From assembly GCA_963704165.1 (NCBI GenBank), contig CAVPHD010000001.1, positions 500,607 to 564,606 of the forward strand: a DNA stretch of 64,000 nt, in the 5' to 3' direction. Of this stretch, positions 1 through 64,000 are shown in pieces. Source of the stretch: an uncultured delta proteobacterium (GTDB lineage: Bacteria > Myxococcota_A > UBA9160 > SZUA-336). The first letter of the stretch is position 1, and each line of letters starts with the position of its first letter. The notes below the pieces were generated by a model. That model made no database searches. It worked only from the letters and a program-made list of their open reading frames with translations, and had not been told where the DNA came from. The position numbers were made by a program, and so were the translations under genes.

Positions 1-1290
1 ATCGCCTCGGCGACGCACTCGAAGAGCGGCTCGACCTGACCGACCTCGAGACACGAGAACGCGACACGAATGTCGGTCCGGCCCATCGAGATCACGCCAA
101 CGCCGTACTTCTCGAGCAAGTGGAGGCGCAGCTTCTCGGCGTCGACGCCCTTCACGCGAATGCACATGAAGTAACCCGCGTTGAACGGGTAGACGTCCCA
201 GAGCGGCCGGTACTTGTCTCGGTATACGACCTCGCGCACGCGCGTGGCACGCGCGCGCAGGATCTCGAGCTTCTCGTGGCGCTCTGCGTCGATGGTGCTC
301 GAGCGCAGTGCCGACAAGACGATGCTCTGCGAGAGCGCCGCAGTGTTCGAGATCGACGCGCGGATCGCGCCCATCAGCTTGCGTTCGAGCGCGCCGAGCA
401 AGACCGTGGCGTTTCCGACGGGTGGTGGTGCGATCGTCAGGAATCCACAGCGCAGGCCCCAGACGAAGAGCTCCTTCGTCGCACCGTCGAGCTTGATCGT
501 CAGGACGTTCTCGTGAAGGTTCGAAAGCCAGCCAAACGGCGACTCCCGGATCGCGTCGTCGTCGAAGAGCAGGCCGAAGTAGGCGTCGTCGCAGACCACG
601 ACCAGCTTCTTGCCCGCGCGCGCCGCGTCGAGCACCGCATCGCGCATCTCTCCGACCTCGGCGGCGGTCGGCATGTAGCCCGTCGGGTTGTTCGGGAAGT
701 TCAAGACGAGCAGCTGCTTCGCCGGTCCGGCCAGCAGCGCGGCGCGCATGGCGGGGACGTTGAATCGCTCGCCGTCGTAGGTTGCAAACGTCTCGATCGA
801 CGCCGCCCAGGCGCGTCTCGAAGTTCAGCGCGTAGTTGTCCCAGAGCATGTCCGGAATCAGCACGCGGTCGCCCGGATCGACGAAGAGATCGCCGACCAG
901 CGAGAGACCATGCGTGATCGCGTGCGTCACGATCGGCAGACCGAAGCTGCGCTCGCGCAGCGTCGGGTTCTCGGCCAGGAGCTTCTTGCGCCACGCTTCT
1001 CGCAGGTCCGCGCGGCCCTGCGCGGGCGCGTAGCGCAGGGCATCGGCGGGAGAGATGTCCTTCAGGTGCGCGATCACCGACGCCAGCACCATCGGGCCGC
1101 CACCCTCGGTCGCCTCGCCGATCGTCGCGTTGAAGCGATTCGCCTTCTCTTTCGCCTCGGCCGACTGCGAAAGGATGCCCTTCGGAAAGTACAGCTCGCG
1201 ACCGCGCTGCGAGAGCAGTTCGTAGGTCGCACGGCTCTCGGCGCGGATCTTCTGGTTCAGCTCTTCTGCGATCGGGTGCACGCGCCGCAC
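1..1290 (-). pseudogene. PLP-dependent aminotransferase (class I/II fold). The 3' end lies beyond the window start. One +1 frame break near 795-800
   Basis: Absent from the ORF track because there is no stop inside the window. My reverse translation from GTG ~1290 reads VRRVHPIAEELNQKIRAESRATYELLSQRGRELYFPKGILSQSAEAKEKANRFNATIGEA...PDMLWDNYALNFETRLGGV. One base out of frame it continues IETFATYDGERFNVPAMRAAL...LVLNFPNNPTGYMPT...VVVCDDAYFGLLF...KLDGATKELFVWGLRCGF. The NPTG and K-x5-G-x-R-x-G motifs are aminotransferase hallmarks. Confidence 0.75.
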
Positions 1291-1313
1291 GTTAGCAGGT
1301 CGGGAAGTTCATT

Positions 1314-1775
1314 TTAAGAGATGCGCTCGAGGATGCGCGCGCGTTCGGCGAAACCGTGCCGTCCCCAGTACGCGAGAGCCTCGGTGTTGCTGCTCTCGAC
1401 GCGGACCGAAATTCTCGTGACTCCGCGGGAAGCGAAGAACGCGTCGCTCTCGGCGACGAGCCGTGCAGCCACGCCCCGCTCGCGGTGTCCTGGCTCGACG
1501 TAGAGCTCGTGGATCCACCCGGGAGCCGATTCCGGGTTCGGACCGACGCCGCGCTCGACCTCGGCGAACAGGAACCCCACCAATCGAGCCTCGCGCTCGG
1601 CGACGATCAGTCGGCAGCTTGGACTCGAAGCGGCGCGACGGATCTCACCTGCGATCATCGCAGCGATTCCGGGCATCGTCGGATAGCCCGGTGACAGGGC
1701 GCGGTGGTGATCGACCAGCCGGAGCCAGAGAGCGAGCACCCGCTCACGGTCACCGGGAACCGCGTCGCGCAGCAC
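1314..1775 (-). CDS. GNAT-family N-acetyltransferase (153 aa)
   Basis: Only the last 153 aa of track ORF 1314..2696 look like protein: VLRDAVPGDRERVLALW...LVGFLFAEVE...IHELYVEPGHRERGVAARLV...ALAYWGRHGF. An in-frame GTG lies at 1775. The upstream 300 aa are Arg/Gly-rich noise that overlaps the next gene. Confidence 0.8.
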   Translation of the reverse strand: MLRDAVPGDRERVLALWLRLVDHHRALSPGYPTMPGIAAMIAGEIRRAASSPSCRLIVAEREARLVGFLFAEVERGVGPNPESAPGWIHELYVEPGHRERGVAARLVAESDAFFASRGVTRISVRVESSNTEALAYWGRHGFAERARILERIS

Positions 1776-1795
1776 GAGCCTTGCGGCCGGCTGGT

Positions 1796-2455
1796 CTATT
1801 TCAGCACCCGGCGCTCCTTCGCACGAATCATGCGCAGGCTGCCCGCTTTGTCTCCCTCGCTCCAGGTTCCGCGCAACTCGTCCGGGGACGGTCGCTCCTC
1901 GATTTCGAAAACCGACGCCTCCTCCATGCCGCCCAACAGCGTGTCGCCGCCCGAGAGCGAATCGACGACGCTGACCCGCACGCGACCCGGTGACCACGTG
2001 ATCTCCCAGTTTCGCGCGAAGCTGACCGTTCCTCCGGCGCTGGATCCCTCTGGCGCGAGCGACTTCATGCCGGTCGCGATGCTTCCCTCGAGCTGCTTCG
2101 AGCGCATCGCGCGCGTCGAGACATCGACGTGCTTCATGAGCTCGGCGAGTACCAGACCCTCCGGCTGCCAGGGGCGGTGTCCGCGCATGTCTGCACGCCG
2201 GACCTCCTCGGTTCCCTCGTCGAAGAGCACGTACGGGTACTCGTCGACCTCGAGCTTGGTGTCCTGCTGGCGGATCGACCACGCGAAGTCCTTGAACTTC
2301 GTGATCGACTTGTCCTCGGACTTCGAATCCTTGTAGTGGAGCAGCAGGTACCATTCGCCGCTCAGGTCGAGATCCGAGAGGTCCTCGGCGAGCGCGAAGC
2401 GCGGTCCGGCAAGGAGCGCGCAAGCCATGAGCACGACGAGTCCAAATGAATGCAT
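1796..2455 (-). CDS. secreted hypothetical protein
   Basis: Track ORF 1796..2521, using the internal Met at 2455. It has a signal peptide, MHSFGLVVLMACALLAGPRFALA, followed by a mixed-charge globular sequence (EWYLLLHYKDSKSEDKSITKFKDFAWSIRQQD...). Confidence 0.6.
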   Translation of the reverse strand: MHSFGLVVLMACALLAGPRFALAEDLSDLDLSGEWYLLLHYKDSKSEDKSITKFKDFAWSIRQQDTKLEVDEYPYVLFDEGTEEVRRADMRGHRPWQPEGLVLAELMKHVDVSTRAMRSKQLEGSIATGMKSLAPEGSSAGGTVSFARNWEITWSPGRVRVSVVDSLSGGDTLLGGMEEASVFEIEERPSPDELRGTWSEGDKAGSLRMIRAKERRVLK

Positions 2456-2583
2456 AGGCAGCCAGTATAGCCACGTACGAGTTGTGGAATCCCGCCCCCT
2501 GAGGCGGGGGAGTGCCACCACGCTTGGTGTAGACTCGCACGCGATGGCGCGCGTCGGCGCAGTGCGCGCCCGAAGGCGGGGTT

Positions 2584-4536
2584 GTGGCTGCGATCTGGAT
2601 TGTATCTGAAGAATCAGCGCTCTCTACGACGCTGGCGCACCACGTCGATTCACTGGGAGGAGTCTGGCTCGGCGTGCCGGAACCTGCGGGCTTCAAGAGC
2701 GCTCCGCCGCCGGATCTACTGATCCTGTGCGGTGTCGCCGAGAGGTCGGACCGTCATGACGCGCTCGAGCGGCTCCTCGCGTTCGTGCGTCAGATTCCGC
2801 AGCGGCGCCGCGCCTCGGCGCCCGTGCTCTATCTGGCTCCGGACGGAGAGCCGGACGGCGGTCTCCACCTCGAGCGGCTCTTCGACGACCGCTGCTTCTC
2901 ACTTCTGCGGTTCCCCTTCGATCCCGACGAACTGACCGCTCGTGCCCGCGACTTGCTGCGCTCGAGCGAGCGGCCCGAGAGCCTGCGCGAGCGCGCGCGC
3001 AAGCTCTGGGTGACGCACGAGGTCGAACGGCTCTACGCGGGGCTCGACCTGCCCGAGCTGCGCCAGGCCGTCGATCCGCGCAACGCGCATCGCCCCGTGC
3101 TCCTGATCGGCGAACCCGGAACACGCCGCGCGCTGCTCGCGCGCTACGTGCACAATCTGGCAGAGCCGACGCGCGACGCGTTCGTGTCGATCGCGCTGCG
3201 CTCGATGGCGATCGGTGAGCTCGAGAGCGTGATCATGACGCGAACCACGAACCGGCGCGCGACGGCCTACCTCGATGGACTCGATGACGCCGCTCCGGCG
3301 CTACAGGACGAGCTGGCACATCTACTGGGAGCGAGCGGAGCCCTGGCGCTCGAACCGCTGCGCTGGATTGCCGCGGCTACCCGTGGAGGCGGCTTCGCCC
3401 GTCGCGCTTCGCGATCTCGGCTGGCTGCGCGTCGAGCTTCCTCCGCTCCGCGCACGCGCGCGACAAGGCCGCGCTGATCGACGCGGCCTTTCGCGCGTCA
3501 TCCGAGCGCCAGGGACGCGAACTCACGCTCGAGCCAGAGGCTCGGGAGCTCTTGGTCGAATACGGCTGGCCGGGAAATCTGCGCGAGCTCGATCGTGTTT
3601 CCGATGCGACCTGTGCGGCGGCATCGGGCACGAAGATCGGCGCGGCGGATCTGCAGATCTCGACTCACTCCCCATTTCACCCTCCGCCCTCGACATCGCC
3701 CGTGCCTGAGCCGCCGGCTTCGAGCGATGAGGAGCTGATGCTCGAGACCGTCGCCGAGCGCGACCTCGGGCGAAGACGAGCTCGATCCGGCTGAGCTGCT
3801 CGAGCTCGATGAGCTCGAACCCCTACGCGACACGGAGCCCGAACCCACGTCACCGCCCGAGCCTCGGGCCGCGGAGCCGTCGGACGTGCCGCTCGGCCTG
3901 TCGCCGCGTCAGCTCGTGATCCCGCTCGCTCAGTCCATCCGCGCGCCTCTGCGGGCATTTCGCACCTACGCGAACCTCGTCGAGCAACGGCCGGACGACG
4001 AGCACGTCCGGCGCGAGCTGCGGACCTTGGTCGAGCAGGATCTCGGCAGCCTCGAGGACACGCTGCAGCGTGTCGAGCGGTTCTCCCGGCTCGGCCCACC
4101 CGTGCTGCGGCCATTCGATCTCGCCGCAGCCCTCGGTGCCGAGCTCGACGCGCGTCAGAGCCAGGCGCGCGCGAAGTCCCTGGTCGTGCTCCGCGAGCTC
4201 GACTCGAGTGCGCCCCCGCTCGTCGCGGACGAGAGCCAACTCCGCCTCGCGATCCGCTCGCTGCTCGACCTCGCCCTCCGACTCGTGCCGGAGGGCGGCG
4301 ACCTGTATCTCGGCAGCGCTTGGCGGCCGAAGGATGAGGGGCTCGGCGCGGGTCATCGCATTCTGCTGCGCTTCCACAGCCCGGAGGACGTGCTGACCGG
4401 ACCTTCGGGTGAGACGGATGGCGACTATCTCGAGGTCGTGATCGCGCGCGACCTGTTCGCGCGTGCGGGAGGGAGCTTCGCGATCGACGCGAGCGGCGCG
4501 CAGGACAACGTGATTCTGGTCGAGTTGCCGGGCTGA
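2584..4536 (+). pseudogene. degenerate receiver / sigma-54-type AAA+ / histidine-kinase-like signalling protein, with three +1 frame breaks (~3385-3400, ~3447-3463, ~3766-3771)
   Basis: Track ORFs 2584..3477, 3275..3709 (middle part), 3552..3794 and 3886..4536 join into one protein: ...HRPVLLIGEPGTRRALLARYV...LRWIAAATR / PVALRDLGWLRVELPPLRAR / RDKAALIDAAF...LVEYGWPGNLRELDRV...ERDLG / EDELDPAELLELDE...LVIPLAQSIRAPLRAF...ADESQLRLAIRSLLDLALRL. GWPGNLREL is the enhancer-binding-protein signature. The catalytic residues look lost: Walker A is GTRR, there is no GAFTGA, and there is no H-box His. Confidence 0.65.
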
Positions 4537-4560
4537 CGCGCTCCGCTAGCGTCGCTGGGC

Positions 4561-5082
4561 TTGGGGCTCCGACCTCTCACGCGCAAAGTCGCTGCCGTAG
4601 TGACGTCTGCCGACGCAGATCTCGCGACGCTCGTCGTCCGCTACACGCCGCAGCGAGGGAGTCCATCCGAGATCGAGGATCGGATCTACCTCGGCCGCCC
4701 TGGCGAGGTCGCGGCCGTCTACGGAGTCGGCCGCTGGCTGCGCATCCTCCGCGCCGGACGCGTGCATGTACCGGGCGATCCCTACCAGATCTGCCACGAC
4801 CCCGAGCACGCGCTCACGCTCTTGCGACGCTGTATCGGTGCGAGCATCCATCTCATCGTCGCCCGCCGGCTCGAACGCTCGATCACGCTCTGGACCGACG
4901 CCGGTGTCGAGCACGTCGGCGCTGTGATGGACTTCGTCGAGGGGGTGGACGGTCTCTTGATTCGACGCCGTGGCGGTGGTCCGCTGATGCACGTCGCGCG
5001 AGAGAGCTTGATCCGCTTCGAGTCCGCGCTGATCGAACGCCTCGAAGTGATCTCCGTCGATCTGCCGCCGCGCAGCCGATGA
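4561..5082 (+). CDS. hypothetical protein (173 aa; TTG start uncertain)
   Basis: Track ORF 4561..5082. Third-position GC is high and the composition is non-repetitive (…IYLGRPGEVAAVYGVGRWLRILRAGRVHVPGDPYQICHDPEHAL…). I recognise no family. Confidence 0.45.
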   Translation: MGLRPLTRKVAAVVTSADADLATLVVRYTPQRGSPSEIEDRIYLGRPGEVAAVYGVGRWLRILRAGRVHVPGDPYQICHDPEHALTLLRRCIGASIHLIVARRLERSITLWTDAGVEHVGAVMDFVEGVDGLLIRRRGGGPLMHVARESLIRFESALIERLEVISVDLPPRSR

Positions 5083-5145
5083 GTCCGCCGGATGATTTCA
5101 CTTGCATGCGCGACGTGGGTCTGATTTAAGTTACGTGCGGGTCGC

Positions 5146-5210
5146 TGCTGCCCCGCGACGATCTGGATCTTCATCGGGGGGTGGAGGATCCGAGATTTCG
5201 CGGGGCAGCA
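5146..5210 (+). other. extended imperfect hairpin in the tatA leader / downstream of the 4561..5082 ORF
   Basis: tgctgccccgcga (5146-5158) is the exact reverse complement of tcgcggggcagca (5198-5210). Inner arms atctggatc / gatccgagat extend the stem with a bulge. No U-tract follows. Confidence 0.4.
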
Positions 5211-5292
5211 CCCCGCATCGAGCGTTCGCGCTACCCTTCGATTCGACTCCATCCCGCAGAACGTCGAGTGCAAGGAGTCCAGGGAGGCAAGA

Positions 5293-5547
5293 TTGTTCGG
5301 CATCGGCATGCCGGAGCTGCTCGTGATTCTGGTCGTCGCACTGCTCGTGCTCGGGCCGAAGCGTCTACCCGAGATGGCTCGCTCGCTCGGGCGCGGGATG
5401 GCCGAGTTCCGCCGTGCGTCGAACGAATTCACGCGCACACTCTCCGGATCGATCGAAGAGCCTCCGCCTCAACCGAAGAAGAGCGCGGGCGACGTCAAGA
5501 CCGCAGTCGAGCCCAGCGCTGCACCGAAACCGCGCGACGATGAGTGA
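5293..5547 (+). CDS. tatA: twin-arginine translocase subunit TatA/E
   Basis: [42 protein letters not shown]... is the canonical TatA N-terminus (TM helix plus amphipathic helix). TTG start. Confidence 0.9.
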
Positions 5548-6298
5548 CGAGCCGCGCCCCATCCTCGATCATCTCTCGGAGCTGCGGCGCCGGCTCTTCT
5601 GGATCATCGGCGCATGGTCGATCTGCTCGCTCGCCGCGAGCTTCTGGCCGAGGGAGCTCTTCGAGATCTTGATGGCGCCGGCCATCGACGCCGTTCGTTC
5701 CTCGGGACATACACTGATTGCTGTCGCCCCGAGCGAGCTCTTCATGACCTACCTGAAGACGATCCTGCTCTCGGGCTTCGCCCTGTCGATGCCGGTCACG
5801 CTCTGGCAGCTCTGGGCCTTCGTTGCGCCGGGCCTTTACGCCAACGAGCGGCGGCTCGCGCTCCCGTTCGTCGTCTCGACCAGCTCGCTGTTCTTGATCG
5901 GCTGCGCCTTCAGCTACTTCTTCGCGCTGCCGCTCATCTTCGGCTACTTCGTCTCGCTCGAAGCCGACTACGTACACACGAGCTGGACGACCCAGGCGGT
6001 CTTCAGCTCGGTTTCGAGCATGTACCTCGCCTTCGGCATCTCGTTCCAGCTCCCGATCGTGCTCGTCGCCCTGGCCTTGGCCGGCGTGGTCACGCCGAAG
6101 CAGCTCGCCTCGAACCGGAAGTACGCCGTCCTGGTGGGGTTCGTCGCCGCGGCGATCCTGACGCCGCCGGACGCGACCAGCCAGGTCATGCTCGCGGTCC
6201 CGCTCTGTCTGCTCTACGAGCTGTCGATCTGGATCTCGCGACTCCTCGTCCGCAAACCCAAGGAACAGCTCTTGCCCGTGGAGTCCCGGGAGTCCTGA
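5540..6298 (+). CDS. tatC: twin-arginine translocase subunit TatC
   Basis: Internal ATG at 5540 of track ORF 5414..6298, overlapping the tatA stop. Sequence: [23 protein letters not shown]...LMAP...[12 protein letters not shown]...[10 protein letters not shown]. It is a six-TM TatC pattern. Confidence 0.9.
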
Positions 6299-6993
6299 TG
6301 CGCGCCGATCGAATTGAAGCGGTTCTGCTCGACATGGGCGGTGTCCTCCTTCCCGAGCTTCAGACCTACGAGCGGTCTGCGCGCAACCGCGCCTTCCTCA
6401 CCGCCCTCGGCGAGCAGGGCATCACCGACGCGGAGTCGTTCGTGCTCGAGCGCGCCAGGCGACTTCGCGAGGCCTACCGGGCGCTCGAGAAGGAGTGCCG
6501 GCAGCCCGACGTCGACGAGGTGCTCTCGGATTGCACCCCGGTCGTTCGAGGCTTGCTGCTGCGCGCATTTCAGGAGGAGGCCGCTCCCGCAGCCTACGCG
6601 CACGCGAGAGGCGTCGTCGCCGACCTCGCTCGCGACTACGCACTCGGCATCGTCTCGAACAACGCGATGCAGGGTGACTACCATGCACGGGTTTTGAAGC
6701 GCGCCGGAATCCTGCAACACATCGGTTGCGCGGTGTGGTCGGCGAACTTCGGACGACGCAAGCCCGATCCAGCGATGATCTTCCACGTGCTCGACTTCCT
6801 CGGTGTTCCGGTCGAGCGTGCGATCTTCGTCGGAGACAAGCTGCGCACGGACGTCGCCGCGGCGCGCGCCGCGGGTGTTCGATCGGTGTACATCCGAAAG
6901 CGCGGCGCAGCGTTCGCCTCACGGGAGCTCCGGCCGGACTTCACGATTTCCGACTTGCGCGCACTCCCCGCGCTACTGCGGCAGCTCGGCTAG
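6298..6993 (+). CDS. HAD-superfamily hydrolase
   Basis: C-terminal 231 aa of track ORF 5614..6993. ATG 6298 overlaps the tatC TGA (ATGA). HAD motifs are present: VLLDMGGVLL, GIVSNN, GRRKPDP, FVGDKLRTDV. Confidence 0.8.
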   Translation: MRADRIEAVLLDMGGVLLPELQTYERSARNRAFLTALGEQGITDAESFVLERARRLREAYRALEKECRQPDVDEVLSDCTPVVRGLLLRAFQEEAAPAAYAHARGVVADLARDYALGIVSNNAMQGDYHARVLKRAGILQHIGCAVWSANFGRRKPDPAMIFHVLDFLGVPVERAIFVGDKLRTDVAAARAAGVRSVYIRKRGAAFASRELRPDFTISDLRALPALLRQLG

Positions 6994-7937
6994 CCGAGCG
7001 AGAGCACGCGCTCGACGAAGTGCGCGCCGAATCGCTCCTCGTCCACCCTCGTCGCGCAGCGCATGGGAAACGTCCGTGCGCTGGCATCCGCGCGCTCGTG
7101 CGTGCGGAACACTCCGTTCTCGATCGTTGGCTCGATTTCGAGATCCTCGTAGCGGCAGAAGGAGTCGTCGTACACGCAGGCCAGCGTCAACGGGTCGTGC
7201 AGGAAGGCGGCGTTGTCCTCGGGCGGGGCTCCGTCCGGATCGAAGAGACGGCGCTGCACGGGAGTCCAGATCCGCACCGCCCTCGCCAGCGCGAGGTGGA
7301 TCCCGGCTCCCGTGCGTTCGATTCGCGCGACGTCGGCATCCCGGAGCCGGGTCCGCAGCGTCACGTCGGCGGTGATCAGCGTCGTCGGAATTCCCGACCG
7401 AAGCACCAGGAGCGAAGCGTGCGGGTCCGAGCACAGGTTGTAGTCGACGCCGTGCGGGAGTACGCGCCCGCGGTACGACACCTCGCGGAGATGCCCTCCC
7501 ATCACCGTGAGGCGGCCGATGCGCGAGGCGAAGTCGGGATCCAGCGCGAGAGCGACCGCCAGGTTGGTGAGCGGTCCGACGGCGACGATCTCGAGTCCCG
7601 GTCGCCGACGCGAGATCTCGATCAAGGCATCGACGGCGTGTGCATTCGCGAGCGGTGGATCGACGCCGGGCTCGAGAATTCCCTCACCCTCGTGACCGAA
7701 CCAATTGAAGCCGTCGCCGGCCAAGAGCGGGACTCGACAGCCCGCGAAGACCGGGATCTCCGTCCGCCCCGCCAGCTCGAGCAACCGCCGCGCGACGTGC
7801 GCGCGCAAGCGGACCTCGCGGCCGACGTTCGTTACGGCGAGGATCTCGAGTTCGGGTGAGGCGAGGGCGAGCGCCAGGCAGAGCGCGTCGTCGACGTCCG
7901 ACGCCATGTCGGTGTCGAGGACGATCGCGCGCCTCAT
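6990..7937 (-). CDS. nucleoside hydrolase (inosine/uridine-preferring, IUNH family)
   Basis: Met29 of track ORF 6990..8021: MRRAIVLDTDMASDVDDALCLALAL (DxDxxxDD fingerprint)...VAVGPLTNLA...MGG. The start ATG overlaps the stop of the upstream gene (ATGA). Confidence 0.85.
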   Translation of the reverse strand: MRRAIVLDTDMASDVDDALCLALALASPELEILAVTNVGREVRLRAHVARRLLELAGRTEIPVFAGCRVPLLAGDGFNWFGHEGEGILEPGVDPPLANAHAVDALIEISRRRPGLEIVAVGPLTNLAVALALDPDFASRIGRLTVMGGHLREVSYRGRVLPHGVDYNLCSDPHASLLVLRSGIPTTLITADVTLRTRLRDADVARIERTGAGIHLALARAVRIWTPVQRRLFDPDGAPPEDNAAFLHDPLTLACVYDDSFCRYEDLEIEPTIENGVFRTHERADASARTFPMRCATRVDEERFGAHFVERVLSLG

Positions 7938-9601
7938 TCGGCGTCGACCACCTGCAGTGTGAATGTGCTCGGCCCCACGCGAATCTCGAGCTTTCCGTTC
8001 GCGCACCGATCGACGCTGCATTCGAATTGACTTCCGGCGACGAGGATCGAGCAGGATCCCCGGTCGCTCGGAGCCGCATCGATCCGCCGTGTCGATCCGC
8101 CGTCGACGCTCACGTCGCAGATCGCGGCGCTGATGCGCTCGACCGATACCCGGTGCGCGTCGCTGCCGAGCGTCACCACGAGCTCACCGGATCGACCCTC
8201 GGCCAGCGTCGACGTCGCCGCGACCATCACCGCAACGGCTCTGGATTCCGATTCAGGGGAAGGGGCGGGCTTCTTCGCGAGGATCTCCGTCTCGACGAAG
8301 CCCGTGTCGTAGTTCCCGGACAGGAACGTCTCGTTCTCGAGCACACGCAGGTGAAACGGGATCGAGGTCTTGATGCCGCGAATCGCGAACTCGCCGAGCG
8401 CGCGCTTCATCCGAGCGATCGCCTCACCGCGATTCCGGCCCCAAGAGACGAGCTTCGAGATCATCGGATCGTAGTGGACGCTGATCTCCGCTCCGGAGGA
8501 GACACCGGAGTCGTGGCGAATCCCCGGTCCGCCCGGCGGCTCGAAGGCGAGGATCGCACCCGGCGATGGCAGGAAGTTCCGGTCCGGATCCTCAGCATAG
8601 ATGCGGCACTCGATCGCCCAGCCGTCGATCCCCACGTCCGCCTGCGAGAAGCCGATCGGCTCCCCCGCCGCGATCCGGATGCCGGCCTTCACGATGTCGA
8701 TGTTGGTGATCAGCTCGGTGACGGGGTGCTCGACCTGGACGCGCGTGTTCATCTCGAGGAAGTAGAACGCCTGCTTCTCGTCGACGAGAAACTCGACCGT
8801 GCCCGCGCCTTCGTAGCCGACGGCACGCGCGGCCACGACGGCGGCCTCGCCCATCCGCTCGCGAAGCCCTGGCGGAATCCGGTTCGCGGGCGCCTCCTCG
8901 ATCAGCTTCTGGTGACGGCGTTGGACGGAGCACTCCCGCTCGAACAAGTGGATCACGTTCCCGTGCGAGTCCCCGAGGATCTGGATCTCGATGTGGCGCG
9001 GGTGGGTGACGAGCTTCTCGATGTAGATCGCGCCGTCGCCGAAGCTCGACTGCGCTTCCGAGCGGGCCCGCGTGATCGAGGGCAGCAGCATTGCCTCGTC
9101 ACGTACGAGTCGCAGTCCCCGTCCGCCGCCGCCGGCCGAGGCCTTCACCATCACCGGCAAGCCGATCTTCCGCGCGAACTCGACCGCCTCGTCGTCCGAG
9201 AGTGTCTCGGTCGAGCCGGGCACGATCGGAACGCCCGCGGCCTGCATCAACCTGCGCGACGTCACCTTGTCGCCCATCGCGTCGATCGTCTCGGGCTTCG
9301 GGCCGATGAAGACGACTCCCGCATCGCGACACGCCTGCGCGAATCCGGCGTTCTCCGAGAGGAATCCGTAGCCGGGGTGGATGGCGTTCGCACCGCACTC
9401 GCGCGCGATCTCGATCATTCGCTCGCCGTTCAGATAGCTCTGCGAAGCCGGTGCGGGACCACACGGATACGCCTCGTCGGCGTGGCGGACGTGAAGCGCG
9501 GAACGATCGACTTCGGAGAACACCGCGACCGATCGGATGCCGAGCTCACGACACGCGCGCATGACGCGCACCGCGATCTCTCCGCGGTTGGCGATCAGCA
9601 C
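7934..9601 (-). CDS. accC: biotin carboxylase (ATP-grasp, AccC type) with a ~100-aa C-terminal extension and no biotinyl-lysine motif
   Basis: (V)LIANRGEIAVRVMRACRELGI...HPGYGFLSEN...KASAGGGGRGLRLV...RECSVQRRHQKLIEEAP...EMNTRVQVEHPVTE. The tail (...SVDGGSTRRIDA...LEIRVGPSTFTLQVVDAE) contains no (A/V)MKM. Confidence 0.85.
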   Translation of the reverse strand: MLIANRGEIAVRVMRACRELGIRSVAVFSEVDRSALHVRHADEAYPCGPAPASQSYLNGERMIEIARECGANAIHPGYGFLSENAGFAQACRDAGVVFIGPKPETIDAMGDKVTSRRLMQAAGVPIVPGSTETLSDDEAVEFARKIGLPVMVKASAGGGGRGLRLVRDEAMLLPSITRARSEAQSSFGDGAIYIEKLVTHPRHIEIQILGDSHGNVIHLFERECSVQRRHQKLIEEAPANRIPPGLRERMGEAAVVAARAVGYEGAGTVEFLVDEKQAFYFLEMNTRVQVEHPVTELITNIDIVKAGIRIAAGEPIGFSQADVGIDGWAIECRIYAEDPDRNFLPSPGAILAFEPPGGPGIRHDSGVSSGAEISVHYDPMISKLVSWGRNRGEAIARMKRALGEFAIRGIKTSIPFHLRVLENETFLSGNYDTGFVETEILAKKPAPSPESESRAVAVMVAATSTLAEGRSGELVVTLGSDAHRVSVERISAAICDVSVDGGSTRRIDAAPSDRGSCSILVAGSQFECSVDRCANGKLEIRVGPSTFTLQVVDAE

Positions 9602-9630
9602 CTTCTCGAACGCCGGCTTCGGCGGCAGGC

Positions 9631-11889
9631 TCAGTACTCCCTTTGTGCCTGCAGAACGGTGATCGCCGTGAGATTCACGATCTCGTCGACGGTCGCGGTG
9701 CGCTGGAGCGAGTTCATGGGATTGCGCATGCCCATCAGGATCGGGCCGACGACCGTCGCATTCCCGATCGATCCGATCATGCGCGTGGCGATGTGCGCGG
9801 ACTCGAGATTCGGGAAGATCAGGACGTTCGCCTCGCCCTTGATCTCGGAGAAGCCGAAGCGCGTGGCGCGGCGCACCGGGTCGAGCGCGATGTCCGCCTG
9901 CATCTCACCGTCGATCACCAGGTCCTTCCAGCGCGACTTGGCGATCTCGACGGCCTTCGAGAGTCGGTTCGTGCGCTCGTCGCGCACGCTCCCGTAGTTC
10001 GACGACGAAAGCACGGCGACGACCGGATCGAAGCCGAACCAGCGCGCGGTTTCCGCGCCGAGATCGGAGATGTCGGCGAGCTCTTCGGCCGAGGGCTCGA
10101 CGTTGACGGAGCCGTCGGCGAAGAACATCACGCGGTCCTTCTGGATCACGACGTAGACGCCGGCGGCGGCTTCGTGGCCGTCCGCGAGGCCGACGACTTC
10201 GAAGGCGGGCAGGATCGACTCCGCGTAGGACTTCGTGAGGCCCGCGACCAGGCCATCGGCTGCGCCCATGCGCACCATCATCGCGCCGAAGTAGCTGCGC
10301 CGGCCGATCAGGCGCTCCGCGTCCTGCTCGGTCACACCCTTGCGCTTGCGCAGCTGGACGAGCTCGCGCTGGTACTCTTTCTGCTCGCTCGAGAGATGGT
10401 GGTCGATGATGGTGATGCCATCCAGCGCGACGCCGACCTTCGATGCCTGAGCGCGGATCTCGACCTCGGTGCCGAGAAGGATCGGATGGCAGATCTGCTC
10501 CTCGTTCAGGATCTGAACCGCGCGAAGCACGCGCTCCTCGCTGCCTTCGGGGAAGACGATGCGCCTCGGCGCGCTCTTCGCCTTGTTGATCACCGTGCGC
10601 ATCAGCTCGCGCGAGCTGCCCAGGTATCGCTCGAGCCGCTCTCGGTACTCGTCGAGGTCGATCGGAACGCGCGCGACGCCCGATTCCATCGCCGCCTTCG
10701 CCACGGCCATGGATTCGTAGATCAGCACACGCGGATCGAAGGGCTTCGGAATGATGTAGTTCGGCCCGAACTCGAAGCGCTCGCCCGGATAGGCGTGAAA
10801 CACCTCTTCGGGCACGCCCTGCTCGCCCATCCGGGCCAGGTCCGCGAGCGCCTTCACCGCGGCGAGCTTCATCTCCAGGTTGATCTTGCGCGCGCGCACG
10901 TCGAGCGCGCCGCGGAAGATGAACGGGAAGCCGAGCACGTTGTTGACCTGGTTCGGATAGTCCGAGCGGCCCGTCGCCATGATCGCGTCGCCGCGCACTT
11001 CGGCGACCTCCGCCGGCGTGATCTCGGGATCGGGGTTCGCCATCGCGAAGATGATCGGGCTCGGAGCCATGCTGCGAACCATTTCCTTGGTCACCAGACC
11101 CGCGGATGCCACGCCGACGAACGCGTCGGCGCCCTTCATGGCATCGACGAGCGTGCGTGCATTCGTCTGGCGCGCGAATCGGGCCTTGTACTTGTTCATT
11201 CCCTCCTTGCGGCCCTCGTAGATCACCCCCTTGCTGTCGGTCATGAGGATGTTCTCGGGGCGCACGCCGAGGTGCAGATAGAGATCCGCACAGGCAATGC
11301 CCGCGGCACCAGCGCCGGCGAATACGACCTTGGTGTCTTCGATCTTTCGATTCGTGAGGATCAGCGCGTTGATGAACGCGGCTGCCGAGATGATCGCGGT
11401 GCCGTGCTGATCGTCGTGGAACACCGGGATGTTCATCTCCGCGATCAGACGCTCTTCGATCTCGAAGCACTCGGGCGCGCGGATGTCCTCGAGGTTGATC
11501 CCGCCGAACGTCGGCTCGAGCAGCTTGACGGTCTGGATGATCTTCTCCGGATCCTCCGTGTCGATCTCGAGGTCGAAGACATCGACGCCGGCAAAGCGCT
11601 TGAAGAGGACGCCCTTGCCCTCCATCACGGGCTTTCCGGCCAGCGCCCCGAGATTTCCGAGGCCGAGCACCGCGGTGCCGTTGGAGATCACCGCGACGAG
11701 GTTCCCGCGCGAGGTGTACTTGAAGGCGTCGTCCGGGTGCTTCTGGATCTCGAGGCAGGGCTCGGCCACGCCCGGCGTGTACGCGAGGGCGAGGTCGCGG
11801 GCGGTCAGGACGCTCTTGGTGGCGACGACCTCGATCTTTCCGGGCTTCCCCTTGCGGTGGTATTCGAGGGCCTGCTCCTTCGTGGTCAT
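9631..11889 (-). CDS. maeB: NADP-dependent malic enzyme with a C-terminal phosphotransacetylase-like domain
   Basis: Met50 of track ORF 9631..12036: [21 protein letters not shown]...YTPGVAEPC...[24 protein letters not shown]...FGGINLEDI...[11 protein letters not shown], followed by a PTA-like C-terminal half. Confidence 0.9.
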
Positions 11890-11968
11890 CGAGATCGTCC
11901 TTACGGAATGGGCTGCAACCCGGGGGGTGAAGATCGTAGCGCGAAGTGCCTCGGAACGCGGCGCGCGG

Positions 11969-14716
11969 TCAGCCGAGCAACGCGAGCGTGGTCTCGCGGC
12001 GGCGTCCCGTCCGTTCCTCGTCGGATTCGAGTTCACGCCGCTCGTCGGGCTCGATCGCGAAGACCCGCTCGCCCTTTTTCACGATGCTGCCGTCCCGACC
12101 CGCCATCAGGTTCCTCGTGACGGTGCCCGGGTACGGCGCTGCGACCTTGTTGAACATCTTCATGACCTCGATCACGAAGAGCGGCTGTCCGGCTTCGAAG
12201 TGCTGGCCTTCCTCGATCAACGGAGGCAGGTGCGGAGCCTCGCGCGAGTAGAACGTGCCGCCCATCGGCGTGACGATCTCGTCGAAGGCGGCGGGCGGAG
12301 GAGGCGCGAGAGCACGCGCGAGCTCGGATGCCCGCGATTCGTCGAGGAAACGCTCCGGAAACACGATCGTCAGGTCGTCATCGACGTGGATGTCGAGGAA
12401 GCCCGTGCGTGCACCCAGACGCGGGATCACGAGCAGAAGCTCGAGGCCCAGCTGAAAACCCCGGTGCGCCGCCACGCAGCGAGACCAGAGCGCGTCGTCT
12501 CCGCCGCAGAGCGCGGCGAGTGGCTCGCCGGCGAAGAGTTTCTCGAGCGCGCCCGCGTCCTTCGCGCCGGTCGCCGCTTCGACCGCGGCGTAGAAGGCGC
12601 GCGCGGAGTCGAGGACCGCCGCATCGTGCTGCCAGATCTGCTCGGCGGGCGGCTTGTCGGCGCGCGCTTCGAGATCGAGGAAGTGATGGAGGCGCTCGAG
12701 AAAATCGATCGGGTTGGCCTCGAACGACACCTTCGTACCATCGGTCTTCCAGAGCTCACCGTCGTAGCGGCCGAGGAATCCCCCGATCAGGTGCGCGTTC
12801 GCGAACAGCCGCGCGAGCGGACGGAGCAGCAGGGTCTCCTTCGCCTCGAGCGCCGCGCGCGCGGCGGCATCGGACGTGCGCCCGACGAGCTGCGAAAAGG
12901 CGAACTCGAAGTCGATGCTGCTCGCGGTCTGCTCCAGCGCCCCGACCGCGCCGAGATACGACGTCATGAAGCGCGTGTTCGGCTCGGCCATGACGCCGTG
13001 TCCGAGGAACCATTGGATCAGCCCGTAGTGGACCTCGCGGTTCGTCTGCAGATCGTCGCCCCGCAGCTCCATCCGCCGCAGGATCTCGGCCATGCGCTCG
13101 TAGTTCTCGAGTCGTGATTCCCCGTGTGTGAGAACCAGCGCGATGTTCGAGTCGTAGGCGCCGGCGACGTTGTAGTAGACGAACGAATTCGTGTCGGGAT
13201 TGCGGATTCCGATGCCCTGATCGAAGCGCACCTCGTCGGGAAGTGGCCCCGACCAGCTGCGGATCAGTCCGCCGGCGTGGGGCTGGAGCGCGCGATTGGT
13301 CGCGTTGACCCGCACTTCGACCGCGGAGAGATTCCGCGCCACGCGCTCCGGCTTCGGCACGCGCTTCCCATGCGCGGCGAGCAACGCCATCGCCTCGATC
13401 AGGCGCTCGACGTAGAAGTGCTCGCCTGGCTCGTCGGGGTTCGCGAAGCGCAGGCGATAGGCGAGCTCGGTCACGACGTGCTCGACCTGGATTCGCGTGT
13501 TCATCTCCATGAAGAAGAAGTCGAAGCCGTCGACGATGCACTCGAACGTGGACACGGAGTCGAGTCCGGTCGCCGAACCGAACCGTTCGCTCTCGGCTTC
13601 CATTCGCGCCAGATAGCCGCGGTCGCCGATCAAAACCTCACGCGTCGCTCCGCTCGCACACTCGATCTCGGCGTCGAGCAGCTCCACGGTGAGCGAGACT
13701 TCGATGAGCTTCTGCTCGTGCATCTGCACGGAGCAGTCCCGTCCGCCGAGCGAGATGCACCAGTCACCGTTGCCGATCAGCTGGATCTCGTTGTGGCGCG
13801 TGCGCTCGATGTTCAGCTCGACCAGGAAGTTCCGGTTCGAGCCTGGCTCGACGACCTTGGACTCGGCGCAGACGTCCATGACGGCGGCGGCGATCTCCTC
13901 GGGTTTCGAGACGACGCGCTGTCCCTTCCCGCCACCACCTCCGATGTACTTGAAGCGGATGCGATGCGTCGGATAGTCGCGCCAGATTCCGGCACAGACG
14001 CGCTCGGCTTCCCGCTGCAGATCCGCGATCCCGACGAGATCGACGCCCGCCGCGTAGCCCGCCTGCAGCAGCGCCTCCGCATTCAGCTCGAGCGAATCCT
14101 TGCCGCTCCAGGTGAACACGAGACCGGCATCCTTCGCCCGCTTCTCGAGGCCCTTCCGGTCCTTCGCGAGCTCGAGCAGCGCGCGCGTGCTGACGTCGTC
14201 CACGCCGGGAATCACGGCGTTGCCGAGTCCACGGGCGAGCTTCTTCGCCTCGTCCTTCGCGCCGGCGCGTCGGAGCACGTGCGACGACGGACCCATGAAG
14301 CCGATCCCGGCGCGCTCGATCGCCTCGACGAGGTCCGCGTCCTCCGCCATGAATCCATAGCCGGCGAAGACGTGCGTGTAGCCGTGCTCGAGCGCGATCG
14401 CGACGATCTCGCGGATCCGCGCCTGTTTCTGCTGCTGACCCGATCCCGTGTAGTCCTGCACGCGATGCACGTTCTGCGGGAAGCGGAACGAGCGCAGCTC
14501 CGGTGCGAGACAACGCGGGTAGACCACGGAGTCCTTCTCCGAGAGCAGCATTCCGTACTCGCGCACGCCGATCTCGTCGAAGACCTGGAAGGCCTCGAGC
14601 CTCACCGGGCCCCGGCAGACCACGAGCACCTTCAGCGCATCGAGAGCGAACGAGCGCAGCCACGGGCTCTCGCATTCGCCGAAGCGCCGCGGCACGAGGT
14701 CGCGATCGAGCATCAC
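11969..14716 (-). CDS. 915-aa biotin carboxylase-BCCP fusion (acyl-CoA carboxylase alpha-like, atypical)
   Basis: Track ORF 11969..14716. It has ATP-grasp motifs ([41 protein letters not shown]), a long middle region, and a C-terminal biotinyl domain ([23 protein letters not shown]). The ATG overlaps the stop of the carboxyltransferase gene. Confidence 0.8.
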
Positions 14717-16386
14717 TCGAACTCCCGCTGCGGGCCGGACATCGGCGAGGGCGTGTACGTGCGCATCAGGAACGCGAGGTGCTCGCCGAGCACGCGCCGG
14801 CTCGTGCCCGGCATGACGATGCGCGACACCGAGCCGAGCGAGAGCGCCTCGTTCGGATTCATCAGCTCACGCTCGTAGCGTTCCCGGAGCTGCTTCAAGC
14901 CGGCATCGCGCGCGCGCCGTGCCTCGGCGTCGTCGGACCCGTTCGCGAGCGCGTTCTTGTATTCGGCCTCGATCGCGCGAAGCTCGTCCTTGAAGACGAA
15001 CTGCGCGCCACCCCCCGCATCCATCACGGAGATCCGCGCCATCGGCATGGCGAAGACCGCGTCCGCGCCGGTGAAGTGGGAGTTGTAGGCGGCATAGGCG
15101 CCGCCGAACGCGTTCCGGATGATCAGCGTCATCGAAGGCACGCGGATGTCGATGATCGCGTCGAGCAGGCGTCGGCCTTCGAGGATGATGCCGCGCGTCT
15201 CCTGATCGGTCCCCGGGGTGAATCCGGAGACGTCCTCGAGAAAGATCATCGGCACGTTGTAGAGGTTGCAGAAGCGGATGAATCGCGTTCCCTTGCGCGC
15301 GGCATCGACGTCGATCTGACCGCTCGCGACCGCGGAGTTGTTCGCGATGAAGCCGACCACGTGGCCGCCGATCCGGCCGAACGCGGTGATCAGGTTTCGC
15401 GCGCGTGCGGGCTGCAGCTCGAAATACTCGCCGTGGTCGACGATCTGCTGCAGGAAGAGCGTGATGTCGAGCGGTGCGCTCATTCCCGCGGGCGAATCGA
15501 ACGTCTTGCGGAACAGGATGTCCTCTTCGACGGTGAACCGGTCGATCGGATCGCTCGTCGGCCGGAACGGAGCGGAAACGCGGCAATTGTCGGGGAGATA
15601 CGAGAGCAGACGGAGCGCGGTGCGCAGCGAGCCGACCTCGTCGGTCGTCGTCAGATCGCAGACTCCGTTCAGCCCGTGCACACCCGGGCCGCCGAGCGCG
15701 TCCGCCGTCACGTCCTCGCCGAGTGCGGCCTTCACGACACCCGGCCCGGTGAGCCCGATGAACGTGTCGGTGCACTGGACCATGAACGAGCCCTGGCGCG
15801 GCAGGTACGCGCCGCCGCCGGCGTTGTAGCCGAACATCAGGCTGATGCTCGGCACGACGCCCGAGATCCGGCGCAGCGCCGTGAACGCCTCGCTGTAGCC
15901 GTCGAGTCCACCGACGCCCGCGGGCACGAAGGCGCCGGCCGAATCGTTCATGCCGATCAGCGGGATGCCGCGCTCCGCCGCCATGTAGATCAGCCGCGCG
16001 AGCTTCGCGCCGTTGGTCGCGTCCATCGAGCCGGCGCGGAGCGTGAAGTCGTGACCGTAGACCGCGACGTCGCGTCCGCCGATCGAGAGCACGCCCGTGA
16101 CGATCGACGCGCCGTCGAGCGACTTGCCCCAGTTCTGCCAGAGCAGGTTCGGCTCGCGGTCGGAGAGCACCTTCAGGCGCTCGAAGACGGTCATGCGGTT
16201 CTTGGCGTGCTGGACGCGAACCCGCGCCGGGCCGCCCCCGCGTTTTGGCCGCTCGAGCAGCTCGAGGCCGCGCTCGATCGATTCCTCGTAGACGGCGGCC
16301 GACGGGTGCAGCGAGGCAACGGCCTTCGCTGGCGCGCTCGCGGCCAGCGGATTCTCTAGCAGGTACTTCGGAGTCTCAGTCGCCAT
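14713..16386 (-). CDS. acyl-CoA carboxylase carboxyltransferase (beta) subunit
   Basis: Met31 of track ORF 14713..16476: ...[13 protein letters not shown]...[29 protein letters not shown]...[11 protein letters not shown]...GGGAYLP...[29 protein letters not shown]...[11 protein letters not shown]. This is a carboxyl-transferase fold. Confidence 0.85.
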
Positions 16387-16495
16387 GCCGGGGGCCCCTC
16401 CAAAGGCCAGAGCTTCGGCCCTCGGCCCGACCGCGTCGCTCGCCGGTGGGGGGCGCAGGATACCAGATCGCCCCATCGACCCGTCCGGGTCGCTC

Positions 16496-17146
16496 CTAGC
16501 GGTTCTTCACCTTCTCCCAGTCGGCCAGGAACTGCTCGATGCCCTTGTCGGTGAGCGGGTGCTTGGCGAGCGCGAAGAGCACGCCCGGGGGCATCGTGGC
16601 GATGTCGGCGCCGATGCGCGCGGACTCGAGGACGTGCAGCGGGCTTCGGATGCTGGCGACGAGGATCTCCGTCGGGATGTCGTAGTTCTCGAAGATCTCC
16701 TTGATCTGGGCGATCACGGCCATGCCCGATTCGGGCTGGATGTCGTCGAGTCGACCGACGAACGGCGAGATCATCGAGGCGCCGGCCTTGGCGGCCATCA
16801 ACGCCTGGATCGGCGTGAAGATCAGGGTGCAATTCGTCGGGATCTCCTGGCTGGAAAGGATCCGGATCGCCTTCAGTCCCTCGGTCGTCATCGGGATCTT
16901 GACCACGATGTTCGATGCGACTTTGCGCCACTCGAGCCCTTCGCGGACCATGCCCTCGGAGTCGAGCGAGACGACCTCGGCGCTGATCGGGCCGTCGCAG
17001 ATCTTCGTGATCTCGCGGACCACGTCGCGCGGATCACCTTTCTCTTTGGCGAGCAGGCTCGGGTTGGTGGTGACGCCGTCGCACAGGCCCAGCGCCACGC
17101 CCTCGCGGATGTCGGGAACGTGCGCCGTATCGAGGAAGAACTTCAT
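16496..17146 (-). CDS. fsa: fructose-6-phosphate aldolase / transaldolase (short TalC/Fsa type)
   Basis: Met20 of track ORF 16496..17203: [15 protein letters not shown]...[14 protein letters not shown]...[14 protein letters not shown]...NCTLIFT...[10 protein letters not shown]. Confidence 0.85.
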
Positions 17147-17171
17147 CGCGGATCCTCCAGGGGGTCGGATC

Positions 17172-17663
17172 TCACAGTTTCTCGACTCGGAGGGGATCGT
17201 CAAGGTCGGCGAGCAGGGCTGCGACCGTGCGCTTCTGCCCGGGCGCGACGAGACCCGGGGCGAGCTCGGCGAGCGGCGCGAGAACGAAGCGGCGCGATGC
17301 GAGACCGGGATGCGGCACGGTCAGGGCGTCGGTCCGGAGCTCGAGGTCGCCGAAGATCAGCAGGTCGAGGTCGAGCCGGCGCGGGGCCCAGCGCTCGCGC
17401 TGCGCGGGCCGGCCAAATCGGCGTTCGAGCGCGAGCAGGCGGTCGAGACAGGCCGACGCGTCGCCCTCGAGCTCGATCTCGACGACTGCGTTCACGAACC
17501 AACCCTGTGGCGCGGCCGAGCCGGGCTCCGCCAGCGGCTCCGTGCGCCAGAGCGACGAGGCCCGACACGGCCCCCAGCTCCAGAGCTCTGCGATCGCCGC
17601 CCGTACCTGCGCTTCCGCGGCGCCGAGGTTCGCGCCGACGCCGACGTAGGCCTTCGGGCTCAG
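17172..17663 (-). CDS. folK: 2-amino-4-hydroxy-6-hydroxymethyldihydropteridine pyrophosphokinase (HPPK)
   Basis: C-terminal third of track ORF 17172..18182: (L)[13 protein letters not shown]...SLWRTEP...[10 protein letters not shown]...[10 protein letters not shown]...RRLDLDLL...[23 protein letters not shown]. No ATG/GTG/TTG lies near the N-terminus. The only candidate start is CTG at 17663, overlapping the lspA stop. Confidence 0.75.
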
Positions 17664-18182
17664 CCTTCCTTCTCCCCGGGCAGGCTCGAGCGGCTGACGC
17701 CGTCCTCGGTCTCGTGGGTGACGACATCGAGGAGCAGCAGCACGACGCCGATCACGATCGCAGAATCGGCCACGTTGAAATCCGGAAAGACGAAGAGCCC
17801 GAAGATCGAACTGCAGGAAGTCCACGACCTCGCCGCCGCGCAGGATCCGGTCGATGAGATTGCCGACCGCGCCCGAGACGATCAGGCCGAGCGACACCGC
17901 CGAGAGTCGGTCGCCGGGCTCGATGCGCCGGAAGAACGATCCGATCATCACCAGCGCCACGAGCGCGAGCACGACGAAGACGATCACGGGCAGACCCTGC
18001 GCGAGACCGAGTGCCCCGCCGGGATTGCGCGCGTGGGTCACGCGGAAGAATCCATCGAGCATCTCGATCGGCACCCAGTAGCTGCCGCGCTCGATGTACG
18101 CCGAAACCAGGCTCTTGGTGATCTGATCGAGCGGCACGATCACGGCGATGAGCGCCAGCAGGGTGCGAAGCTTCGGGGTCAT
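17660..18182 (-). pseudogene. lspA: lipoprotein signal peptidase II; one +1 frame break at ~17801-17808
   Basis: Track ORF 17172..18182 begins MTPKLRTLLALIAVIVPLDQITK...FRVTHARNPGGALG...GAVGNLIDRILRGGEVVDFLQF. The conserved end ...FGLFVFPDFNVADSAIVIGVVLLLL...EKEG* is one base out of frame, with its stop at 17660-17662. Confidence 0.8.
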
Positions 18183-18203
18183 GGCTCGCTCTCTACCAAA
18201 TCG

Positions 18204-20587
18204 TCATCGCCCGCGCCCGAACCAGCCAAGGACGCTCTCGAGCGCGCGCCGGACCGGATTCTCGCGCGATCTCGAGGCCGGTGGACGGGTCCCCGTCGGC
18301 TTCTGCGCAGAGTCGGAGCCGAGACCACGGAAGATCCCGCACACGCCTTCGGGCGCCGTTCCGCGCAGAAAGACCTCGCGATCGCCCCCGCACATGAATC
18401 CGGCGCGAAGTCCCGATTCCACGTCGACGTCGACCGATTCGACACCGGTGGGGACGGTGAACTCCTCGGCGGGCGCCTTGCCCCGCGCGACTTCGAGCAC
18501 GTCGGCGAAGATAGGAAGCGCAGCGACCGAACCGGTCACGCGCGCGCTCTCGCCGTCGTCGAAACCGACCCAGACGGCGATCACGATCTCGGGCGTGTAG
18601 CCGATGAACCAGGCGTCGCGGTAGTCGGAGCTCGTGCCCGTCTTGCCGGCGATGTCGCCGCGGAATCCCATCGCTCGCAGCGCCGCCCCGGTGCCGCGGT
18701 CGACGACTCCCTCGCAGCGCGGAGGTGACCAGGTAGACCTCGGCCGGGTCGAATGCCGTCTCGGCCTCGCGAGGACGCTCCTCGAGCACGCGTCCGTCCG
18801 CGCGAACCACACCGGTGTAGGAGCGCAACATCGGCAACGAGCCCTCCGCCGCGAGCACCGAGTAGGCCCGTGCGACCTCCAGAACCGTGACCTCGAACGA
18901 TCCGAGCGAGACGCTCGGCACGGGCGCGAGCGGGCTCTTGATGCCGAGTCGCCGCGCCGTCTCGACGATCCGCTCGGGACCGACCGCGATGCCGAGCTTC
19001 GCGATCGGAACGTTCAGCGACTTCTCGATCGCCTCGCGCAACCGTCACGGTGCCGTGGTACTCGCCGTCGTAATTCACCGGCTTCCAGGTGCCGCTCGGA
19101 AGCTTCAGCGTGAACTGCTCGTCCTCGAGCTTCGAGAGCAGCGTGAAGCGAGCCGCTCCGGCGCTGCGTCCGACCGCGGCGAGCAGAACGATCGGCTTGA
19201 AGACGCTTCCCGGCTGGCGCAGCGCCTGCGTCGCGCGATTGAACTGGCTCCGCTTGTAGTCGCGACCACCGACGAGCGCGAGCACCTCGCCGCTGCGCGG
19301 GGAGAGCGCGACGACCGCCGCCTGAAGCGGGGACTCCGGCCGGCGCAGCTTCGGATAGTCCTTCTCGAGCCGCTCGAGGCCGCGTCGTGACCGCCGCGTT
19401 GGCCGCACGCTGCAGCTCGGCTGTCGAGCGTCGAGTAGATCGCCATCCCCTCGCTCTGCAGGATCTCTTCGCCGTATCTCTCCGAAAGCTCCTGACGCAG
19501 CTCCTCGACGAAGTACGGCGCGACGTGCTCGTCCACGTACACGTCGCGCACGCCGAGATCCGCGATCAGCGGCGCTCTCGTAGGCATCGCGATCGATCCT
19601 GTTCTGCTCGCGCAGCACGGAGAGCACCAGGTCGCGGCGTTTGCGCGCGGCCTCGGGGTGCTTGTACGGCGAGTAGAGATTGGGACCCTTGATCATCCCG
19701 GCGAGCAGCGCGGCCTCGGGCAGCGTGAGTTCGCCGACCCGCTTGCCGAAGTAGTGCTGCGAGGCCTCGCCGACGCCGTGGATGGCGACCGAGCCGCGCT
19801 GGCCCATGTAGACCTCGTTGAGATACGCCTCGAGGATCTCGCGCTTGGTGTGATTGCGTTCGAGCAGGAGCGCCATCAGCGCTTCCGTCGCCTTGCGCGT
19901 GAGCGTGCGCTCATGGGTCAGGTAGAAGTTCTTCGCGAGCTGCTGCGTGAGTGTGCTGCCGCCCTGCACGACGCGGCGGGCGCGCAGGTTGGCGAGCATC
20001 GCGCCGGCGATGCGCCAGACGTGGATGCCGCTGTGCTCGAAGAAGGACTGGTCCTCGACCGAGATGATCGCATCGACGAGCGCCGGAGGGACGTCGGCGA
20101 GGGCTTCGAGACGCCGATCCGCTCGTTCCACGCCGTGAAACTGCGCGATGATCTCGGGCTCGAGCGTCGCCGACGCGAGCAGGTCGCCGGCCGGGTCTCG
20201 CACCGCGGCGATGCGAGTTCCGGTCAGGCGCAGCGCGAAGAGCCGGGCCGGGTCGTTGCGGTCGGGCAGGCGCACGGCGCGGCGGTAGATCTCGAGCAGC
20301 TCCGCGGACTTCCGGTACTCGCCCGGCCGAAGCGGCCGTTTGGCGCTGACGGCCACCAGATAGCCCATCCGATCGAGCCGTTCGCGCAGGCGAATCCGCT
20401 CGATATCGGTGCCGGGGCGAAGCTCGAGCGGCCGCGAGTACACGCGAGACGGAACGGCGAAGAGTCGGCCCTGGAAGCGCGCCTCGACCCGGTCCTCCAG
20501 GTCCGAGACGGCGCGGAGACCGAAGACCCCCACGAGCACGAGGAGGATCGCGAACAGGAGCGTCGCTCTCGGGAGATGTCTGCGCAC
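18204..20587 (-). pseudogene. mrcA: class A penicillin-binding protein 1A (glycosyltransferase + transpeptidase); five +1 frame breaks (~19570-76, ~19417-22, ~19381-88, ~19041-44, ~18706-12)
   Basis: Track ORFs 18581..20587, 19105..19587, 18193..19041 and 18204..18812, plus a short untracked frame, form one protein. Motifs: SVEDQSFFEHSGI, GGSTLTQQLAKN, RKRRDLVL, / PLIADLGVRDVYV...IYSTLDS / ELQRAANAAVT / RGLERLEKDY...RQPGSVFKP (SxxK) ...HGTVT / LREAIEKSLNVP (SxN) ...SALRG / VVDRGTGAAL...GKTGTS (KTG). Confidence 0.85.
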
Positions 20588-20663
20588 GAGCAGAGCTTAT
20601 TGCGCGCGAGTCGCTTGCGCGCCCCCCTTCGCGCGGGCATCCTCGTCCGGCCCCGAGGGAAGA

Positions 20664-22064
20664 ATGGCCGAATCCAAGAGCTCCAAGACCTGGGGCGGGC
20701 GTTTTGCGAAGCCCACGGATCCGCGCATGGAGCGCTTCTCGGCGTCCGTGCACGTGGACGGGCGGCTTTGGGCGCAGGACGTGCGCGGAAGCGTCGCGCA
20801 CGCGCGCATGCTCGCCAGCCAGGGAATCATCAGCAGCGCCGAAGGCGAGCAGCTCGTGAAGGGCCTCGAGCAGATCGCGCTCGAGTTCGAGGCCGGAACG
20901 CTGACGCTCGACCCGGTGCTCGAAGACGTCCACACGAACATCGAGCGGCGGCTCGGCGAGCTCGTCGGACCCCTCGCGGGCAAGCTGCACACGGGGCGCA
21001 GCCGCAATGACCAGATCGCGCTCGACCTCTTGCTCTGGATGCGCGAGCAGATCGGCGTCGTGCTCGGCGCGCTGGCCGGGCTGCGCGGGATTCTGGTGGA
21101 GCGGGCCAGCCGCGAGGTCGACGTCGTTCTGCCCGGCTACACGCATCTGCAACGGGCACAGCCGGTGCGGCTCGCACACCACTGGCTCGCACACTACGAG
21201 GCTCTGACGCGCGACGCGGGCCGGCTCCGCGACGCGCGCGCGCGCATGTCGCGCTCGCCGCTCGGCGCGGGAGCGCTCGCCGGCAGCACGTTGCCCATCG
21301 ACCGCGAGAGCACGGCGCTCGAGCTCGGATTCGACGCGCCGACCCGCAATACGCTCGACTCCGTTTCGGCGCGCGACGCCGCGCTCGAGCTTCTCGCCGC
21401 GCTCGCCATCACGATGGTCCACCTCTCGCGCTTGTGCGAGGAGCTCGTGCTCTGGAGCTCGGCCGAGTTCGGCTTCGTCGAACTCGACGACGCCTTCTCG
21501 ACCGGCTCGAGCCTGATGCCGCAGAAGAAGAACCCCGACGCCGCCGAGCTCGTGCGCGGTAAATCCGGTCGGGTGATCGGCGACCTGGTGAGTCTGCTCG
21601 TGACGATGAAGGGCCTGCCGCTCTCGTACAATCGCGACATGCAGGAGGACAAGGAGCCGGTGATCGACGCCGTCGATACCACCCGCACCTGCCTCGAGGT
21701 GCTGACGGCGGTCCTTGGCAGTCTGCGAGTGAACGCCGCGATCATGGAACGCGCCGCGAGCGATCCGATGCTGATCGCGACCGACCTCGCCGATCATCTG
21801 GTGCTCTCCGGCGTACCGTTTCGCGAGGCGCACGGAATCGTCAGCAGCGTGGTCGCGCACGCCATTGCCTCGGGCGTGCCGCTCTCGGCGCTCTCGCGCA
21901 CGACGCTGCACTCGTTCCATCCCGCGCTCGACATCGAACCCGCGGAGTTCTTCCGCGTCGAGCGCTCACTCGAAGCGCGCCACGAGCCTGGCGCACCGTC
22001 CCGTGCTCGCGTCCTCGAGGCGATCGCCGCGTCGCGCGCAGAGCTGGCGGCGGAAACGACATGA
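20664..22064 (+). CDS. argH: argininosuccinate lyase
   Basis: Met86 of track ORF 20409..22064: MAESKSSKTWGGRFAKPTD...VRGSVAHARML...TGRSRNDQ...GYTHLQRAQP...GSSLMPQKKNPDAAE. Confidence 0.92.
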   Translation: MAESKSSKTWGGRFAKPTDPRMERFSASVHVDGRLWAQDVRGSVAHARMLASQGIISSAEGEQLVKGLEQIALEFEAGTLTLDPVLEDVHTNIERRLGELVGPLAGKLHTGRSRNDQIALDLLLWMREQIGVVLGALAGLRGILVERASREVDVVLPGYTHLQRAQPVRLAHHWLAHYEALTRDAGRLRDARARMSRSPLGAGALAGSTLPIDRESTALELGFDAPTRNTLDSVSARDAALELLAALAITMVHLSRLCEELVLWSSAEFGFVELDDAFSTGSSLMPQKKNPDAAELVRGKSGRVIGDLVSLLVTMKGLPLSYNRDMQEDKEPVIDAVDTTRTCLEVLTAVLGSLRVNAAIMERAASDPMLIATDLADHLVLSGVPFREAHGIVSSVVAHAIASGVPLSALSRTTLHSFHPALDIEPAEFFRVERSLEARHEPGAPSRARVLEAIAASRAELAAETT

Positions 22065-22252
22065 TCCGCGCCTGCGTCATCACGCTCGCACTCGTTGCCG
22101 TCGCCGCGTGCGGCAGGTACGGCCCGCCGGTGCGCGAGTCCGGCGCGAGCCGGGCGGAGAAGGCCGCCGTGTCCTCGGCTCCCGCGGAAGCCGACACCGA
22201 GGCGTGTCCAGATCCGAACTCGCCCGCGCCGGGCACCCGGACGACCCCGTGA
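22061..22252 (+). CDS. small lipoprotein (LptM/YifL-like position upstream of dapF)
   Basis: MIRACVITLALVAVAACGRYGPP... has a lipobox (VAAC). The ATG overlaps the argH stop and its own stop overlaps the dapF GTG. A small lipoprotein gene directly 5' of dapF is a common arrangement. Confidence 0.6.
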   Translation: MIRACVITLALVAVAACGRYGPPVRESGASRAEKAAVSSAPAEADTEACPDPNSPAPGTRTTP

Positions 22253-23097
22253 GCGCGTCGGCGACGATCCGATTCGCGAAGATGCACGGAGCCGGGAACG
22301 ACCTGATCGTCATCGATTGCCTCGCGGGCGATCCGGTCTCCGACTGGGCGAGCTTCGCGCGCTTCGCACTCGACCGCCGGCTCGGGATCGGTGGCGACCA
22401 GCTTCTGCTCGTCCGGCCGTCCCGTGACGCGGACTTCGCGATGGCGATCCGCAACGCGGACGGAAGCCAGGCCGAGATGTGCGCGAACGGGATCCGCGCG
22501 TTCGCGAAGTACGTGCGCGACCGGGGTCTCACCACGAAGGATGCGATTCGCGTCGAGACGCTCGCGGGGATCGTCACGCCGCGCTGGCTCGGCGACGATC
22601 AGGTCGAGGTCGAAATGACCCGGCCCGTGCTCGAGCCGACGAAGATCCCGACGCTCCTGCGCGGCGATGCGCCCTTGATCGATGTTCCGCTCGAGGTCGG
22701 TGGCGAAGAGCTGCGGGTCTGCGCCGTGGGAATGGGCAATCCCCACTGCGTGGTCTTCGTCGACGATCCGGAGTCGTTCCCGGTCGAGCGGCTCGGCAAG
22801 CTGATCGAGCACCATCCGGCATTCCCCGAACGCGTGAACGTGGAGTTCGTCGGCGTGCGCTCGCGAACCGAGTTGGTGCAGCGCACCTGGGAGCGCGGGT
22901 CCGGCGAGACGCTTGCGTGTGGCAGCGGGGCGTGCGCGGTCGGTGTCGCGGCGGTGCTCTCGGGCCGTGCGGAGCGCGACGTACGGATCGAATTGCGCGG
23001 CGGGGTCTTGCGCATTCGGTGGCCCGAGGACGACGGTCCGGTGTTCATGACGGGCCCGGCGGCCCACGTCTTCGACGGAGAACTCAGATGGCCTTGA
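22249..23097 (+). CDS. dapF: diaminopimelate epimerase
   Basis: GTG at 22249 within track ORF 21865..23097: VSASATIRFAKMHGAGNDLIVID...GSQAEMCANGIR...MGNPHCV...ERGSGETLACGSGACA. Both catalytic Cys motifs are present. Confidence 0.9.
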   Translation: MSASATIRFAKMHGAGNDLIVIDCLAGDPVSDWASFARFALDRRLGIGGDQLLLVRPSRDADFAMAIRNADGSQAEMCANGIRAFAKYVRDRGLTTKDAIRVETLAGIVTPRWLGDDQVEVEMTRPVLEPTKIPTLLRGDAPLIDVPLEVGGEELRVCAVGMGNPHCVVFVDDPESFPVERLGKLIEHHPAFPERVNVEFVGVRSRTELVQRTWERGSGETLACGSGACAVGVAAVLSGRAERDVRIELRGGVLRIRWPEDDGPVFMTGPAAHVFDGELRWP

Positions 23098-23975
23098 ATC
23101 TGTCCGGAGCGTTCACGGCGCTCGTCACGCCGTTTCACGCCGACGGCTCGCTCGACCTCGACGCGCTCGCGCGTTTCGTCGAGTGGCAGATCGAGGGCGG
23201 CGTCTCGGGTCTGGTTCCCTGCGGCAGCACCGGCGAGTCGGCCACGCTGACGCCCGAGGAGCACATGCGCGTGGTTCGGCACGTCGTCGAGGTCGCCGCG
23301 AAGCGCGTGCCGGTCATCGCGGGCACGGGCTCGAACTCGACGCGCGAGGCGATCGAGCTCACGTCGGCAGCGCGGAGCGCCGGCGCCGACGCGGCGCTCC
23401 TGATCTCGCCCTACTACAACAAGCCCACGCAAGAGGGCATCTACCAGCACTACCGAATGGTGGCCATCGAGAGCGGGCTTCCGATCGTCCTCTACAACAT
23501 CCCCGGGCGAACCGCGTCGCGGATCGATCCCGAGACCACGGCGCGGCTTTCGCGCGTCCCGGGCGTCGTCGGACTGAAGGAGTGCGGTGGCGACTTCGCC
23601 GCGACGGCCGAGACGATCCAAGCGGTCGCGCCGGGCTTCTCCGTGGTCTCCGGCGACGACCCGCTGACGCTGCCGCTGCTCGCGATCGGTGCGCGCGGAG
23701 TGATCTCGACGGTCGCGAACGTCGCGCCGCGAGAGGTCTGTGAACTCGTGCGCTCGTTCGACTCCGGTGACATCGCGAGCGCGCGAAGGCTGCACTACGA
23801 GCTGCTCTCGCTCACGCTCGCGCTCTTCGTCGAGACGAATCCGATCCCGGTGAAGACGGCACTCGCGATTCTGGGACGGATTCCTACCGCGACGCTGCGT
23901 CTGCCGCTGACGGCGATGGCCAAGAAGAACCGTGATCGCCTCGAAGCCGCGCTCGCCGAGCTGCCTCGCGCATGA
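23088..23975 (+). CDS. dapA: 4-hydroxy-tetrahydrodipicolinate synthase
   Basis: ATG 23088 within track ORF 22479..23975: MALNLSGAFTALVTPF...VPCGSTGESATLT...ISPYYNKPTQEG...LYNIPGRT...VVGLKECGG. Confidence 0.92.
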   Translation: MALNLSGAFTALVTPFHADGSLDLDALARFVEWQIEGGVSGLVPCGSTGESATLTPEEHMRVVRHVVEVAAKRVPVIAGTGSNSTREAIELTSAARSAGADAALLISPYYNKPTQEGIYQHYRMVAIESGLPIVLYNIPGRTASRIDPETTARLSRVPGVVGLKECGGDFAATAETIQAVAPGFSVVSGDDPLTLPLLAIGARGVISTVANVAPREVCELVRSFDSGDIASARRLHYELLSLTLALFVETNPIPVKTALAILGRIPTATLRLPLTAMAKKNRDRLEAALAELPRA

Positions 23976-24751
23976 TTCGGGTACTCGTCGTCGGTGCGGG
24001 CGGGCGCATGGGCGCAGCTCTTCAGCGCTTGATCGGCGCGTCGGATGATCTCGTGATCGGCGCAGCGCTCGAACACGCGTCGAGCCCGTCGCTCGGCCGA
24101 GAGGTCTCGCACGGCGTGAAGATCGGCGCCGACGTCCGGGCCGCCTGTGCGGTCGCGGACGTCGCGGTCGATTTCTCCTCGCCCGAATCGACCCTCGCGC
24201 TCGTCGAGGCCGCGGAAGCGCGTGGTCTGCCCCTCGTGATCGGAACGACGGGACTCGACGCCGCGGGAGAGAGGCGCATCGCGCAGGCCTCTTCGCGTTC
24301 GGGAATCGTGCGGGCGGCGAACTTCTCGATCGGCGTCACGGTTCTGCTCGATCTCGTCGCCGAGGCCGCGCGCCAGCTCGAAGGCTACGAGATCGACCTG
24401 CTCGAGATGCACCACGACCAGAAGCAGGATGCGCCGAGCGGAACGGCTCTCGCTCTTGCGCGCGAGGTGGCGGCTGCGCGCGGCCAGACGCTGGAACACT
24501 CGGTCGTGTACGCCCGTCAGGGGCGGACCGGCGTACGCGATCCGAAGAGCATCGGGATGCAGACGCTTCGGCTCGGCGACAGCGTCGGCGAGCACACGGT
24601 GTACTTCGCCGGACCCGGCGAACGGATCGAGCTGTCCCACCGCGCGCTCTCGCGCGAGAACTTCGCTGCCGGCGCTCTGCGCGCCGCGCGCTGGCTGATC
24701 GGCCGGGCGCCCGGTCTGTACACGATGCGCGACGTGCTCCGACCCTCGTGA
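23972..24751 (+). CDS. dapB: 4-hydroxy-tetrahydrodipicolinate reductase
   Basis: MIRVLVVGAGGRMG...DFSSPE...PLVIGTTG...ANFSIGV...DLLEMHHDQKQDAPSGTA. The ATG overlaps the dapA stop. Confidence 0.92.
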   Translation: MIRVLVVGAGGRMGAALQRLIGASDDLVIGAALEHASSPSLGREVSHGVKIGADVRAACAVADVAVDFSSPESTLALVEAAEARGLPLVIGTTGLDAAGERRIAQASSRSGIVRAANFSIGVTVLLDLVAEAARQLEGYEIDLLEMHHDQKQDAPSGTALALAREVAAARGQTLEHSVVYARQGRTGVRDPKSIGMQTLRLGDSVGEHTVYFAGPGERIELSHRALSRENFAAGALRAARWLIGRAPGLYTMRDVLRPS

Positions 24752-26379
24752 TCCGGATCGATTCGGTCTCGAAGCGGCACGGCGCCCAGATCCTCTTCCT
24801 CGAGGCCTCGGCGGCCGTCAACCGCGGCGAGAAGATCGGGCTGGTCGGTCCGAACGGCGCCGGCAAGACGACGATCTTCCGGCTGATCACCCGCGAGGAG
24901 CTTCCGGACGACGGACAGGTCGCGATCGATCGCGGCCTCACGATCGGGTACTTCAGCCAGGACGTCGGCGAGATGAAGGGCATGAGCGTGCTCGAGGCCA
25001 CGCTCGACGGCGCGGGTCCGGTTTCCGCGGCCGCCCACGCGCTGCACGAGCTCGAGCACGCGCTCGCCGACCCCGAGCGTTCAGACGAGATGGAATCGCT
25101 GATCGAGCGCTTCGGCGAGGCGCAATCCCGCTTCGAATCCCTGGGCGGCTACGGCCTCGAGGCGCGCGCGCGAACCGTGCTCGCTGGGCTCGGCTTCGGT
25201 TCGCAACAGGTGGATGGCGACGTCGGTGCGCTCTCGGGAGGCTGGAAGATGCGCGTCGGGCTGGCGCGCATTCTCGTGATGGAACCGGACGCGCTGCTCC
25301 TCGACGAGCCGACGAACCATCTCGATCTCGAATCGATCCTCTGGCTCGAGGGCTGGCTCGAGGCGTTCGAAGGCGCGGTCGTGATGACCTCGCACGATCG
25401 CGAGTTCCTGAACCGCATGGTCGCAAAGATCATCGAGATCGACGGCGGCGAGCTGATCACGCATTCGGGGAACTACGACTTCTACGAGCGCCAGCGCGCG
25501 CTCGCCGAACGCGGGCAAGCAGCCCAGTACGCGCGCCAGCAAGCGATGCTCGCCAAGGAAGAGGCCTTCATCGCGCGCTTCAAGGCGCGCGCCAGTCACG
25601 CGTCGCAGGTGCAGTCTCGCGTGAAGAAGCTCGAGAAGATCGAGAAGGTATCGGCGCCCAAACGCCGCGAGACACTCGAATTCTCGTTCTCGCCGTCGCC
25701 GCGGTCGGGCGACGACGTCGCGAGGCTCTCGGGTATCCGCAAGGCGTATGGGGAGCGCGTCGTCTTCGACGGCTTCGACCTCTTGATCCGCCGCGGTGAA
25801 CGTTGGTGCGTGATGGGCGCGAATGGCGCGGGCAAATCGACGCTGCTCGAGATCGTCGCGGGCGCTCGCGCTCCCGACCTCGGTTCCGCGGTTCTCGGCG
25901 CGAGCGTGAAGCTCGGCTTCTTCGCGCAGCACTCGATGGAGCTGCTCGAGGCCGACGAGAGCGTCTGGCAGACGCTCGAGCACGCCTTTCCCAAGGCATC
26001 GATCGGTTCGCTGCGCGCGCTCGCCGCGGGCTTCGGGTTCCCGGGAGACGACGTCGAGAAGCGCTGTCGCCTGCTCTCCGGCGGCGAGAAAGTCCGTCTC
26101 GTGATGGCGCGGATGCTCTACGATCCGCCGAACTTCCTCGTCCTCGACGAACCGACCAATCACCTCGACCTGCCGACGAAGGAGATGCTGATCAAGGCTC
26201 TCGGTGATTTCGAGGGCACGCTGCTCATGGTGTCGCACGACCGGCACTTCCTGTCGGCGCTCACGAATCGGGTCCTCGAGCTCGGCAGCGACGGTCCACG
26301 GCCGTACGGGTCGGGCTATGCCGACTACGTCGTCGCGAGCGGTCACGAGGCGCCGGGAATGCGGGCCCCTCTACCCTGA
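24748..26379 (+). CDS. ABC-F family ATPase (two ABC domains, no TM domain)
   Basis: Two Walker A motifs ([18 protein letters not shown]), two signature motifs (LSGGWKMRV, LSGGEKVRL), and an inter-domain linker with QQAMLAKEEAFIARFKARASHASQVQSRVKKLEK. The GTG overlaps the dapB stop. Confidence 0.88.
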   Translation: MIRIDSVSKRHGAQILFLEASAAVNRGEKIGLVGPNGAGKTTIFRLITREELPDDGQVAIDRGLTIGYFSQDVGEMKGMSVLEATLDGAGPVSAAAHALHELEHALADPERSDEMESLIERFGEAQSRFESLGGYGLEARARTVLAGLGFGSQQVDGDVGALSGGWKMRVGLARILVMEPDALLLDEPTNHLDLESILWLEGWLEAFEGAVVMTSHDREFLNRMVAKIIEIDGGELITHSGNYDFYERQRALAERGQAAQYARQQAMLAKEEAFIARFKARASHASQVQSRVKKLEKIEKVSAPKRRETLEFSFSPSPRSGDDVARLSGIRKAYGERVVFDGFDLLIRRGERWCVMGANGAGKSTLLEIVAGARAPDLGSAVLGASVKLGFFAQHSMELLEADESVWQTLEHAFPKASIGSLRALAAGFGFPGDDVEKRCRLLSGGEKVRLVMARMLYDPPNFLVLDEPTNHLDLPTKEMLIKALGDFEGTLLMVSHDRHFLSALTNRVLELGSDGPRPYGSGYADYVVASGHEAPGMRAPLP

Positions 26380-26400
26380 CTCACACCGTCAGCGATCGCA

Positions 26401-28478
26401 GTGCACTCGAAGCCGCTCTTGCTTCGATCTCCAGTTTCGCGACGAAACGCCGACGCGAGATCGATGCCGACCGGTCGATCGACAGAGCCGAAGTGGCGAA
26501 CGAGCCTCGCCACGCTCACGGCCTACAGCCGGGCGCTCGACTACCACGCTTTGATCACGGTCACGGATCTGCGGGGACGGATCACACATGCAAACGATCT
26601 GGCGTGCCGGATCAGCGGGTACGAGCGGGCGGAGCTGATCGGGAACGACCATCGCATCTTGAACTCCGGCCGGCACCCGAAGCTCTTCTGGTCGGAGATG
26701 TGGGCGACGATCGTCCGAGGCGAGACGTGGCGGGGTGAGGTCTGCAACAAGGCGAAGGACGGCTCGCTCTACTGGGTGGACACGACGATCGGTCCCGTGC
26801 GCGGTGCCGACGAGAGCATCGCCGGATACATCTCCGTCCGAATCCTGGTCACCGACCGCAAGCGCGCCGAGAAGGCTCTGGCCGAGAGCGAGGCCAAGTT
26901 CCGAGCCCTCGCCGAGGGCACCGGCGTGATCCTCTGGGAGTACGACCTGTCCGCACACGCGCTCAGCTACGTCTCCCCCCAGGCCGCTTCGCTGGGGTAT
27001 CCGCTCGATCGCCACTTCGAGCCGGGCTTCTGGGAGTCGGTCGTCCACCCGGACGACCGCGAGCAGATGATGGCGTCCCGTCGAGCGCTGATTCAGGAGC
27101 AGACCGATCTTCGAATGCAGTACCGGATCGTCTGGGCCGACGGCTCCGTCCACTGGTTGGACGACGCCGTGTCGGTGACCGTCGTGGGGGGCAAGGTGAC
27201 TACACTTCGGGGTGTCATCATGGACATCACCGAATCGCGACAGCAGAGAGAGGAGCTCGCGCGAGCGCGCGACGCGGCAGAGGCGGCCAGCCGCTCCAAG
27301 ACCGAGTTCCTCGCGAACATGAGCCACGAGATCCGCACGCCGATGACGGCGATCCTCGGCTATGCGGATCTGCTCCGTGACGAAGGTGAAGTGGGCCGGT
27401 CGTCGGCACTGCGGCTCGAGATCATCGAAACGATCAGCCGCGCCGGCCAGCACCTGATGAGCATCCTCGACGACATCCTCGATCTGTCCAAGATCGAGGC
27501 GAACAAGGTCGCGACTGAGAATATCGAGACGCCGCTCGCGCAACTCCTCGTGGACGTGAAGAGCCTCGTGCAGCAACGGGCGGTCGAGAAGGGCGTGACG
27601 GTGAACCTCCGCCTCGAGCCCGCACTTCCGGAGCGAGTTCTCTCCGACCCGACCCGACTGCGGCAGATCTTGATCAATCTCTCTGGCAACGCGGTGAAAT
27701 TCACCGAGAGCGGGTCCGTGACGATCGCCGCCCGCGCCGAAGACCGCGACGGCCAATCCCGCCTGATCATCGACGTCGAGGACACGGGTCGCGGTCTGAC
27801 ACCTCCCGAAGCGGAGCGGCTCTTCAACGCATTCGCGCAGGCCGACGGGACGATGACGCGAAAGTTCGGAGGCACGGGTCTGGGTCTGACGATCAGCCGC
27901 CGACTTGCGCGGCTGATGGGCGGCGATCTCTCGCTCGCCTGGAGCGAGCCGGGGCGAGGTTCGTGTTTCCGCCTCGATCTACCGCTGGAGCCCGTCCCCG
28001 GTGCGGGAGATCCGAGACGTCTCGAAGGCGAGCGCAGGCCACCGACGTCCGCAGCCAACCCGACGCCGATCTCGCTCTCGGGCCGAATCCTGGTCGCCGA
28101 GGACGGCGCGGACAACCGACGTCTGCTCGCGTTCCACCTCGAGAAAGCCGGAGCGCGCGTGGACCTCGCCGAGGATGGCGTGCAAGCGCTCGAGATGCTG
28201 ATCGAAGCCGAAATCGCCGGCGCGCCGTACGACCTGCTGCTCAGTGACATGCAGATGCCCGAGATGGACGGATTCACTTTGGTCCGCACGCTGCGCGGCC
28301 GGGGATCGACGCTGGCCGTCGTCGCCGTGACGGCCCACGCACTCTCCGAAGACCGGGAAGAGTGCATGTCCGCCGGCTGCGACGACTACACCGCCAAGCC
28401 CATCGACCGAGCGGCTCTGCTCGAGAAATGCGCCAGGTGGATCGGCAGGAAGAGCGCGAAAGCGCTCGTTCCGCCGTC

Positions 28479-28494
<16 letters not shown>
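26401..28494 (+). CDS. PAS/PAC hybrid sensor histidine kinase with a C-terminal receiver (alternative ATG start at 26464)
   Basis: Two PAS/PAC modules (…[27 protein letters not shown]…; …WEYDLSAH…[15 protein letters not shown]), an H-box ([23 protein letters not shown]), N/G boxes ([28 protein letters not shown]), and a receiver ([13 protein letters not shown]...[13 protein letters not shown]...TAKP). Confidence 0.88.
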
Positions 28495-29908
<1,414 letters not shown>

Positions 29909-29934
29909 CTCTTCCTCTCTGACGATCCAGTTGC

Positions 29935-30298
<364 letters not shown>

Positions 30299-30427
30299 TC
30301 AATTAGCAAGCCTTATACCATACGATCCGGCGCGCTTCGCACGCCCCCGATCGATCCGCGCCGAAGGGCTGCGCAGGACCCGGGCAGCCTTGCCCGATTC
30401 CCACGCAGCCGACGTTTGGAGCCTTCC

Positions 30428-31756
30428 CTAGTCGAAGATGTACGCGACGTTGATGATCCCGTAGAGGTCGCCGTCGGCGGAGCCACCTCCCTGCGGGAAC
30501 ACGTCATCGGTCCAATCGTCCGTGTTGTAGGTGTCGTACCGGACCTCGAAACGCGTGAGCAGGTTCGGGGTCAGCTTGTAGCCGAGCGTGCCGGTGAGCG
30601 AGTAGGCCATCGTGTCCTGACCCGGGAACATCCGGTAGCCGTCGCTGTCGCGGAAGACCTCGCCACGCACCGCGAGGCTCGTCTTCTCGTCGAAGGTGTA
30701 CTGGCTGCCGACCGAGGCGCCGTACCACTGGGCGTTTCGGGTGCTGCCAACTCCCTGTGGCCCGTCGGTGAAGGACACATCCTTCTGCATGCCCCAATCC
30801 AGGTTCCACCAGAGCGTGAGCTCCTCGCACGCGGCATAGGTGGCCGTCCAGTCGATGACGGTGGCGCGGTCGGTGTTGAAGTTCACCACGTCCTGGCCGG
30901 CAAAGCCCGTGTTCCCGTCCGAGCCATAGTAGGTGGTCAGGGCGGTGCTGAACGGGCCGCTCGCGTAGTTGAGCTGCCCGAGCACGCCCTTGTTGTCGTT
31001 CGTATCGGTGGCGTTGTTCCAGCCGTTCGCGACCGCGAGCGCCCAGCCCCATTCCTCGTTGAAGCTGCTGCTCGCGACCAGACCCGTGTGCACGAGCGGG
31101 ATCGCGTAGGTGAAGAGCAGGCCCTGCGTGACGTTTCGGTTCGAGACCGTGTCGATCACCTCGGAACCGAGGAGTGTCTCCCACTTGCCGAACTTCATGA
31201 CCACGTCGTTCCAGTTGTACGAGGCGTACATTTCCTGGACGTAGACGAAGTTGTCGGAAGCCCATCCATCGGTGTTGAAGCGGTAGCCGCCGAGGATGCC
31301 GCCGTCGTCGCCGAACATCAGATCGATCTGGAAGCCGGCCTCGCCCGGGGACGCGGCCTCCCGCCCGATCTCGATCTTCGCCGCGTCGAGCGCGAACGTG
31401 TTGTGATCGAGGTTGAACTGGTTGACCGACTGCGAATAGCTCGGATCGTCGGGGTTGTTGTTGTTGTAGACGTACGACGCCGAGACGAACCCACCCATGT
31501 CGACCGTGTCGAAGAACGCATCGAGCGCGCTCGGCTCGCTGCCTGCGGACACGGCAGGGGTTGCTCGACTGTTGAGCACCTCCTGCTGCGCGGCCACGGT
31601 CTGTTCGCTCGCCGCGAGCTTGTCTTCGAGCTGCGTCATGCGCTGTTCCATCGCCGCAAAGCGTGCATCCGAGGCGGCGTCCGCGAGCGCCGGACTCGGC
31701 GAAAAGCACAACAATGCCGCGACGATCGCGGACTGGGTTCCGGTTCTTCGAGTCAT
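30428..31756 (-). CDS. outer-membrane beta-barrel porin with an N-terminal coiled-coil segment
   Basis: Met21 of track ORF 30428..31816. It has a signal peptide (MTRRTGTQSAIVAALLCFSPSPALA), a heptad-like stretch (RFAAMEQRMTQLEDKLAASEQTVAAQQEVL), then alternating aromatic/Gly beta-strand patterning that ends in ...GIINVAYIFD. Confidence 0.7.
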   Translation of the reverse strand: MTRRTGTQSAIVAALLCFSPSPALADAASDARFAAMEQRMTQLEDKLAASEQTVAAQQEVLNSRATPAVSAGSEPSALDAFFDTVDMGGFVSASYVYNNNNPDDPSYSQSVNQFNLDHNTFALDAAKIEIGREAASPGEAGFQIDLMFGDDGGILGGYRFNTDGWASDNFVYVQEMYASYNWNDVVMKFGKWETLLGSEVIDTVSNRNVTQGLLFTYAIPLVHTGLVASSSFNEEWGWALAVANGWNNATDTNDNKGVLGQLNYASGPFSTALTTYYGSDGNTGFAGQDVVNFNTDRATVIDWTATYAACEELTLWWNLDWGMQKDVSFTDGPQGVGSTRNAQWYGASVGSQYTFDEKTSLAVRGEVFRDSDGYRMFPGQDTMAYSLTGTLGYKLTPNLLTRFEVRYDTYNTDDWTDDVFPQGGGSADGDLYGIINVAYIFD

Positions 31757-31819
31757 CACGCTCCCTCCGATCAGCGAACCGCCGCATTGCGGCCGCGAGT
31801 GTGTCGGCGAGGGCACTTG

Positions 31820-31835
31820 TGCAACGGGCGTGCCG
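31820..31835 (-). promoter_or_regulatory. sigma-54 (-24/-12) promoter for porin-glnB-glnA
   Basis: The minus strand reads CGGCACGCCCGTTGCA, against the consensus TGGCACG-N4-TTGCW. The GG and GC are correctly spaced. It lies 64 nt upstream of the porin ATG (31756) and directly after the stop of the upstream gene. Confidence 0.65.
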
Positions 31836-32492
31836 TCAGCGCGGAAGGATTTCGCGGAGCCGCTCGAGCGTGTGCGGAGTCCGAAGCGGCTCGAGATCGG
31901 GCACGAGCCGAAGCAGGTCTTCGAACGTGTCCACGTCGTAGTGCGCGGGCAAGAGCTCGACCCTCAGGCCGAGCGCGCGCGCCCGTGCGAGCGTCTGGCC
32001 GAGCACGTCTGAACGCGAGAGCTCGAGATCGAAGAGCGGATCGCATCCGCCGCGAAGCCCGATCAGGTTGTATCCACCGTCGCGATCGGGGCAGAGCACG
32101 ATCTCGGAGTGGTCGAGCGCAGCGAACGCTTCGGACACGCGCTCGGCCGGCAGCGTCGGGCTATCGGTTCCTCTCAACACGATCCGGTCGAATCCCTCGG
32201 CTTGGTGACGGCGGAAGAGCTCTCCCATTCGCGCCGCGAGGTCGGGACCCGTCTGCGGCAGCAGCCGCCAGCCCGCGCGCGTGAAGCGCTCGAACCATTC
32301 GCGTGCGCCGACGGGCGAGAACCAGATCGCGCGTTCGCAGTCGCGCTCGGTCGCGTGCTGTTCGACAATGTCGAGCAGCATGGCCTCGTACAGTCGCGCC
32401 GCGTTCTCGAGCGAGATCGCGGGTGCGAGGCGGGTCTTCACCTGGCCCGCAACGGGCGCCTTGGCGAAGAGCGTGAGAATCCGCCGCGACAT
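31836..32492 (-). CDS. DUF2064/TIGR04282-type (MobA-like fold) transferase
   Basis: MSRRILTLFAKAPVAGQVKTRLAP...LLDIV...GPDLAARMG...VLRGTDSPTLP...LCPDRDGGYNLIGL. The N-terminal xFAKAPxxGxVKTRL pattern is characteristic of this family, as I remember it. Confidence 0.65.
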   Translation of the reverse strand: MSRRILTLFAKAPVAGQVKTRLAPAISLENAARLYEAMLLDIVEQHATERDCERAIWFSPVGAREWFERFTRAGWRLLPQTGPDLAARMGELFRRHQAEGFDRIVLRGTDSPTLPAERVSEAFAALDHSEIVLCPDRDGGYNLIGLRGGCDPLFDLELSRSDVLGQTLARARALGLRVELLPAHYDVDTFEDLLRLVPDLEPLRTPHTLERLREILPR

Positions 32493-32514
32493 GGGCGGAT
32501 GATACGGAGGGGAT

Positions 32515-32988
32515 TTGAGAGCGTCGCTGGCTTCGATCGCTGCACTCGCGATTTCGATCGCGGTCTCCGGATGCGGACCGTCGGACGAAGAGAAGTCCTC
32601 GGCGGCCCAAGCGACCGAGGAGCGGCTCGATCAAGTGCTTCGCGATGTCGTCGATGCGATCCAGGCGAAGCAGCCGGCCTTCATCATGGACCACGTCGCG
32701 GAGGAGTTCGTGGACGAGGGGGGTCTCGACTACTTCGGCGTCCGCTCGCTGGTCGAGGCGTACGCATTCCGCGACGAGGAGATCGGCGCACGGCTCGAGA
32801 GCGTCGAGATCACGCCGTCCGGAGAAGGCGAGCAGCACGTCGAGGCGCGCGTCGCCTTCACGGTCGGTCAGCGGATCCCGGAAGGTGCCGAGCTCCCGGC
32901 GGACGCGACGATCTATTCGTTCGAGGTCGTGTTCGAACTTCGCGCCACGCGTTGGCTGGCGGTTCGCGGCCGCTATCGGCGCGAGTAG
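32515..32988 (+). CDS. hypothetical lipoprotein
   Basis: MRASLASIAALAISIAVSGCGPSDEE... has a lipobox (VSGC), followed by an acidic ~130-aa domain. TTG start. Confidence 0.55.
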   Translation: MRASLASIAALAISIAVSGCGPSDEEKSSAAQATEERLDQVLRDVVDAIQAKQPAFIMDHVAEEFVDEGGLDYFGVRSLVEAYAFRDEEIGARLESVEITPSGEGEQHVEARVAFTVGQRIPEGAELPADATIYSFEVVFELRATRWLAVRGRYRRE

Positions 32989-33911
32989 TCCTCGACGATC
33001 TCGCCGCGGGTCGCTCCGACTCCGAGCTCCGCGCCCGCGCGCGCGTCGGCGACCCTCACGTAGCCGAGCGCAATCGGGCCGCTCGCGCTCGAATGCGCGC
33101 TCGACGTGACCTGACCCACGACGGTGTCGCCCAGTCGGATCTCTGAACCGGGCGCGACGAGCTCGCGTGTTCGGAGCTTCACCAGAAGTCGATTCACCGC
33201 GCCGCGCGACGCGATGCGCGCGACGATCTCCTGCCCGACGTAACAGCCCTTCGACAGCGAGAACGAATGCTCGAGCCGAGCTTCCTGCGGGAAGGTCCGC
33301 GAAGTCACGTCGCTGCCGAGCTTCGGAATCGCCGCCTCGATGCGGAGCGCCTCGATCTGCTCGGGCGAGAGCTCGGACAACGCGAGATCGGCGCGCAAGC
33401 GCGGCAGCAGAGCGCGCGGCGCGAGGACGCGCAGGCCGGCGTCGCCGAGACTCCCCCCGGCGATCCAGATCAGGGACTCGCCGGCGAAGTCGGCGCGCTC
33501 GAAGCGGCCGGCCGCGGGATCCGCCGCACCGACGGATCGCGAGGCTTCGAGCGCGCCGGGTCCTTCGATCGCGATCTGCCCGATCGCGATCGACTCGCTC
33601 GCGAGCGCGACGTCGTCGGCGATGATGTGCTTCTCGAGCACGGCGCAGAGCTCCGATTCGAGCCCTGCCGCGACGTCGAGCAGAAGGGCGTCGGGCTCGG
33701 CCAGCACCCAGAGCTCCGCGAGCACGTGGCCCTTCCGGTCGAGCTGGAGCATCGGACGCGCGTCGCCGGGCGCGAGCTTCGCGACGTCGTTTGCGAGCAT
33801 GCCGTTGAGGAAGCGGACGCGATCGGCTCCGGTCACGCGCACGAGACCGCGATCGGAAAGGTCGCGCACGGCGGCGCTCTGACCGGTCACGGTCTCGAAC
33901 AAGGTCGGCAC
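32973..33911 (-). CDS. ygfZ: folate-binding YgfZ / GcvT-family protein
   Basis: ...GLVRVTGADRVRFLNGMLANDV...FPQEARLEHSFSLSKGCYVGQEIVARI...GPIALGYVR. K-G-C-Y-x-G-Q-E is the YgfZ signature. Confidence 0.8.
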   Translation of the reverse strand: MPTLFETVTGQSAAVRDLSDRGLVRVTGADRVRFLNGMLANDVAKLAPGDARPMLQLDRKGHVLAELWVLAEPDALLLDVAAGLESELCAVLEKHIIADDVALASESIAIGQIAIEGPGALEASRSVGAADPAAGRFERADFAGESLIWIAGGSLGDAGLRVLAPRALLPRLRADLALSELSPEQIEALRIEAAIPKLGSDVTSRTFPQEARLEHSFSLSKGCYVGQEIVARIASRGAVNRLLVKLRTRELVAPGSEIRLGDTVVGQVTSSAHSSASGPIALGYVRVADARAGAELGVGATRGEIVEDYSRR

Positions 33912-33939
33912 GTGCGCCAGGATAGCGCCTGGAACCCGA

Positions 33940-34882
33940 TCAGGCCGCGCGCGCGAGTCTCGCCTGCAGCGCCTTCCAGCACTCGATCATCTTCTCGACG
34001 ACCTGGAGGTCGTCCTCGTTGTCGACGTCGATCGCGGCGCCACCGAGCTCCGTCGTGATCGTGATGAAGCGCGTACGCAGGAGCGCGCTCGCCGCGCGTT
34101 CGATCGCCCTGATCGAGACCCATGCGCGCACCCTGTCCGACGCGCGCGTGTAGCCGCGCCGATGCAGAAGTCCCGCGACGTGGACCGCGAAGTAGCAGCC
34201 GAGCACCCAGAGATTCCGCCACTCCTTGCGCAGCACGCGCCAGGCGAGCGCGACCTGACTCGCGATCTCCTTCTGGTAGCGGTTTTCGTACATGTCCTCG
34301 ACGTAGCTGCGATTCCCCATGCGCAGCGCGCGGACGAAGTGCAGGTTGTTCTGCCGGAAGCGTCCCTCGCGCAGGTTGAAGTACGCCATCTCGACGCCGG
34401 GCGAGCCGTCGCGCGGCGAGAAGGGAACGAGCGAGGACTCGGGTGTGAGACCGACGACGTAGTCGCCGCCGCACGCCTCCGCCCGCAGAGCGAAGGTCGA
34501 GAGCTCTTCCGGCATCACCAACGGGATGTCGGCCGGCACGACGAGCACGGCGTGAGCGTCGTCCGGCTTCGCACCCGGCCGGAGCGTACGCAGAAAAGTG
34601 TGCCAGACGTTCGCGTACAGCGTCTCGCGCTGGGGCACGACGTGGACCGGACACCCGCGCGATGCCGCGAGCGCGAGGCAGCCGAACTCCGAGATCACCT
34701 GCTCGAGCCGCAACGGGTTTCCGACCACGAAGACCTCGGAGACCTCGGGCGTGTGCAGCAGCGATTCGAGCACGTGCACGATCATGGGTTTGCCGCGCGA
34801 TCTCGACGAACGCCTTGCTCTGGCCCCGGATCGCGCGGCTCGCACCGCGGTCGCCGGCCATGAGAATCGCCTGGATGCGCAT
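33940..34882 (-). pseudogene. MobA-like NTP-transferase family protein; one +1 frame break at ~34794-34800
   Basis: The N-terminus MRIQAILMAGDRGASRAIRGQSKAFVEI (in track ORF 33887..35059, Met at 34882) continues one base out of frame as RGKPMIVHVLESLLHTPEVSEVFVVGN... (track ORF 33940..34845). Confidence 0.7.
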
Positions 34883-35037
34883 GTCCCATGGTGACCCGGC
34901 GCGAGGAAAAGTGATACCCCGCCCGGGCTTGGCGGACCTCACGCGGCGGAAGCAAGCGCGCGATCGGAGCTCGAATTGCCCGCCGTGAGAGGCTTCGTGC
35001 AGACTACCGGCAAGCAATCTCGAATGGAGGAGCGGCG

Positions 35038-35319
35038 ATGCCCAGCGTAGTGGCCACACTGAAGGTGAAGCAGGACAAGATCGACGAAGCGAAGAGCTTC
35101 TTGCGCACGCTGGGTGCCAACGTGCGCGCGAATGAACCCGGAACGACGGCCTACGTCTTCCACCAGCGCAAGGACGATCCCTGCGTCTTCGTCGCCTACG
35201 AGAAGTACGCGAGCGACGAGGCCTTCAAGCAGCACGGCCAGAACCTGCGCGCGCACGGGGCGGGCTTCGCCGCCATCCTCGACGGTCGTCCGGAGATCGT
35301 CCTCCTCGACGAAATCTAG
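35038..35319 (+). CDS. ABM-domain (antibiotic biosynthesis monooxygenase-like / YgiN-like) protein
   Basis: MPSVVATLKVKQDKIDEAKSFLRTL...EPGTTAYVFHQRKDDPCVFVAYEKYASDEAFKQHGQN. This is the typical ~95-aa ferredoxin-like ABM pattern. Confidence 0.75.
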   Translation: MPSVVATLKVKQDKIDEAKSFLRTLGANVRANEPGTTAYVFHQRKDDPCVFVAYEKYASDEAFKQHGQNLRAHGAGFAAILDGRPEIVLLDEI

Positions 35320-35328
35320 GCGCTGCCG

Positions 35329-36444
35329 ATGATCCGGAACCTGGGGCTGGCGCTGCTGTCGGTCATCGTCGCCCTCGCGTTCTGTGAGGCGATGCTGCGC
35401 CTGTTCGGCGCCGACGTTCTGCCCAAGCCGGACCTGTACGTCCTGGACCCGGACGTCGGCAAGCGGATGCGGCCCGGATGGGAAGGCGACGAGTTCAAGG
35501 CGCCGGTCAAGATCAACTCCAAGGGCCTGCGAAATCCGGAAACGCCCTACGAGAAACCCGAAGGCGTGTACCGCGTCCTCGCGCTCGGCGATTCCTGGAC
35601 GTTCGGATTTCGTCTCGACGAGCCCGATTGCTACCCGCGACAGCTCGAGCGCATCCTCGCCGAGCGCGCGTCGCTGCGCGGCGATCCGAGACGCTTCGAG
35701 GTGATCAACGCCGGCGTGATCGGTTACTCGACCGACCAGGAGGCCGCCTGGTTGCGGGTCGAAGGCTGGAAGTACCAGCCGGATCTGGTGCTGGTGAACT
35801 ACTACCCGGTCAACGACACGCACAACAAGCTCGCCTCCTACCGGCGTCGCGCGCAGCTTCGCGACATCCATCCCTGGCTTCTCGAGCTCGTCGAAGCGCC
35901 GAAGCGGCTGTACCTGCGCCAGTTCTGGAAAGGCGCGAAGCGGACGCTGCAGTACAAGCTCCGCGTCGCCCGAGCGGACGGTGACCCGAAGGCCGGAGCC
36001 GAGGATTGGACGACCGCCTATCGGGAGGGCCGGAAGGGCTGGGAGGCGGTGCGAACGGCGCTCGCCGAGATCGGTGGCGAGGCGCGCCCGCGTCAGGTGC
36101 CGGTCCTGGCCGTCCTGCTTCCCGACGCCCAGAACCTCGAGCGCTACTCCGCCAGCTACCACCCGAAGGTCGCGCCGATGATCGAGGGCGCCGTGGCCGA
36201 TGCCGGTCTGGACTTCTTCGACCTCGAGCCGACGTTCGCGCCGTGGGCCGCCAGGGAGGACGAGGTGCGCTTCGGCGTGCTCCGCCACCCGAACGCGAAG
36301 GGCTACGGAATCATCGCGGAAGCGGTCGCGGACGAGCTCGGGCGGCGCTATCTGGGCTGGGCGCAGCCGCCGAGGGCGTTGGTGGAGATGAGCGGGATCG
36401 AACCGCCGACCTCTGCGTTGCGAACGCAGCGCTCTCCCAGCTGA
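35329..36444 (+). CDS. SGNH/GDSL-family hydrolase with an N-terminal membrane anchor
   Basis: MIRNLGLALLSVIVALAFCEA... then VLALGDSWTFG (GDS block)...INAGVIGYST...HPNAKGYGIIA (block V DxxH-like). The last ~21 codons overlap tRNA-Ala on the opposite strand. Confidence 0.7.
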   Translation: MIRNLGLALLSVIVALAFCEAMLRLFGADVLPKPDLYVLDPDVGKRMRPGWEGDEFKAPVKINSKGLRNPETPYEKPEGVYRVLALGDSWTFGFRLDEPDCYPRQLERILAERASLRGDPRRFEVINAGVIGYSTDQEAAWLRVEGWKYQPDLVLVNYYPVNDTHNKLASYRRRAQLRDIHPWLLELVEAPKRLYLRQFWKGAKRTLQYKLRVARADGDPKAGAEDWTTAYREGRKGWEAVRTALAEIGGEARPRQVPVLAVLLPDAQNLERYSASYHPKVAPMIEGAVADAGLDFFDLEPTFAPWAAREDEVRFGVLRHPNAKGYGIIAEAVADELGRRYLGWAQPPRALVEMSGIEPPTSALRTQRSPS

Positions 36445-36455
36445 GCTACATCCCC
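36380..36455 (-). tRNA. tRNA-Ala (anticodon CGC), CCA encoded
   Basis: Minus strand: GGGGATGTAGCTCAGCTGGGAGAGCGCTGCGTTCGCAACGCAGAGGTCGGCGGTTCGATCCCGCTCATCTCCACCA. It folds into a cloverleaf with a G3:U70 Ala identity pair, anticodon loop TTCGCAA and T-loop GGTTCGATCC. Confidence 0.93.
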
Positions 36456-36545
36456 GACCGGTTGGGCGGTACCTTAGACCCCCGCTCTCTCGCTTGCCAG
36501 CGCAGCTTCGCCTCAACAGCTGCACATCGCTGCCGATAGGGAGGC

Positions 36546-38660
36546 GTGGCGGGGCCGGTAGTCGGTATCGATCTCGGAACCCTGAACAGCTGCGTCGCCG
36601 TCGTGAAGGACGGCAAGGCGGTCGTTCTGGCCGATGAGGCGCGCACGACGACGCCCTCCTGTGTGGCGATCCAGCAGGGGCGGGAGCTCGTCGGGGCGGC
36701 CGCGAAGCGCCATGCCGTGACCTCCCCGCAGAGCACCGTGATCGCGGTCAAACGCCTGATCGGTCACGCGTTCGACTCCGACGAGGTGCGCGCCGCGGCC
36801 GCGCGCGTTCCGTACACGCTGTCGGCGAGCCCGCTCGGCGGCGTGCTGCTCGAGGTCGAAGGCGCCAAGCTCACGCCCGTCGAGGTCTCGACGAAGATCC
36901 TCAAGCGCGTTCGCGAGGTCGCGGAGAAGGCGCTCGGCGTGCCGGTGACACGGGCGGTGATCTCCGTTCCCGCTCACTTCAACGACGTGCAGCGCAAGGC
37001 GACCAAGCTCGCTGCCGAGTACGCCGGCCTCGAGGTGCTGCGGCTGATCAACGAGCCGACGGCCGCGGCGTTCGCCTACGGGTACAAGAAGCACAAGGAC
37101 TTCACGCTCGCCGTCTACGATCTCGGCGGCGGCACGTTCGACGTCACCGTCATGTGTGCCCGCGGCGATACCTTCGAGGTGGTCGCGACCGACGGCGATT
37201 CGTACCTCGGCGGTGAGGACTTCGACTACGCGATCGCGGAGTGGCTCGAGAGCGAGTTCGCCGCGGAGCACGGTTTCGATCTTTCGACCCAGCAAGCCGC
37301 ACGGCTTCGCCTGAAGGAGGCCGCCGAGAAGGCCAAGATCGAGCTCGCCTCGGCCGAAGTCGCGCAGATCGACCTGCCGTTCCTCGCGGTGCTTCCCGAC
37401 GGAACCCAGGCGAACTTCTCGAGGAGCTTCTCGCGCCAGAAGCTCGTCGAGGTATGCCAGCCGTTGGTCGCGCGGACGCTCGAACTCTGCGAGCGCTGTC
37501 TGTCGACCGCGCGCATCTCTCGTGGCGAGGTCGGCGAGGTCCTGCTCGTCGGTGGACAGAGCCGCATGCTCGCGGTTCGCGACGCGGTCAAGGACTTCTT
37601 CGGCAAAGAGCCGCGGCGCGACATCAATCCCGACGAGGTCGTCGCGATCGGCGCCGCTCTCTACGCCTACTCCCTGTCCGCCGATCAGCTGCAGAAAGAG
37701 GCGGTCGATGCCGCCGAAGACGCCTACGGTGTCGCGGTACGTCGAACCGAAGTCGCGCGCAAGATCGTGAAGGAAGTCGAGAGCCTGCGTGCCAGGCCTC
37801 TCGACGACGCGGGTCTGGCCTCGCGCCTGCAATCGCTGCTTCAGGCGACCCAGGCGGACGGCACCATCCCGCCCGACTTCCGCGATACCACCGACCCCGG
37901 CTCGATCGGCCCGATCACCTTCGGTACGAGCGAGCCAGCCGAAGACGACTCACCACGGATGCTCGACGTCGCGCACGAGCCTCTTCAGCTCGAAGGTCTG
38001 TTGGGGAACTCGGCGAGTGACGATGATCTGCCGACGGCGATCCGGGGTCTGAAGAGCGAGCTGATGCAGCTCGACTACAAGGCCGCCGAGCTGATCGAGC
38101 AGCTCGCCAACGACGTGTGCGACGCCGAGGCGTCGGAGCTGCTCGAAATCGCGAAGGATCGGCTGAACGAGAGCCTGACCGATGCCAGGGGCGCATCGGA
38201 CGAGGTCGTCGAGCAGATCAAGACCGCCGTCGAACACAAGCAGGCGCGGCGCGTGAATCTGCGCGACGTCACGTCGTTGCCACTCGGCATCGCGAGCGCG
38301 GGTGGGGTCTTCACCGTGCTGATCGATCAGAACGTCGTCGTTCCCACCGAGCTCGCGCGCGTGTTCACGACCAACCAGGACGGTCAGGCCGAGGTCGAGA
38401 TCCGCGTCTTCCAGGGCCGTGCGCGAAACGTCGCCGACAACCAGTTGCTCGGCTCCTTCATCCTCGAGGGCATCGCCCCCGCGCGGCGCATGGAGCCGAA
38501 GATCGACGTCGCATTCCGAATCGACGAGAACGGAATCCTGGCGGTGCGCGCGTGCAACGCGGAGTCGGGCGCAGAGCAGAGCATCCGGATCGAGGACCCG
38601 CTCGGCCTGCAGCAGGTCGAGCCGGCCACACCCGCGCAGGAACCCGAAATCGAAACCTAG
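36546..38660 (+). CDS. Hsp70-family protein (DnaK-like) with a ~190-aa insertion between the nucleotide-binding domain (NBD) and the substrate-binding beta domain (SBD-beta), and no helical lid
   Basis: [15 protein letters not shown]...[17 protein letters not shown]...[14 protein letters not shown]...[12 protein letters not shown]...[13 protein letters not shown]...[12 protein letters not shown]. An acidic helical insert follows at ~37675-38262. Then [28 protein letters not shown]...[20 protein letters not shown]...[11 protein letters not shown]. The protein ends ~40 aa later. Confidence 0.85.
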
Positions 38661-38687
38661 CTTGCGCGCCCCCGCGCGTATGGCACG

Positions 38688-39134
38688 ATGGCGACGATGA
38701 CGCGTGGGCTTGCCATCGCTCTGATGCTCGCGTGCGCCGGCGCTCAGCCAGCGCTCAGCTCCTCGCTCATCACCAGCGCACTGGCCTTTGGAATCCATTC
38801 GCACGGCCACGAACACTCGATCGCGCTGCACTCCGACGGCACCCACATCGACATCGTGCTCTCGCACGGCGATGGCGGGAGTCACGATCACGCGAAGATG
38901 CCCGCGGATCACGATCATCCGGCATCCCTGCTCGAGGGTGCCCACGTCGTTCACGTCACGGCTGTCGAAGCCGCGAACTCGACCTCGCGCCGCGTGGTGA
39001 TTCACCAGCCGCTGTCGCTTCCGATCGCGCTCGTGCGTCCGCCCGACGTCGCACGCGCATCGCCGCCGTGCGCGTCGTTCGCGTCGCATGCACGCGGACT
39101 GGATCAGCTGAGAACCATCGTCCTCCGTCTCTGA
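38688..39134 (+). CDS. His-rich putative periplasmic metal-binding protein
   Basis: It has a signal-like N-terminus (MTRGLAIALMLACAGAQPALS), then FGIHSHGHEHSIALHSDGTHIDIVLSHGDGGSHDHAKMPADHDHPASLLEGAHVVHV. It lies immediately 5' of czcCBA. Confidence 0.6.
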   Translation: MATMTRGLAIALMLACAGAQPALSSSLITSALAFGIHSHGHEHSIALHSDGTHIDIVLSHGDGGSHDHAKMPADHDHPASLLEGAHVVHVTAVEAANSTSRRVVIHQPLSLPIALVRPPDVARASPPCASFASHARGLDQLRTIVLRL

Positions 39135-39210
39135 GAGGTCGCGTCGCACCCGAGTCACCGCTCCGCGGTGAGATCTCGATCGATGCCTTCCACTGGAGGA
39201 CGAATGTCTC

Positions 39211-40563
39211 ATGACCTGCACTGCATGCTTGCGGTGCGCGGTGCTGTTCGCGGCTGGGCTCTGCCTTCCGCTCAGCGGCCACGCACAATCGCCTGCACCG
39301 TATCCCGTCGGACGCGAGCTTGCCGTCTTCGAGGCGCCCGCGTCCGCGCAGACCTCTTCTCCCGCCGAGCCGCCTGAGCCCTCCGGCGCGCTCCGGCTCG
39401 AGGACGCGCTCGCGGCGGCGCTGCTGCGCAATCCGCTGCTCGCAGCCGACGCGTACGAGGTCCGCGCGCGCGAAGCGGCTCTGCTCCAGGCCGGTGCGCG
39501 CCCCAACCCGACGCTCTCGCTCGAGGTCGAGGACTTCGCCGGCTCCGGCGAGTTCAGCGCCCTCGACGGCGCGCAGACCACGCTCCTGCTCGGACAGCTG
39601 ATCGAGCTCGGTGGGAAGCGAGCCGCGCGGATCGGTCTCGCCTCGGCGGACCGGGACCTGGCGGCGTGGGACTACGAGGTCCGGCGAATCGGTGTGCTGG
39701 TGGACTGCGCCAACGCGTTCGTCGACGTGCTGGCCGCACAGGAGCGCGTCCACCTGGCCAACGACGAGGTCGAACTCGCGACCGCGATGCAACGCGTGGC
39801 GTCTTCGCGCCTGCGGGCCGGGATCGCCTCACCCGCGGAGCAGATCCGAGCCGACATCGAGGCCGATGTTGCCGAGGTCGAGCGCGAGCACACCGAGCAC
39901 GGGCTCGCGACCGCTCGACAGATCCTCGCCGCGGTCTGGGCCGGTGAGGAGCCCCGCTTCGAGCGCGCGCTCGGCGATCTCGAGCGGCTCCCCGGAGTTC
40001 CGTCTGGCGAGGAGCTGGCCCGGCGGCTCGATGCAAGTCCGAGCGTTGCGCGTTGGCGTGCCGAGCTCGCGCGGCGAGATGCGCTGCGCGCGCGTGCGCA
40101 GAGCGAGCGAACTCCGAACGTGACGCTACAGGCCGGTCCGCGCCGCCTCTCGGGCCCCGGAGACACCGCGCTCGTCGTCGGCATCGCATTGCCCCTGCCA
40201 CTCTGGGATCGCAATCGCTTTGGGATCGCGGAGGCCGAGCACCGCGTCGCGAAGCTCGGAGCCGAAGCGCGCGCCGCGCGAATCCGCGCCGTCACCGATC
40301 TCGCGACCGCGCGCGTCGGCCTCGAAGCGTCGACCGAGGAAGCCCACCTGCTGCGCACGCGCGTGCTGCCCGGCGCCGCGCGCGCCGTCGACGTGCTGCG
40401 GCGCGGCTACGAGCGCGGCCGTTTCGCCCAGTTCGAAGTCCTCGAAGCCCAGCGTGCGCGCCTCGCGGTGCGGGAGCAGTACCTGCGCGCGCTCGTCGAG
40501 GCACATCACGACGCGCAACTGATCGAACGCCTGACCGGCGTGCCGTTGGAGGTACGACCTTGA
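39211..40563 (+). CDS. czcC: TolC-family outer-membrane factor of a heavy-metal RND efflux system
   Basis: Signal peptide, then LRLEDALAAALLRNPLLAA...ARPNPTLSLEVEDF...LELGGKR...PLPLWDRNR. This is a two-repeat OEP pattern. Confidence 0.8.
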   Translation: MTCTACLRCAVLFAAGLCLPLSGHAQSPAPYPVGRELAVFEAPASAQTSSPAEPPEPSGALRLEDALAAALLRNPLLAADAYEVRAREAALLQAGARPNPTLSLEVEDFAGSGEFSALDGAQTTLLLGQLIELGGKRAARIGLASADRDLAAWDYEVRRIGVLVDCANAFVDVLAAQERVHLANDEVELATAMQRVASSRLRAGIASPAEQIRADIEADVAEVEREHTEHGLATARQILAAVWAGEEPRFERALGDLERLPGVPSGEELARRLDASPSVARWRAELARRDALRARAQSERTPNVTLQAGPRRLSGPGDTALVVGIALPLPLWDRNRFGIAEAEHRVAKLGAEARAARIRAVTDLATARVGLEASTEEAHLLRTRVLPGAARAVDVLRRGYERGRFAQFEVLEAQRARLAVREQYLRALVEAHHDAQLIERLTGVPLEVRP

Positions 40564-41786
40564 CCCACCGATTCCTGAGCGTTGCCCTGTGCCTGTCGCT
40601 CTTCGGCACGATCGCATGCTCGCCCGACGAGCACGTGGACGACGGAGCGGCGTCGTACGAGCGCGGACCGCATGGCGGACGCTGGTTCCCGGACGGCGAG
40701 TTCGCACTCGAGCTCACGATCTTCGAACGCGGCGTTCCACCCGAGTTCCGCGCGTACGTGTACCGGAACGGGGAACCGATCGACCCGGCGAGCGTCGAGC
40801 TCGACGTGACGCTTCGCAGGCTCGGTGAACGCGTCGATCGGATCGGTTTCGCCGCGCAGGGTGAATACCTGCTCGGCGACCGGACCGTCTACGAGCCCCA
40901 TTCCTTCGACGCCGAGATCGTGGCGCGGACGAACGGTCGCGAGCACCGGTTCGCGTTCTCGTCGTACGAGAACCGCGTCTCGCTCGCGCCCGATCAGCTC
41001 GAGGCCTCCGGGATCTCGATCGAGGTCGCTTCGCCCGCCACGATTCACGAACACGTCCGCCTGAACGGACGGATCGCGCCGAACGCGGACGCACTCGCAC
41101 ACGTGATGCCGCGCTTTCCGGGAATCGTGCGAGCGGTGCACAAGCGGCTCGGAGATCCGATCGCGCGGGGCGATCTGCTCGCGGTGATCGAGAGCAACGA
41201 GAGCCTGCACCCGTTCGAGGTGCGCGCGCAGCTCGCGGGCACCGTGATCGCAAAGGACGTCTCGCCCGGCGAGTTCGTATCGAACGATCGGGAGCTCTTC
41301 GAGATCGCGGATCTCAGCAGCGTCTGGGTCGATCTCGACGTGTACCGGCGCGACTTCGGGCGGTTGCGTGTCGGCCAATCGGTTCGGATCGACGCGGGAG
41401 ACGGCTCGGAGCCGGTCGAGAGCGCGCTCAGCTACCTGTCGCCGATCGGCTCGATCAACACGCAGACCCTGCTCGCCCGCGCCGTGCTCCCGAACCCCGA
41501 TCTCTCCTGGCGGCCTGGGTTGTTCGTGACCGCCGAGGTCGAAGTCGGAGCGAACTCCGTACCGGTCGCCGTGTCCGTCGATGCGCTCCAGCGCCTGCGC
41601 GACTGGGACGTCGTGTTCATCACGGTGGATGGCGTCTTCGAGGCGCAGCCGGTCGAGCTCGGCCGCCGCGACGCGACCCACGTCGAGATCGTGTCGGGCC
41701 TCGAAGCCGGACAGAGCTATGTCGCCGCGGGCAGCTTCGTCCTCAAGTCCGACGTCGGAAAATCCGGCGCGACGCACGACCACTAG
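40560..41786 (+). CDS. czcB: RND efflux membrane-fusion (periplasmic adaptor) protein
   Basis: TTG 40560 within track ORF 40053..41786, overlapping the czcC TGA. It has a lipoprotein-like start (LSVALCLSLFGTIAC) and HlyD-type beta-barrel/lipoyl segments (...RFPGIVRAVHKRLGDPIARGDLLAVIES...AGTVIAKDVSPGEFV...VWVDLDVY...). Confidence 0.8.
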   Translation: MTHRFLSVALCLSLFGTIACSPDEHVDDGAASYERGPHGGRWFPDGEFALELTIFERGVPPEFRAYVYRNGEPIDPASVELDVTLRRLGERVDRIGFAAQGEYLLGDRTVYEPHSFDAEIVARTNGREHRFAFSSYENRVSLAPDQLEASGISIEVASPATIHEHVRLNGRIAPNADALAHVMPRFPGIVRAVHKRLGDPIARGDLLAVIESNESLHPFEVRAQLAGTVIAKDVSPGEFVSNDRELFEIADLSSVWVDLDVYRRDFGRLRVGQSVRIDAGDGSEPVESALSYLSPIGSINTQTLLARAVLPNPDLSWRPGLFVTAEVEVGANSVPVAVSVDALQRLRDWDVVFITVDGVFEAQPVELGRRDATHVEIVSGLEAGQSYVAAGSFVLKSDVGKSGATHDH

Positions 41787-46549
<4,763 letters not shown>

Positions 46550-46568
<19 letters not shown>

Positions 46569-47650
46569 TCGGGGTCCGAACACCAGCGCGCCGGCAGCGC
46601 CGACCTGAACCCCGCCGACAGATTCTCGAAGGCTTCGTCGAAACGCGCCGCCTCGTCGGTGGCGAACGCGGACGTGCCGCGTGCGACCGCATCGCTCGAC
46701 AGCACGCCTCGAAGCAAGAGGCCGCGCTTCAGAGCGGCCAGACTCCGCTTGCCCGACGGAAACCGGTAGCTCTCGGAGAACGCACGGAAGAGCGCGGCGA
46801 GCTCGTCCATGCGCTCGACGTCACCCGCGCCCGCGACCTGCCAGGCACGCTGCCACTCGCGCGGCCAGAGATTCGCGGGACCCGACACGACCCCCGCCGG
46901 AAGCTGGTCGTGAAGCAGGAAGCGATTCCAGTGCTCGCGCAGGGCGCCGAGAAGGCCCGAGCGCGGGCGCATCATCTCGAGAATGTGCAAGGCCTCACCG
47001 ACGTAGATCCCGAACGCGCCGCGATCTCGAAACTGACGCGCGGCCTTGGTGTAGTGACCGAGCTTGCGCGGCGGCGCCGATACCTTGATCCCGCGCACGA
47101 AGTCGAGCCGCGAGAGCTGCTTCACCCACTTCGTGCGCAGATGGGCGATGTCTCCCGCCGAGATGTCGGCGTTGTCGTACAGGAAGATCGGCAGCCTGCG
47201 CTCGCGTGCGTCGAGCAGATCCGCGACGTCGCGGGCGATGAAGCGAACGGGGTCGTCGATGTCGCGGATCGCCAGCGGCGCGATCACCCCGGCATGCGCA
47301 CCGACGTCGAGCGCGAGCTCGAGCGTTTCGAGCGTCTCCTCGCGGGTCGGCGCGGTCAGCCCGACCCACGCCTCCACCGTTCGGTGTCCGGCCTGCGCGA
47401 GCCGCGCCTCGTGCTTGCGGGTCTCCTCGACCACGACGCGAATCACCCGATGGCGGCGCGTCTGGTCGAGCCGGTTCCACTCGCCGGTCGTCCCCATCAC
47501 GAAGATCACGTCCGCGCCGCGTCCGGCCTGGATCAGGTAGCGCACCAGGCGACGCTGATCGGCGTCGATCGGCTCGCCGCCCGCGTCGACGCAGGTGATG
47601 CAGGGAATCGAGAGGCCGCCGCGCGGCGTGTAGTTTTCGAGCGTGCGCAC
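46550..47650 (-). CDS. DapA/DHDPS-family class I aldolase-like protein
   Basis: ...IFVMGTTGEWNRL (GTTGE)...VIAPLA...IFLYDNA...VRGIKVSAPP (Schiff-base Lys position). At 366 aa it is longer than DapA and is clearly a paralogue of the bona fide dapA at 23088. Confidence 0.65.
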
Positions 47651-47659
47651 GTCCCGAAC

Positions 47660-48688
47660 TTACGTCCCCTGTTGGCGCGGGTCGAGGGCATCGCGCAGCC
47701 CGTCCCCGAGCAGGTTGTACGCGGTCACCGTGACGAAGATCGCGGCGCCGGGGAAGACGGCGAGCCACCACGCGGTGGTGTTGGACTGCGCGACCGCGAG
47801 GATCGATCCCCAGGTGACGACGTGCGCGGGCACGCCGATGCCCAGGAACGACAGGCCCGACTCGGTCAGGATCGCGCTCGCGACGCCGAACGACATCGAG
47901 ACCAGCACGGGCGCGATCGCGTTGGGCAGGATGTGGCGGAGCATGATGCGCGTGTCTCTCGCGCCGAGGCTCTGCGCCGCCGCGACGTAGTCCATCGCGC
48001 GGACGCGCAGGAACTCGCTGCGAATCAGACGCGCGATCCCGACCCAGCCGGTCAACCCGAGGATCACCATGATCAGATAGACCGACGGTTTGAAGACGGC
48101 GGCGACCGTGATGATCAGGAAGAACGTCGGGATGCCGAGCATCACCTCGAAGATCCGCGAGAGCACCAGGTCCGCCGGTCCGCCGTAATAGCCGGCGATC
48201 CCGCCGAGCAGAACTCCGATCGAGGCCTGGATCGCGACGACCACGAGTCCGATCGTGAGGGAGACGCGGATGCCGTGAATCAGACCGGCGGCGACGTCCC
48301 GCCCCAGACCGTCGGTGCCGAGCCAGTGCTCGCGCGACGGGGCCTCGAAGACGTCGCCGGTGATGTCCGGCACCGTCGCGCTGTAGGGAATCGGCGGCCA
48401 GTACACGCGGTCGGCCGTCGCTGCGAGGCGCGAGAAGCGCTGGTTCGCGAGCGGTGCCGGCCACTGACGGGCGCCGAGCCAGACCTGGTAGTCGATCAAC
48501 ACCGGGTAGTAGCTCTCGCCCTCGATCTCGATGTAGTACGGCTTGTCGTTCGCCACGAAATCCGCGAGCAACGCCAGCAGCGCGAGCAGTCCGATCACGC
48601 CGATTCCGAAGACCGCCCGCCGCTCGCGCCGGAGCGCGCGCCAGACGCGGGCGCGGGCACCCTCCACCGGCTCGTTCGACGCGCTCAC
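47660..48688 (-). CDS. ABC transporter permease (DppC/OppC type)
   Basis: GTG 48688 within track ORF 47660..49471, overlapping the upstream stop (GTGA). ...HWLGTDGLGRDV...AAQSLGARDTRIMLRHILPNAI (EAA loop). Confidence 0.82.
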   Translation of the reverse strand: MSASNEPVEGARARVWRALRRERRAVFGIGVIGLLALLALLADFVANDKPYYIEIEGESYYPVLIDYQVWLGARQWPAPLANQRFSRLAATADRVYWPPIPYSATVPDITGDVFEAPSREHWLGTDGLGRDVAAGLIHGIRVSLTIGLVVVAIQASIGVLLGGIAGYYGGPADLVLSRIFEVMLGIPTFFLIITVAAVFKPSVYLIMVILGLTGWVGIARLIRSEFLRVRAMDYVAAAQSLGARDTRIMLRHILPNAIAPVLVSMSFGVASAILTESGLSFLGIGVPAHVVTWGSILAVAQSNTTAWWLAVFPGAAIFVTVTAYNLLGDGLRDALDPRQQGT

Positions 48689-49713
48689 GCCCGCGATTTC
48701 CCGAAGCTGATGCGCGGATCGACGAGCGCGAGCGCGATGTCGGCGAGCAGAAAGCCGACCAGCGTCAGAAACGAGCTCGCGGTGAAGAGCGCGAGAACGA
48801 CCGGATAGTCGCGCGCGAGCACCGCCTGATAGCCGAGCTGCCCGATCCCGGGGATCGAGAAGATCCGCTCGATGATCACCGAGCCGCCGATCAGACCGGG
48901 AAGGATGCCCGCGAGAATCGTCACCATCGAGATCAGCGAGTTCCGGAGCATGTGTTTGCCGATGACGGTGCGCTCGGGAAGTCCCTTGGCGCGCGCGGTG
49001 CGGATGAAATCCTGGCGCGCGTTCTCGAGCATCGCCGAACGCATGTAGCGCGAGAGCTCCGCGTAGCTGCCGAGCGTGGTCAGGAAGAGCGGCAGCGCGA
49101 GGTGATAGGCGATGTCGGCCGCGCGCTGGCCGAGCGGCCAGTCCGCGCTGTAGTCGAGCGATCGCAGGCCGCCGGGGGGGAACCACGCGAAGTAGTCCCC
49201 GCCGCAGAAAAACACGATCAGAAGCACGCCGATCCAGAAGCTCGGCAGCGAGTACAGCATGAAGATCGAGATCGTCGAGATCTGATCGAAGCGGCTGCCC
49301 GGGCGCACGGCCGAGTAGATGCCCAGCGGTATCGCGATCAGGTACATGACGAAGATCGAGACCGCGGCGATCGTGATCGTGACCGGAAGCCGCGGACGGA
49401 TCTTCTCCCAGACCGGCTGGCGGTCCTTCATGCTCGTGCCGAGGTCGGAACGCAGCAGCCCCGCGAACCACCGCGCGTACTGCACGGGAATCGGCTGGTC
49501 GAGACCGAGCTCCTTTCGCAGCCGCGCCTTCGACTCCTCGAGATCGGCGAGCTTCTGCGTGCTGATGCCGCTCTGACCCGCGCCGAGCCCGCCCGAGAGG
49601 TACAGCTCGACGGGATCGCCCGGCGCGAGATGGATGATCGCGAAGCCGATGAAGGTGATCGCGATGAACGTCGGAACGAGCAGCGCGATTCGCCGGAGCA
49701 GGTAGAAGAACAC
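48685..49713 (-). CDS. ABC transporter permease (DppB/OppB type)
   Basis: GTG 49713 within track ORF 48685..49794: VFFYLLRRIALLVPTFIAITFIGFAIIHLAPGDP...TARAKGLPERTVIGKHMLRNSL (EAA loop). Confidence 0.82.
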   Translation of the reverse strand: MFFYLLRRIALLVPTFIAITFIGFAIIHLAPGDPVELYLSGGLGAGQSGISTQKLADLEESKARLRKELGLDQPIPVQYARWFAGLLRSDLGTSMKDRQPVWEKIRPRLPVTITIAAVSIFVMYLIAIPLGIYSAVRPGSRFDQISTISIFMLYSLPSFWIGVLLIVFFCGGDYFAWFPPGGLRSLDYSADWPLGQRAADIAYHLALPLFLTTLGSYAELSRYMRSAMLENARQDFIRTARAKGLPERTVIGKHMLRNSLISMVTILAGILPGLIGGSVIIERIFSIPGIGQLGYQAVLARDYPVVLALFTASSFLTLVGFLLADIALALVDPRISFGKSRA

Positions 49714-49724
49714 CGCGCTCGCCC

Positions 49725-51536
49725 TCAGCGATACTTCTGGCTCGCGACCGGAACCCACCACTCGGGCTCGAGCGTCGATCCGGTCGGGTACCACGTCACG
49801 CCTTGAAACCGGCGCGCGTAGGCCGCGAGCGACTTCGGCGCGTACACCCAGGTGTAGGGTTGCTCGTCGTGCAGGATCTCCTGCACGCGGTCGTAGAGCC
49901 GCTTGCGCTCGGCCGCGTCGAACTCGACGCGATACGTCTCGAGCAGGCGATCGACCTCTGCGTGCTTGAACGAGATGTGATTCGAGCCGCCCGCGACGGC
50001 CTGCGACGAGTGCCAGATCTGGAAGAGGTCGGGCGGGATCGTCCCGCTGTTCGTCCAGCCCAGGATCACCGCGTCGTAGTCGAAGCTCTTGACCTTCTCG
50101 AGCAGGATCGACCAGTCGATCGCGCGGAAGCTCGCGTCGATTCCCGCGCGCTTGAACTCGTCGACGACGACGAGCCCGAGGTTCTTGCGGTCGTCGTTGC
50201 CGGAGTTCGAGACGATCTCGAAGCGCAGCGGCACGCGCTCACCGTCGAAGTCCTTGTCGAGAATCCCGTCGCCGTTCGTGTCGGTCCAGCCGGCCTCCGC
50301 GAGCAGCGCCTTGGCCTTCGCGGGATCGAAGCTCCAGCGCGGGAGCGCGGAGTTGAACTCGGGACGCCCGGGGTAGATCGGGGACTCGACCGGATCGGCC
50401 AGGCCGAGCAGGAGCTTGTCGCAGACGTTCTGCTTGTCGACGAGGTGCGAGAGCGCCTGCCGCAGCCGCTTGTCCGAGAAGATCGCGCGCTTCTGGTTCC
50501 AGCCGATGTACGTGTAGCTGCCCGCGCGATCGACGTGCTTCAAGACGCGCTCGTCGAAGCGCGCGTCGCTGGTCTGCTTCAGGTACTGCACCGGGCGCAG
50601 GCCCATGAAGTCGACCGCGCCCGCCTTCAGCGCCGCGAGCGCCGCGTCGAAGTCGTTGATCACGCGGTAGACGACGCGGTCCACCCACGGATCGCCGAGC
50701 AGCGGCTGGCCGGGCGCGAAGTACCCCTCGCGATGGCGGAGCTCGATCTTCTCGCCGGTCACGTAGTCGCGCGCGGGGTCGTCGAGCACGAGCGCACCGG
50801 GGCCACGCGGCCGCCGGTTGAATCCCTCGTTGAAGGCCTTGGCGAAGCGCTGGGCGCGGTCCTTCTTCGAGGGCTCGAGCTCGTCCCAGTGATTCAGCTC
50901 GGCGACGCTGATCCCGTCGAGCAGATTCTCGGGGTCGTAGTAGCTGCGCGGGATCGGGCTGATGCCGCCGAGCATCCAGTCGTTCAGGAAGTACACCTCG
51001 CCGAGCTCGATGCGGACCGTGTGCGGATCGACGACCTCGGCGTCGGCCACCGAGTTGTAGTAGTTGCGCTGGGGCGCGGCGTTGACCAGCGGATGGCGGA
51101 TCGCCTTCAGCGTGAACACCACGTCCTCGGCCGTGAGCGGAGCTCCGTCGCTGAACGTGACGTCGTCGCGCAGCCGGTAGGTGTAGGTGAGATGGTCCGC
51201 CGACACCTCGGGAAGCTCGCGCGCGAGCAGCGGCTCGAGCGCGAGCGTGTTCTGATCGATGCGGACGAGCGCCGGAAAGATCCAGCCGAGCACCGCGCTC
51301 GCGCCCGCGTCGTTCGAGGTGAGCGGATTCAGGTTCTCGGGATCCGAGAGCGAGTGGATCACGAGCCAGTCGCCGCGCACCGCAGGCCCGACGTCCGCCG
51401 GCTCGGCGGTGGGTGCGGGCGCGGCCTCGGCCGCCGACTCATCCGTCGCGGCACCCGTCTTCTCGCTCTCGCCCGGTCCGCCGCACGCGACGAGCGCGAG
51501 CGCGCAGACGAGTGTGCAGAGCTTGAATCGAATCAT
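49725..51536 (-). CDS. ABC transporter substrate-binding lipoprotein, family 5 (peptide/opine/nickel type)
   Basis: ATG 51536 within the 1027-aa track ORF 49725..52808: MIRFKLCTLVCALALVACGG (lipobox)...NPLTSNDAGAS...TYRLRDDVTFSDGAPLTAEDVVFT...YIGWN.... Confidence 0.82.
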   Translation of the reverse strand: MIRFKLCTLVCALALVACGGPGESEKTGAATDESAAEAAPAPTAEPADVGPAVRGDWLVIHSLSDPENLNPLTSNDAGASAVLGWIFPALVRIDQNTLALEPLLARELPEVSADHLTYTYRLRDDVTFSDGAPLTAEDVVFTLKAIRHPLVNAAPQRNYYNSVADAEVVDPHTVRIELGEVYFLNDWMLGGISPIPRSYYDPENLLDGISVAELNHWDELEPSKKDRAQRFAKAFNEGFNRRPRGPGALVLDDPARDYVTGEKIELRHREGYFAPGQPLLGDPWVDRVVYRVINDFDAALAALKAGAVDFMGLRPVQYLKQTSDARFDERVLKHVDRAGSYTYIGWNQKRAIFSDKRLRQALSHLVDKQNVCDKLLLGLADPVESPIYPGRPEFNSALPRWSFDPAKAKALLAEAGWTDTNGDGILDKDFDGERVPLRFEIVSNSGNDDRKNLGLVVVDEFKRAGIDASFRAIDWSILLEKVKSFDYDAVILGWTNSGTIPPDLFQIWHSSQAVAGGSNHISFKHAEVDRLLETYRVEFDAAERKRLYDRVQEILHDEQPYTWVYAPKSLAAYARRFQGVTWYPTGSTLEPEWWVPVASQKYR

Positions 51537-51669
51537 TGAATCCCCCCGATGGACGCGTCCGAGATCTTGCCCTTGCAAGAAAGCCCTCGCACGGACCATA
51601 GCTCGCGCTATGATCCGATTCGCTCCTGATCGTCCTCCCCGATTCACAACTTCCCCCCTCGAGGGATGC

Positions 51670-51903
51670 ATGAACGGCAGCACAGACTGCAGGGGTGGCG
51701 ACCGCCGGGCGAACGAGCGCGGCGTACCACTCGAGCTCGTGATCGGGCGCGAGACGATTCGCGTCTGGCTCGACGACGCGGGTATCCATTTCCGACACGC
51801 GGACGGATCGCCCACCGAGGGGCACTTGCCCTGGTCGGTCGCCATCGCGATGTCGCTCATTCCCGCCGATTCACCTCGCATCGGAACGATCGAGGCCGCA
51901 TAG
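51670..51903 (+). CDS. small hypothetical protein (77 aa)
   Basis: An internal ATG of track ORF 51259..51903 is preceded by GAGGGA. GC3 is high from this point on. MNGSTDCRGGDRRANERGVPLELVIGRETIRVWLDDAGIHFRHADGS.... The stop lies 5 nt before the next gene. Confidence 0.4.
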   Translation: MNGSTDCRGGDRRANERGVPLELVIGRETIRVWLDDAGIHFRHADGSPTEGHLPWSVAIAMSLIPADSPRIGTIEAA

Positions 51904-51908
51904 CCGGA

Positions 51909-52648
51909 ATGGGTCTTCTCTTCGGACTTCTCGGCTTCGTCGCAGGGAGCGGATTCGCGTGGTTGATTCTGCGCCGGAGACGACCGCCAACGCCGGTGGT
52001 GTCGCTCGCCGATCGCGACGTCGTTCCGGAGCGCAAACCCCTCACCCCGGTGCGCGAGCTCGGCGTGGAGCGGGAGAACGATCGTGCGGCGCCTCCCCAC
52101 CTGATCTCGCTGATCGGCGACGCGATCCGCGAGCCGCTGCGCCAGCTTCGCCGCTCGGGAGAGGTGCCGGGCGAGGCGCTCGCGAGGCTCGAGCGGATCG
52201 CCTGGCAGGTGCGGATGCTCGTCGCGAGACCGCGTCCGATGCGCGCGGCGCCCACGGCTCCGATCGCGCTGCTCCAGGAAGCGGCTGAGCAGATTCCGCT
52301 CCTGCGCGACGGCTCGGTCGGCACCTCGTGGTCGGTGCTGAACCGTCAGCCCGTTCACGTCGATCCCGAGCGAATGCGCGCCGCATTCCGGGCGCTGCTC
52401 GAGTCCGGCGCGGAGCTCGCCGGCGTGGGCGGCCGGATCGGAATCAAGATCCTGCGCGGTGACGCGGAGGGCTTCCCGGTCCAGATCGAGATCGAGATCG
52501 GCCGCCGCGGCACCGAGCTCGACGCGCTCTCGATGCTCGTGACGCGTCACCTGATCGAGAGCCAGGGCGGCCGGCTCGAGATCGACGGCAACATGACGCG
52601 CGTCTCGCTGCGAAATGCCGGACCCGAGGAGCAGATCGCCTCGGTCGC

Positions 52649-52652
<4 letters not shown>
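51909..52652 (+). CDS. membrane-anchored histidine-kinase-like protein lacking the phospho-acceptor His
   Basis: Met82 of track ORF 51666..52652. It has a TM segment ([21 protein letters not shown]), a DHp-like helix ([19 protein letters not shown], no SHE/H-box), and a CA-like end ([20 protein letters not shown]...IEIGRRG...[14 protein letters not shown]). Confidence 0.6.
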
Positions 52653-55431
<2,779 letters not shown>

Positions 55432-55435
<4 letters not shown>

Positions 55436-56372
55436 GACGGCAGCCTCGAGAGCTCGCGGCGCAGCAGCACGAGGAAGAGCGGCCCGCCGACGAGCGCGGT
55501 GAGGGCGCCGACCGGAAGCTCGATCGGCGCGAGCACGACGCGCGCGAGCGTGTCCGCGATCACCAGGAAGGCCGCGCCGGCGAGCGCCGAGGCGGGAAGC
55601 AGCGTGCGGTGGTCGGAGCCGATCGCCAGACGGAGCAGGTGCGGCACGATCAGGCCGACGAATCCGATCAGACCCGACACCGCGACCGACGCGCCGATCA
55701 TCAGCGCGCTCGCGGCGAGGACGTGCCGGCGCGTGCGCGGCACGTCGACACCGAGGTGGGCCGCCGTCTCGTCGCCCTGCGCGAGCAGGTTCAGCGCGTA
55801 GGCGTGGCGCAGCGCGATTCCGAGTCCGATCGCGAAGAGCGCCGCCACGCCCGCGAGAAGCGCCGGCTCGACCAGGCGGATCGAGCCGATCAGCCAGAGG
55901 AAGACGCTCGCGACCCGCGACAGATCCGCGGCGCTGGTCACGAACACGATCAGCGACGATGCGAACGCGTTGAACACGACGCCGGTGAGCAGCAGGCTGT
56001 GCGCGGGAGCGCGACCGCCCGAAGCCGGCGATCGCGTAGAGCAAGAGGCTCGCGCCGAGCGCCCCGGCGAACGCGACCAGCGGCACGGCCGAACCGCCGA
56101 GCCAGAACCCGGCGCCGAGCGCCAGCGCCGCGACGCCGCCGAGCGCCGCGCCACCCGAGATTCCGAGCACGTACGGATCGGCGAGCGGATTCTGCAGGAG
56201 CGCCTGGAGCAGCGCTCCCGCCGTCGCCAGCCCCGCGCCGACGATCGCGGCGAGCAGCGCGCGCGGCAGGCGGATCTCGAAGCACGATCGCGGCGGTCGG
56301 ATTCTGCGCCGACCCGATCCACAGGCTTGCGCCGACGCAGGCGAGCACGAGCAGCCCGAGCCATCCGAGCAC
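55432..56372 (-). pseudogene. FecCD/BtuC-family ABC permease; two +1 frame breaks (~56279-84, ~56014-22)
   Basis: (V)[20 protein letters not shown]...AAIV / [48 protein letters not shown]...YAIAGFG / [18 protein letters not shown]...[16 protein letters not shown]...[20 protein letters not shown] (track ORFs 55950..56372, 54593..56533 and 55432..56526). Confidence 0.82.
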
Positions 56373-56384
56373 CGGACGCGAAGC

Positions 56385-57254
56385 TCACGGCGCGCGGCTC
56401 GCTTCGAAGTCGGGGTGGACGCGCGCGCGCAGGATCCGCGCGCCCTCGGCGAGCCGCGCGCCGGGCAACGTCGCGACGCGCGACGACACGATCTCGACGC
56501 GGCGCACGAAGCTGAAGCGCGACCAATAGGCACGGGCTTCGCGCTCCGTCTCCGGTCCGGTCGCCGCGACCTGCGTCGAGTCGATCAGCACGTCGGGAGC
56601 GCGCTCGGCGAGAAGCTCGAGCGAAACCTGTGGATAGGCGCTCGGAAGGTCGGCGAAGACATTTCGCCCGCCGGCGACCTCGATCAACGCGCTCGCGAAG
56701 CTGCCGCCCGCGGCGACGTAGAGCGGCTCGCGTTCGACGACCAGCGCGACGCTCGGTCGCGCGAACACTTCGACCGAACGCGAGACGTCGGCGAGTTGCT
56801 CGCGCACGCGAGCGACGAGCGCCCGCGCTTCGGGCTCGCGCCCGATCTCTCGCCCGATCTCCTCGTAGGTGCCGAGGACCCGTTCGAGCGAGCCGCTCGA
56901 ATCGATCTCGTGGACGCGGATGCCGCGCGAACGGAGCTGCGCGAAGAACGCCCCCTGCGACTCGCTCCGAACGCCGAGCACCAGCGTCGGCCGGAGTTCG
57001 AGCGCGCGCTCGAGGTCGGGCGCGAAGAGACCGCCGAGCGAGGGCAGCTCGCCAATTCCCGGAAGCGCGCGCGAGTACTGGTCGACGCCGACCAGCATGT
57101 CTCGCTCACCGAGCGCCATGACGATGTCGGTCGTCGAGGGCGAGAGTGAGATGACGCGCGGCACGCCGATCTCGGCCGCGGGCTCGCTCGCGCTGCACGC
57201 GCAGGAGACCGCGATGGCGAATGCGATCCAGCGGGCGCTTCGGGGGATGCGCAC
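56385..57254 (-). CDS. periplasmic binding protein of a cobalamin/siderophore-type ABC importer (BtuF/FecB fold)
   Basis: [20 protein letters not shown]... [26 protein letters not shown]...LRPTLVLG...[10 protein letters not shown]. This is the typical PBP type 2 / BtuF pattern. Confidence 0.78.
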
Positions 57255-57296
57255 GACGCTGTTCTAGCACTTCACTCGCGCGCGCGTCCCGAAAGC

Positions 57297-57331
57297 GGGG
57301 GCGCGGACGACCCTGCGGCCGCCGCGCCCCC
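57297..57331 (-). terminator. GC-rich hairpin after comEA (possible intrinsic terminator with a weak U-tract)
   Basis: gggggcgcgg (57297-57306) and ccgcgccccc (57322-57331) form a 10-bp perfect stem with a 15-nt loop. On the minus strand it is followed by GCTTTC. It starts 8 nt after the comEA stop. Confidence 0.4.
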
Positions 57332-57338
57332 GGACCGT

Positions 57339-57683
57339 TCAGTTGCCCGACTGCGCGGTCGTCTTGCCGTCGAGCGTCACGTGCGGCCGCATGCGCTCGA
57401 GCGCCTTGTCACCGATGCCCTTCACTTCCGAAAGGTCGTCGACGCGCTTGAACGCACCGTGCTGCTTGCGGTACTCGAGGATGGCCTGCGCCTTCGCAGG
57501 GCCGACACCGGGCAGGAGCGAGAGCTCCTCCGCGGTGGCCGAGTTCACGTTGACGACACCGGCAATTGCGGCGCCTCCCGCGTGCCCGGCCGGCTCGTTC
57601 CCGGCGGCGATGGCCACGTTGCACAGAAATGCCACCAGCGCGATCGCGCTCGCGGCCCGGACGATCCTTGCTCGGATCTTCAT
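57339..57683 (-). CDS. comEA: ComEA-family helix-hairpin-helix DNA-binding protein
   Basis: Met66 of track ORF 57339..57878. Signal/anchor MKIRARIVRAASAIALVAFLCNVAIA, then VNVNSATAEELSLLPGVGPAKAQAILEYRKQHGAFKRVDDLSEVKGIGDKALERM. Confidence 0.85.
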   Translation of the reverse strand: MKIRARIVRAASAIALVAFLCNVAIAAGNEPAGHAGGAAIAGVVNVNSATAEELSLLPGVGPAKAQAILEYRKQHGAFKRVDDLSEVKGIGDKALERMRPHVTLDGKTTAQSGN

Positions 57684-57741
57684 ACCCTGCCTTTCCTTCG
57701 TTGGGGTGAGGAAAGCGGGTGAGGCGGGGAAACCTGTTGGA

Positions 57742-58753
57742 CTAGCTCTGGCGGCCGACGACGAAGTCCGCGAGCGCGAGCATCGCGTGCTTCGCCTCGC
57801 AATCCACGAACGGTTCGATCTGCGAGCGCGCCTGGCTGCCGAGCTGCTCCGCACGGGCGAGCGCGCTCTCGACGCCACGGTGCCGGGCCACGCACTCGGC
57901 CACGCGTTGCACGCTCTCGCGGTCCGGGCTGCGCCCGGCGGCGCTCTGCAGCGCGAACTCCTTCAAGAGGGCCGAGATCGCATCGCGCTCCCCTGTGCTG
58001 CAGCGCTTCAGGGTCGCGATCAACGGCAGCGTGAGCTTTCCCTCCGCCACGTCGGTGAGTGGCGCCTTGCCGAGGTCCCGCTCCGTGCCGGCGTAGTCGA
58101 GCGCGTCATCGACGAGCTGGAAGGCGAGGCCGAGGAGCCAGCCGTACTCGCGAACGGCGCGCCGCTCGGAACGAGTCACGCCACCGAGGATCGCACCCGC
58201 CTCGGCCGCGGCGGCGAGCAGGCTCGACGTCTTTCCGCCGATCACTTCTAGGTAGGTCGGTCTCGTTCATCTCGGGATCGAAGCTGCGCGTCAGCTGAAG
58301 GACCTCGCCCTCGGCCATCGCGCGGATGCTCTCGGCGAAGGCCGCGAGAATGTCGGGGTCCCCGTCCTCGACGAGCGTCTGACAGGTTCGCGCGTAGAGG
58401 AAGTCGCCGACGAGGATCGCGAGCTTGCTGCCGAAGTGCGCGTTCACGCTCGGACGCCCGCGCCGGGTCTCCGCGCCGTCGACGACGTCGTCGTGCAGGA
58501 GCGACGCGCTGTGCAGGTACTCGGCCGCGGCCGCGATCTGGATCGCGCGCGGACCGCGATAGCCGCAGAGTCGAGCGGCGAGCAGAACCATGACGGGCCG
58601 GACGCGTTTGCCGCCGCTTCCGAACGTGTGCTCGCCGATCGTCGGAATCACCGGCGCGACGGAGCGCATGCCGGCACGCATGACGCGCTCGACCTGATCG
58701 AGGTCGTCGCGCAGGAAGCTGATGATGCGGTCGAGATCGGGGGCGGCTGTCAA
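57742..58753 (-). pseudogene. ispB: all-trans polyprenyl-diphosphate synthase (IspB-like); one +1 frame break at ~58254-58258
   Basis: Track ORF 58106..58753 (…GGKRVRPVMVLLAARL…LHSASLLHDDVVDGAETRRGRPS…EGEVLQL…NETD) continues as track ORF 57742..58245 (YLEVIGGKTSSLL…GLAFQLVDDALDY…GKAPLTDVAEGKLTLP). Both DDxxD boxes are present. Confidence 0.85.
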
Positions 58754-58805
58754 CTCGCTTGCATCCGGTAGGAGGTTCGGCGAGTCTAGCCCGCGGCGGG
58801 GGGCG

Positions 58806-58862
58806 ATGTCAAAGATTCCGATGCCAAATCCGCTTCCATTCCAAGTAGTTAACGGAAGTTCT
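58806..58862 (+). pseudogene. bioF: orphaned 5' fragment of bioF (start codon plus ~19 codons), separated from the gene body by the IS insertion
   Basis: ATG 58806 is preceded by GGGGGG: atg tca aag att ccg atg cca aat ccg ctt cca ttc caa gta gtt aac gga agt tct. It runs in frame into cgg ctc gac gcc gag... at 62435 once 58863-62434 is removed. Confidence 0.5.
58855..58862. repeat. target-site duplication, left copy (gaagttct)
   Basis: An identical 8-mer sits at 62427-62434, each abutting the outer end of a terminal inverted repeat. Confidence 0.7.
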
Positions 58863-58884
58863 CGGAATTAGGTACTTGACGCAA
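58863..58884. repeat. left terminal inverted repeat (cggaattaggtacttgacgcaa)
   Basis: The reverse complement of 62405-62426 is ggcaattagatacttgacgcaa: 19 of 22 positions are identical, with a 12-nt perfect core (tacttgacgcaa). A subterminal ctagNcta motif lies ~35-38 nt in from each end (58901-58908; 62384-62391). Confidence 0.75.
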
Positions 58885-58916
58885 CAGTCTCCGCCTGACC
58901 CTAGACTAGGCGCAGT

Positions 58917-59222
58917 TCATTGAGACGGTGTGACCTTGGACCTCCGCAGCGTCGGCCAGTCGGAGAACCCAAGTGCCCAGCGAGCCGCGAAGATGCAGCC
59001 GGCGATTGGAGCCCACTTCCCGGCGTGGAAAACGATCACCAGCCTGAGCATTCGGAGTGCGGGGCTCGCGGCCTCGACCCCGACGGGAGCGAACAGGGAG
59101 TCGCCCCCGCTCAACACTCGAACGACCGAATCGAGCGACTTGAACATCTGCCAGGACCAATACGCCGACCAAACAGCGATCGCGAGCCGACACGCAAAGC
59201 CGAACCAGTTCTCCCGTTTCAC
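58917..59222 (-). CDS. small putative membrane protein (101 aa), IS cargo
   Basis: Track ORF 58917..59222 has two hydrophobic stretches (WFGFACRLAIAVWSAYWSW; LRLVIVFHAGKWAPIAGCIFAARWALGF). It is co-oriented with the NYN gene. Overlapping plus-strand ORFs look less protein-like. Confidence 0.35.
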   Translation of the reverse strand: MKRENWFGFACRLAIAVWSAYWSWQMFKSLDSVVRVLSGGDSLFAPVGVEAASPALRMLRLVIVFHAGKWAPIAGCIFAARWALGFSDWPTLRRSKVTPSQ

Positions 59223-59416
59223 GCCGCGGGTCTCCGGCTCAGCGCCGAACCGCTTTGCGCCGTGTTCTCTTCTTCTTCGGCCGCTCCGGCCATCCGCCCT
59301 CGGGCTTTCGCTTGGAGACCGCTCCTTTCAGCGCATCCTCCCAGGTTCCTGGCAGATGTAGCGCTCTAGCGTCTGGCCCGGTGTTCTTGGTCTTCCGATT
59401 TGCCACGGGTGAAACT

Positions 59417-60067
59417 CTAAGAGCCTGCCGGCGGCAAGTATTTCTGGGGGCAGCGGGCAACCACGATTCCCGTCGAGTCCTTGACCTCTAGGGGAAAGAG
59501 GCTCTTGCGCAGGTGTTTCGGCTCGATACTGCGAAGGCTCGGATATCCACCGAATGCGTGCACGATCTCCTTGCTGTGCCGCCGCTTCGGTGGCGCAACG
59601 AGCCGAAGGGGCTTCGTGGGGAACTGCGTTCTGAGCATTCGCACAACAGGCGCCAGATCGGAGTCTGCCGAGAGAAGAAGTCCCATATCGTACGAGTTCT
59701 TGTACGCCTCGTTCAGCATGAAGAGGCCGATGTTCACGTCCGTCTCCTTTTCCTCGTGCGCGATCCACTTCCCGCCGCACTTCTTGCAACTGCGGTCCTT
59801 CGGCTTAAAGAACCCCATGACCGGCGTCACCCCCACGCCTTCCAGTGCAGCAACGTATTCGCGGTGGCGTGCATATGCATCTGGAAGCCATGTGGCGTAC
59901 GCAGAGAAGTAGTAGATCTCGCGCAACTCTTGGTATGGCTTGGGAACAAAGAGCTGCAGGAGCGCCCTTAGGTTCAACCACTTGAAGTGGTTCTGTCCAA
60001 TGTCATCAAGCGCATGGTAGATGTTGAACCCATCGACAAAGGCCGCGACTCGTTGTGTCCGTACCAT
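59417..60067 (-). CDS. NYN/LabA-like (PIN-fold) predicted ribonuclease with an inserted CxxC zinc ribbon, IS cargo
   Basis: Met82 of track ORF 59417..60310: MVRTQRVAAFVDGFNIYHAL (first acidic motif)...FKPKDRSCKKCGGKWIAHEEKETDVNIGLFMLNEAYKNSYDMGLLLSADSDLAPVVRMLR (the xKGVDV / SGDSDF-type motifs of NYN/LabA). Confidence 0.7.
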   Translation of the reverse strand: MVRTQRVAAFVDGFNIYHALDDIGQNHFKWLNLRALLQLFVPKPYQELREIYYFSAYATWLPDAYARHREYVAALEGVGVTPVMGFFKPKDRSCKKCGGKWIAHEEKETDVNIGLFMLNEAYKNSYDMGLLLSADSDLAPVVRMLRTQFPTKPLRLVAPPKRRHSKEIVHAFGGYPSLRSIEPKHLRKSLFPLEVKDSTGIVVARCPQKYLPPAGS

Positions 60068-60203
60068 GTTGGCCCTCAAGTCCGGCTGGACGACAGCCGA
60101 ATCCGCGTCTAAGATTCGCCTTGAGTCATCCCGCAAGGTTCGCCCTTGCGCCGCCCATGGGCTTCGGCCCATGGGCTTTTCTACATCAGATACGCGAAAA
60201 TGC

Positions 60204-60270
60204 TGGAGCCGGAGGGGATCAAACCCTCGCGCCCAAGTTCCAAGCCCGGACGCAGTACCAACTCGGCCCC
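60204..60270 (-). other. tRNA-shaped 67-nt element (acceptor, anticodon and T arms; no D-arm; no CCA)
   Basis: Minus strand: GGGGCCGAGTTGGTACTGCGTCCGGGCTTGGAACTTGGGCGCGAGGGTTTGATCCCCTCCGGCTCCA. It has a 7-bp acceptor stem (including G3:U), a 5-bp stem with loop CTTGGAA (anticodon position TGG), and a 5-bp T-stem with loop TTTGATC. Only 14 nt occupy the place of the D-arm. Confidence 0.45.
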
Positions 60271-60382
60271 GAAGGGATCGCTCACCATGGCCCGCCCCAA
60301 GCCGTCCCAACGCGCTTGGAGGCGGGCCTTCTGGTTACGGCCACCAACTCCGGTGAACAGGAGAGCGGTGGCTAAACGGTCC

Positions 60383-61114
60383 TCATGATTCCTCCAGCGG
60401 CAGGGTCGCTAGAAACTTCGCCAACCGGTCTACGTCGGCGGCTGTCAGATCCATAGGCAGCGCGAGCTTGATAGGCATGTCCCGACGAAGTTGGAACGGA
60501 TGGACCATGAACCCAGAAGGGGTGTCAATTACTGGTGTGCGGTGAACGTCATCGTTCGGCGTACCCTGATCGCGCTGTCCGGATCCGCGTTTCTTGCTTG
60601 GCTTCCGCGAGCTCCGGGACTGAGCCGATTGCTGTCTACTAGCTCCACCTGCACCACGGCGGGGCTCGAAGTGGGGCGATATAGTCAGCTTCGCTTCCTG
60701 CATCGCGGAAAGGTAGAATCGCACTGCTTTATCGAGGACTTGGTTCTCTGCCTTGCCTCGTGTTCGGAATGCTTCCTTGAGCTGCGCGATGGTGCCAGAG
60801 TCGAGATCCACTCCTGCGAGAATCTCGCCGTACGCCTCTGAGATTGCGTTTCCTAGCGCCTCCGGCCACGTCGATGTACCATGGGCCTTCACGACGGCCC
60901 GAAGCCGATCGGTAACAATTCCGGGGCCTTGGATCATCCCGAGAAAACGGAGAGCAACGCGCAGATGGCTTTGGGTTGCGCCGGACATGCTGGTCATCAG
61001 GCTCGCGTCGATCGCCGGGGGAAGGGCGGTTTTGCTCAGCTTTCCGATGAAGCCCAGGAAGGTCTGGAAGGGTACGTAGGGCGGTCGAGCCGTTTCTTCT
61101 TTGCTCATCATCAA
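60383..61114 (-). CDS. hypothetical protein (243 aa), IS cargo: helical N-domain, basic Ser/Arg/Lys-rich linker, short C-terminal domain
   Basis: Track ORF 60383..61114: MMMSKEETARPPYVPFQTFLGFIGKL...LRVALRFLGMIQG...; linker RRGAGGASRQQSAQSRSSRKPSKKRGSGQRDQG; tail FMVHPFQLRRDMPIKLALPMDLTAADVDRLAKFLATLP. I cannot assign a family with confidence. Confidence 0.6.
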   Translation of the reverse strand: MMMSKEETARPPYVPFQTFLGFIGKLSKTALPPAIDASLMTSMSGATQSHLRVALRFLGMIQGPGIVTDRLRAVVKAHGTSTWPEALGNAISEAYGEILAGVDLDSGTIAQLKEAFRTRGKAENQVLDKAVRFYLSAMQEAKLTISPHFEPRRGAGGASRQQSAQSRSSRKPSKKRGSGQRDQGTPNDDVHRTPVIDTPSGFMVHPFQLRRDMPIKLALPMDLTAADVDRLAKFLATLPLEES

Positions 61115-61140
61115 CTCCGTGAATTACGTGGAGAGCGACA

Positions 61141-61422
61141 ATGGAACAGACAAGTCGAGTCGTGTCAACCCCAGCGGAGTACGTCACGGATGCAGTGACG
61201 GCGCTCGTGCGGGCGTATGGCGATGAGGCGGTAGAGCTGCGGGCCTTCCGTACCGCTGCGGACCGCGTAGCAGTTGTCGGTCCTGATGGAACTACGACCG
61301 GATATCCGATCTGCTTCGTGTACGAGTGGGATGCCCAGCTGTTCGAGCGCCTGAGTGCTGCATACGGCGCAGCCGATTGCGCGCAGCTCGAACGGCTGTG
61401 GACCCTCGCGAAGCCCTTCTAG
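61141..61422 (+). CDS. hypothetical protein (93 aa), IS cargo, divergent from the 243-aa gene
   Basis: Track ORF 61141..61422: MEQTSRVVSTPAEYVTDAVTALVRAYGDEAVELRAFRTAADRVAVVGPDGTTTGYPICFVYEWDAQLFERL.... Its TAG overlaps the transposase stop (CTAG). Confidence 0.5.
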   Translation: MEQTSRVVSTPAEYVTDAVTALVRAYGDEAVELRAFRTAADRVAVVGPDGTTTGYPICFVYEWDAQLFERLSAAYGAADCAQLERLWTLAKPF

Positions 61423-62378
61423 TACGAATCGCGCATCAAGCGCTTGCCATCGCCATTCCGAATCGCCAGCACCGTTCGATCGCCGTCGTCCATCTTGCGA
61501 GCGTTGTAGCGGAACTCGAACTCTGCCACGTAGCGATGCAGGTGCTTCGGCGAGACGTGGTGGAACGTTCCGTAGATCCCTCGCTTCAGCAGCGAGAAGA
61601 AGCCCTCGACGGTGTTGGTCGTTACGTCGCCGCGGGCGTACTCGTAGAGGCTGTGCTTCACCGCGTGATGGCCTCCCGCGAAGTGCTTGTTGAGCCCGCG
61701 ATATGGATGCGCCTCGTCGGTCATGATGCGCGCGCTAGGGTCAACGTGCTGGCGGACCTTGGCCTTCAGGTTCTGACCCGGACCCTTCGGGACGTGTGAA
61801 GCGCGTGCATTGCCACCGCGCTCGACCATCGCGAACACGGTCTCCTTGGGCGTGCGCTTGTTCTTGCCGTGGAGGCGCTGGTTGCGCATTCGAGTCCGGC
61901 CACCGACGTAGGTCTCATCAACCTCGACGGTGCCCTGGAGCTGCGGTGGCGTGGAGTGGTCTTCGGCCATCGCGAACCGGATGCGGTGCATCATGAAGAG
62001 CGCGCTCTTGTATGTGAGCCCGGTCTCCCGCTTGATCTGGAGCGCCGAGACGCCTTTCTTCGACGAGCACGCGCGCCAGAAGGCATGGCACCAGATGCGC
62101 ATCGGGATCGGGCTGTCCTCGAAGATCGTACCGACCCGGACGGTGAACTGGCGCTTGCAGCCCTTGCAGCGCCACAGGAAACGCTTGCTGCGCTCGCCGG
62201 TGGTGCGATCCTTCATCGCGTACACGTTCACGTCACCACAGCGCGGGCAGGCGGGCTCGCCGCCCCACCGCTGGGCTTCTATGAACTCGACCGCAACGCT
62301 TTCGTCGCGACACGCCTCTGGGAGTTGGGCGATGATCGAGTCCTTGTCCTGCCCGACCTTGCGTTGTCGTTGTGCCAT
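61419..62378 (-). CDS. IS1595-family transposase (N-terminal zinc ribbon + DDE domain)
   Basis: ...CPRCGDVNVYAMK...WRCKGCKRQFTVRVGTIFEDSPIPMRIW (zinc ribbon)...GVSALQIKRETGLTYKSALFMMHRIR (HTH)...VEVDETYVGG...IMTDEAHPY...TNTVEGFFSLLKRGIYGTFHHVSPKHLHRYVAEFEFRYN. Confidence 0.88.
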   Translation of the reverse strand: MAQRQRKVGQDKDSIIAQLPEACRDESVAVEFIEAQRWGGEPACPRCGDVNVYAMKDRTTGERSKRFLWRCKGCKRQFTVRVGTIFEDSPIPMRIWCHAFWRACSSKKGVSALQIKRETGLTYKSALFMMHRIRFAMAEDHSTPPQLQGTVEVDETYVGGRTRMRNQRLHGKNKRTPKETVFAMVERGGNARASHVPKGPGQNLKAKVRQHVDPSARIMTDEAHPYRGLNKHFAGGHHAVKHSLYEYARGDVTTNTVEGFFSLLKRGIYGTFHHVSPKHLHRYVAEFEFRYNARKMDDGDRTVLAIRNGDGKRLMRDSY

Positions 62379-62404
62379 GCCCGTAGACTAGAGGAATCAA
62401 CGGT

Positions 62405-62426
62405 TTGCGTCAAGTATCTAATTGCC
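62405..62426. repeat. right terminal inverted repeat (ttgcgtcaagtatctaattgcc)
   Basis: See the left repeat. The transposase ATG (62378) lies 27 nt inside it. Confidence 0.75.
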
Positions 62427-62434
62427 GAAGTTCT
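62427..62434. repeat. target-site duplication, right copy (gaagttct)
   Basis: Identical to 58855-58862. Confidence 0.7.
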
Positions 62435-63605
62435 CGGCTCGACGCCGAGCTCGCGATCGAGCTCGGCACCCTGCGCGAGAGGAGCCTGTACAGGCGTCTC
62501 CGGCGCATCGAGGGACGACAGGCGCCGCGCATGCGCGTCGACGGCCGCGAGTGCACGATGCTCGCCGGATCGAACTACCTCGACCTCGCGGGTGACGCGC
62601 GCGTGATTGCCGCCGCGCAGAGCGCAGCGGACGAGTACGGCACCGCCGCGGCGGGATCGCGGCTGATCAACGGAAACCTCGCGCTCCACGAGGAGCTCGA
62701 GGCCGATCTCGCGCGCTTCACCGGCCACGAGGCCGCGCTCGTCTTCAGCAGCGGGTACATGGCGAATCTCGGGGTGCTCGGCGCGCTCTGTGGACCCGAC
62801 GACGTGATCGTCTCGGACTCGTTGAACCACGCGAGCATCATCGACGCCTGCAGACTCTCGCGCGCACAGACGCGCGTGTTCCGCCACAACGACCCCGCGG
62901 ATCTCGCGCGTGTCGCCGCGGAGCTCGCCGGCTACCGGCGTCGGGTGCTGGTCGTCGATGGCGTCTACAGCATGGATGGCGACAGGTCGCGGCTCTCCGA
63001 GCTCGTGCCGATCGCGCGAGCTCACGAGATGATCGTCGTGCTCGACGACGCGCACGGTCTCGGCGTGCTCGGCGCGACGGGCCGCGGCGTATCCGAGGCC
63101 GAAGGCGTCGCGGTCGACCTCTCGATCGGGAATCTCGGCAAGGCACTCGGCAGCTTCGGCGCGTTCGTCGCCTGCTCGGCGCGCGTGCGCGAGTACCTGG
63201 TGAACACCTCGCGCAGCTTCATCTTCACCTGTGCGGTCGCGCCGCCCGCGCTCGGCGCGGCACGCGAGGCGCTGCGGATCGCGCAAGGGGAACCGGAACG
63301 CCGAAAGCTCCTGCTCGAGCGCGCGGAGCAGCTCCGCGTCGGCCTGCGTACGGCCGGCTACGACACGGGCGCGAGCACGACGCAGATCGTTCCGGCGATC
63401 GTCGGCGAGAACGACGCGGTAATGCGACTGACCGAAGCCGCGCTCGAGCGCGGCGTCTACGCGCAGGGCATCCGCCACCCGTCCGTGCCGCACGGCACGG
63501 CCCGGATCCGCTTCACGCCCACCTGCGCGCACACGGCCTCGGACATTGTCCGGGTGGTCGAGATCTTCGCGGAGCTTCGCGACTCGTGAGCGAGCGGCGG
63601 AGGCG

Positions 63606-64000
63606 ATGAGCCGAACGCGCGAGCTTCGCGAGCGCGACCAGCGCGCGCTCTGGCACCCGTTCACCCAGATGAGTGACTGGATGGATGGGCACCCCATCGT
63701 GATCGATCGCGGCGAAGGCAACTACCTGATCGACACCGAAGGAAACCGGTACCTCGACGGCGTCTCCTCGCTCTGGGTGAACCTGCACGGTCACGATCAC
63801 CCGACCCTGCGCGCTCGGATTCACGAACAGCTCGACAAGCTCGCTCACTCGACGCTGCTCGGATTGGCGGGAACGCCCTCGATCGAGCTGGCCGAGAAGC
63901 TCGTCGCCGTGGCGCCGCCTGGGCTCACGCGCGTCTTCTACAGCGACAACGGCTCGACCGCCGTCGAGGTCGCGCTGAAGATCGCCTTCCAGTACTGGCA
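63606..64000 (+). CDS. bioA: adenosylmethionine-8-amino-7-oxononanoate aminotransferase, 5' part (runs off the window)
   Basis: My translation from ATG 63606: [68 protein letters not shown]...[33 protein letters not shown]. Confidence 0.85.

Follow-up and report, generated by a model that had tools for sequence, protein, structure and literature searches.

Frame breaks in the window

The window, a stretch of 64,000 nucleotides from the assembled genome of an uncultured delta proteobacterium, holds twelve conserved genes whose reading frames are interrupted by single extra bases. A sequence-only reading of this DNA had named these genes and listed 24 frame breaks in them; its gene names were backed by Pfam. 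The genes are listed below with the positions of the extra bases relative to a genome of the same genus (G007), followed by the gaps that fall between genes.

1..1304, minus strand: class I/II aminotransferase, 3' end beyond the window; extra base at 797; PF00155 on the G007 orthologue
2581..4536, plus strand: AAA+-lid / histidine-kinase-like regulator; extra bases at 3404, 3461 and 3770; PF25601
17660..18182, minus strand: lspA (signal peptidase II); extra base at 17802; PF01252
18210..20587, minus strand: mrcA (class A penicillin-binding protein); extra bases at 18713, 19039, 19378, 19422 and 19571
28479..29908, minus strand: glnA (type I glutamine synthetase); extra bases at 28847, 29046, 29172, 29568 and 29594
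29938..30276, minus strand: glnB (PII protein); extra base at 30081
33940..34882, minus strand: MobA-like NTP-transferase; extra base at 34797, from a three-way alignment with G010 and G007
41796..44940, plus strand: czcA (RND heavy-metal efflux pump), read in frame 2 and then frame 3; extra base at 43424
53308..54605, minus strand: eno (enolase); extra bases at 53678 and 53891
54610..55435, minus strand: ABC transporter ATPase; extra base at 55200; PF00005
55441..56402, minus strand: FecCD-type ABC permease; extra bases at 56027, 56278 and 56379; PF01032
57745..58789, minus strand: ispB (polyprenyl diphosphate synthase), 96.3% identical to G007; extra base at 58259; PF00348
1280, 34968, 57725, 11904-11974, 16397-16484 and 22148-22191: intergenic gaps between the window and G007 whose length is not a multiple of three

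We compared the window by blastn with reconstructed syntenic G007 DNA; about 84% of the window aligned, at 80 to 93% DNA identity. Inside window coding sequence, this comparison returned 25 one-base insertions and no one-base deletions, in agreement with the earlier claim that every break is displaced by +1 and that -1 events are absent. The sequence-only reading had proposed alignment to orthologues as a means of pinning down each inserted base, and the G007 alignment did so for every listed hop: all 24 breaks correspond to isolated one-base insertions, each 0 to 16 nt from the hop position. The list thus held for its positions but was incomplete, as a 25th insertion at 56379, around codon 4 of the FecCD permease, had been overlooked. 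The remaining gaps relative to G007 that are not multiples of three were either cancelled at most 15 nt away or intergenic. The insertions in glnA and glnB were also visible against two further genomes of the genus (G003 and G005), and the insertion at 34797 against G010. When the G007 orthologues were traced by tblastn, the frame stepped in the same direction in every affected gene: eno passed through frames -1, -2 and -3, and the regulator through frames 3, 2 and 3, its middle piece being short. The broken frames are truly present in the deposited sequence.

The insertions were strongly clustered, as had been described from the sequence. Their median spacing was 368 nt against an expected 1622 nt, and 14 gaps were shorter than 500 nt against an expected 4.6; neither value was equalled in any of 20,000 random placements. 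The stretches previously given as free of breaks (4.6-17.6, 20.6-28.5, 35-43.4 and 44.9-53.3 kb) were likewise free of insertions in the G007 alignment. GC content was considered as the cause of the patches and rejected: insertion density rose only about 2.5-fold with GC, and the glnA patch lies in a relatively low-GC stretch.

Condition of the affected genes and context of the inserted bases

Skipping the extra bases alone restored full-length frames in 11 of 11 genes tested, with no internal stop codon in any of them and with 78 to 96% identity to intact G007 proteins. The aminotransferase and the regulator read through without stops at 89.9% and 78.3% identity to G007, respectively, as did eno at 94.4%. 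In glnA, the stop-free read-through was 95.1% identical to the intact 474-aa G007 protein. Removal of one base from glnB had been said to give a 112-aa PII protein; we reproduced this result, and the product was 95.5% identical to its G007 counterpart. The mrcA read-through was also free of stops, at 792 aa with the start codon taken as Met. Among 5.8 billion proteins searched, the top public match to hop-corrected mrcA was 86% identical, with PF14814, PF00912 and PF00905. For the NTP-transferase, PF12804 was found on the downstream fragment.

Selection on the broken genes did not differ from that on their surroundings: dN/dS ranged from 0.065 to 0.215 (median, 0.152), and the median for 34 intact neighbours was 0.169. 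In glnA and glnB, private substitutions numbered 29 in the window versus 36 in G007. The affected genes carry no lesion besides the extra bases. These are absent from G003, G005 and G010 where these genomes were checked, and from G007 at all 25 sites, and the genes are intact in these relatives. Judged by these alignments, the insertions are private to the present assembly, private being meant within the genus, since a same-species copy is absent from the protein collection. A search for intact second copies, also proposed earlier, was carried out by tblastn with G007 orthologues against the 3.87-Mb assembly (84% complete); for eno, lspA, ispB and type I glnA, it returned only the broken copies, a negative that is less than absolute at this level of completeness. 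Taken together, the affected genes are most likely intact in the organism itself.

The sequence context of the inserted bases was analysed at 57 insertion sites. The inserted bases (22 C, 20 G, 9 T and 6 A) approximate the composition of the genome; the base differs from both neighbours at 39 sites and repeats a neighbour at the other 18. By codon phase, the insertions divide 14/13/13 at unambiguous sites and 24/19/15 overall. We detected no shared motif, rare codon, stop codon, four-base word or CGGN word at the sites, where the most frequent 3-mers and 4-mers were close to background, and none of the 57 belongs to a homopolymer of four bases or longer. The earlier statement that the breaks lack a common slippery, stop-codon or homopolymer context extends to this larger set. 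An excess of G over C among inserted bases on the plus strand, 14:5 in the window, shrank to 24:18 with more sites and was not significant. The homopolymer signature typical of Nanopore, 454 and Ion Torrent data was not seen at the 57 sites, which argues against a homopolymer sub-type of error and not against consensus error in general. As a profile, these differences consist of nearly nothing but insertions, fall outside homopolymers and come without an excess of substitutions, unlike the homopolymer errors usually attributed to Nanopore.

Frame switches across the assembly

The assembly comprises 3.87 Mb in 12 contigs and is 84% complete. We scanned all of it with a reference-free Viterbi procedure based on codon usage, in which a valid call requires both segments to be at least 45 nt long. 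The scan recovered 20 of the 24 window sites then listed; it fused the close pair at 29568 and 29594 into one call and missed 56379. Applied to 54 kb of G007 as a control, it returned no valid call. Across the assembly, it called 817 insertion-type switches versus 176 others, distributed over all 12 contigs. These switches were patchy (index of dispersion, 3.66): 61% of 5-kb bins were empty and others held up to 15, with patches of about 1 to 8 kb reaching a density of about one insertion per 180 bp. Comparison with G007 in one such region (contig C6, 31001-47000) showed, within 8 kb, 3 isolated one-base deletions; isolated one-base insertions numbered 34 by clean calls and about 45 once less clean calls were admitted. 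With all isolated calls counted, the ratio of insertions to deletions in this patch was about 15:1. A few two-base insertions were also present in the same patches.

Copies of repeats inside the assembly differ from one another by many one-base indels, for example with 21 gap openings in 1.85 kb, and in the two worst repeat pairs, three of the four copies are located at contig ends. The sole 23S rRNA gene (contig C3, 29370-32349) is 2980 nt long, as in G007 and G005; it sits in a clean stretch and has no bearing either way. An insertion in a non-coding RNA gene, which would have given independent proof, was therefore not seen. A motif search for an internal positive control found no convincing RF2 (prfB) site among the scan calls, because the first open reading frame of prfB is too short for the detector.

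Origin of the extra bases

Sequence comparison points to a technical origin: the 25 breaks are very probably spurious single bases in a metagenome consensus built from long reads or scaffolded with them. Such bases would have survived wherever polishing was inadequate or coverage too thin to outvote them. We infer an insertion-prone platform, and an origin of the extra bases outside the cell, at the sequencing or the consensus step. Patchy insertion errors in a long-read or low-coverage consensus had already been proposed as the most economical explanation. That proposal is supported by insertions that are private, random in context and the only lesions present, by unrelaxed selection, by the single-copy essential genes among those hit and by insertion-dominated patches on all 12 contigs. 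In PacBio CLR-like raw reads, insertion errors are reported at about 8%, deletions at 3% and substitutions at 2% (proovframe preprint, 10.1101/2021.08.23.457338). Frameshifting indels are known to persist in long-read assemblies, and PacBio raw errors are reported to be insertion-dominated (10.1101/2021.08.23.457338; PMC9262707; PMC8812927); polishing with Medaka lowers indels (PMC12313526).

If the insertions were instead real, the population would have been sampled shortly after an outburst of +1 insertion mutations, or while pseudogenes were forming on a massive scale, as in bacteria newly restricted to a host. The extra bases do stand in the deposited sequence, and the low apparent completeness (84%) would also suit gene loss. 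However, about 1000 switches are predicted across the genome, and they hit eno, lspA, ispB, glnA and mrcA, for which spare copies are lacking; such a cell would not be viable. The genes tested carry no nonsense substitutions or other lesions, dN/dS is unchanged in the broken genes, and substitutions are not in excess in glnA and glnB. Deletions prevail in bacterial mutation and in known decaying genomes, whereas here the ratio of insertions to deletions is 25:0 for the window and about 15:1 for the C6 patch; no known mutational process matches patches with insertions as dense as one per 180 bp and no substitutions alongside them. We regard real insertions of this kind as very unlikely. The earlier judgement that genuine pseudogenisation is implausible unless intact paralogues exist stands, given normal dN/dS and the lack of a second eno, lspA, ispB or type I glnA in the assembly. 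Real insertions might also be decoded, whether the ribosome shifts by +1, a four-base codon is read or the RNA is corrected. Such recoding would accord with the uniform +1 direction of the breaks and with downstream frames that retain full coding signal and purifying selection, but it is at odds with the lack of any motif, rare codon, stop codon or four-base word common to the sites and with their even spread over codon phases. In the orthologues of four same-genus relatives, the extra base is absent and the gene is read in a single frame, so the frameshift is not conserved. The same patches also include a small number of one-base deletions and of two-base insertions, and their kilobase scale, irrespective of gene identity, fits a trait of the assembly better than one of translation. 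Recoding is accordingly given almost no credence. Were the insertions truly in the DNA, an unknown RNA- or ribosome-level correction that finds motif-less sites would be needed; that this Myxococcota lineage tolerates about 1000 context-free +1 insertions in its cellular DNA, eno, glnA, lspA and ispB among the genes hit, is scarcely believable.

A different artefact was suggested by two sites, 29172 and 34797, at which the window reads CG and the relatives have C or G. Where co-assembled strains differ, a consensus that keeps both alleles side by side would gain an extra base, and such doubling would yield insertions alone, in patches where the strains diverge. Doubled variants should, however, cluster at third codon positions, and the observed phases are uniform (14/13/13 and 24/19/15); moreover, 18 of the 57 inserted bases merely repeat a neighbour. 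The uniform codon phase rules out doubled strain alleles as a general cause, and we hold a strain mixture to be exceedingly improbable as the source of the breaks. If true, it would still be an assembly artefact, with a changed mechanism and the same verdict.

The frame breaks are thus almost certainly a data-quality problem and not biology. About 1000 split reading frames in a species-representative genome mean inflated gene counts, false pseudogenes and truncated database proteins, and they depress the completeness estimate, which stands at 84% for an assembly of 12 contigs. Scans of this genome for recoding, gene decay or small open reading frames could be misled. As a warning for annotation, the insertion-dominated, non-homopolymer and patchy error signature is a recognisable fingerprint.

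Decaying genomes such as those of Mycobacterium leprae and Sodalis carry deletions, nonsense mutations and larger lesions under relaxed dN/dS, and they retain essential genes. The present assembly resembles these pseudogene-rich genomes in that many conserved genes are frameshifted; in contrast to them, it shows single insertions alone and normal dN/dS, and essential single-copy genes are hit. Programmed +1 ribosomal frameshifting, as in bacterial prfB (RF2), uses a conserved shift motif at a site conserved in orthologues. The likeness to prfB lies in the +1 frame change needed for a full-length protein, whereas the 25 sites described here share neither motif nor conservation, number up to five per gene and fall in random codon phase. 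The counterpart favoured here is the residual indel error of long-read and hybrid assemblies, in which single-base indels private to one assembly split conserved genes into adjacent open reading frames and lower the apparent completeness of a contiguous metagenome-assembled genome, and in which genes are conceptually repaired by homology-guided frame hopping. Kilobase-scale patchiness of the kind seen here goes beyond what the papers on such residual indels explain (10.1101/2021.08.23.457338; PMC9262707; PMC8812927; PMC12313526). Unlike the homopolymer-length errors of the cited Nanopore papers, the extra bases in this assembly are almost purely insertions outside homopolymers, and in this respect they come nearer to PacBio CLR raw error, which the proovframe preprint quotes as insertion-dominated (10.1101/2021.08.23.457338).

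Single-base insertions in conserved genes of the window

The window belongs to a 3.87-Mb assembly of 12 contigs (68% G+C, estimated completeness 84%), and its protein matches are to uncultured Myxococcota MAGs. No same-species sequence was found in the protein collection searched; among 11 same-genus genomes, the closest was G007, with DNA identity of 80-93% across the window. Syntenic G007 loci were taken as three forward frames in a protein alignment, with stops as X, and their DNA was rebuilt from the overlapping translations. One such rebuilt locus (L009) had a single mismatch to the original in 20,000 positions, at a terminal base. Alignment of the window to the rebuilt DNA by blastn gave seven collinear blocks covering ∼84% of the window.

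A sequence-only reading had listed 24 +1 frame hops in 12 conserved genes, whose names were confirmed by Pfam. Relative to G007, the window carries an isolated one-base insertion within 0-16 nt of every hop. A 25th insertion, beyond that list, was detected at 56379, near codon 4 (approximately) of the FecCD permease, where frame correction brings back the conserved N terminus. Because the remaining gaps of lengths other than multiples of three were cancelled within 15 nt or intergenic, the alignment yields 25 insertions and 0 deletions in coding sequence, in agreement with the earlier claim that -1 events are absent. The frames also step one way within each gene in tblastn searches with G007 proteins, as had been proposed. 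Clustering of the breaks held up (median spacing, 368 nt, versus 1622 nt expected; matched by 0 of 20,000 random placements), and the stretches named as break free were clean.

Comparison of glnA and glnB with three relatives (G003, G005, and G007) showed that six extra bases are private to the window; in G007, glnA (474-aa) and glnB are intact. The insertion at 34797 was likewise seen against both G010 and G007. G005 is highly contiguous and apparently incomplete (3 contigs, 74% complete) and may be affected by similar frameshift errors, but the glnA/glnB alignment was clean for this genome.

When only the extra bases were omitted, all 11 genes tested read through stop free and end to end against their G007 orthologues, at 78-96% identity. 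dN/dS in the G007 frame ranged from 0.065 to 0.215 for the broken genes (median, 0.152), and the median for 34 intact neighbors was 0.169. In glnA/glnB, the window carries 29 private substitutions and G007 carries 36. Together, these data indicate that the extra bases are the sole lesions, without any sign of relaxed constraint on the broken genes. No second copy of eno, lspA, ispB, or type-I glnA was found in the whole assembly.

Frame switches across the assembly

Codon usage was trained on 463 long ORFs and applied in a Viterbi scan whose seven states were the six reading frames and non-coding sequence, with a frame switch called where the same-strand frame changed at least 45 nt ahead of the old frame's stop codon. 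The scan recovered 20 of the 24 window sites then listed and missed 56379; the close pair at 29568 and 29594 was fused into one "+2" call. As a control, 54 kb of syntenic G007 DNA gave 0 valid calls. Across the whole assembly, 817 insertion-type and 176 other switches were called; each of the 12 contigs carried switches, at densities of 11-48 per 100 kb. The switches were clumped: in 5-kb bins, the index of dispersion was 3.66, with 61% of bins empty and some holding up to 15 switches, and patches spanned a median of 1.1 kb (maximum, 8 kb). Insertion-type switches became steadily denser as local GC increased: the lowest GC decile had 0.14 per kb and the highest had 0.35 per kb (∼2.5-fold), a trend to which detector sensitivity may contribute.

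The densest patch (C6:35000-43100) was aligned to G007 within C6:31001-47000. Over 8 kb, we counted 34 clean isolated one-base insertions, or ∼45 if less clean calls are included. Isolated one-base deletions numbered 3, and there were also a few insertions of two bases; the error process is thus insertion dominated rather than strictly insertion only.

For sequence context, sites of the window were pooled with those of a second patch (57 in all). Consistent with the earlier claim of no shared context, the most frequent 3-mers and 4-mers in the ±6 nt around the sites were near background frequencies, and 0 of 57 inserted bases lay in runs of four or more. On the coding strand, the inserted bases (C22, G20, T9, A6) were near genome composition, and 39 of 57 differed from both neighbors. 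Gap codon phase was uniform (14/13/13 at unambiguous sites, 24/19/15 overall). Positions 29172 and 34797 had suggested that, where strains vary at third positions, the consensus retains both alleles; this uniformity rejects that idea.

Near-identical repeat copies within the assembly also differed by many one-base indels.

Near-identical repeat pairs in the assembly
C1:1-1851 and C8:3003-4863, 21 gap openings and 43 mismatches in 1.85 kb
C10:1-886 and C11:238611-239501
C3:1508-2914 and C7:3841-5244

In the two worst pairs, 3 of 4 copies lie at contig ends, which suggests especially poor consensus there or overlaps that were never merged. In length, the single 23S rRNA gene matches its counterparts in relatives.

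Segments without a syntenic counterpart

Segments of the window lacking a syntenic counterpart in G007
26401-28494, + strand, hybrid sensor kinase ORF (697-aa, PAS-PAS-HisKA-HATPase-REC; segment 26380-28475), directly upstream of glnA
38635-44944, czc (RND heavy-metal efflux) block, inserted relative to G007
59417-60310, - strand, NYN-domain gene, in a lower-GC stretch (58866-62400)
61419-62378, - strand, intact IS1595-family transposase, in the same stretch

At the syntenic position in both G007 and G010, the flanking sequences run together without the sensor kinase gene, which appears to be a lineage-specific insertion beside nitrogen-assimilation genes. At the czc insertion point, G007 contig C16 is uninterrupted (3905 to 3949), and a czc copy with 80% identity lies on G007 contig C122, suggesting an efflux island that is mobile or relocated. 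The stretch at 58866-62400 has lower GC (61-63.5%) and is without a G007 counterpart; no frame breaks were seen within it.

Origin of the extra bases

The frame breaks are very probably a consensus artefact with no real biological feature behind them, as the sequence-only reading had favored in proposing insertion errors. This reading draws on about a thousand context-free, phase-blind extra bases, almost all insertions, unaccompanied by substitutions and gathered in kilobase patches on every contig; they fall in essential single-copy genes that nonetheless appear fully constrained, and they are missing from every relative. That the extra bases are real mutations is quite improbable. Uniform codon phase and near-background k-mers rule out any frame-aware process, and real insertions decoded by the organism are the least credible account. 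A variant of the artefact arising from strain mixture is highly improbable as well.

Residual frameshifting indels are documented in long-read assemblies (10.1101/2021.08.23.457338; PMC9262707, PMC8812927, PMC12313526). Insertions are reported to dominate raw PacBio CLR error, with approximate rates of 8% against 3% for deletions and 2% for substitutions (10.1101/2021.08.23.457338). The non-homopolymer errors of the window's assembly differ from the classic Nanopore profile.

Follow-up and report, generated by a model that had tools for sequence, protein, structure and literature searches.

A cargo-carrying IS1595-family transposon near the start of bioF, and its relatives with a small conserved protein and usually a tRNA gene

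It was found that a transposon of the IS1595 family, 3,564 bp in length (58863-62426), is inserted near the start of the bioF gene in the 64-kb window, the whole stretch of DNA analysed here. The left, transposase-distal terminal inverted repeat lies at 58863-58884 (+ strand; cggaattaggtacttgacgcaa) and the right one, on the transposase side, at 62405-62426 (- strand; reverse complement, ggcaattagatacttgacgcaa). The two 22-bp arms agree at 19 of 22 positions, and their 19-nt core (95% complementary) occurs at only two places in the window, against 0.00 expected from shuffled sequences. Both flanks carry the 8-mer gaagttct (58855-58862 and 62427-62434), a target-site duplication. The flank identity really extends over 11 nt (gaagttctcgg), since CGG comes next in the left end as well as in the target; the window has two matches, where 0.05 would be expected. 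A subterminal ctagNcta motif lies inside each end: ctagacta (58901-58908) is 38 nt from the left end, and ctagtcta, the reverse complement of 62384-62391, is 35 nt from the right end. The GC content of the element is 0.61, versus 0.71 in the left flank and 0.69 in the right flank, while GC3 is 0.64-0.78 in the cargo, 0.84 in the transposase gene and 0.88-0.89 in host genes. In a separate Logan assembly contig, the order of the genes and the left neighbour are the same.

The transposase gene (61419-62378, - strand) encodes a 319-aa protein with a zinc ribbon and a DDE domain, which is recognised by the Pfam models DDE_Tnp_IS1595 (5e-43) and Zn_ribbon_IS1595 (2e-11) and by transpos_IS1595 of NCBIfam (2e-54). 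Its ATG lies 26 nt inside the right repeat. This repeat includes a -35-like TTGACG, and TAGTCT follows 17 nt further in; these two boxes likely constitute the transposase promoter. The preliminary description had claimed the paired 22-bp ends, the perfect duplication, the subterminal motifs, an IS1595-type transposase and a cargo with GC and GC3 below those of the chromosome, and all of this was borne out.

The insertion severed the first 19 codons of bioF (MSKIPMPNPLPFQVVNGSS; 58806-58862, + strand) from the body of the gene (62435-63589, + strand), which encodes 8-amino-7-oxononanoate synthase (NCBIfam bioF, 3e-121). When 58862 is joined directly to 62435, the bioF frame is whole again and colinear with the uninterrupted bioF (403-404 aa) of two related genomes, L083 and L084, each with a single copy of the 8-mer, exactly as had been proposed for an empty site. 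Transposase and cargo are both absent from these sites, and the duplication brackets the full 3,564 bp; the cargo is thus inside the mobile unit, as had been claimed, and the region is a genuine cargo-carrying "transporter" IS of the IS1595 family. The bioF body has no stops and a dN/dS of 0.19 relative to genome L003. From a TTG at 62405 (+ strand), within the right repeat, the frame runs on into bioF; in the window as in the genomes L001 and L003, it stays open across the right end. A search for an outward promoter at the end facing bioF gave none. Judging from its coding sequence, bioF appears to have stayed functional after the insertion, and its translation presumably starts at this TTG or at an internal ATG.

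Five plausible passenger ORFs lie between the ends. Four had been counted before; these passengers are present, but a 55-aa ORF with a GTG start (59239-59406, - strand) had been missed. It encodes a small basic protein of a clade-wide family detected with an iterated HMM. A 101-aa ORF (58917-59222, - strand) has no match in Pfam, NCBIfam, PADLOC or PHROGs. A 243-aa ORF (60383-61114, - strand) matches the defence candidate PDC-M34A of PADLOC weakly (2e-4) and nothing in Pfam, NCBIfam or PHROG. A 93-aa ORF (61141-61422, + strand), convergent with the transposase gene and overlapping its stop codon, has no family match but has a homologue in another element of the clade (L019). The remaining passenger (59417-60067, - strand) is a 216-aa NYN-domain protein and candidate RNase (Pfam NYN, 1e-9; PHROG 7929, 1e-22) with a homologue in element L005. 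It fits the PADLOC HEC-09 model end to end (8e-51). HEC-09, the Hma-embedded candidate 9, is an NYN-domain putative RNase that gave no protection against any phage tried in its source study (bioRxiv 10.1101/2024.01.29.577857), so that a defence role of the window protein is only putative. While HEC-09 is embedded in an Hma system, the window copy sits within a transposon.

A 139-bp block (60198-60336, - strand) consists of a strong hairpin followed by a degenerate tRNA-like sequence (60204-60270, - strand) and has a fold z-score of -3.3. In blastn it is 85% identical to a block of the L003 element and is the sole internal sequence in common with that element. The tRNA-like sequence keeps the acceptor stem (with G3:U70), the UGG anticodon loop (CUUGGAA) and the T-arm, whose stem shows one compensatory change between the window and L003, while a proper D-arm and a long variable arm are lacking. 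It scores 24.5 bits with the Rfam tRNA model, under the gathering score of 29, and 26.4 bits (E 0.0085) with the clade model R1; ARAGORN made no tRNA call at 60204-60270. From its sequence, this copy may be non-functional. The preliminary description had noticed a tRNA-shaped element between the ends. It is there, not as incidental cargo but as the degenerate form of a gene typical of the clade as a whole.

Do other elements share these features? I surveyed 80 relatives from many phyla, and 59 end pairs were found. An element was taken as validated when an 8-bp duplication with at most one mismatch lay exactly at the predicted ends, which was the case for 53. The expectation that the ends recur on other copies was thus confirmed: the end sequence and the 8-bp rule hold in 53 relatives. 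Duplication of 8 bp as the rule of the family, also proposed earlier, agrees with the published IS1595 length of 8 bp (PMC8101967). The validated elements are 1,669-6,241 bp long (1.7-6.2 kb), and a plain IS of about 1 kb is not among them. Two of the surveyed copies (L042 and L043) are in one genome and have different duplications. The clade comes mostly from uncultured bacteria, and the nearest transposases on plasmids of cultured organisms are at most 46% identical. Apart from the small ORF and the tRNA gene described below, the cargo of the clade consists mostly of toxin-antitoxin, restriction-modification or defence-like genes. The left end of the window element agrees with the clade consensus end CGGAAGTATGTACTTGACGCAA.

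A basic protein of about 50 aa was found in all 54 elements (the 53 validated ones and that of the window) with the iterated HMM. Its motif is GPxP..L.I.G.WEDA..KA..K..P..GWP, and its gene usually lies near one element end and is read outward. It has at least 1,014 database homologues, none with a Pfam domain; all source names given for them are "hypothetical protein". In three of three independent loci the homologues adjoin an IS1595 transposase gene, so the linkage is reciprocal. The protein is predicted to be largely without fixed structure, apart from one helix. My leading guess is an accessory factor for transposition or regulation.

A class-II tRNA gene was found in 39 of the 53 validated elements with a covariance model, and ARAGORN too called tRNA genes within elements. 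Since it is absent from the other 14, it is not strictly required. The clade tRNA usually combines a leucine-type body with a proline (UGG) anticodon. The 29 UGG copies form a 7/5 class-II cloverleaf with a leucine-type D-arm, A73 and an invariant TGG anticodon, and double compensatory changes occur in 19 of 20 pairs. On the clade model, tRNA-Leu genes of the hosts reach 74-78 bits. No tRNA gene is known to have been described as a conserved part of an IS core, and searches of the literature brought up no such case.

How does the clade relate to known IS1595 elements? ISNha5 has a size range of 3.4-7.9 kb, into which the window element falls, and its left end (CGGAATT) conforms to CGGnnTT, the end motif of ISNha5, while the consensus end of the clade is CGGAAGT. 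Transporter IS (tIS) of the IS1595 family are the subject of Siguier, Gagnevin and Chandler (2009), a work that PMC11891212 and PMC8101967 cite. In what these two articles say of the IS1595 tIS (ISNha5 and the passenger-carrying ISNwi1 and ISPna2), a single transposase gene with a zinc ribbon and DDE_Tnp_IS1595, terminal inverted repeats, an 8-bp duplication and passengers inside the ends all resemble the present elements. In contrast, their passages on passengers name regulators, but no universal small protein and no conserved tRNA (PMC8101967, PMC11891212). The clade is widespread and, going by these published descriptions, apparently undescribed, though it may still belong to a known IS1595 subgroup.

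L003 and L001, two related genomes, carry an element at the identical bioF site with the same ends and duplication. Relative to these two genomes, the transposase gene has a dS of 0.44-0.50, bioF one of 0.34-0.61 and the polyprenyl synthase gene one of 0.50-0.54; dN/dS is 0.09-0.19 across the transposase and bioF genes, both under purifying selection. The preliminary description had read the perfect duplication as a sign of recent insertion. This was not supported, since the site is shared and the dS of the transposase is about that of the flanking genes; a perfect 8-mer would say little on age here, and the insertion is probably old. It had also proposed to test whether the same cargo travels with the transposase. 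This is not the case: the cargo is wholly different in each of the three occupied genomes apart from the 139-bp block. The BioF tree does not place the occupied alleles as sisters. The window allele clusters with empty ones, and those of L003 and L001 cluster with P0125, an empty allele 92% identical to L003. Thus, a single old insertion is compatible with the tree only if there was ancestral polymorphism, a precise loss or recombination between alleles.

Taken together, these data make it quite probable that the window holds a cargo-carrying IS1595 transporter IS which has the core of the clade and entered bioF long ago. The DDE transposase would recognise the two 22-bp inverted ends, insert the whole unit (here, after codon 19 of bioF) and duplicate 8 bp of the target. 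The conserved core comprises the ends, the transposase, the protein of about 50 aa and, in about three quarters of the members, the class-II tRNA. Between these parts lies a cargo bay for unrelated toxin-antitoxin, restriction-modification or defence-type genes, filled in the window with the putative NYN/HEC-09-type RNase and three ORFs of unknown kind, the tRNA gene having probably decayed to a short remnant. The insertion was probably a polymorphism when the genome group radiated. The cargo on both sides of the remnant has probably been swapped since the element ancestor of the three occupied genomes.

Alternatively, the transposase of the clade may favour particular motifs and the element may have inserted recently or independently at such a preferred target, once in the window lineage and once in that of L003 and L001, the resident and vertically inherited element of each lineage already holding different cargo. 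This would explain the different cargo without replacement in place, and it fits the mixture of occupied and empty alleles in the BioF tree as well as the perfect duplications. The bioF site, GAAGTTCT followed by CGG, resembles the element's own CGGAAGT terminus. Elsewhere in the clade, the target GATTCTTC in a REP-like repeat was hit independently three or four times (L016, L037, L056 and probably L059), and two independent hits fell on CTCGCGAG in a hairpin loop (L023 and L068), which leaves repeated insertion at the bioF site a possible, though the less likely, course of events. However, the 53 validated targets otherwise vary widely, are AT-rich and follow no strict consensus, so that it would be unusual for a single gene to be struck two or three times at precisely these 8 bp. 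The equal dS of transposase and flanks would be a coincidental co-divergence, all 22 positions of the right end agree among the three genomes, and no second element copy was found in the window, the exact protein being found at this one locus only.

It is rather unlikely that the old element is no longer mobile and that its transposase and right end are kept for the host, for example as a bioF promoter or start or for regulation. The low dN/dS of the transposase (0.09-0.16 between the window and the L003 and L001 copies) at a dS of about 0.5, the single copy detected at one site and the bioF frame kept open in three genomes would suit such domestication, as would the contrast between the invariant right end and a drifted left end (18/22 between the window and L003; 16/22 between the two ends of L003). 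On the other hand, purifying selection is equally expected for an active element with loss and regain of copies, the ends of the window element still match at 19 of 22 positions, the cargo turnover suggests ongoing interaction with other mobile copies, and a frameshift in the L003 transposase gene counts against an essential host role there. An ordinary IS of about 1 kb beside an unrelated islet bounded by a solo end copy is highly improbable: the lower GC3 of the cargo than of the transposase gene and the variable cargo would fit, but no end copy was found beyond the transposase stop, and the span of the duplication, the empty sites and the 53 relatives, in which the duplication brackets transposase and cargo, all contradict it.

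As for the tRNA, 26-28% of the proline codons of core genes are CCA, against 13% in host ORFs, and CCA and TTA codons are 2-3.5 times commoner in the elements, which carry UGG or UAA tRNAs, than in their hosts. As a guess, the tRNA might supply decoding of CCA-type codons, used twice as often as in the hosts. In their lower GC, their CCA and TTA richness and these tRNAs, the elements resemble phages and other mobile elements whose tRNAs match their own codon usage. However, a leucine-type body with a proline anticodon is unlike the expected codon-supply tRNA, and some clade copies are UUA; if charged by LeuRS, such a tRNA would mistranslate proline codons and fit a simple supply role poorly. 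Allo-tRNAs, as far as the review PMC7609411 recounts the 2017 work, are likewise non-standard tRNA genes of soil and sediment bacteria with a body identity at odds with the anticodon; they include Leu and ochre (UUA) anticodons, and some degenerate copies adjoin transposon-related genes. They differ in their 8/4 or 9/3 acceptor/T-stem and serine-type identity (PMC7609411), the clade tRNAs being 7/5, class-II and leucine-type and placed within boundary-validated transposons. Some elements of the clade carry a stop-reading (UUA) version, and both Leu and ochre (UUA) anticodons were found in elements of Longimicrobiales.

The ends of the window element (58863-62426) are as the preliminary description had them. 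The left terminal repeat (58863-58884) reads cggaattaggtacttgacgcaa, the reverse complement of the right one (62405-62426) reads ggcaattagatacttgacgcaa, and the two match at 19 of 22 positions. A repeat finder returned a 19-nt core that is 95% complementary; with up to three mismatches, this core has two sites only in the 64-kb window, against 0.00 expected from shuffles. Both ends are flanked by perfect copies of the 8-mer gaagttct (two matches vs 0.05 expected). Since CGG comes next both in the left end and in the target, the flank identity extends to 11 nt (gaagttctcgg). The subterminal ctagNcta motifs were also found, 38 and 35 nt inside the ends. The ORF at 61419-62378 (- strand) is indeed an IS1595-type transposase: it covers Pfam PF12762 (DDE_Tnp_IS1595) in full at 5e-43, and it exceeds the cut-offs of NCBIfam NF033547 (transpos_IS1595) at 2e-54 and of the N-terminal zinc ribbon Pfam PF12760 (Zn_ribbon_IS1595) at 2e-11. 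According to the ORF listing, it is the single transposase ORF between the ends. Its promoter may lie in the right end, with TTGACG within the repeat, a 17-nt spacer, and TAGTCT, followed by the ATG 6 nt further on. Gene order and neighbour are unchanged in an independent Logan assembly, and one locus is known for this copy from the scan of the 64-kb window and the Logan assembly search.

An N-terminal zinc ribbon is present in all IS1595 subgroups but IS1016, and the end motif of the ISNha5 subgroup is CGGnnTT. The left end of the window element (CGGAATT) fits this motif, whereas neither its right end (GGCAATT) nor the consensus of its relatives (CGGAAGT) is an exact fit. PMC8101967 gives three defining features of the IS1595 family, namely duplications of 8 bp, one single transposase, and a zinc finger at the N-terminus; by every family criterion tested the window element is a member. 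Transporter ISs are established within this family; PMC11891212, citing Siguier et al. 2009, names ISNha5 as an example with passenger regulators. The view that the window element is such a cargo-carrying IS was borne out: the duplication spans all 3,564 bp, which behave as one unit; transposase and cargo are both missing from the empty sites, and the same was found in 53 relatives. Thus, a cargo-carrying IS1595 element is the right main reading. With both ends, the duplication, and a matching empty site, this insertion is a well-documented case of a known kind. The best plasmid relative of the transposase is 46% identical, and the plasmid relatives are annotated merely as "IS1595 family transposase".

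The joining of 58862 to 62435 restores an in-frame bioF starting MSKIPMPNPLPFQVVNGSS/RLDAEL. With the reconstructed BioF as a query, homologues of 403-406 aa with 83-88% identity were found, which cover the N-terminus wholly. Two loci with an empty bioF (L083 and L084) share synteny with the window, having a polyprenyl synthase gene divergent from bioF-bioA-bioD. Their DNA is colinear and gapless with the join predicted in the preliminary description and has a single copy of GGAAGTTC(A/T). Thus, bioF is split after codon 19. The 352-aa BioF annotations were considered as further occupied alleles and rejected, as L085 and L086 are empty sites annotated from an internal Met. The downstream part of bioF is intact, with no stop codons and a dN/dS of 0.19 vs L003, a locus with an element at the same bioF site. 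The bioF frame is open from a TTG at 62405 inside the right end, and the counterpart frame is open in L003 and in L001, another locus occupied at this site. No outward promoter for bioF was found at the right end by a consensus scan. The biosynthetic gene bioF has remained functional with the window element in its coding start. The best sigma-70-like promoter of the region (58783-58812, - strand; TTGACA, 18-nt spacer, TAGACT) sits within the orphaned 5′ end of bioF and is aimed at the gene of a polyprenyl (octaprenyl-type) diphosphate synthase at 57742-58753. The latter consists of two overlapping ORFs due to one extra base (at about 58261) relative to L083 and L003; the extra base is a genuine frameshift or else an error of assembly.

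The perfect duplication had been taken as a sign of a recent insertion. This reading was not supported. The two nearest transposases, 90-91% identical, are those of the ENA contig L001 and the Myxococcota MAG L003, and their elements share the bioF position, the ends, and the 8-mer with the window element. The dS values of the transposase in the three pairs are 0.50, 0.49, and 0.44 (±0.07), which are about those of the flanks: 0.52 for full-length bioF (window vs L003), 0.61, 0.57, and 0.34 for the 143 shared codons of bioF in the three pairs, and 0.50-0.54 for the polyprenyl synthase gene. Therefore, the element has been with this genome group about as long as the genomes have been separate, and the insertion is probably not recent. 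A perfect 8-mer would tell little about age. The dN/dS of the transposase is 0.09-0.16.

The occupied alleles are not sisters in the BioF tree: each of them joins empty alleles, and the lineages all lie at about the same distance, as in a star-like radiation. I lean toward a single old insertion, which was either polymorphic at the radiation or later lost or replaced through recombination. Separate insertions at a preferred bioF site would be a rather unlikely explanation, albeit not a far-fetched one, because elsewhere in the clade of related IS1595 elements one motif was targeted independently more than once. The target GATTCTTC occupies one position of a REP-like repeat at L016:9130-9137, L037:8971-8978, L056:710-717, and probably L059:9403-9410, in each case preceded by CCGG and followed by GCTGCGCTCAGAATGA; these are three or four independent insertions at the same position. 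Another target, CTCGCGAG, was found in the loop of GGGCGG/CCGCCC hairpins at L023 and L068, and many targets in the clade are loops between short inverted repeats. The window target itself (58853-58862 / 62425-62437) reads CGGAAGTTCT on the + strand and then CGG, similar to the clade terminus CGGAAGT, and the REP-like target reads GAAGAATC and then CCGG. This likeness between target and terminus may come from a preference of the transposase for certain sequences where it cleaves, or from coincidence.

All 22 positions of the right end agree among the window (62405-62426), L001 (436-457), and L003 (9953-9974), in surrounding DNA that is only about 85% identical. In contrast, the left end has drifted (18/22, window vs L003). 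This pattern hints that the three copies may no longer move, and it points to the right end being under selection, whether as a promoter, as the new start of bioF, or as both. A frameshift or an assembly error divides the L003 transposase (10001-10995) into ORFs at 10001-10723 and 10720-10995.

The interior of the element has passenger genes; the plausible non-transposase ORFs number five rather than the four originally listed. The lower GC content reported for the cargo was reproduced, with GC falling from about 0.70 outside to 0.57-0.64 inside the element and with a cargo GC3 of 0.64-0.78 vs 0.88-0.89 for host genes. The GC3 of the transposase is 0.84; the lower value of the cargo agrees with its later arrival. 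The same cargo does not travel with this transposase, as the cargo of the window element, L003, and L001 all differ. The flanks and the transposase of the window are 85-87% identical to those of L003, and internally just 139 bp align (60198-60336, 85%), which comprise a strong hairpin and then a tRNA-like sequence. The alignment breaks about 60 nt before the transposase stop codon on one side and at the inner edge of the left end on the other. Instead, L003 has genes for a phosphoribosyltransferase and for proteins of 253, 86, and 92 aa, and L001 diverges again directly past the transposase stop. The 253-aa protein and the 243-aa passenger of the window were rejected as homologues, given a weak match of 36 residues (E 0.013). 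Cargo may be exchanged by recombination between clade members at common core sequences.

Among the 242 cargo ORFs of the clade, 142 are singletons. The dominant types are Xre-type regulators, SocA/Panacea proteins, DNA methylases, restriction enzymes, nucleases of the PIN-like and NYN kinds, and Fic, ImmA/IrrE, and GNAT proteins. The NYN passenger of the window matches Pfam NYN and, over residues 5-206 of 216, the candidate defence family PADLOC HEC-09 (PDLC04163; 8e-51). In the source study of HEC-09, it protected against none of the phages tested (bioRxiv 10.1101/2024.01.29.577857). With toxin-antitoxin, restriction, and defence genes in their variable bay, these elements are a further vehicle, small and simple, beside the known routes by which defence genes move. 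Between the tRNA-like sequence and the NYN gene of the window, there is a strong GC-rich hairpin of 10 pairs (60153-60176) followed by a T run on the + strand; it is terminator-like, yet its strand is opposite to the local genes.

How general is this organization? The clade was sampled at 80 loci of species-representative genomes, nearly all MAGs, whose transposases are 51-64% identical to that of the window (L003 excepted). The hosts are Myxococcota, Gemmatimonadota, Planctomycetota/Phycisphaerae, Binatia, Verrucomicrobiota, Eisenbacteria, Krumholzibacteriia, and others. The loci share the terminal consensus CGGAAGTATGTACTTGACGCAA. Using blastn-short and a regex scan, I found an end pair bracketing the transposase at 59 loci, and 53 of them have an 8-bp direct repeat (at most one mismatch) exactly abutting the ends. 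Thus, the ends and the 8-bp rule do recur, as was expected of a genuine element. The validated elements are 1,669-6,241 bp in length, the smallest group being about 2.04 kb, and none of them is a plain form of ~1 kb. One genome has two copies, L042 and L043, whose duplications differ, which shows real transposition in the clade. In summary, the clade has an architecture of an obligatory small protein, usually a leucine-bodied UGG tRNA, and an exchangeable bay of defence or toxin-antitoxin genes. I found no published description of this architecture, nor any in the literature of an IS1595 element partnered with a tRNA or a small protein.

The small basic protein (59239-59406, - strand, in the window) was detected by an iterated HMM in all 54 elements tested and has the motif GPKPDxLKIEGDWEDAxKKAxxKKRPxxGWP. 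It has no matches in Pfam or PHROGs families. At least 1,014 homologues exist in the database, with no Pfam domains, and every name given by the sources is "hypothetical protein". When three independent loci were picked via the small protein alone, an IS1595 transposase was located 1-2 kb or less away in all three. In 37 of the 54 elements the gene is no more than 240 bp from an element end, and in 50 it reads outward. An AlphaFold model gave one short helix and otherwise disorder (pLDDT 70, pTM 0.26). A fixed operon of the tRNA and the small ORF was rejected, since the arrangement of both varies.

ARAGORN called an 82-93-nt "tRNA-Pro(UGG)" within most clade elements. Alignment of 29 copies revealed a canonical 7/5 class-II cloverleaf whose D-arm is of the leucine-tRNA type and whose variable arm is long; as judged by eye, the discriminator is A in nearly all copies. 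Of the 20 predicted pairs, 19 have double compensatory changes and almost none is broken, and the TGG is invariant. A covariance model built from these copies found extra copies of 100-106 nt, and host tRNA-Leu genes score 74-78 bits on it. With this model, a class-II tRNA-type gene was found inside 39 of the 53 validated elements. From the D-arm and A73 only, the clade tRNA would have a leucine identity. The tRNA-shaped element noticed in the window does exist (60204-60270, - strand) as a sub-threshold sequence, with 24.5 bits for Rfam tRNA vs the gathering threshold of 29 and no ARAGORN call. Its D-arm is truncated and its variable arm is absent. The window and L003 copies, without these arms, score 25-26 bits on the clade model; thus, they were regarded as degenerate. 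The short variants of the window, L003, L018, L034, L047, and L050 were also considered as a structured subtype, but only the T-arm and the acceptor stem are retained, and hence they were treated as degenerate.

Several hypotheses can be put forward for the functions of the clade tRNA and the small protein. Because the small protein is universal and placed at an element end, it may be an accessory or regulatory factor. The tRNA may decode codons that are commoner in the low-GC element than in its hosts, or it may have a non-translational role. CCA accounts for 26-28% of the proline codons of the core genes vs 13% in host ORFs, and TTA for 5-6% of the leucine codons vs 1.6%. LeuRS does not read the anticodon, so a leucine-bodied UGG tRNA could put leucine at proline codons. 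Possible roles are a mobile tRNA with the very purpose of translating proline codons as leucine and one that supplies rare-codon decoding. If the tRNA is leucine-charged, mobile elements would be spreading a mistranslating tRNA. Transposition control that depends on the tRNA or on the protein is another possible role. I tentatively envisage a three-component transposon, in which the tRNA and the small protein would be partners of the transposase or of maintenance, the bay would be exchangeable, and a resident copy would swap its cargo in place; as a whole, this picture is still doubtful. In this large group of transposons, an unannotated small protein and usually a tRNA with mismatched body and anticodon are part of a fixed core across Myxococcota, Gemmatimonadota, Planctomycetota, Binatia, Verrucomicrobiota, and others. 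If either acts in transposition, a DDE family usually described as having a single transposase gene would turn out to have a new accessory requirement.

Other roles of the tRNA found less favor. A guide-RNA role found no support, either for the target site (own complementarity 6.3 nt vs non-own 6.0 nt, P about 0.06) or for the element's own subterminal ends (6.9 vs 6.9 nt, P about 0.5). A tRNA gene as the insertion target was dismissed, since the boundaries fixed by the duplications put the tRNA inside the 39 elements; the strong matches outside elements are only ordinary host tRNA-Leu genes, 1.6-4.3 kb away. Nor is it an allo-tRNA: in the clade consensus the acceptor stem is 7 bp long and the T stem 5 bp, whereas allo-tRNAs have a 12-bp acceptor branch (8/4 or 9/3).

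The tRNA content varies in some lineages. Elements of Longimicrobiales have Leu(UAA) and UUA (stop-reading) tRNAs instead of the UGG tRNA. In their 2.05-kb elements (L042:9928-11977, L043:9928-11977, and L055:9912-11973), two class-II tRNA genes are adjacent and are labeled Leu(UAA) and "Stop"(UUA) by ARAGORN, the latter being a potential ochre suppressor. The element at L026:9816-12694 has UGG and UUA tRNAs. At L010:9660-9839, where the contig stops before the far element end, a Leu(CAA) tRNA gene is directly followed by a UGG tRNA gene just upstream of the transposase.
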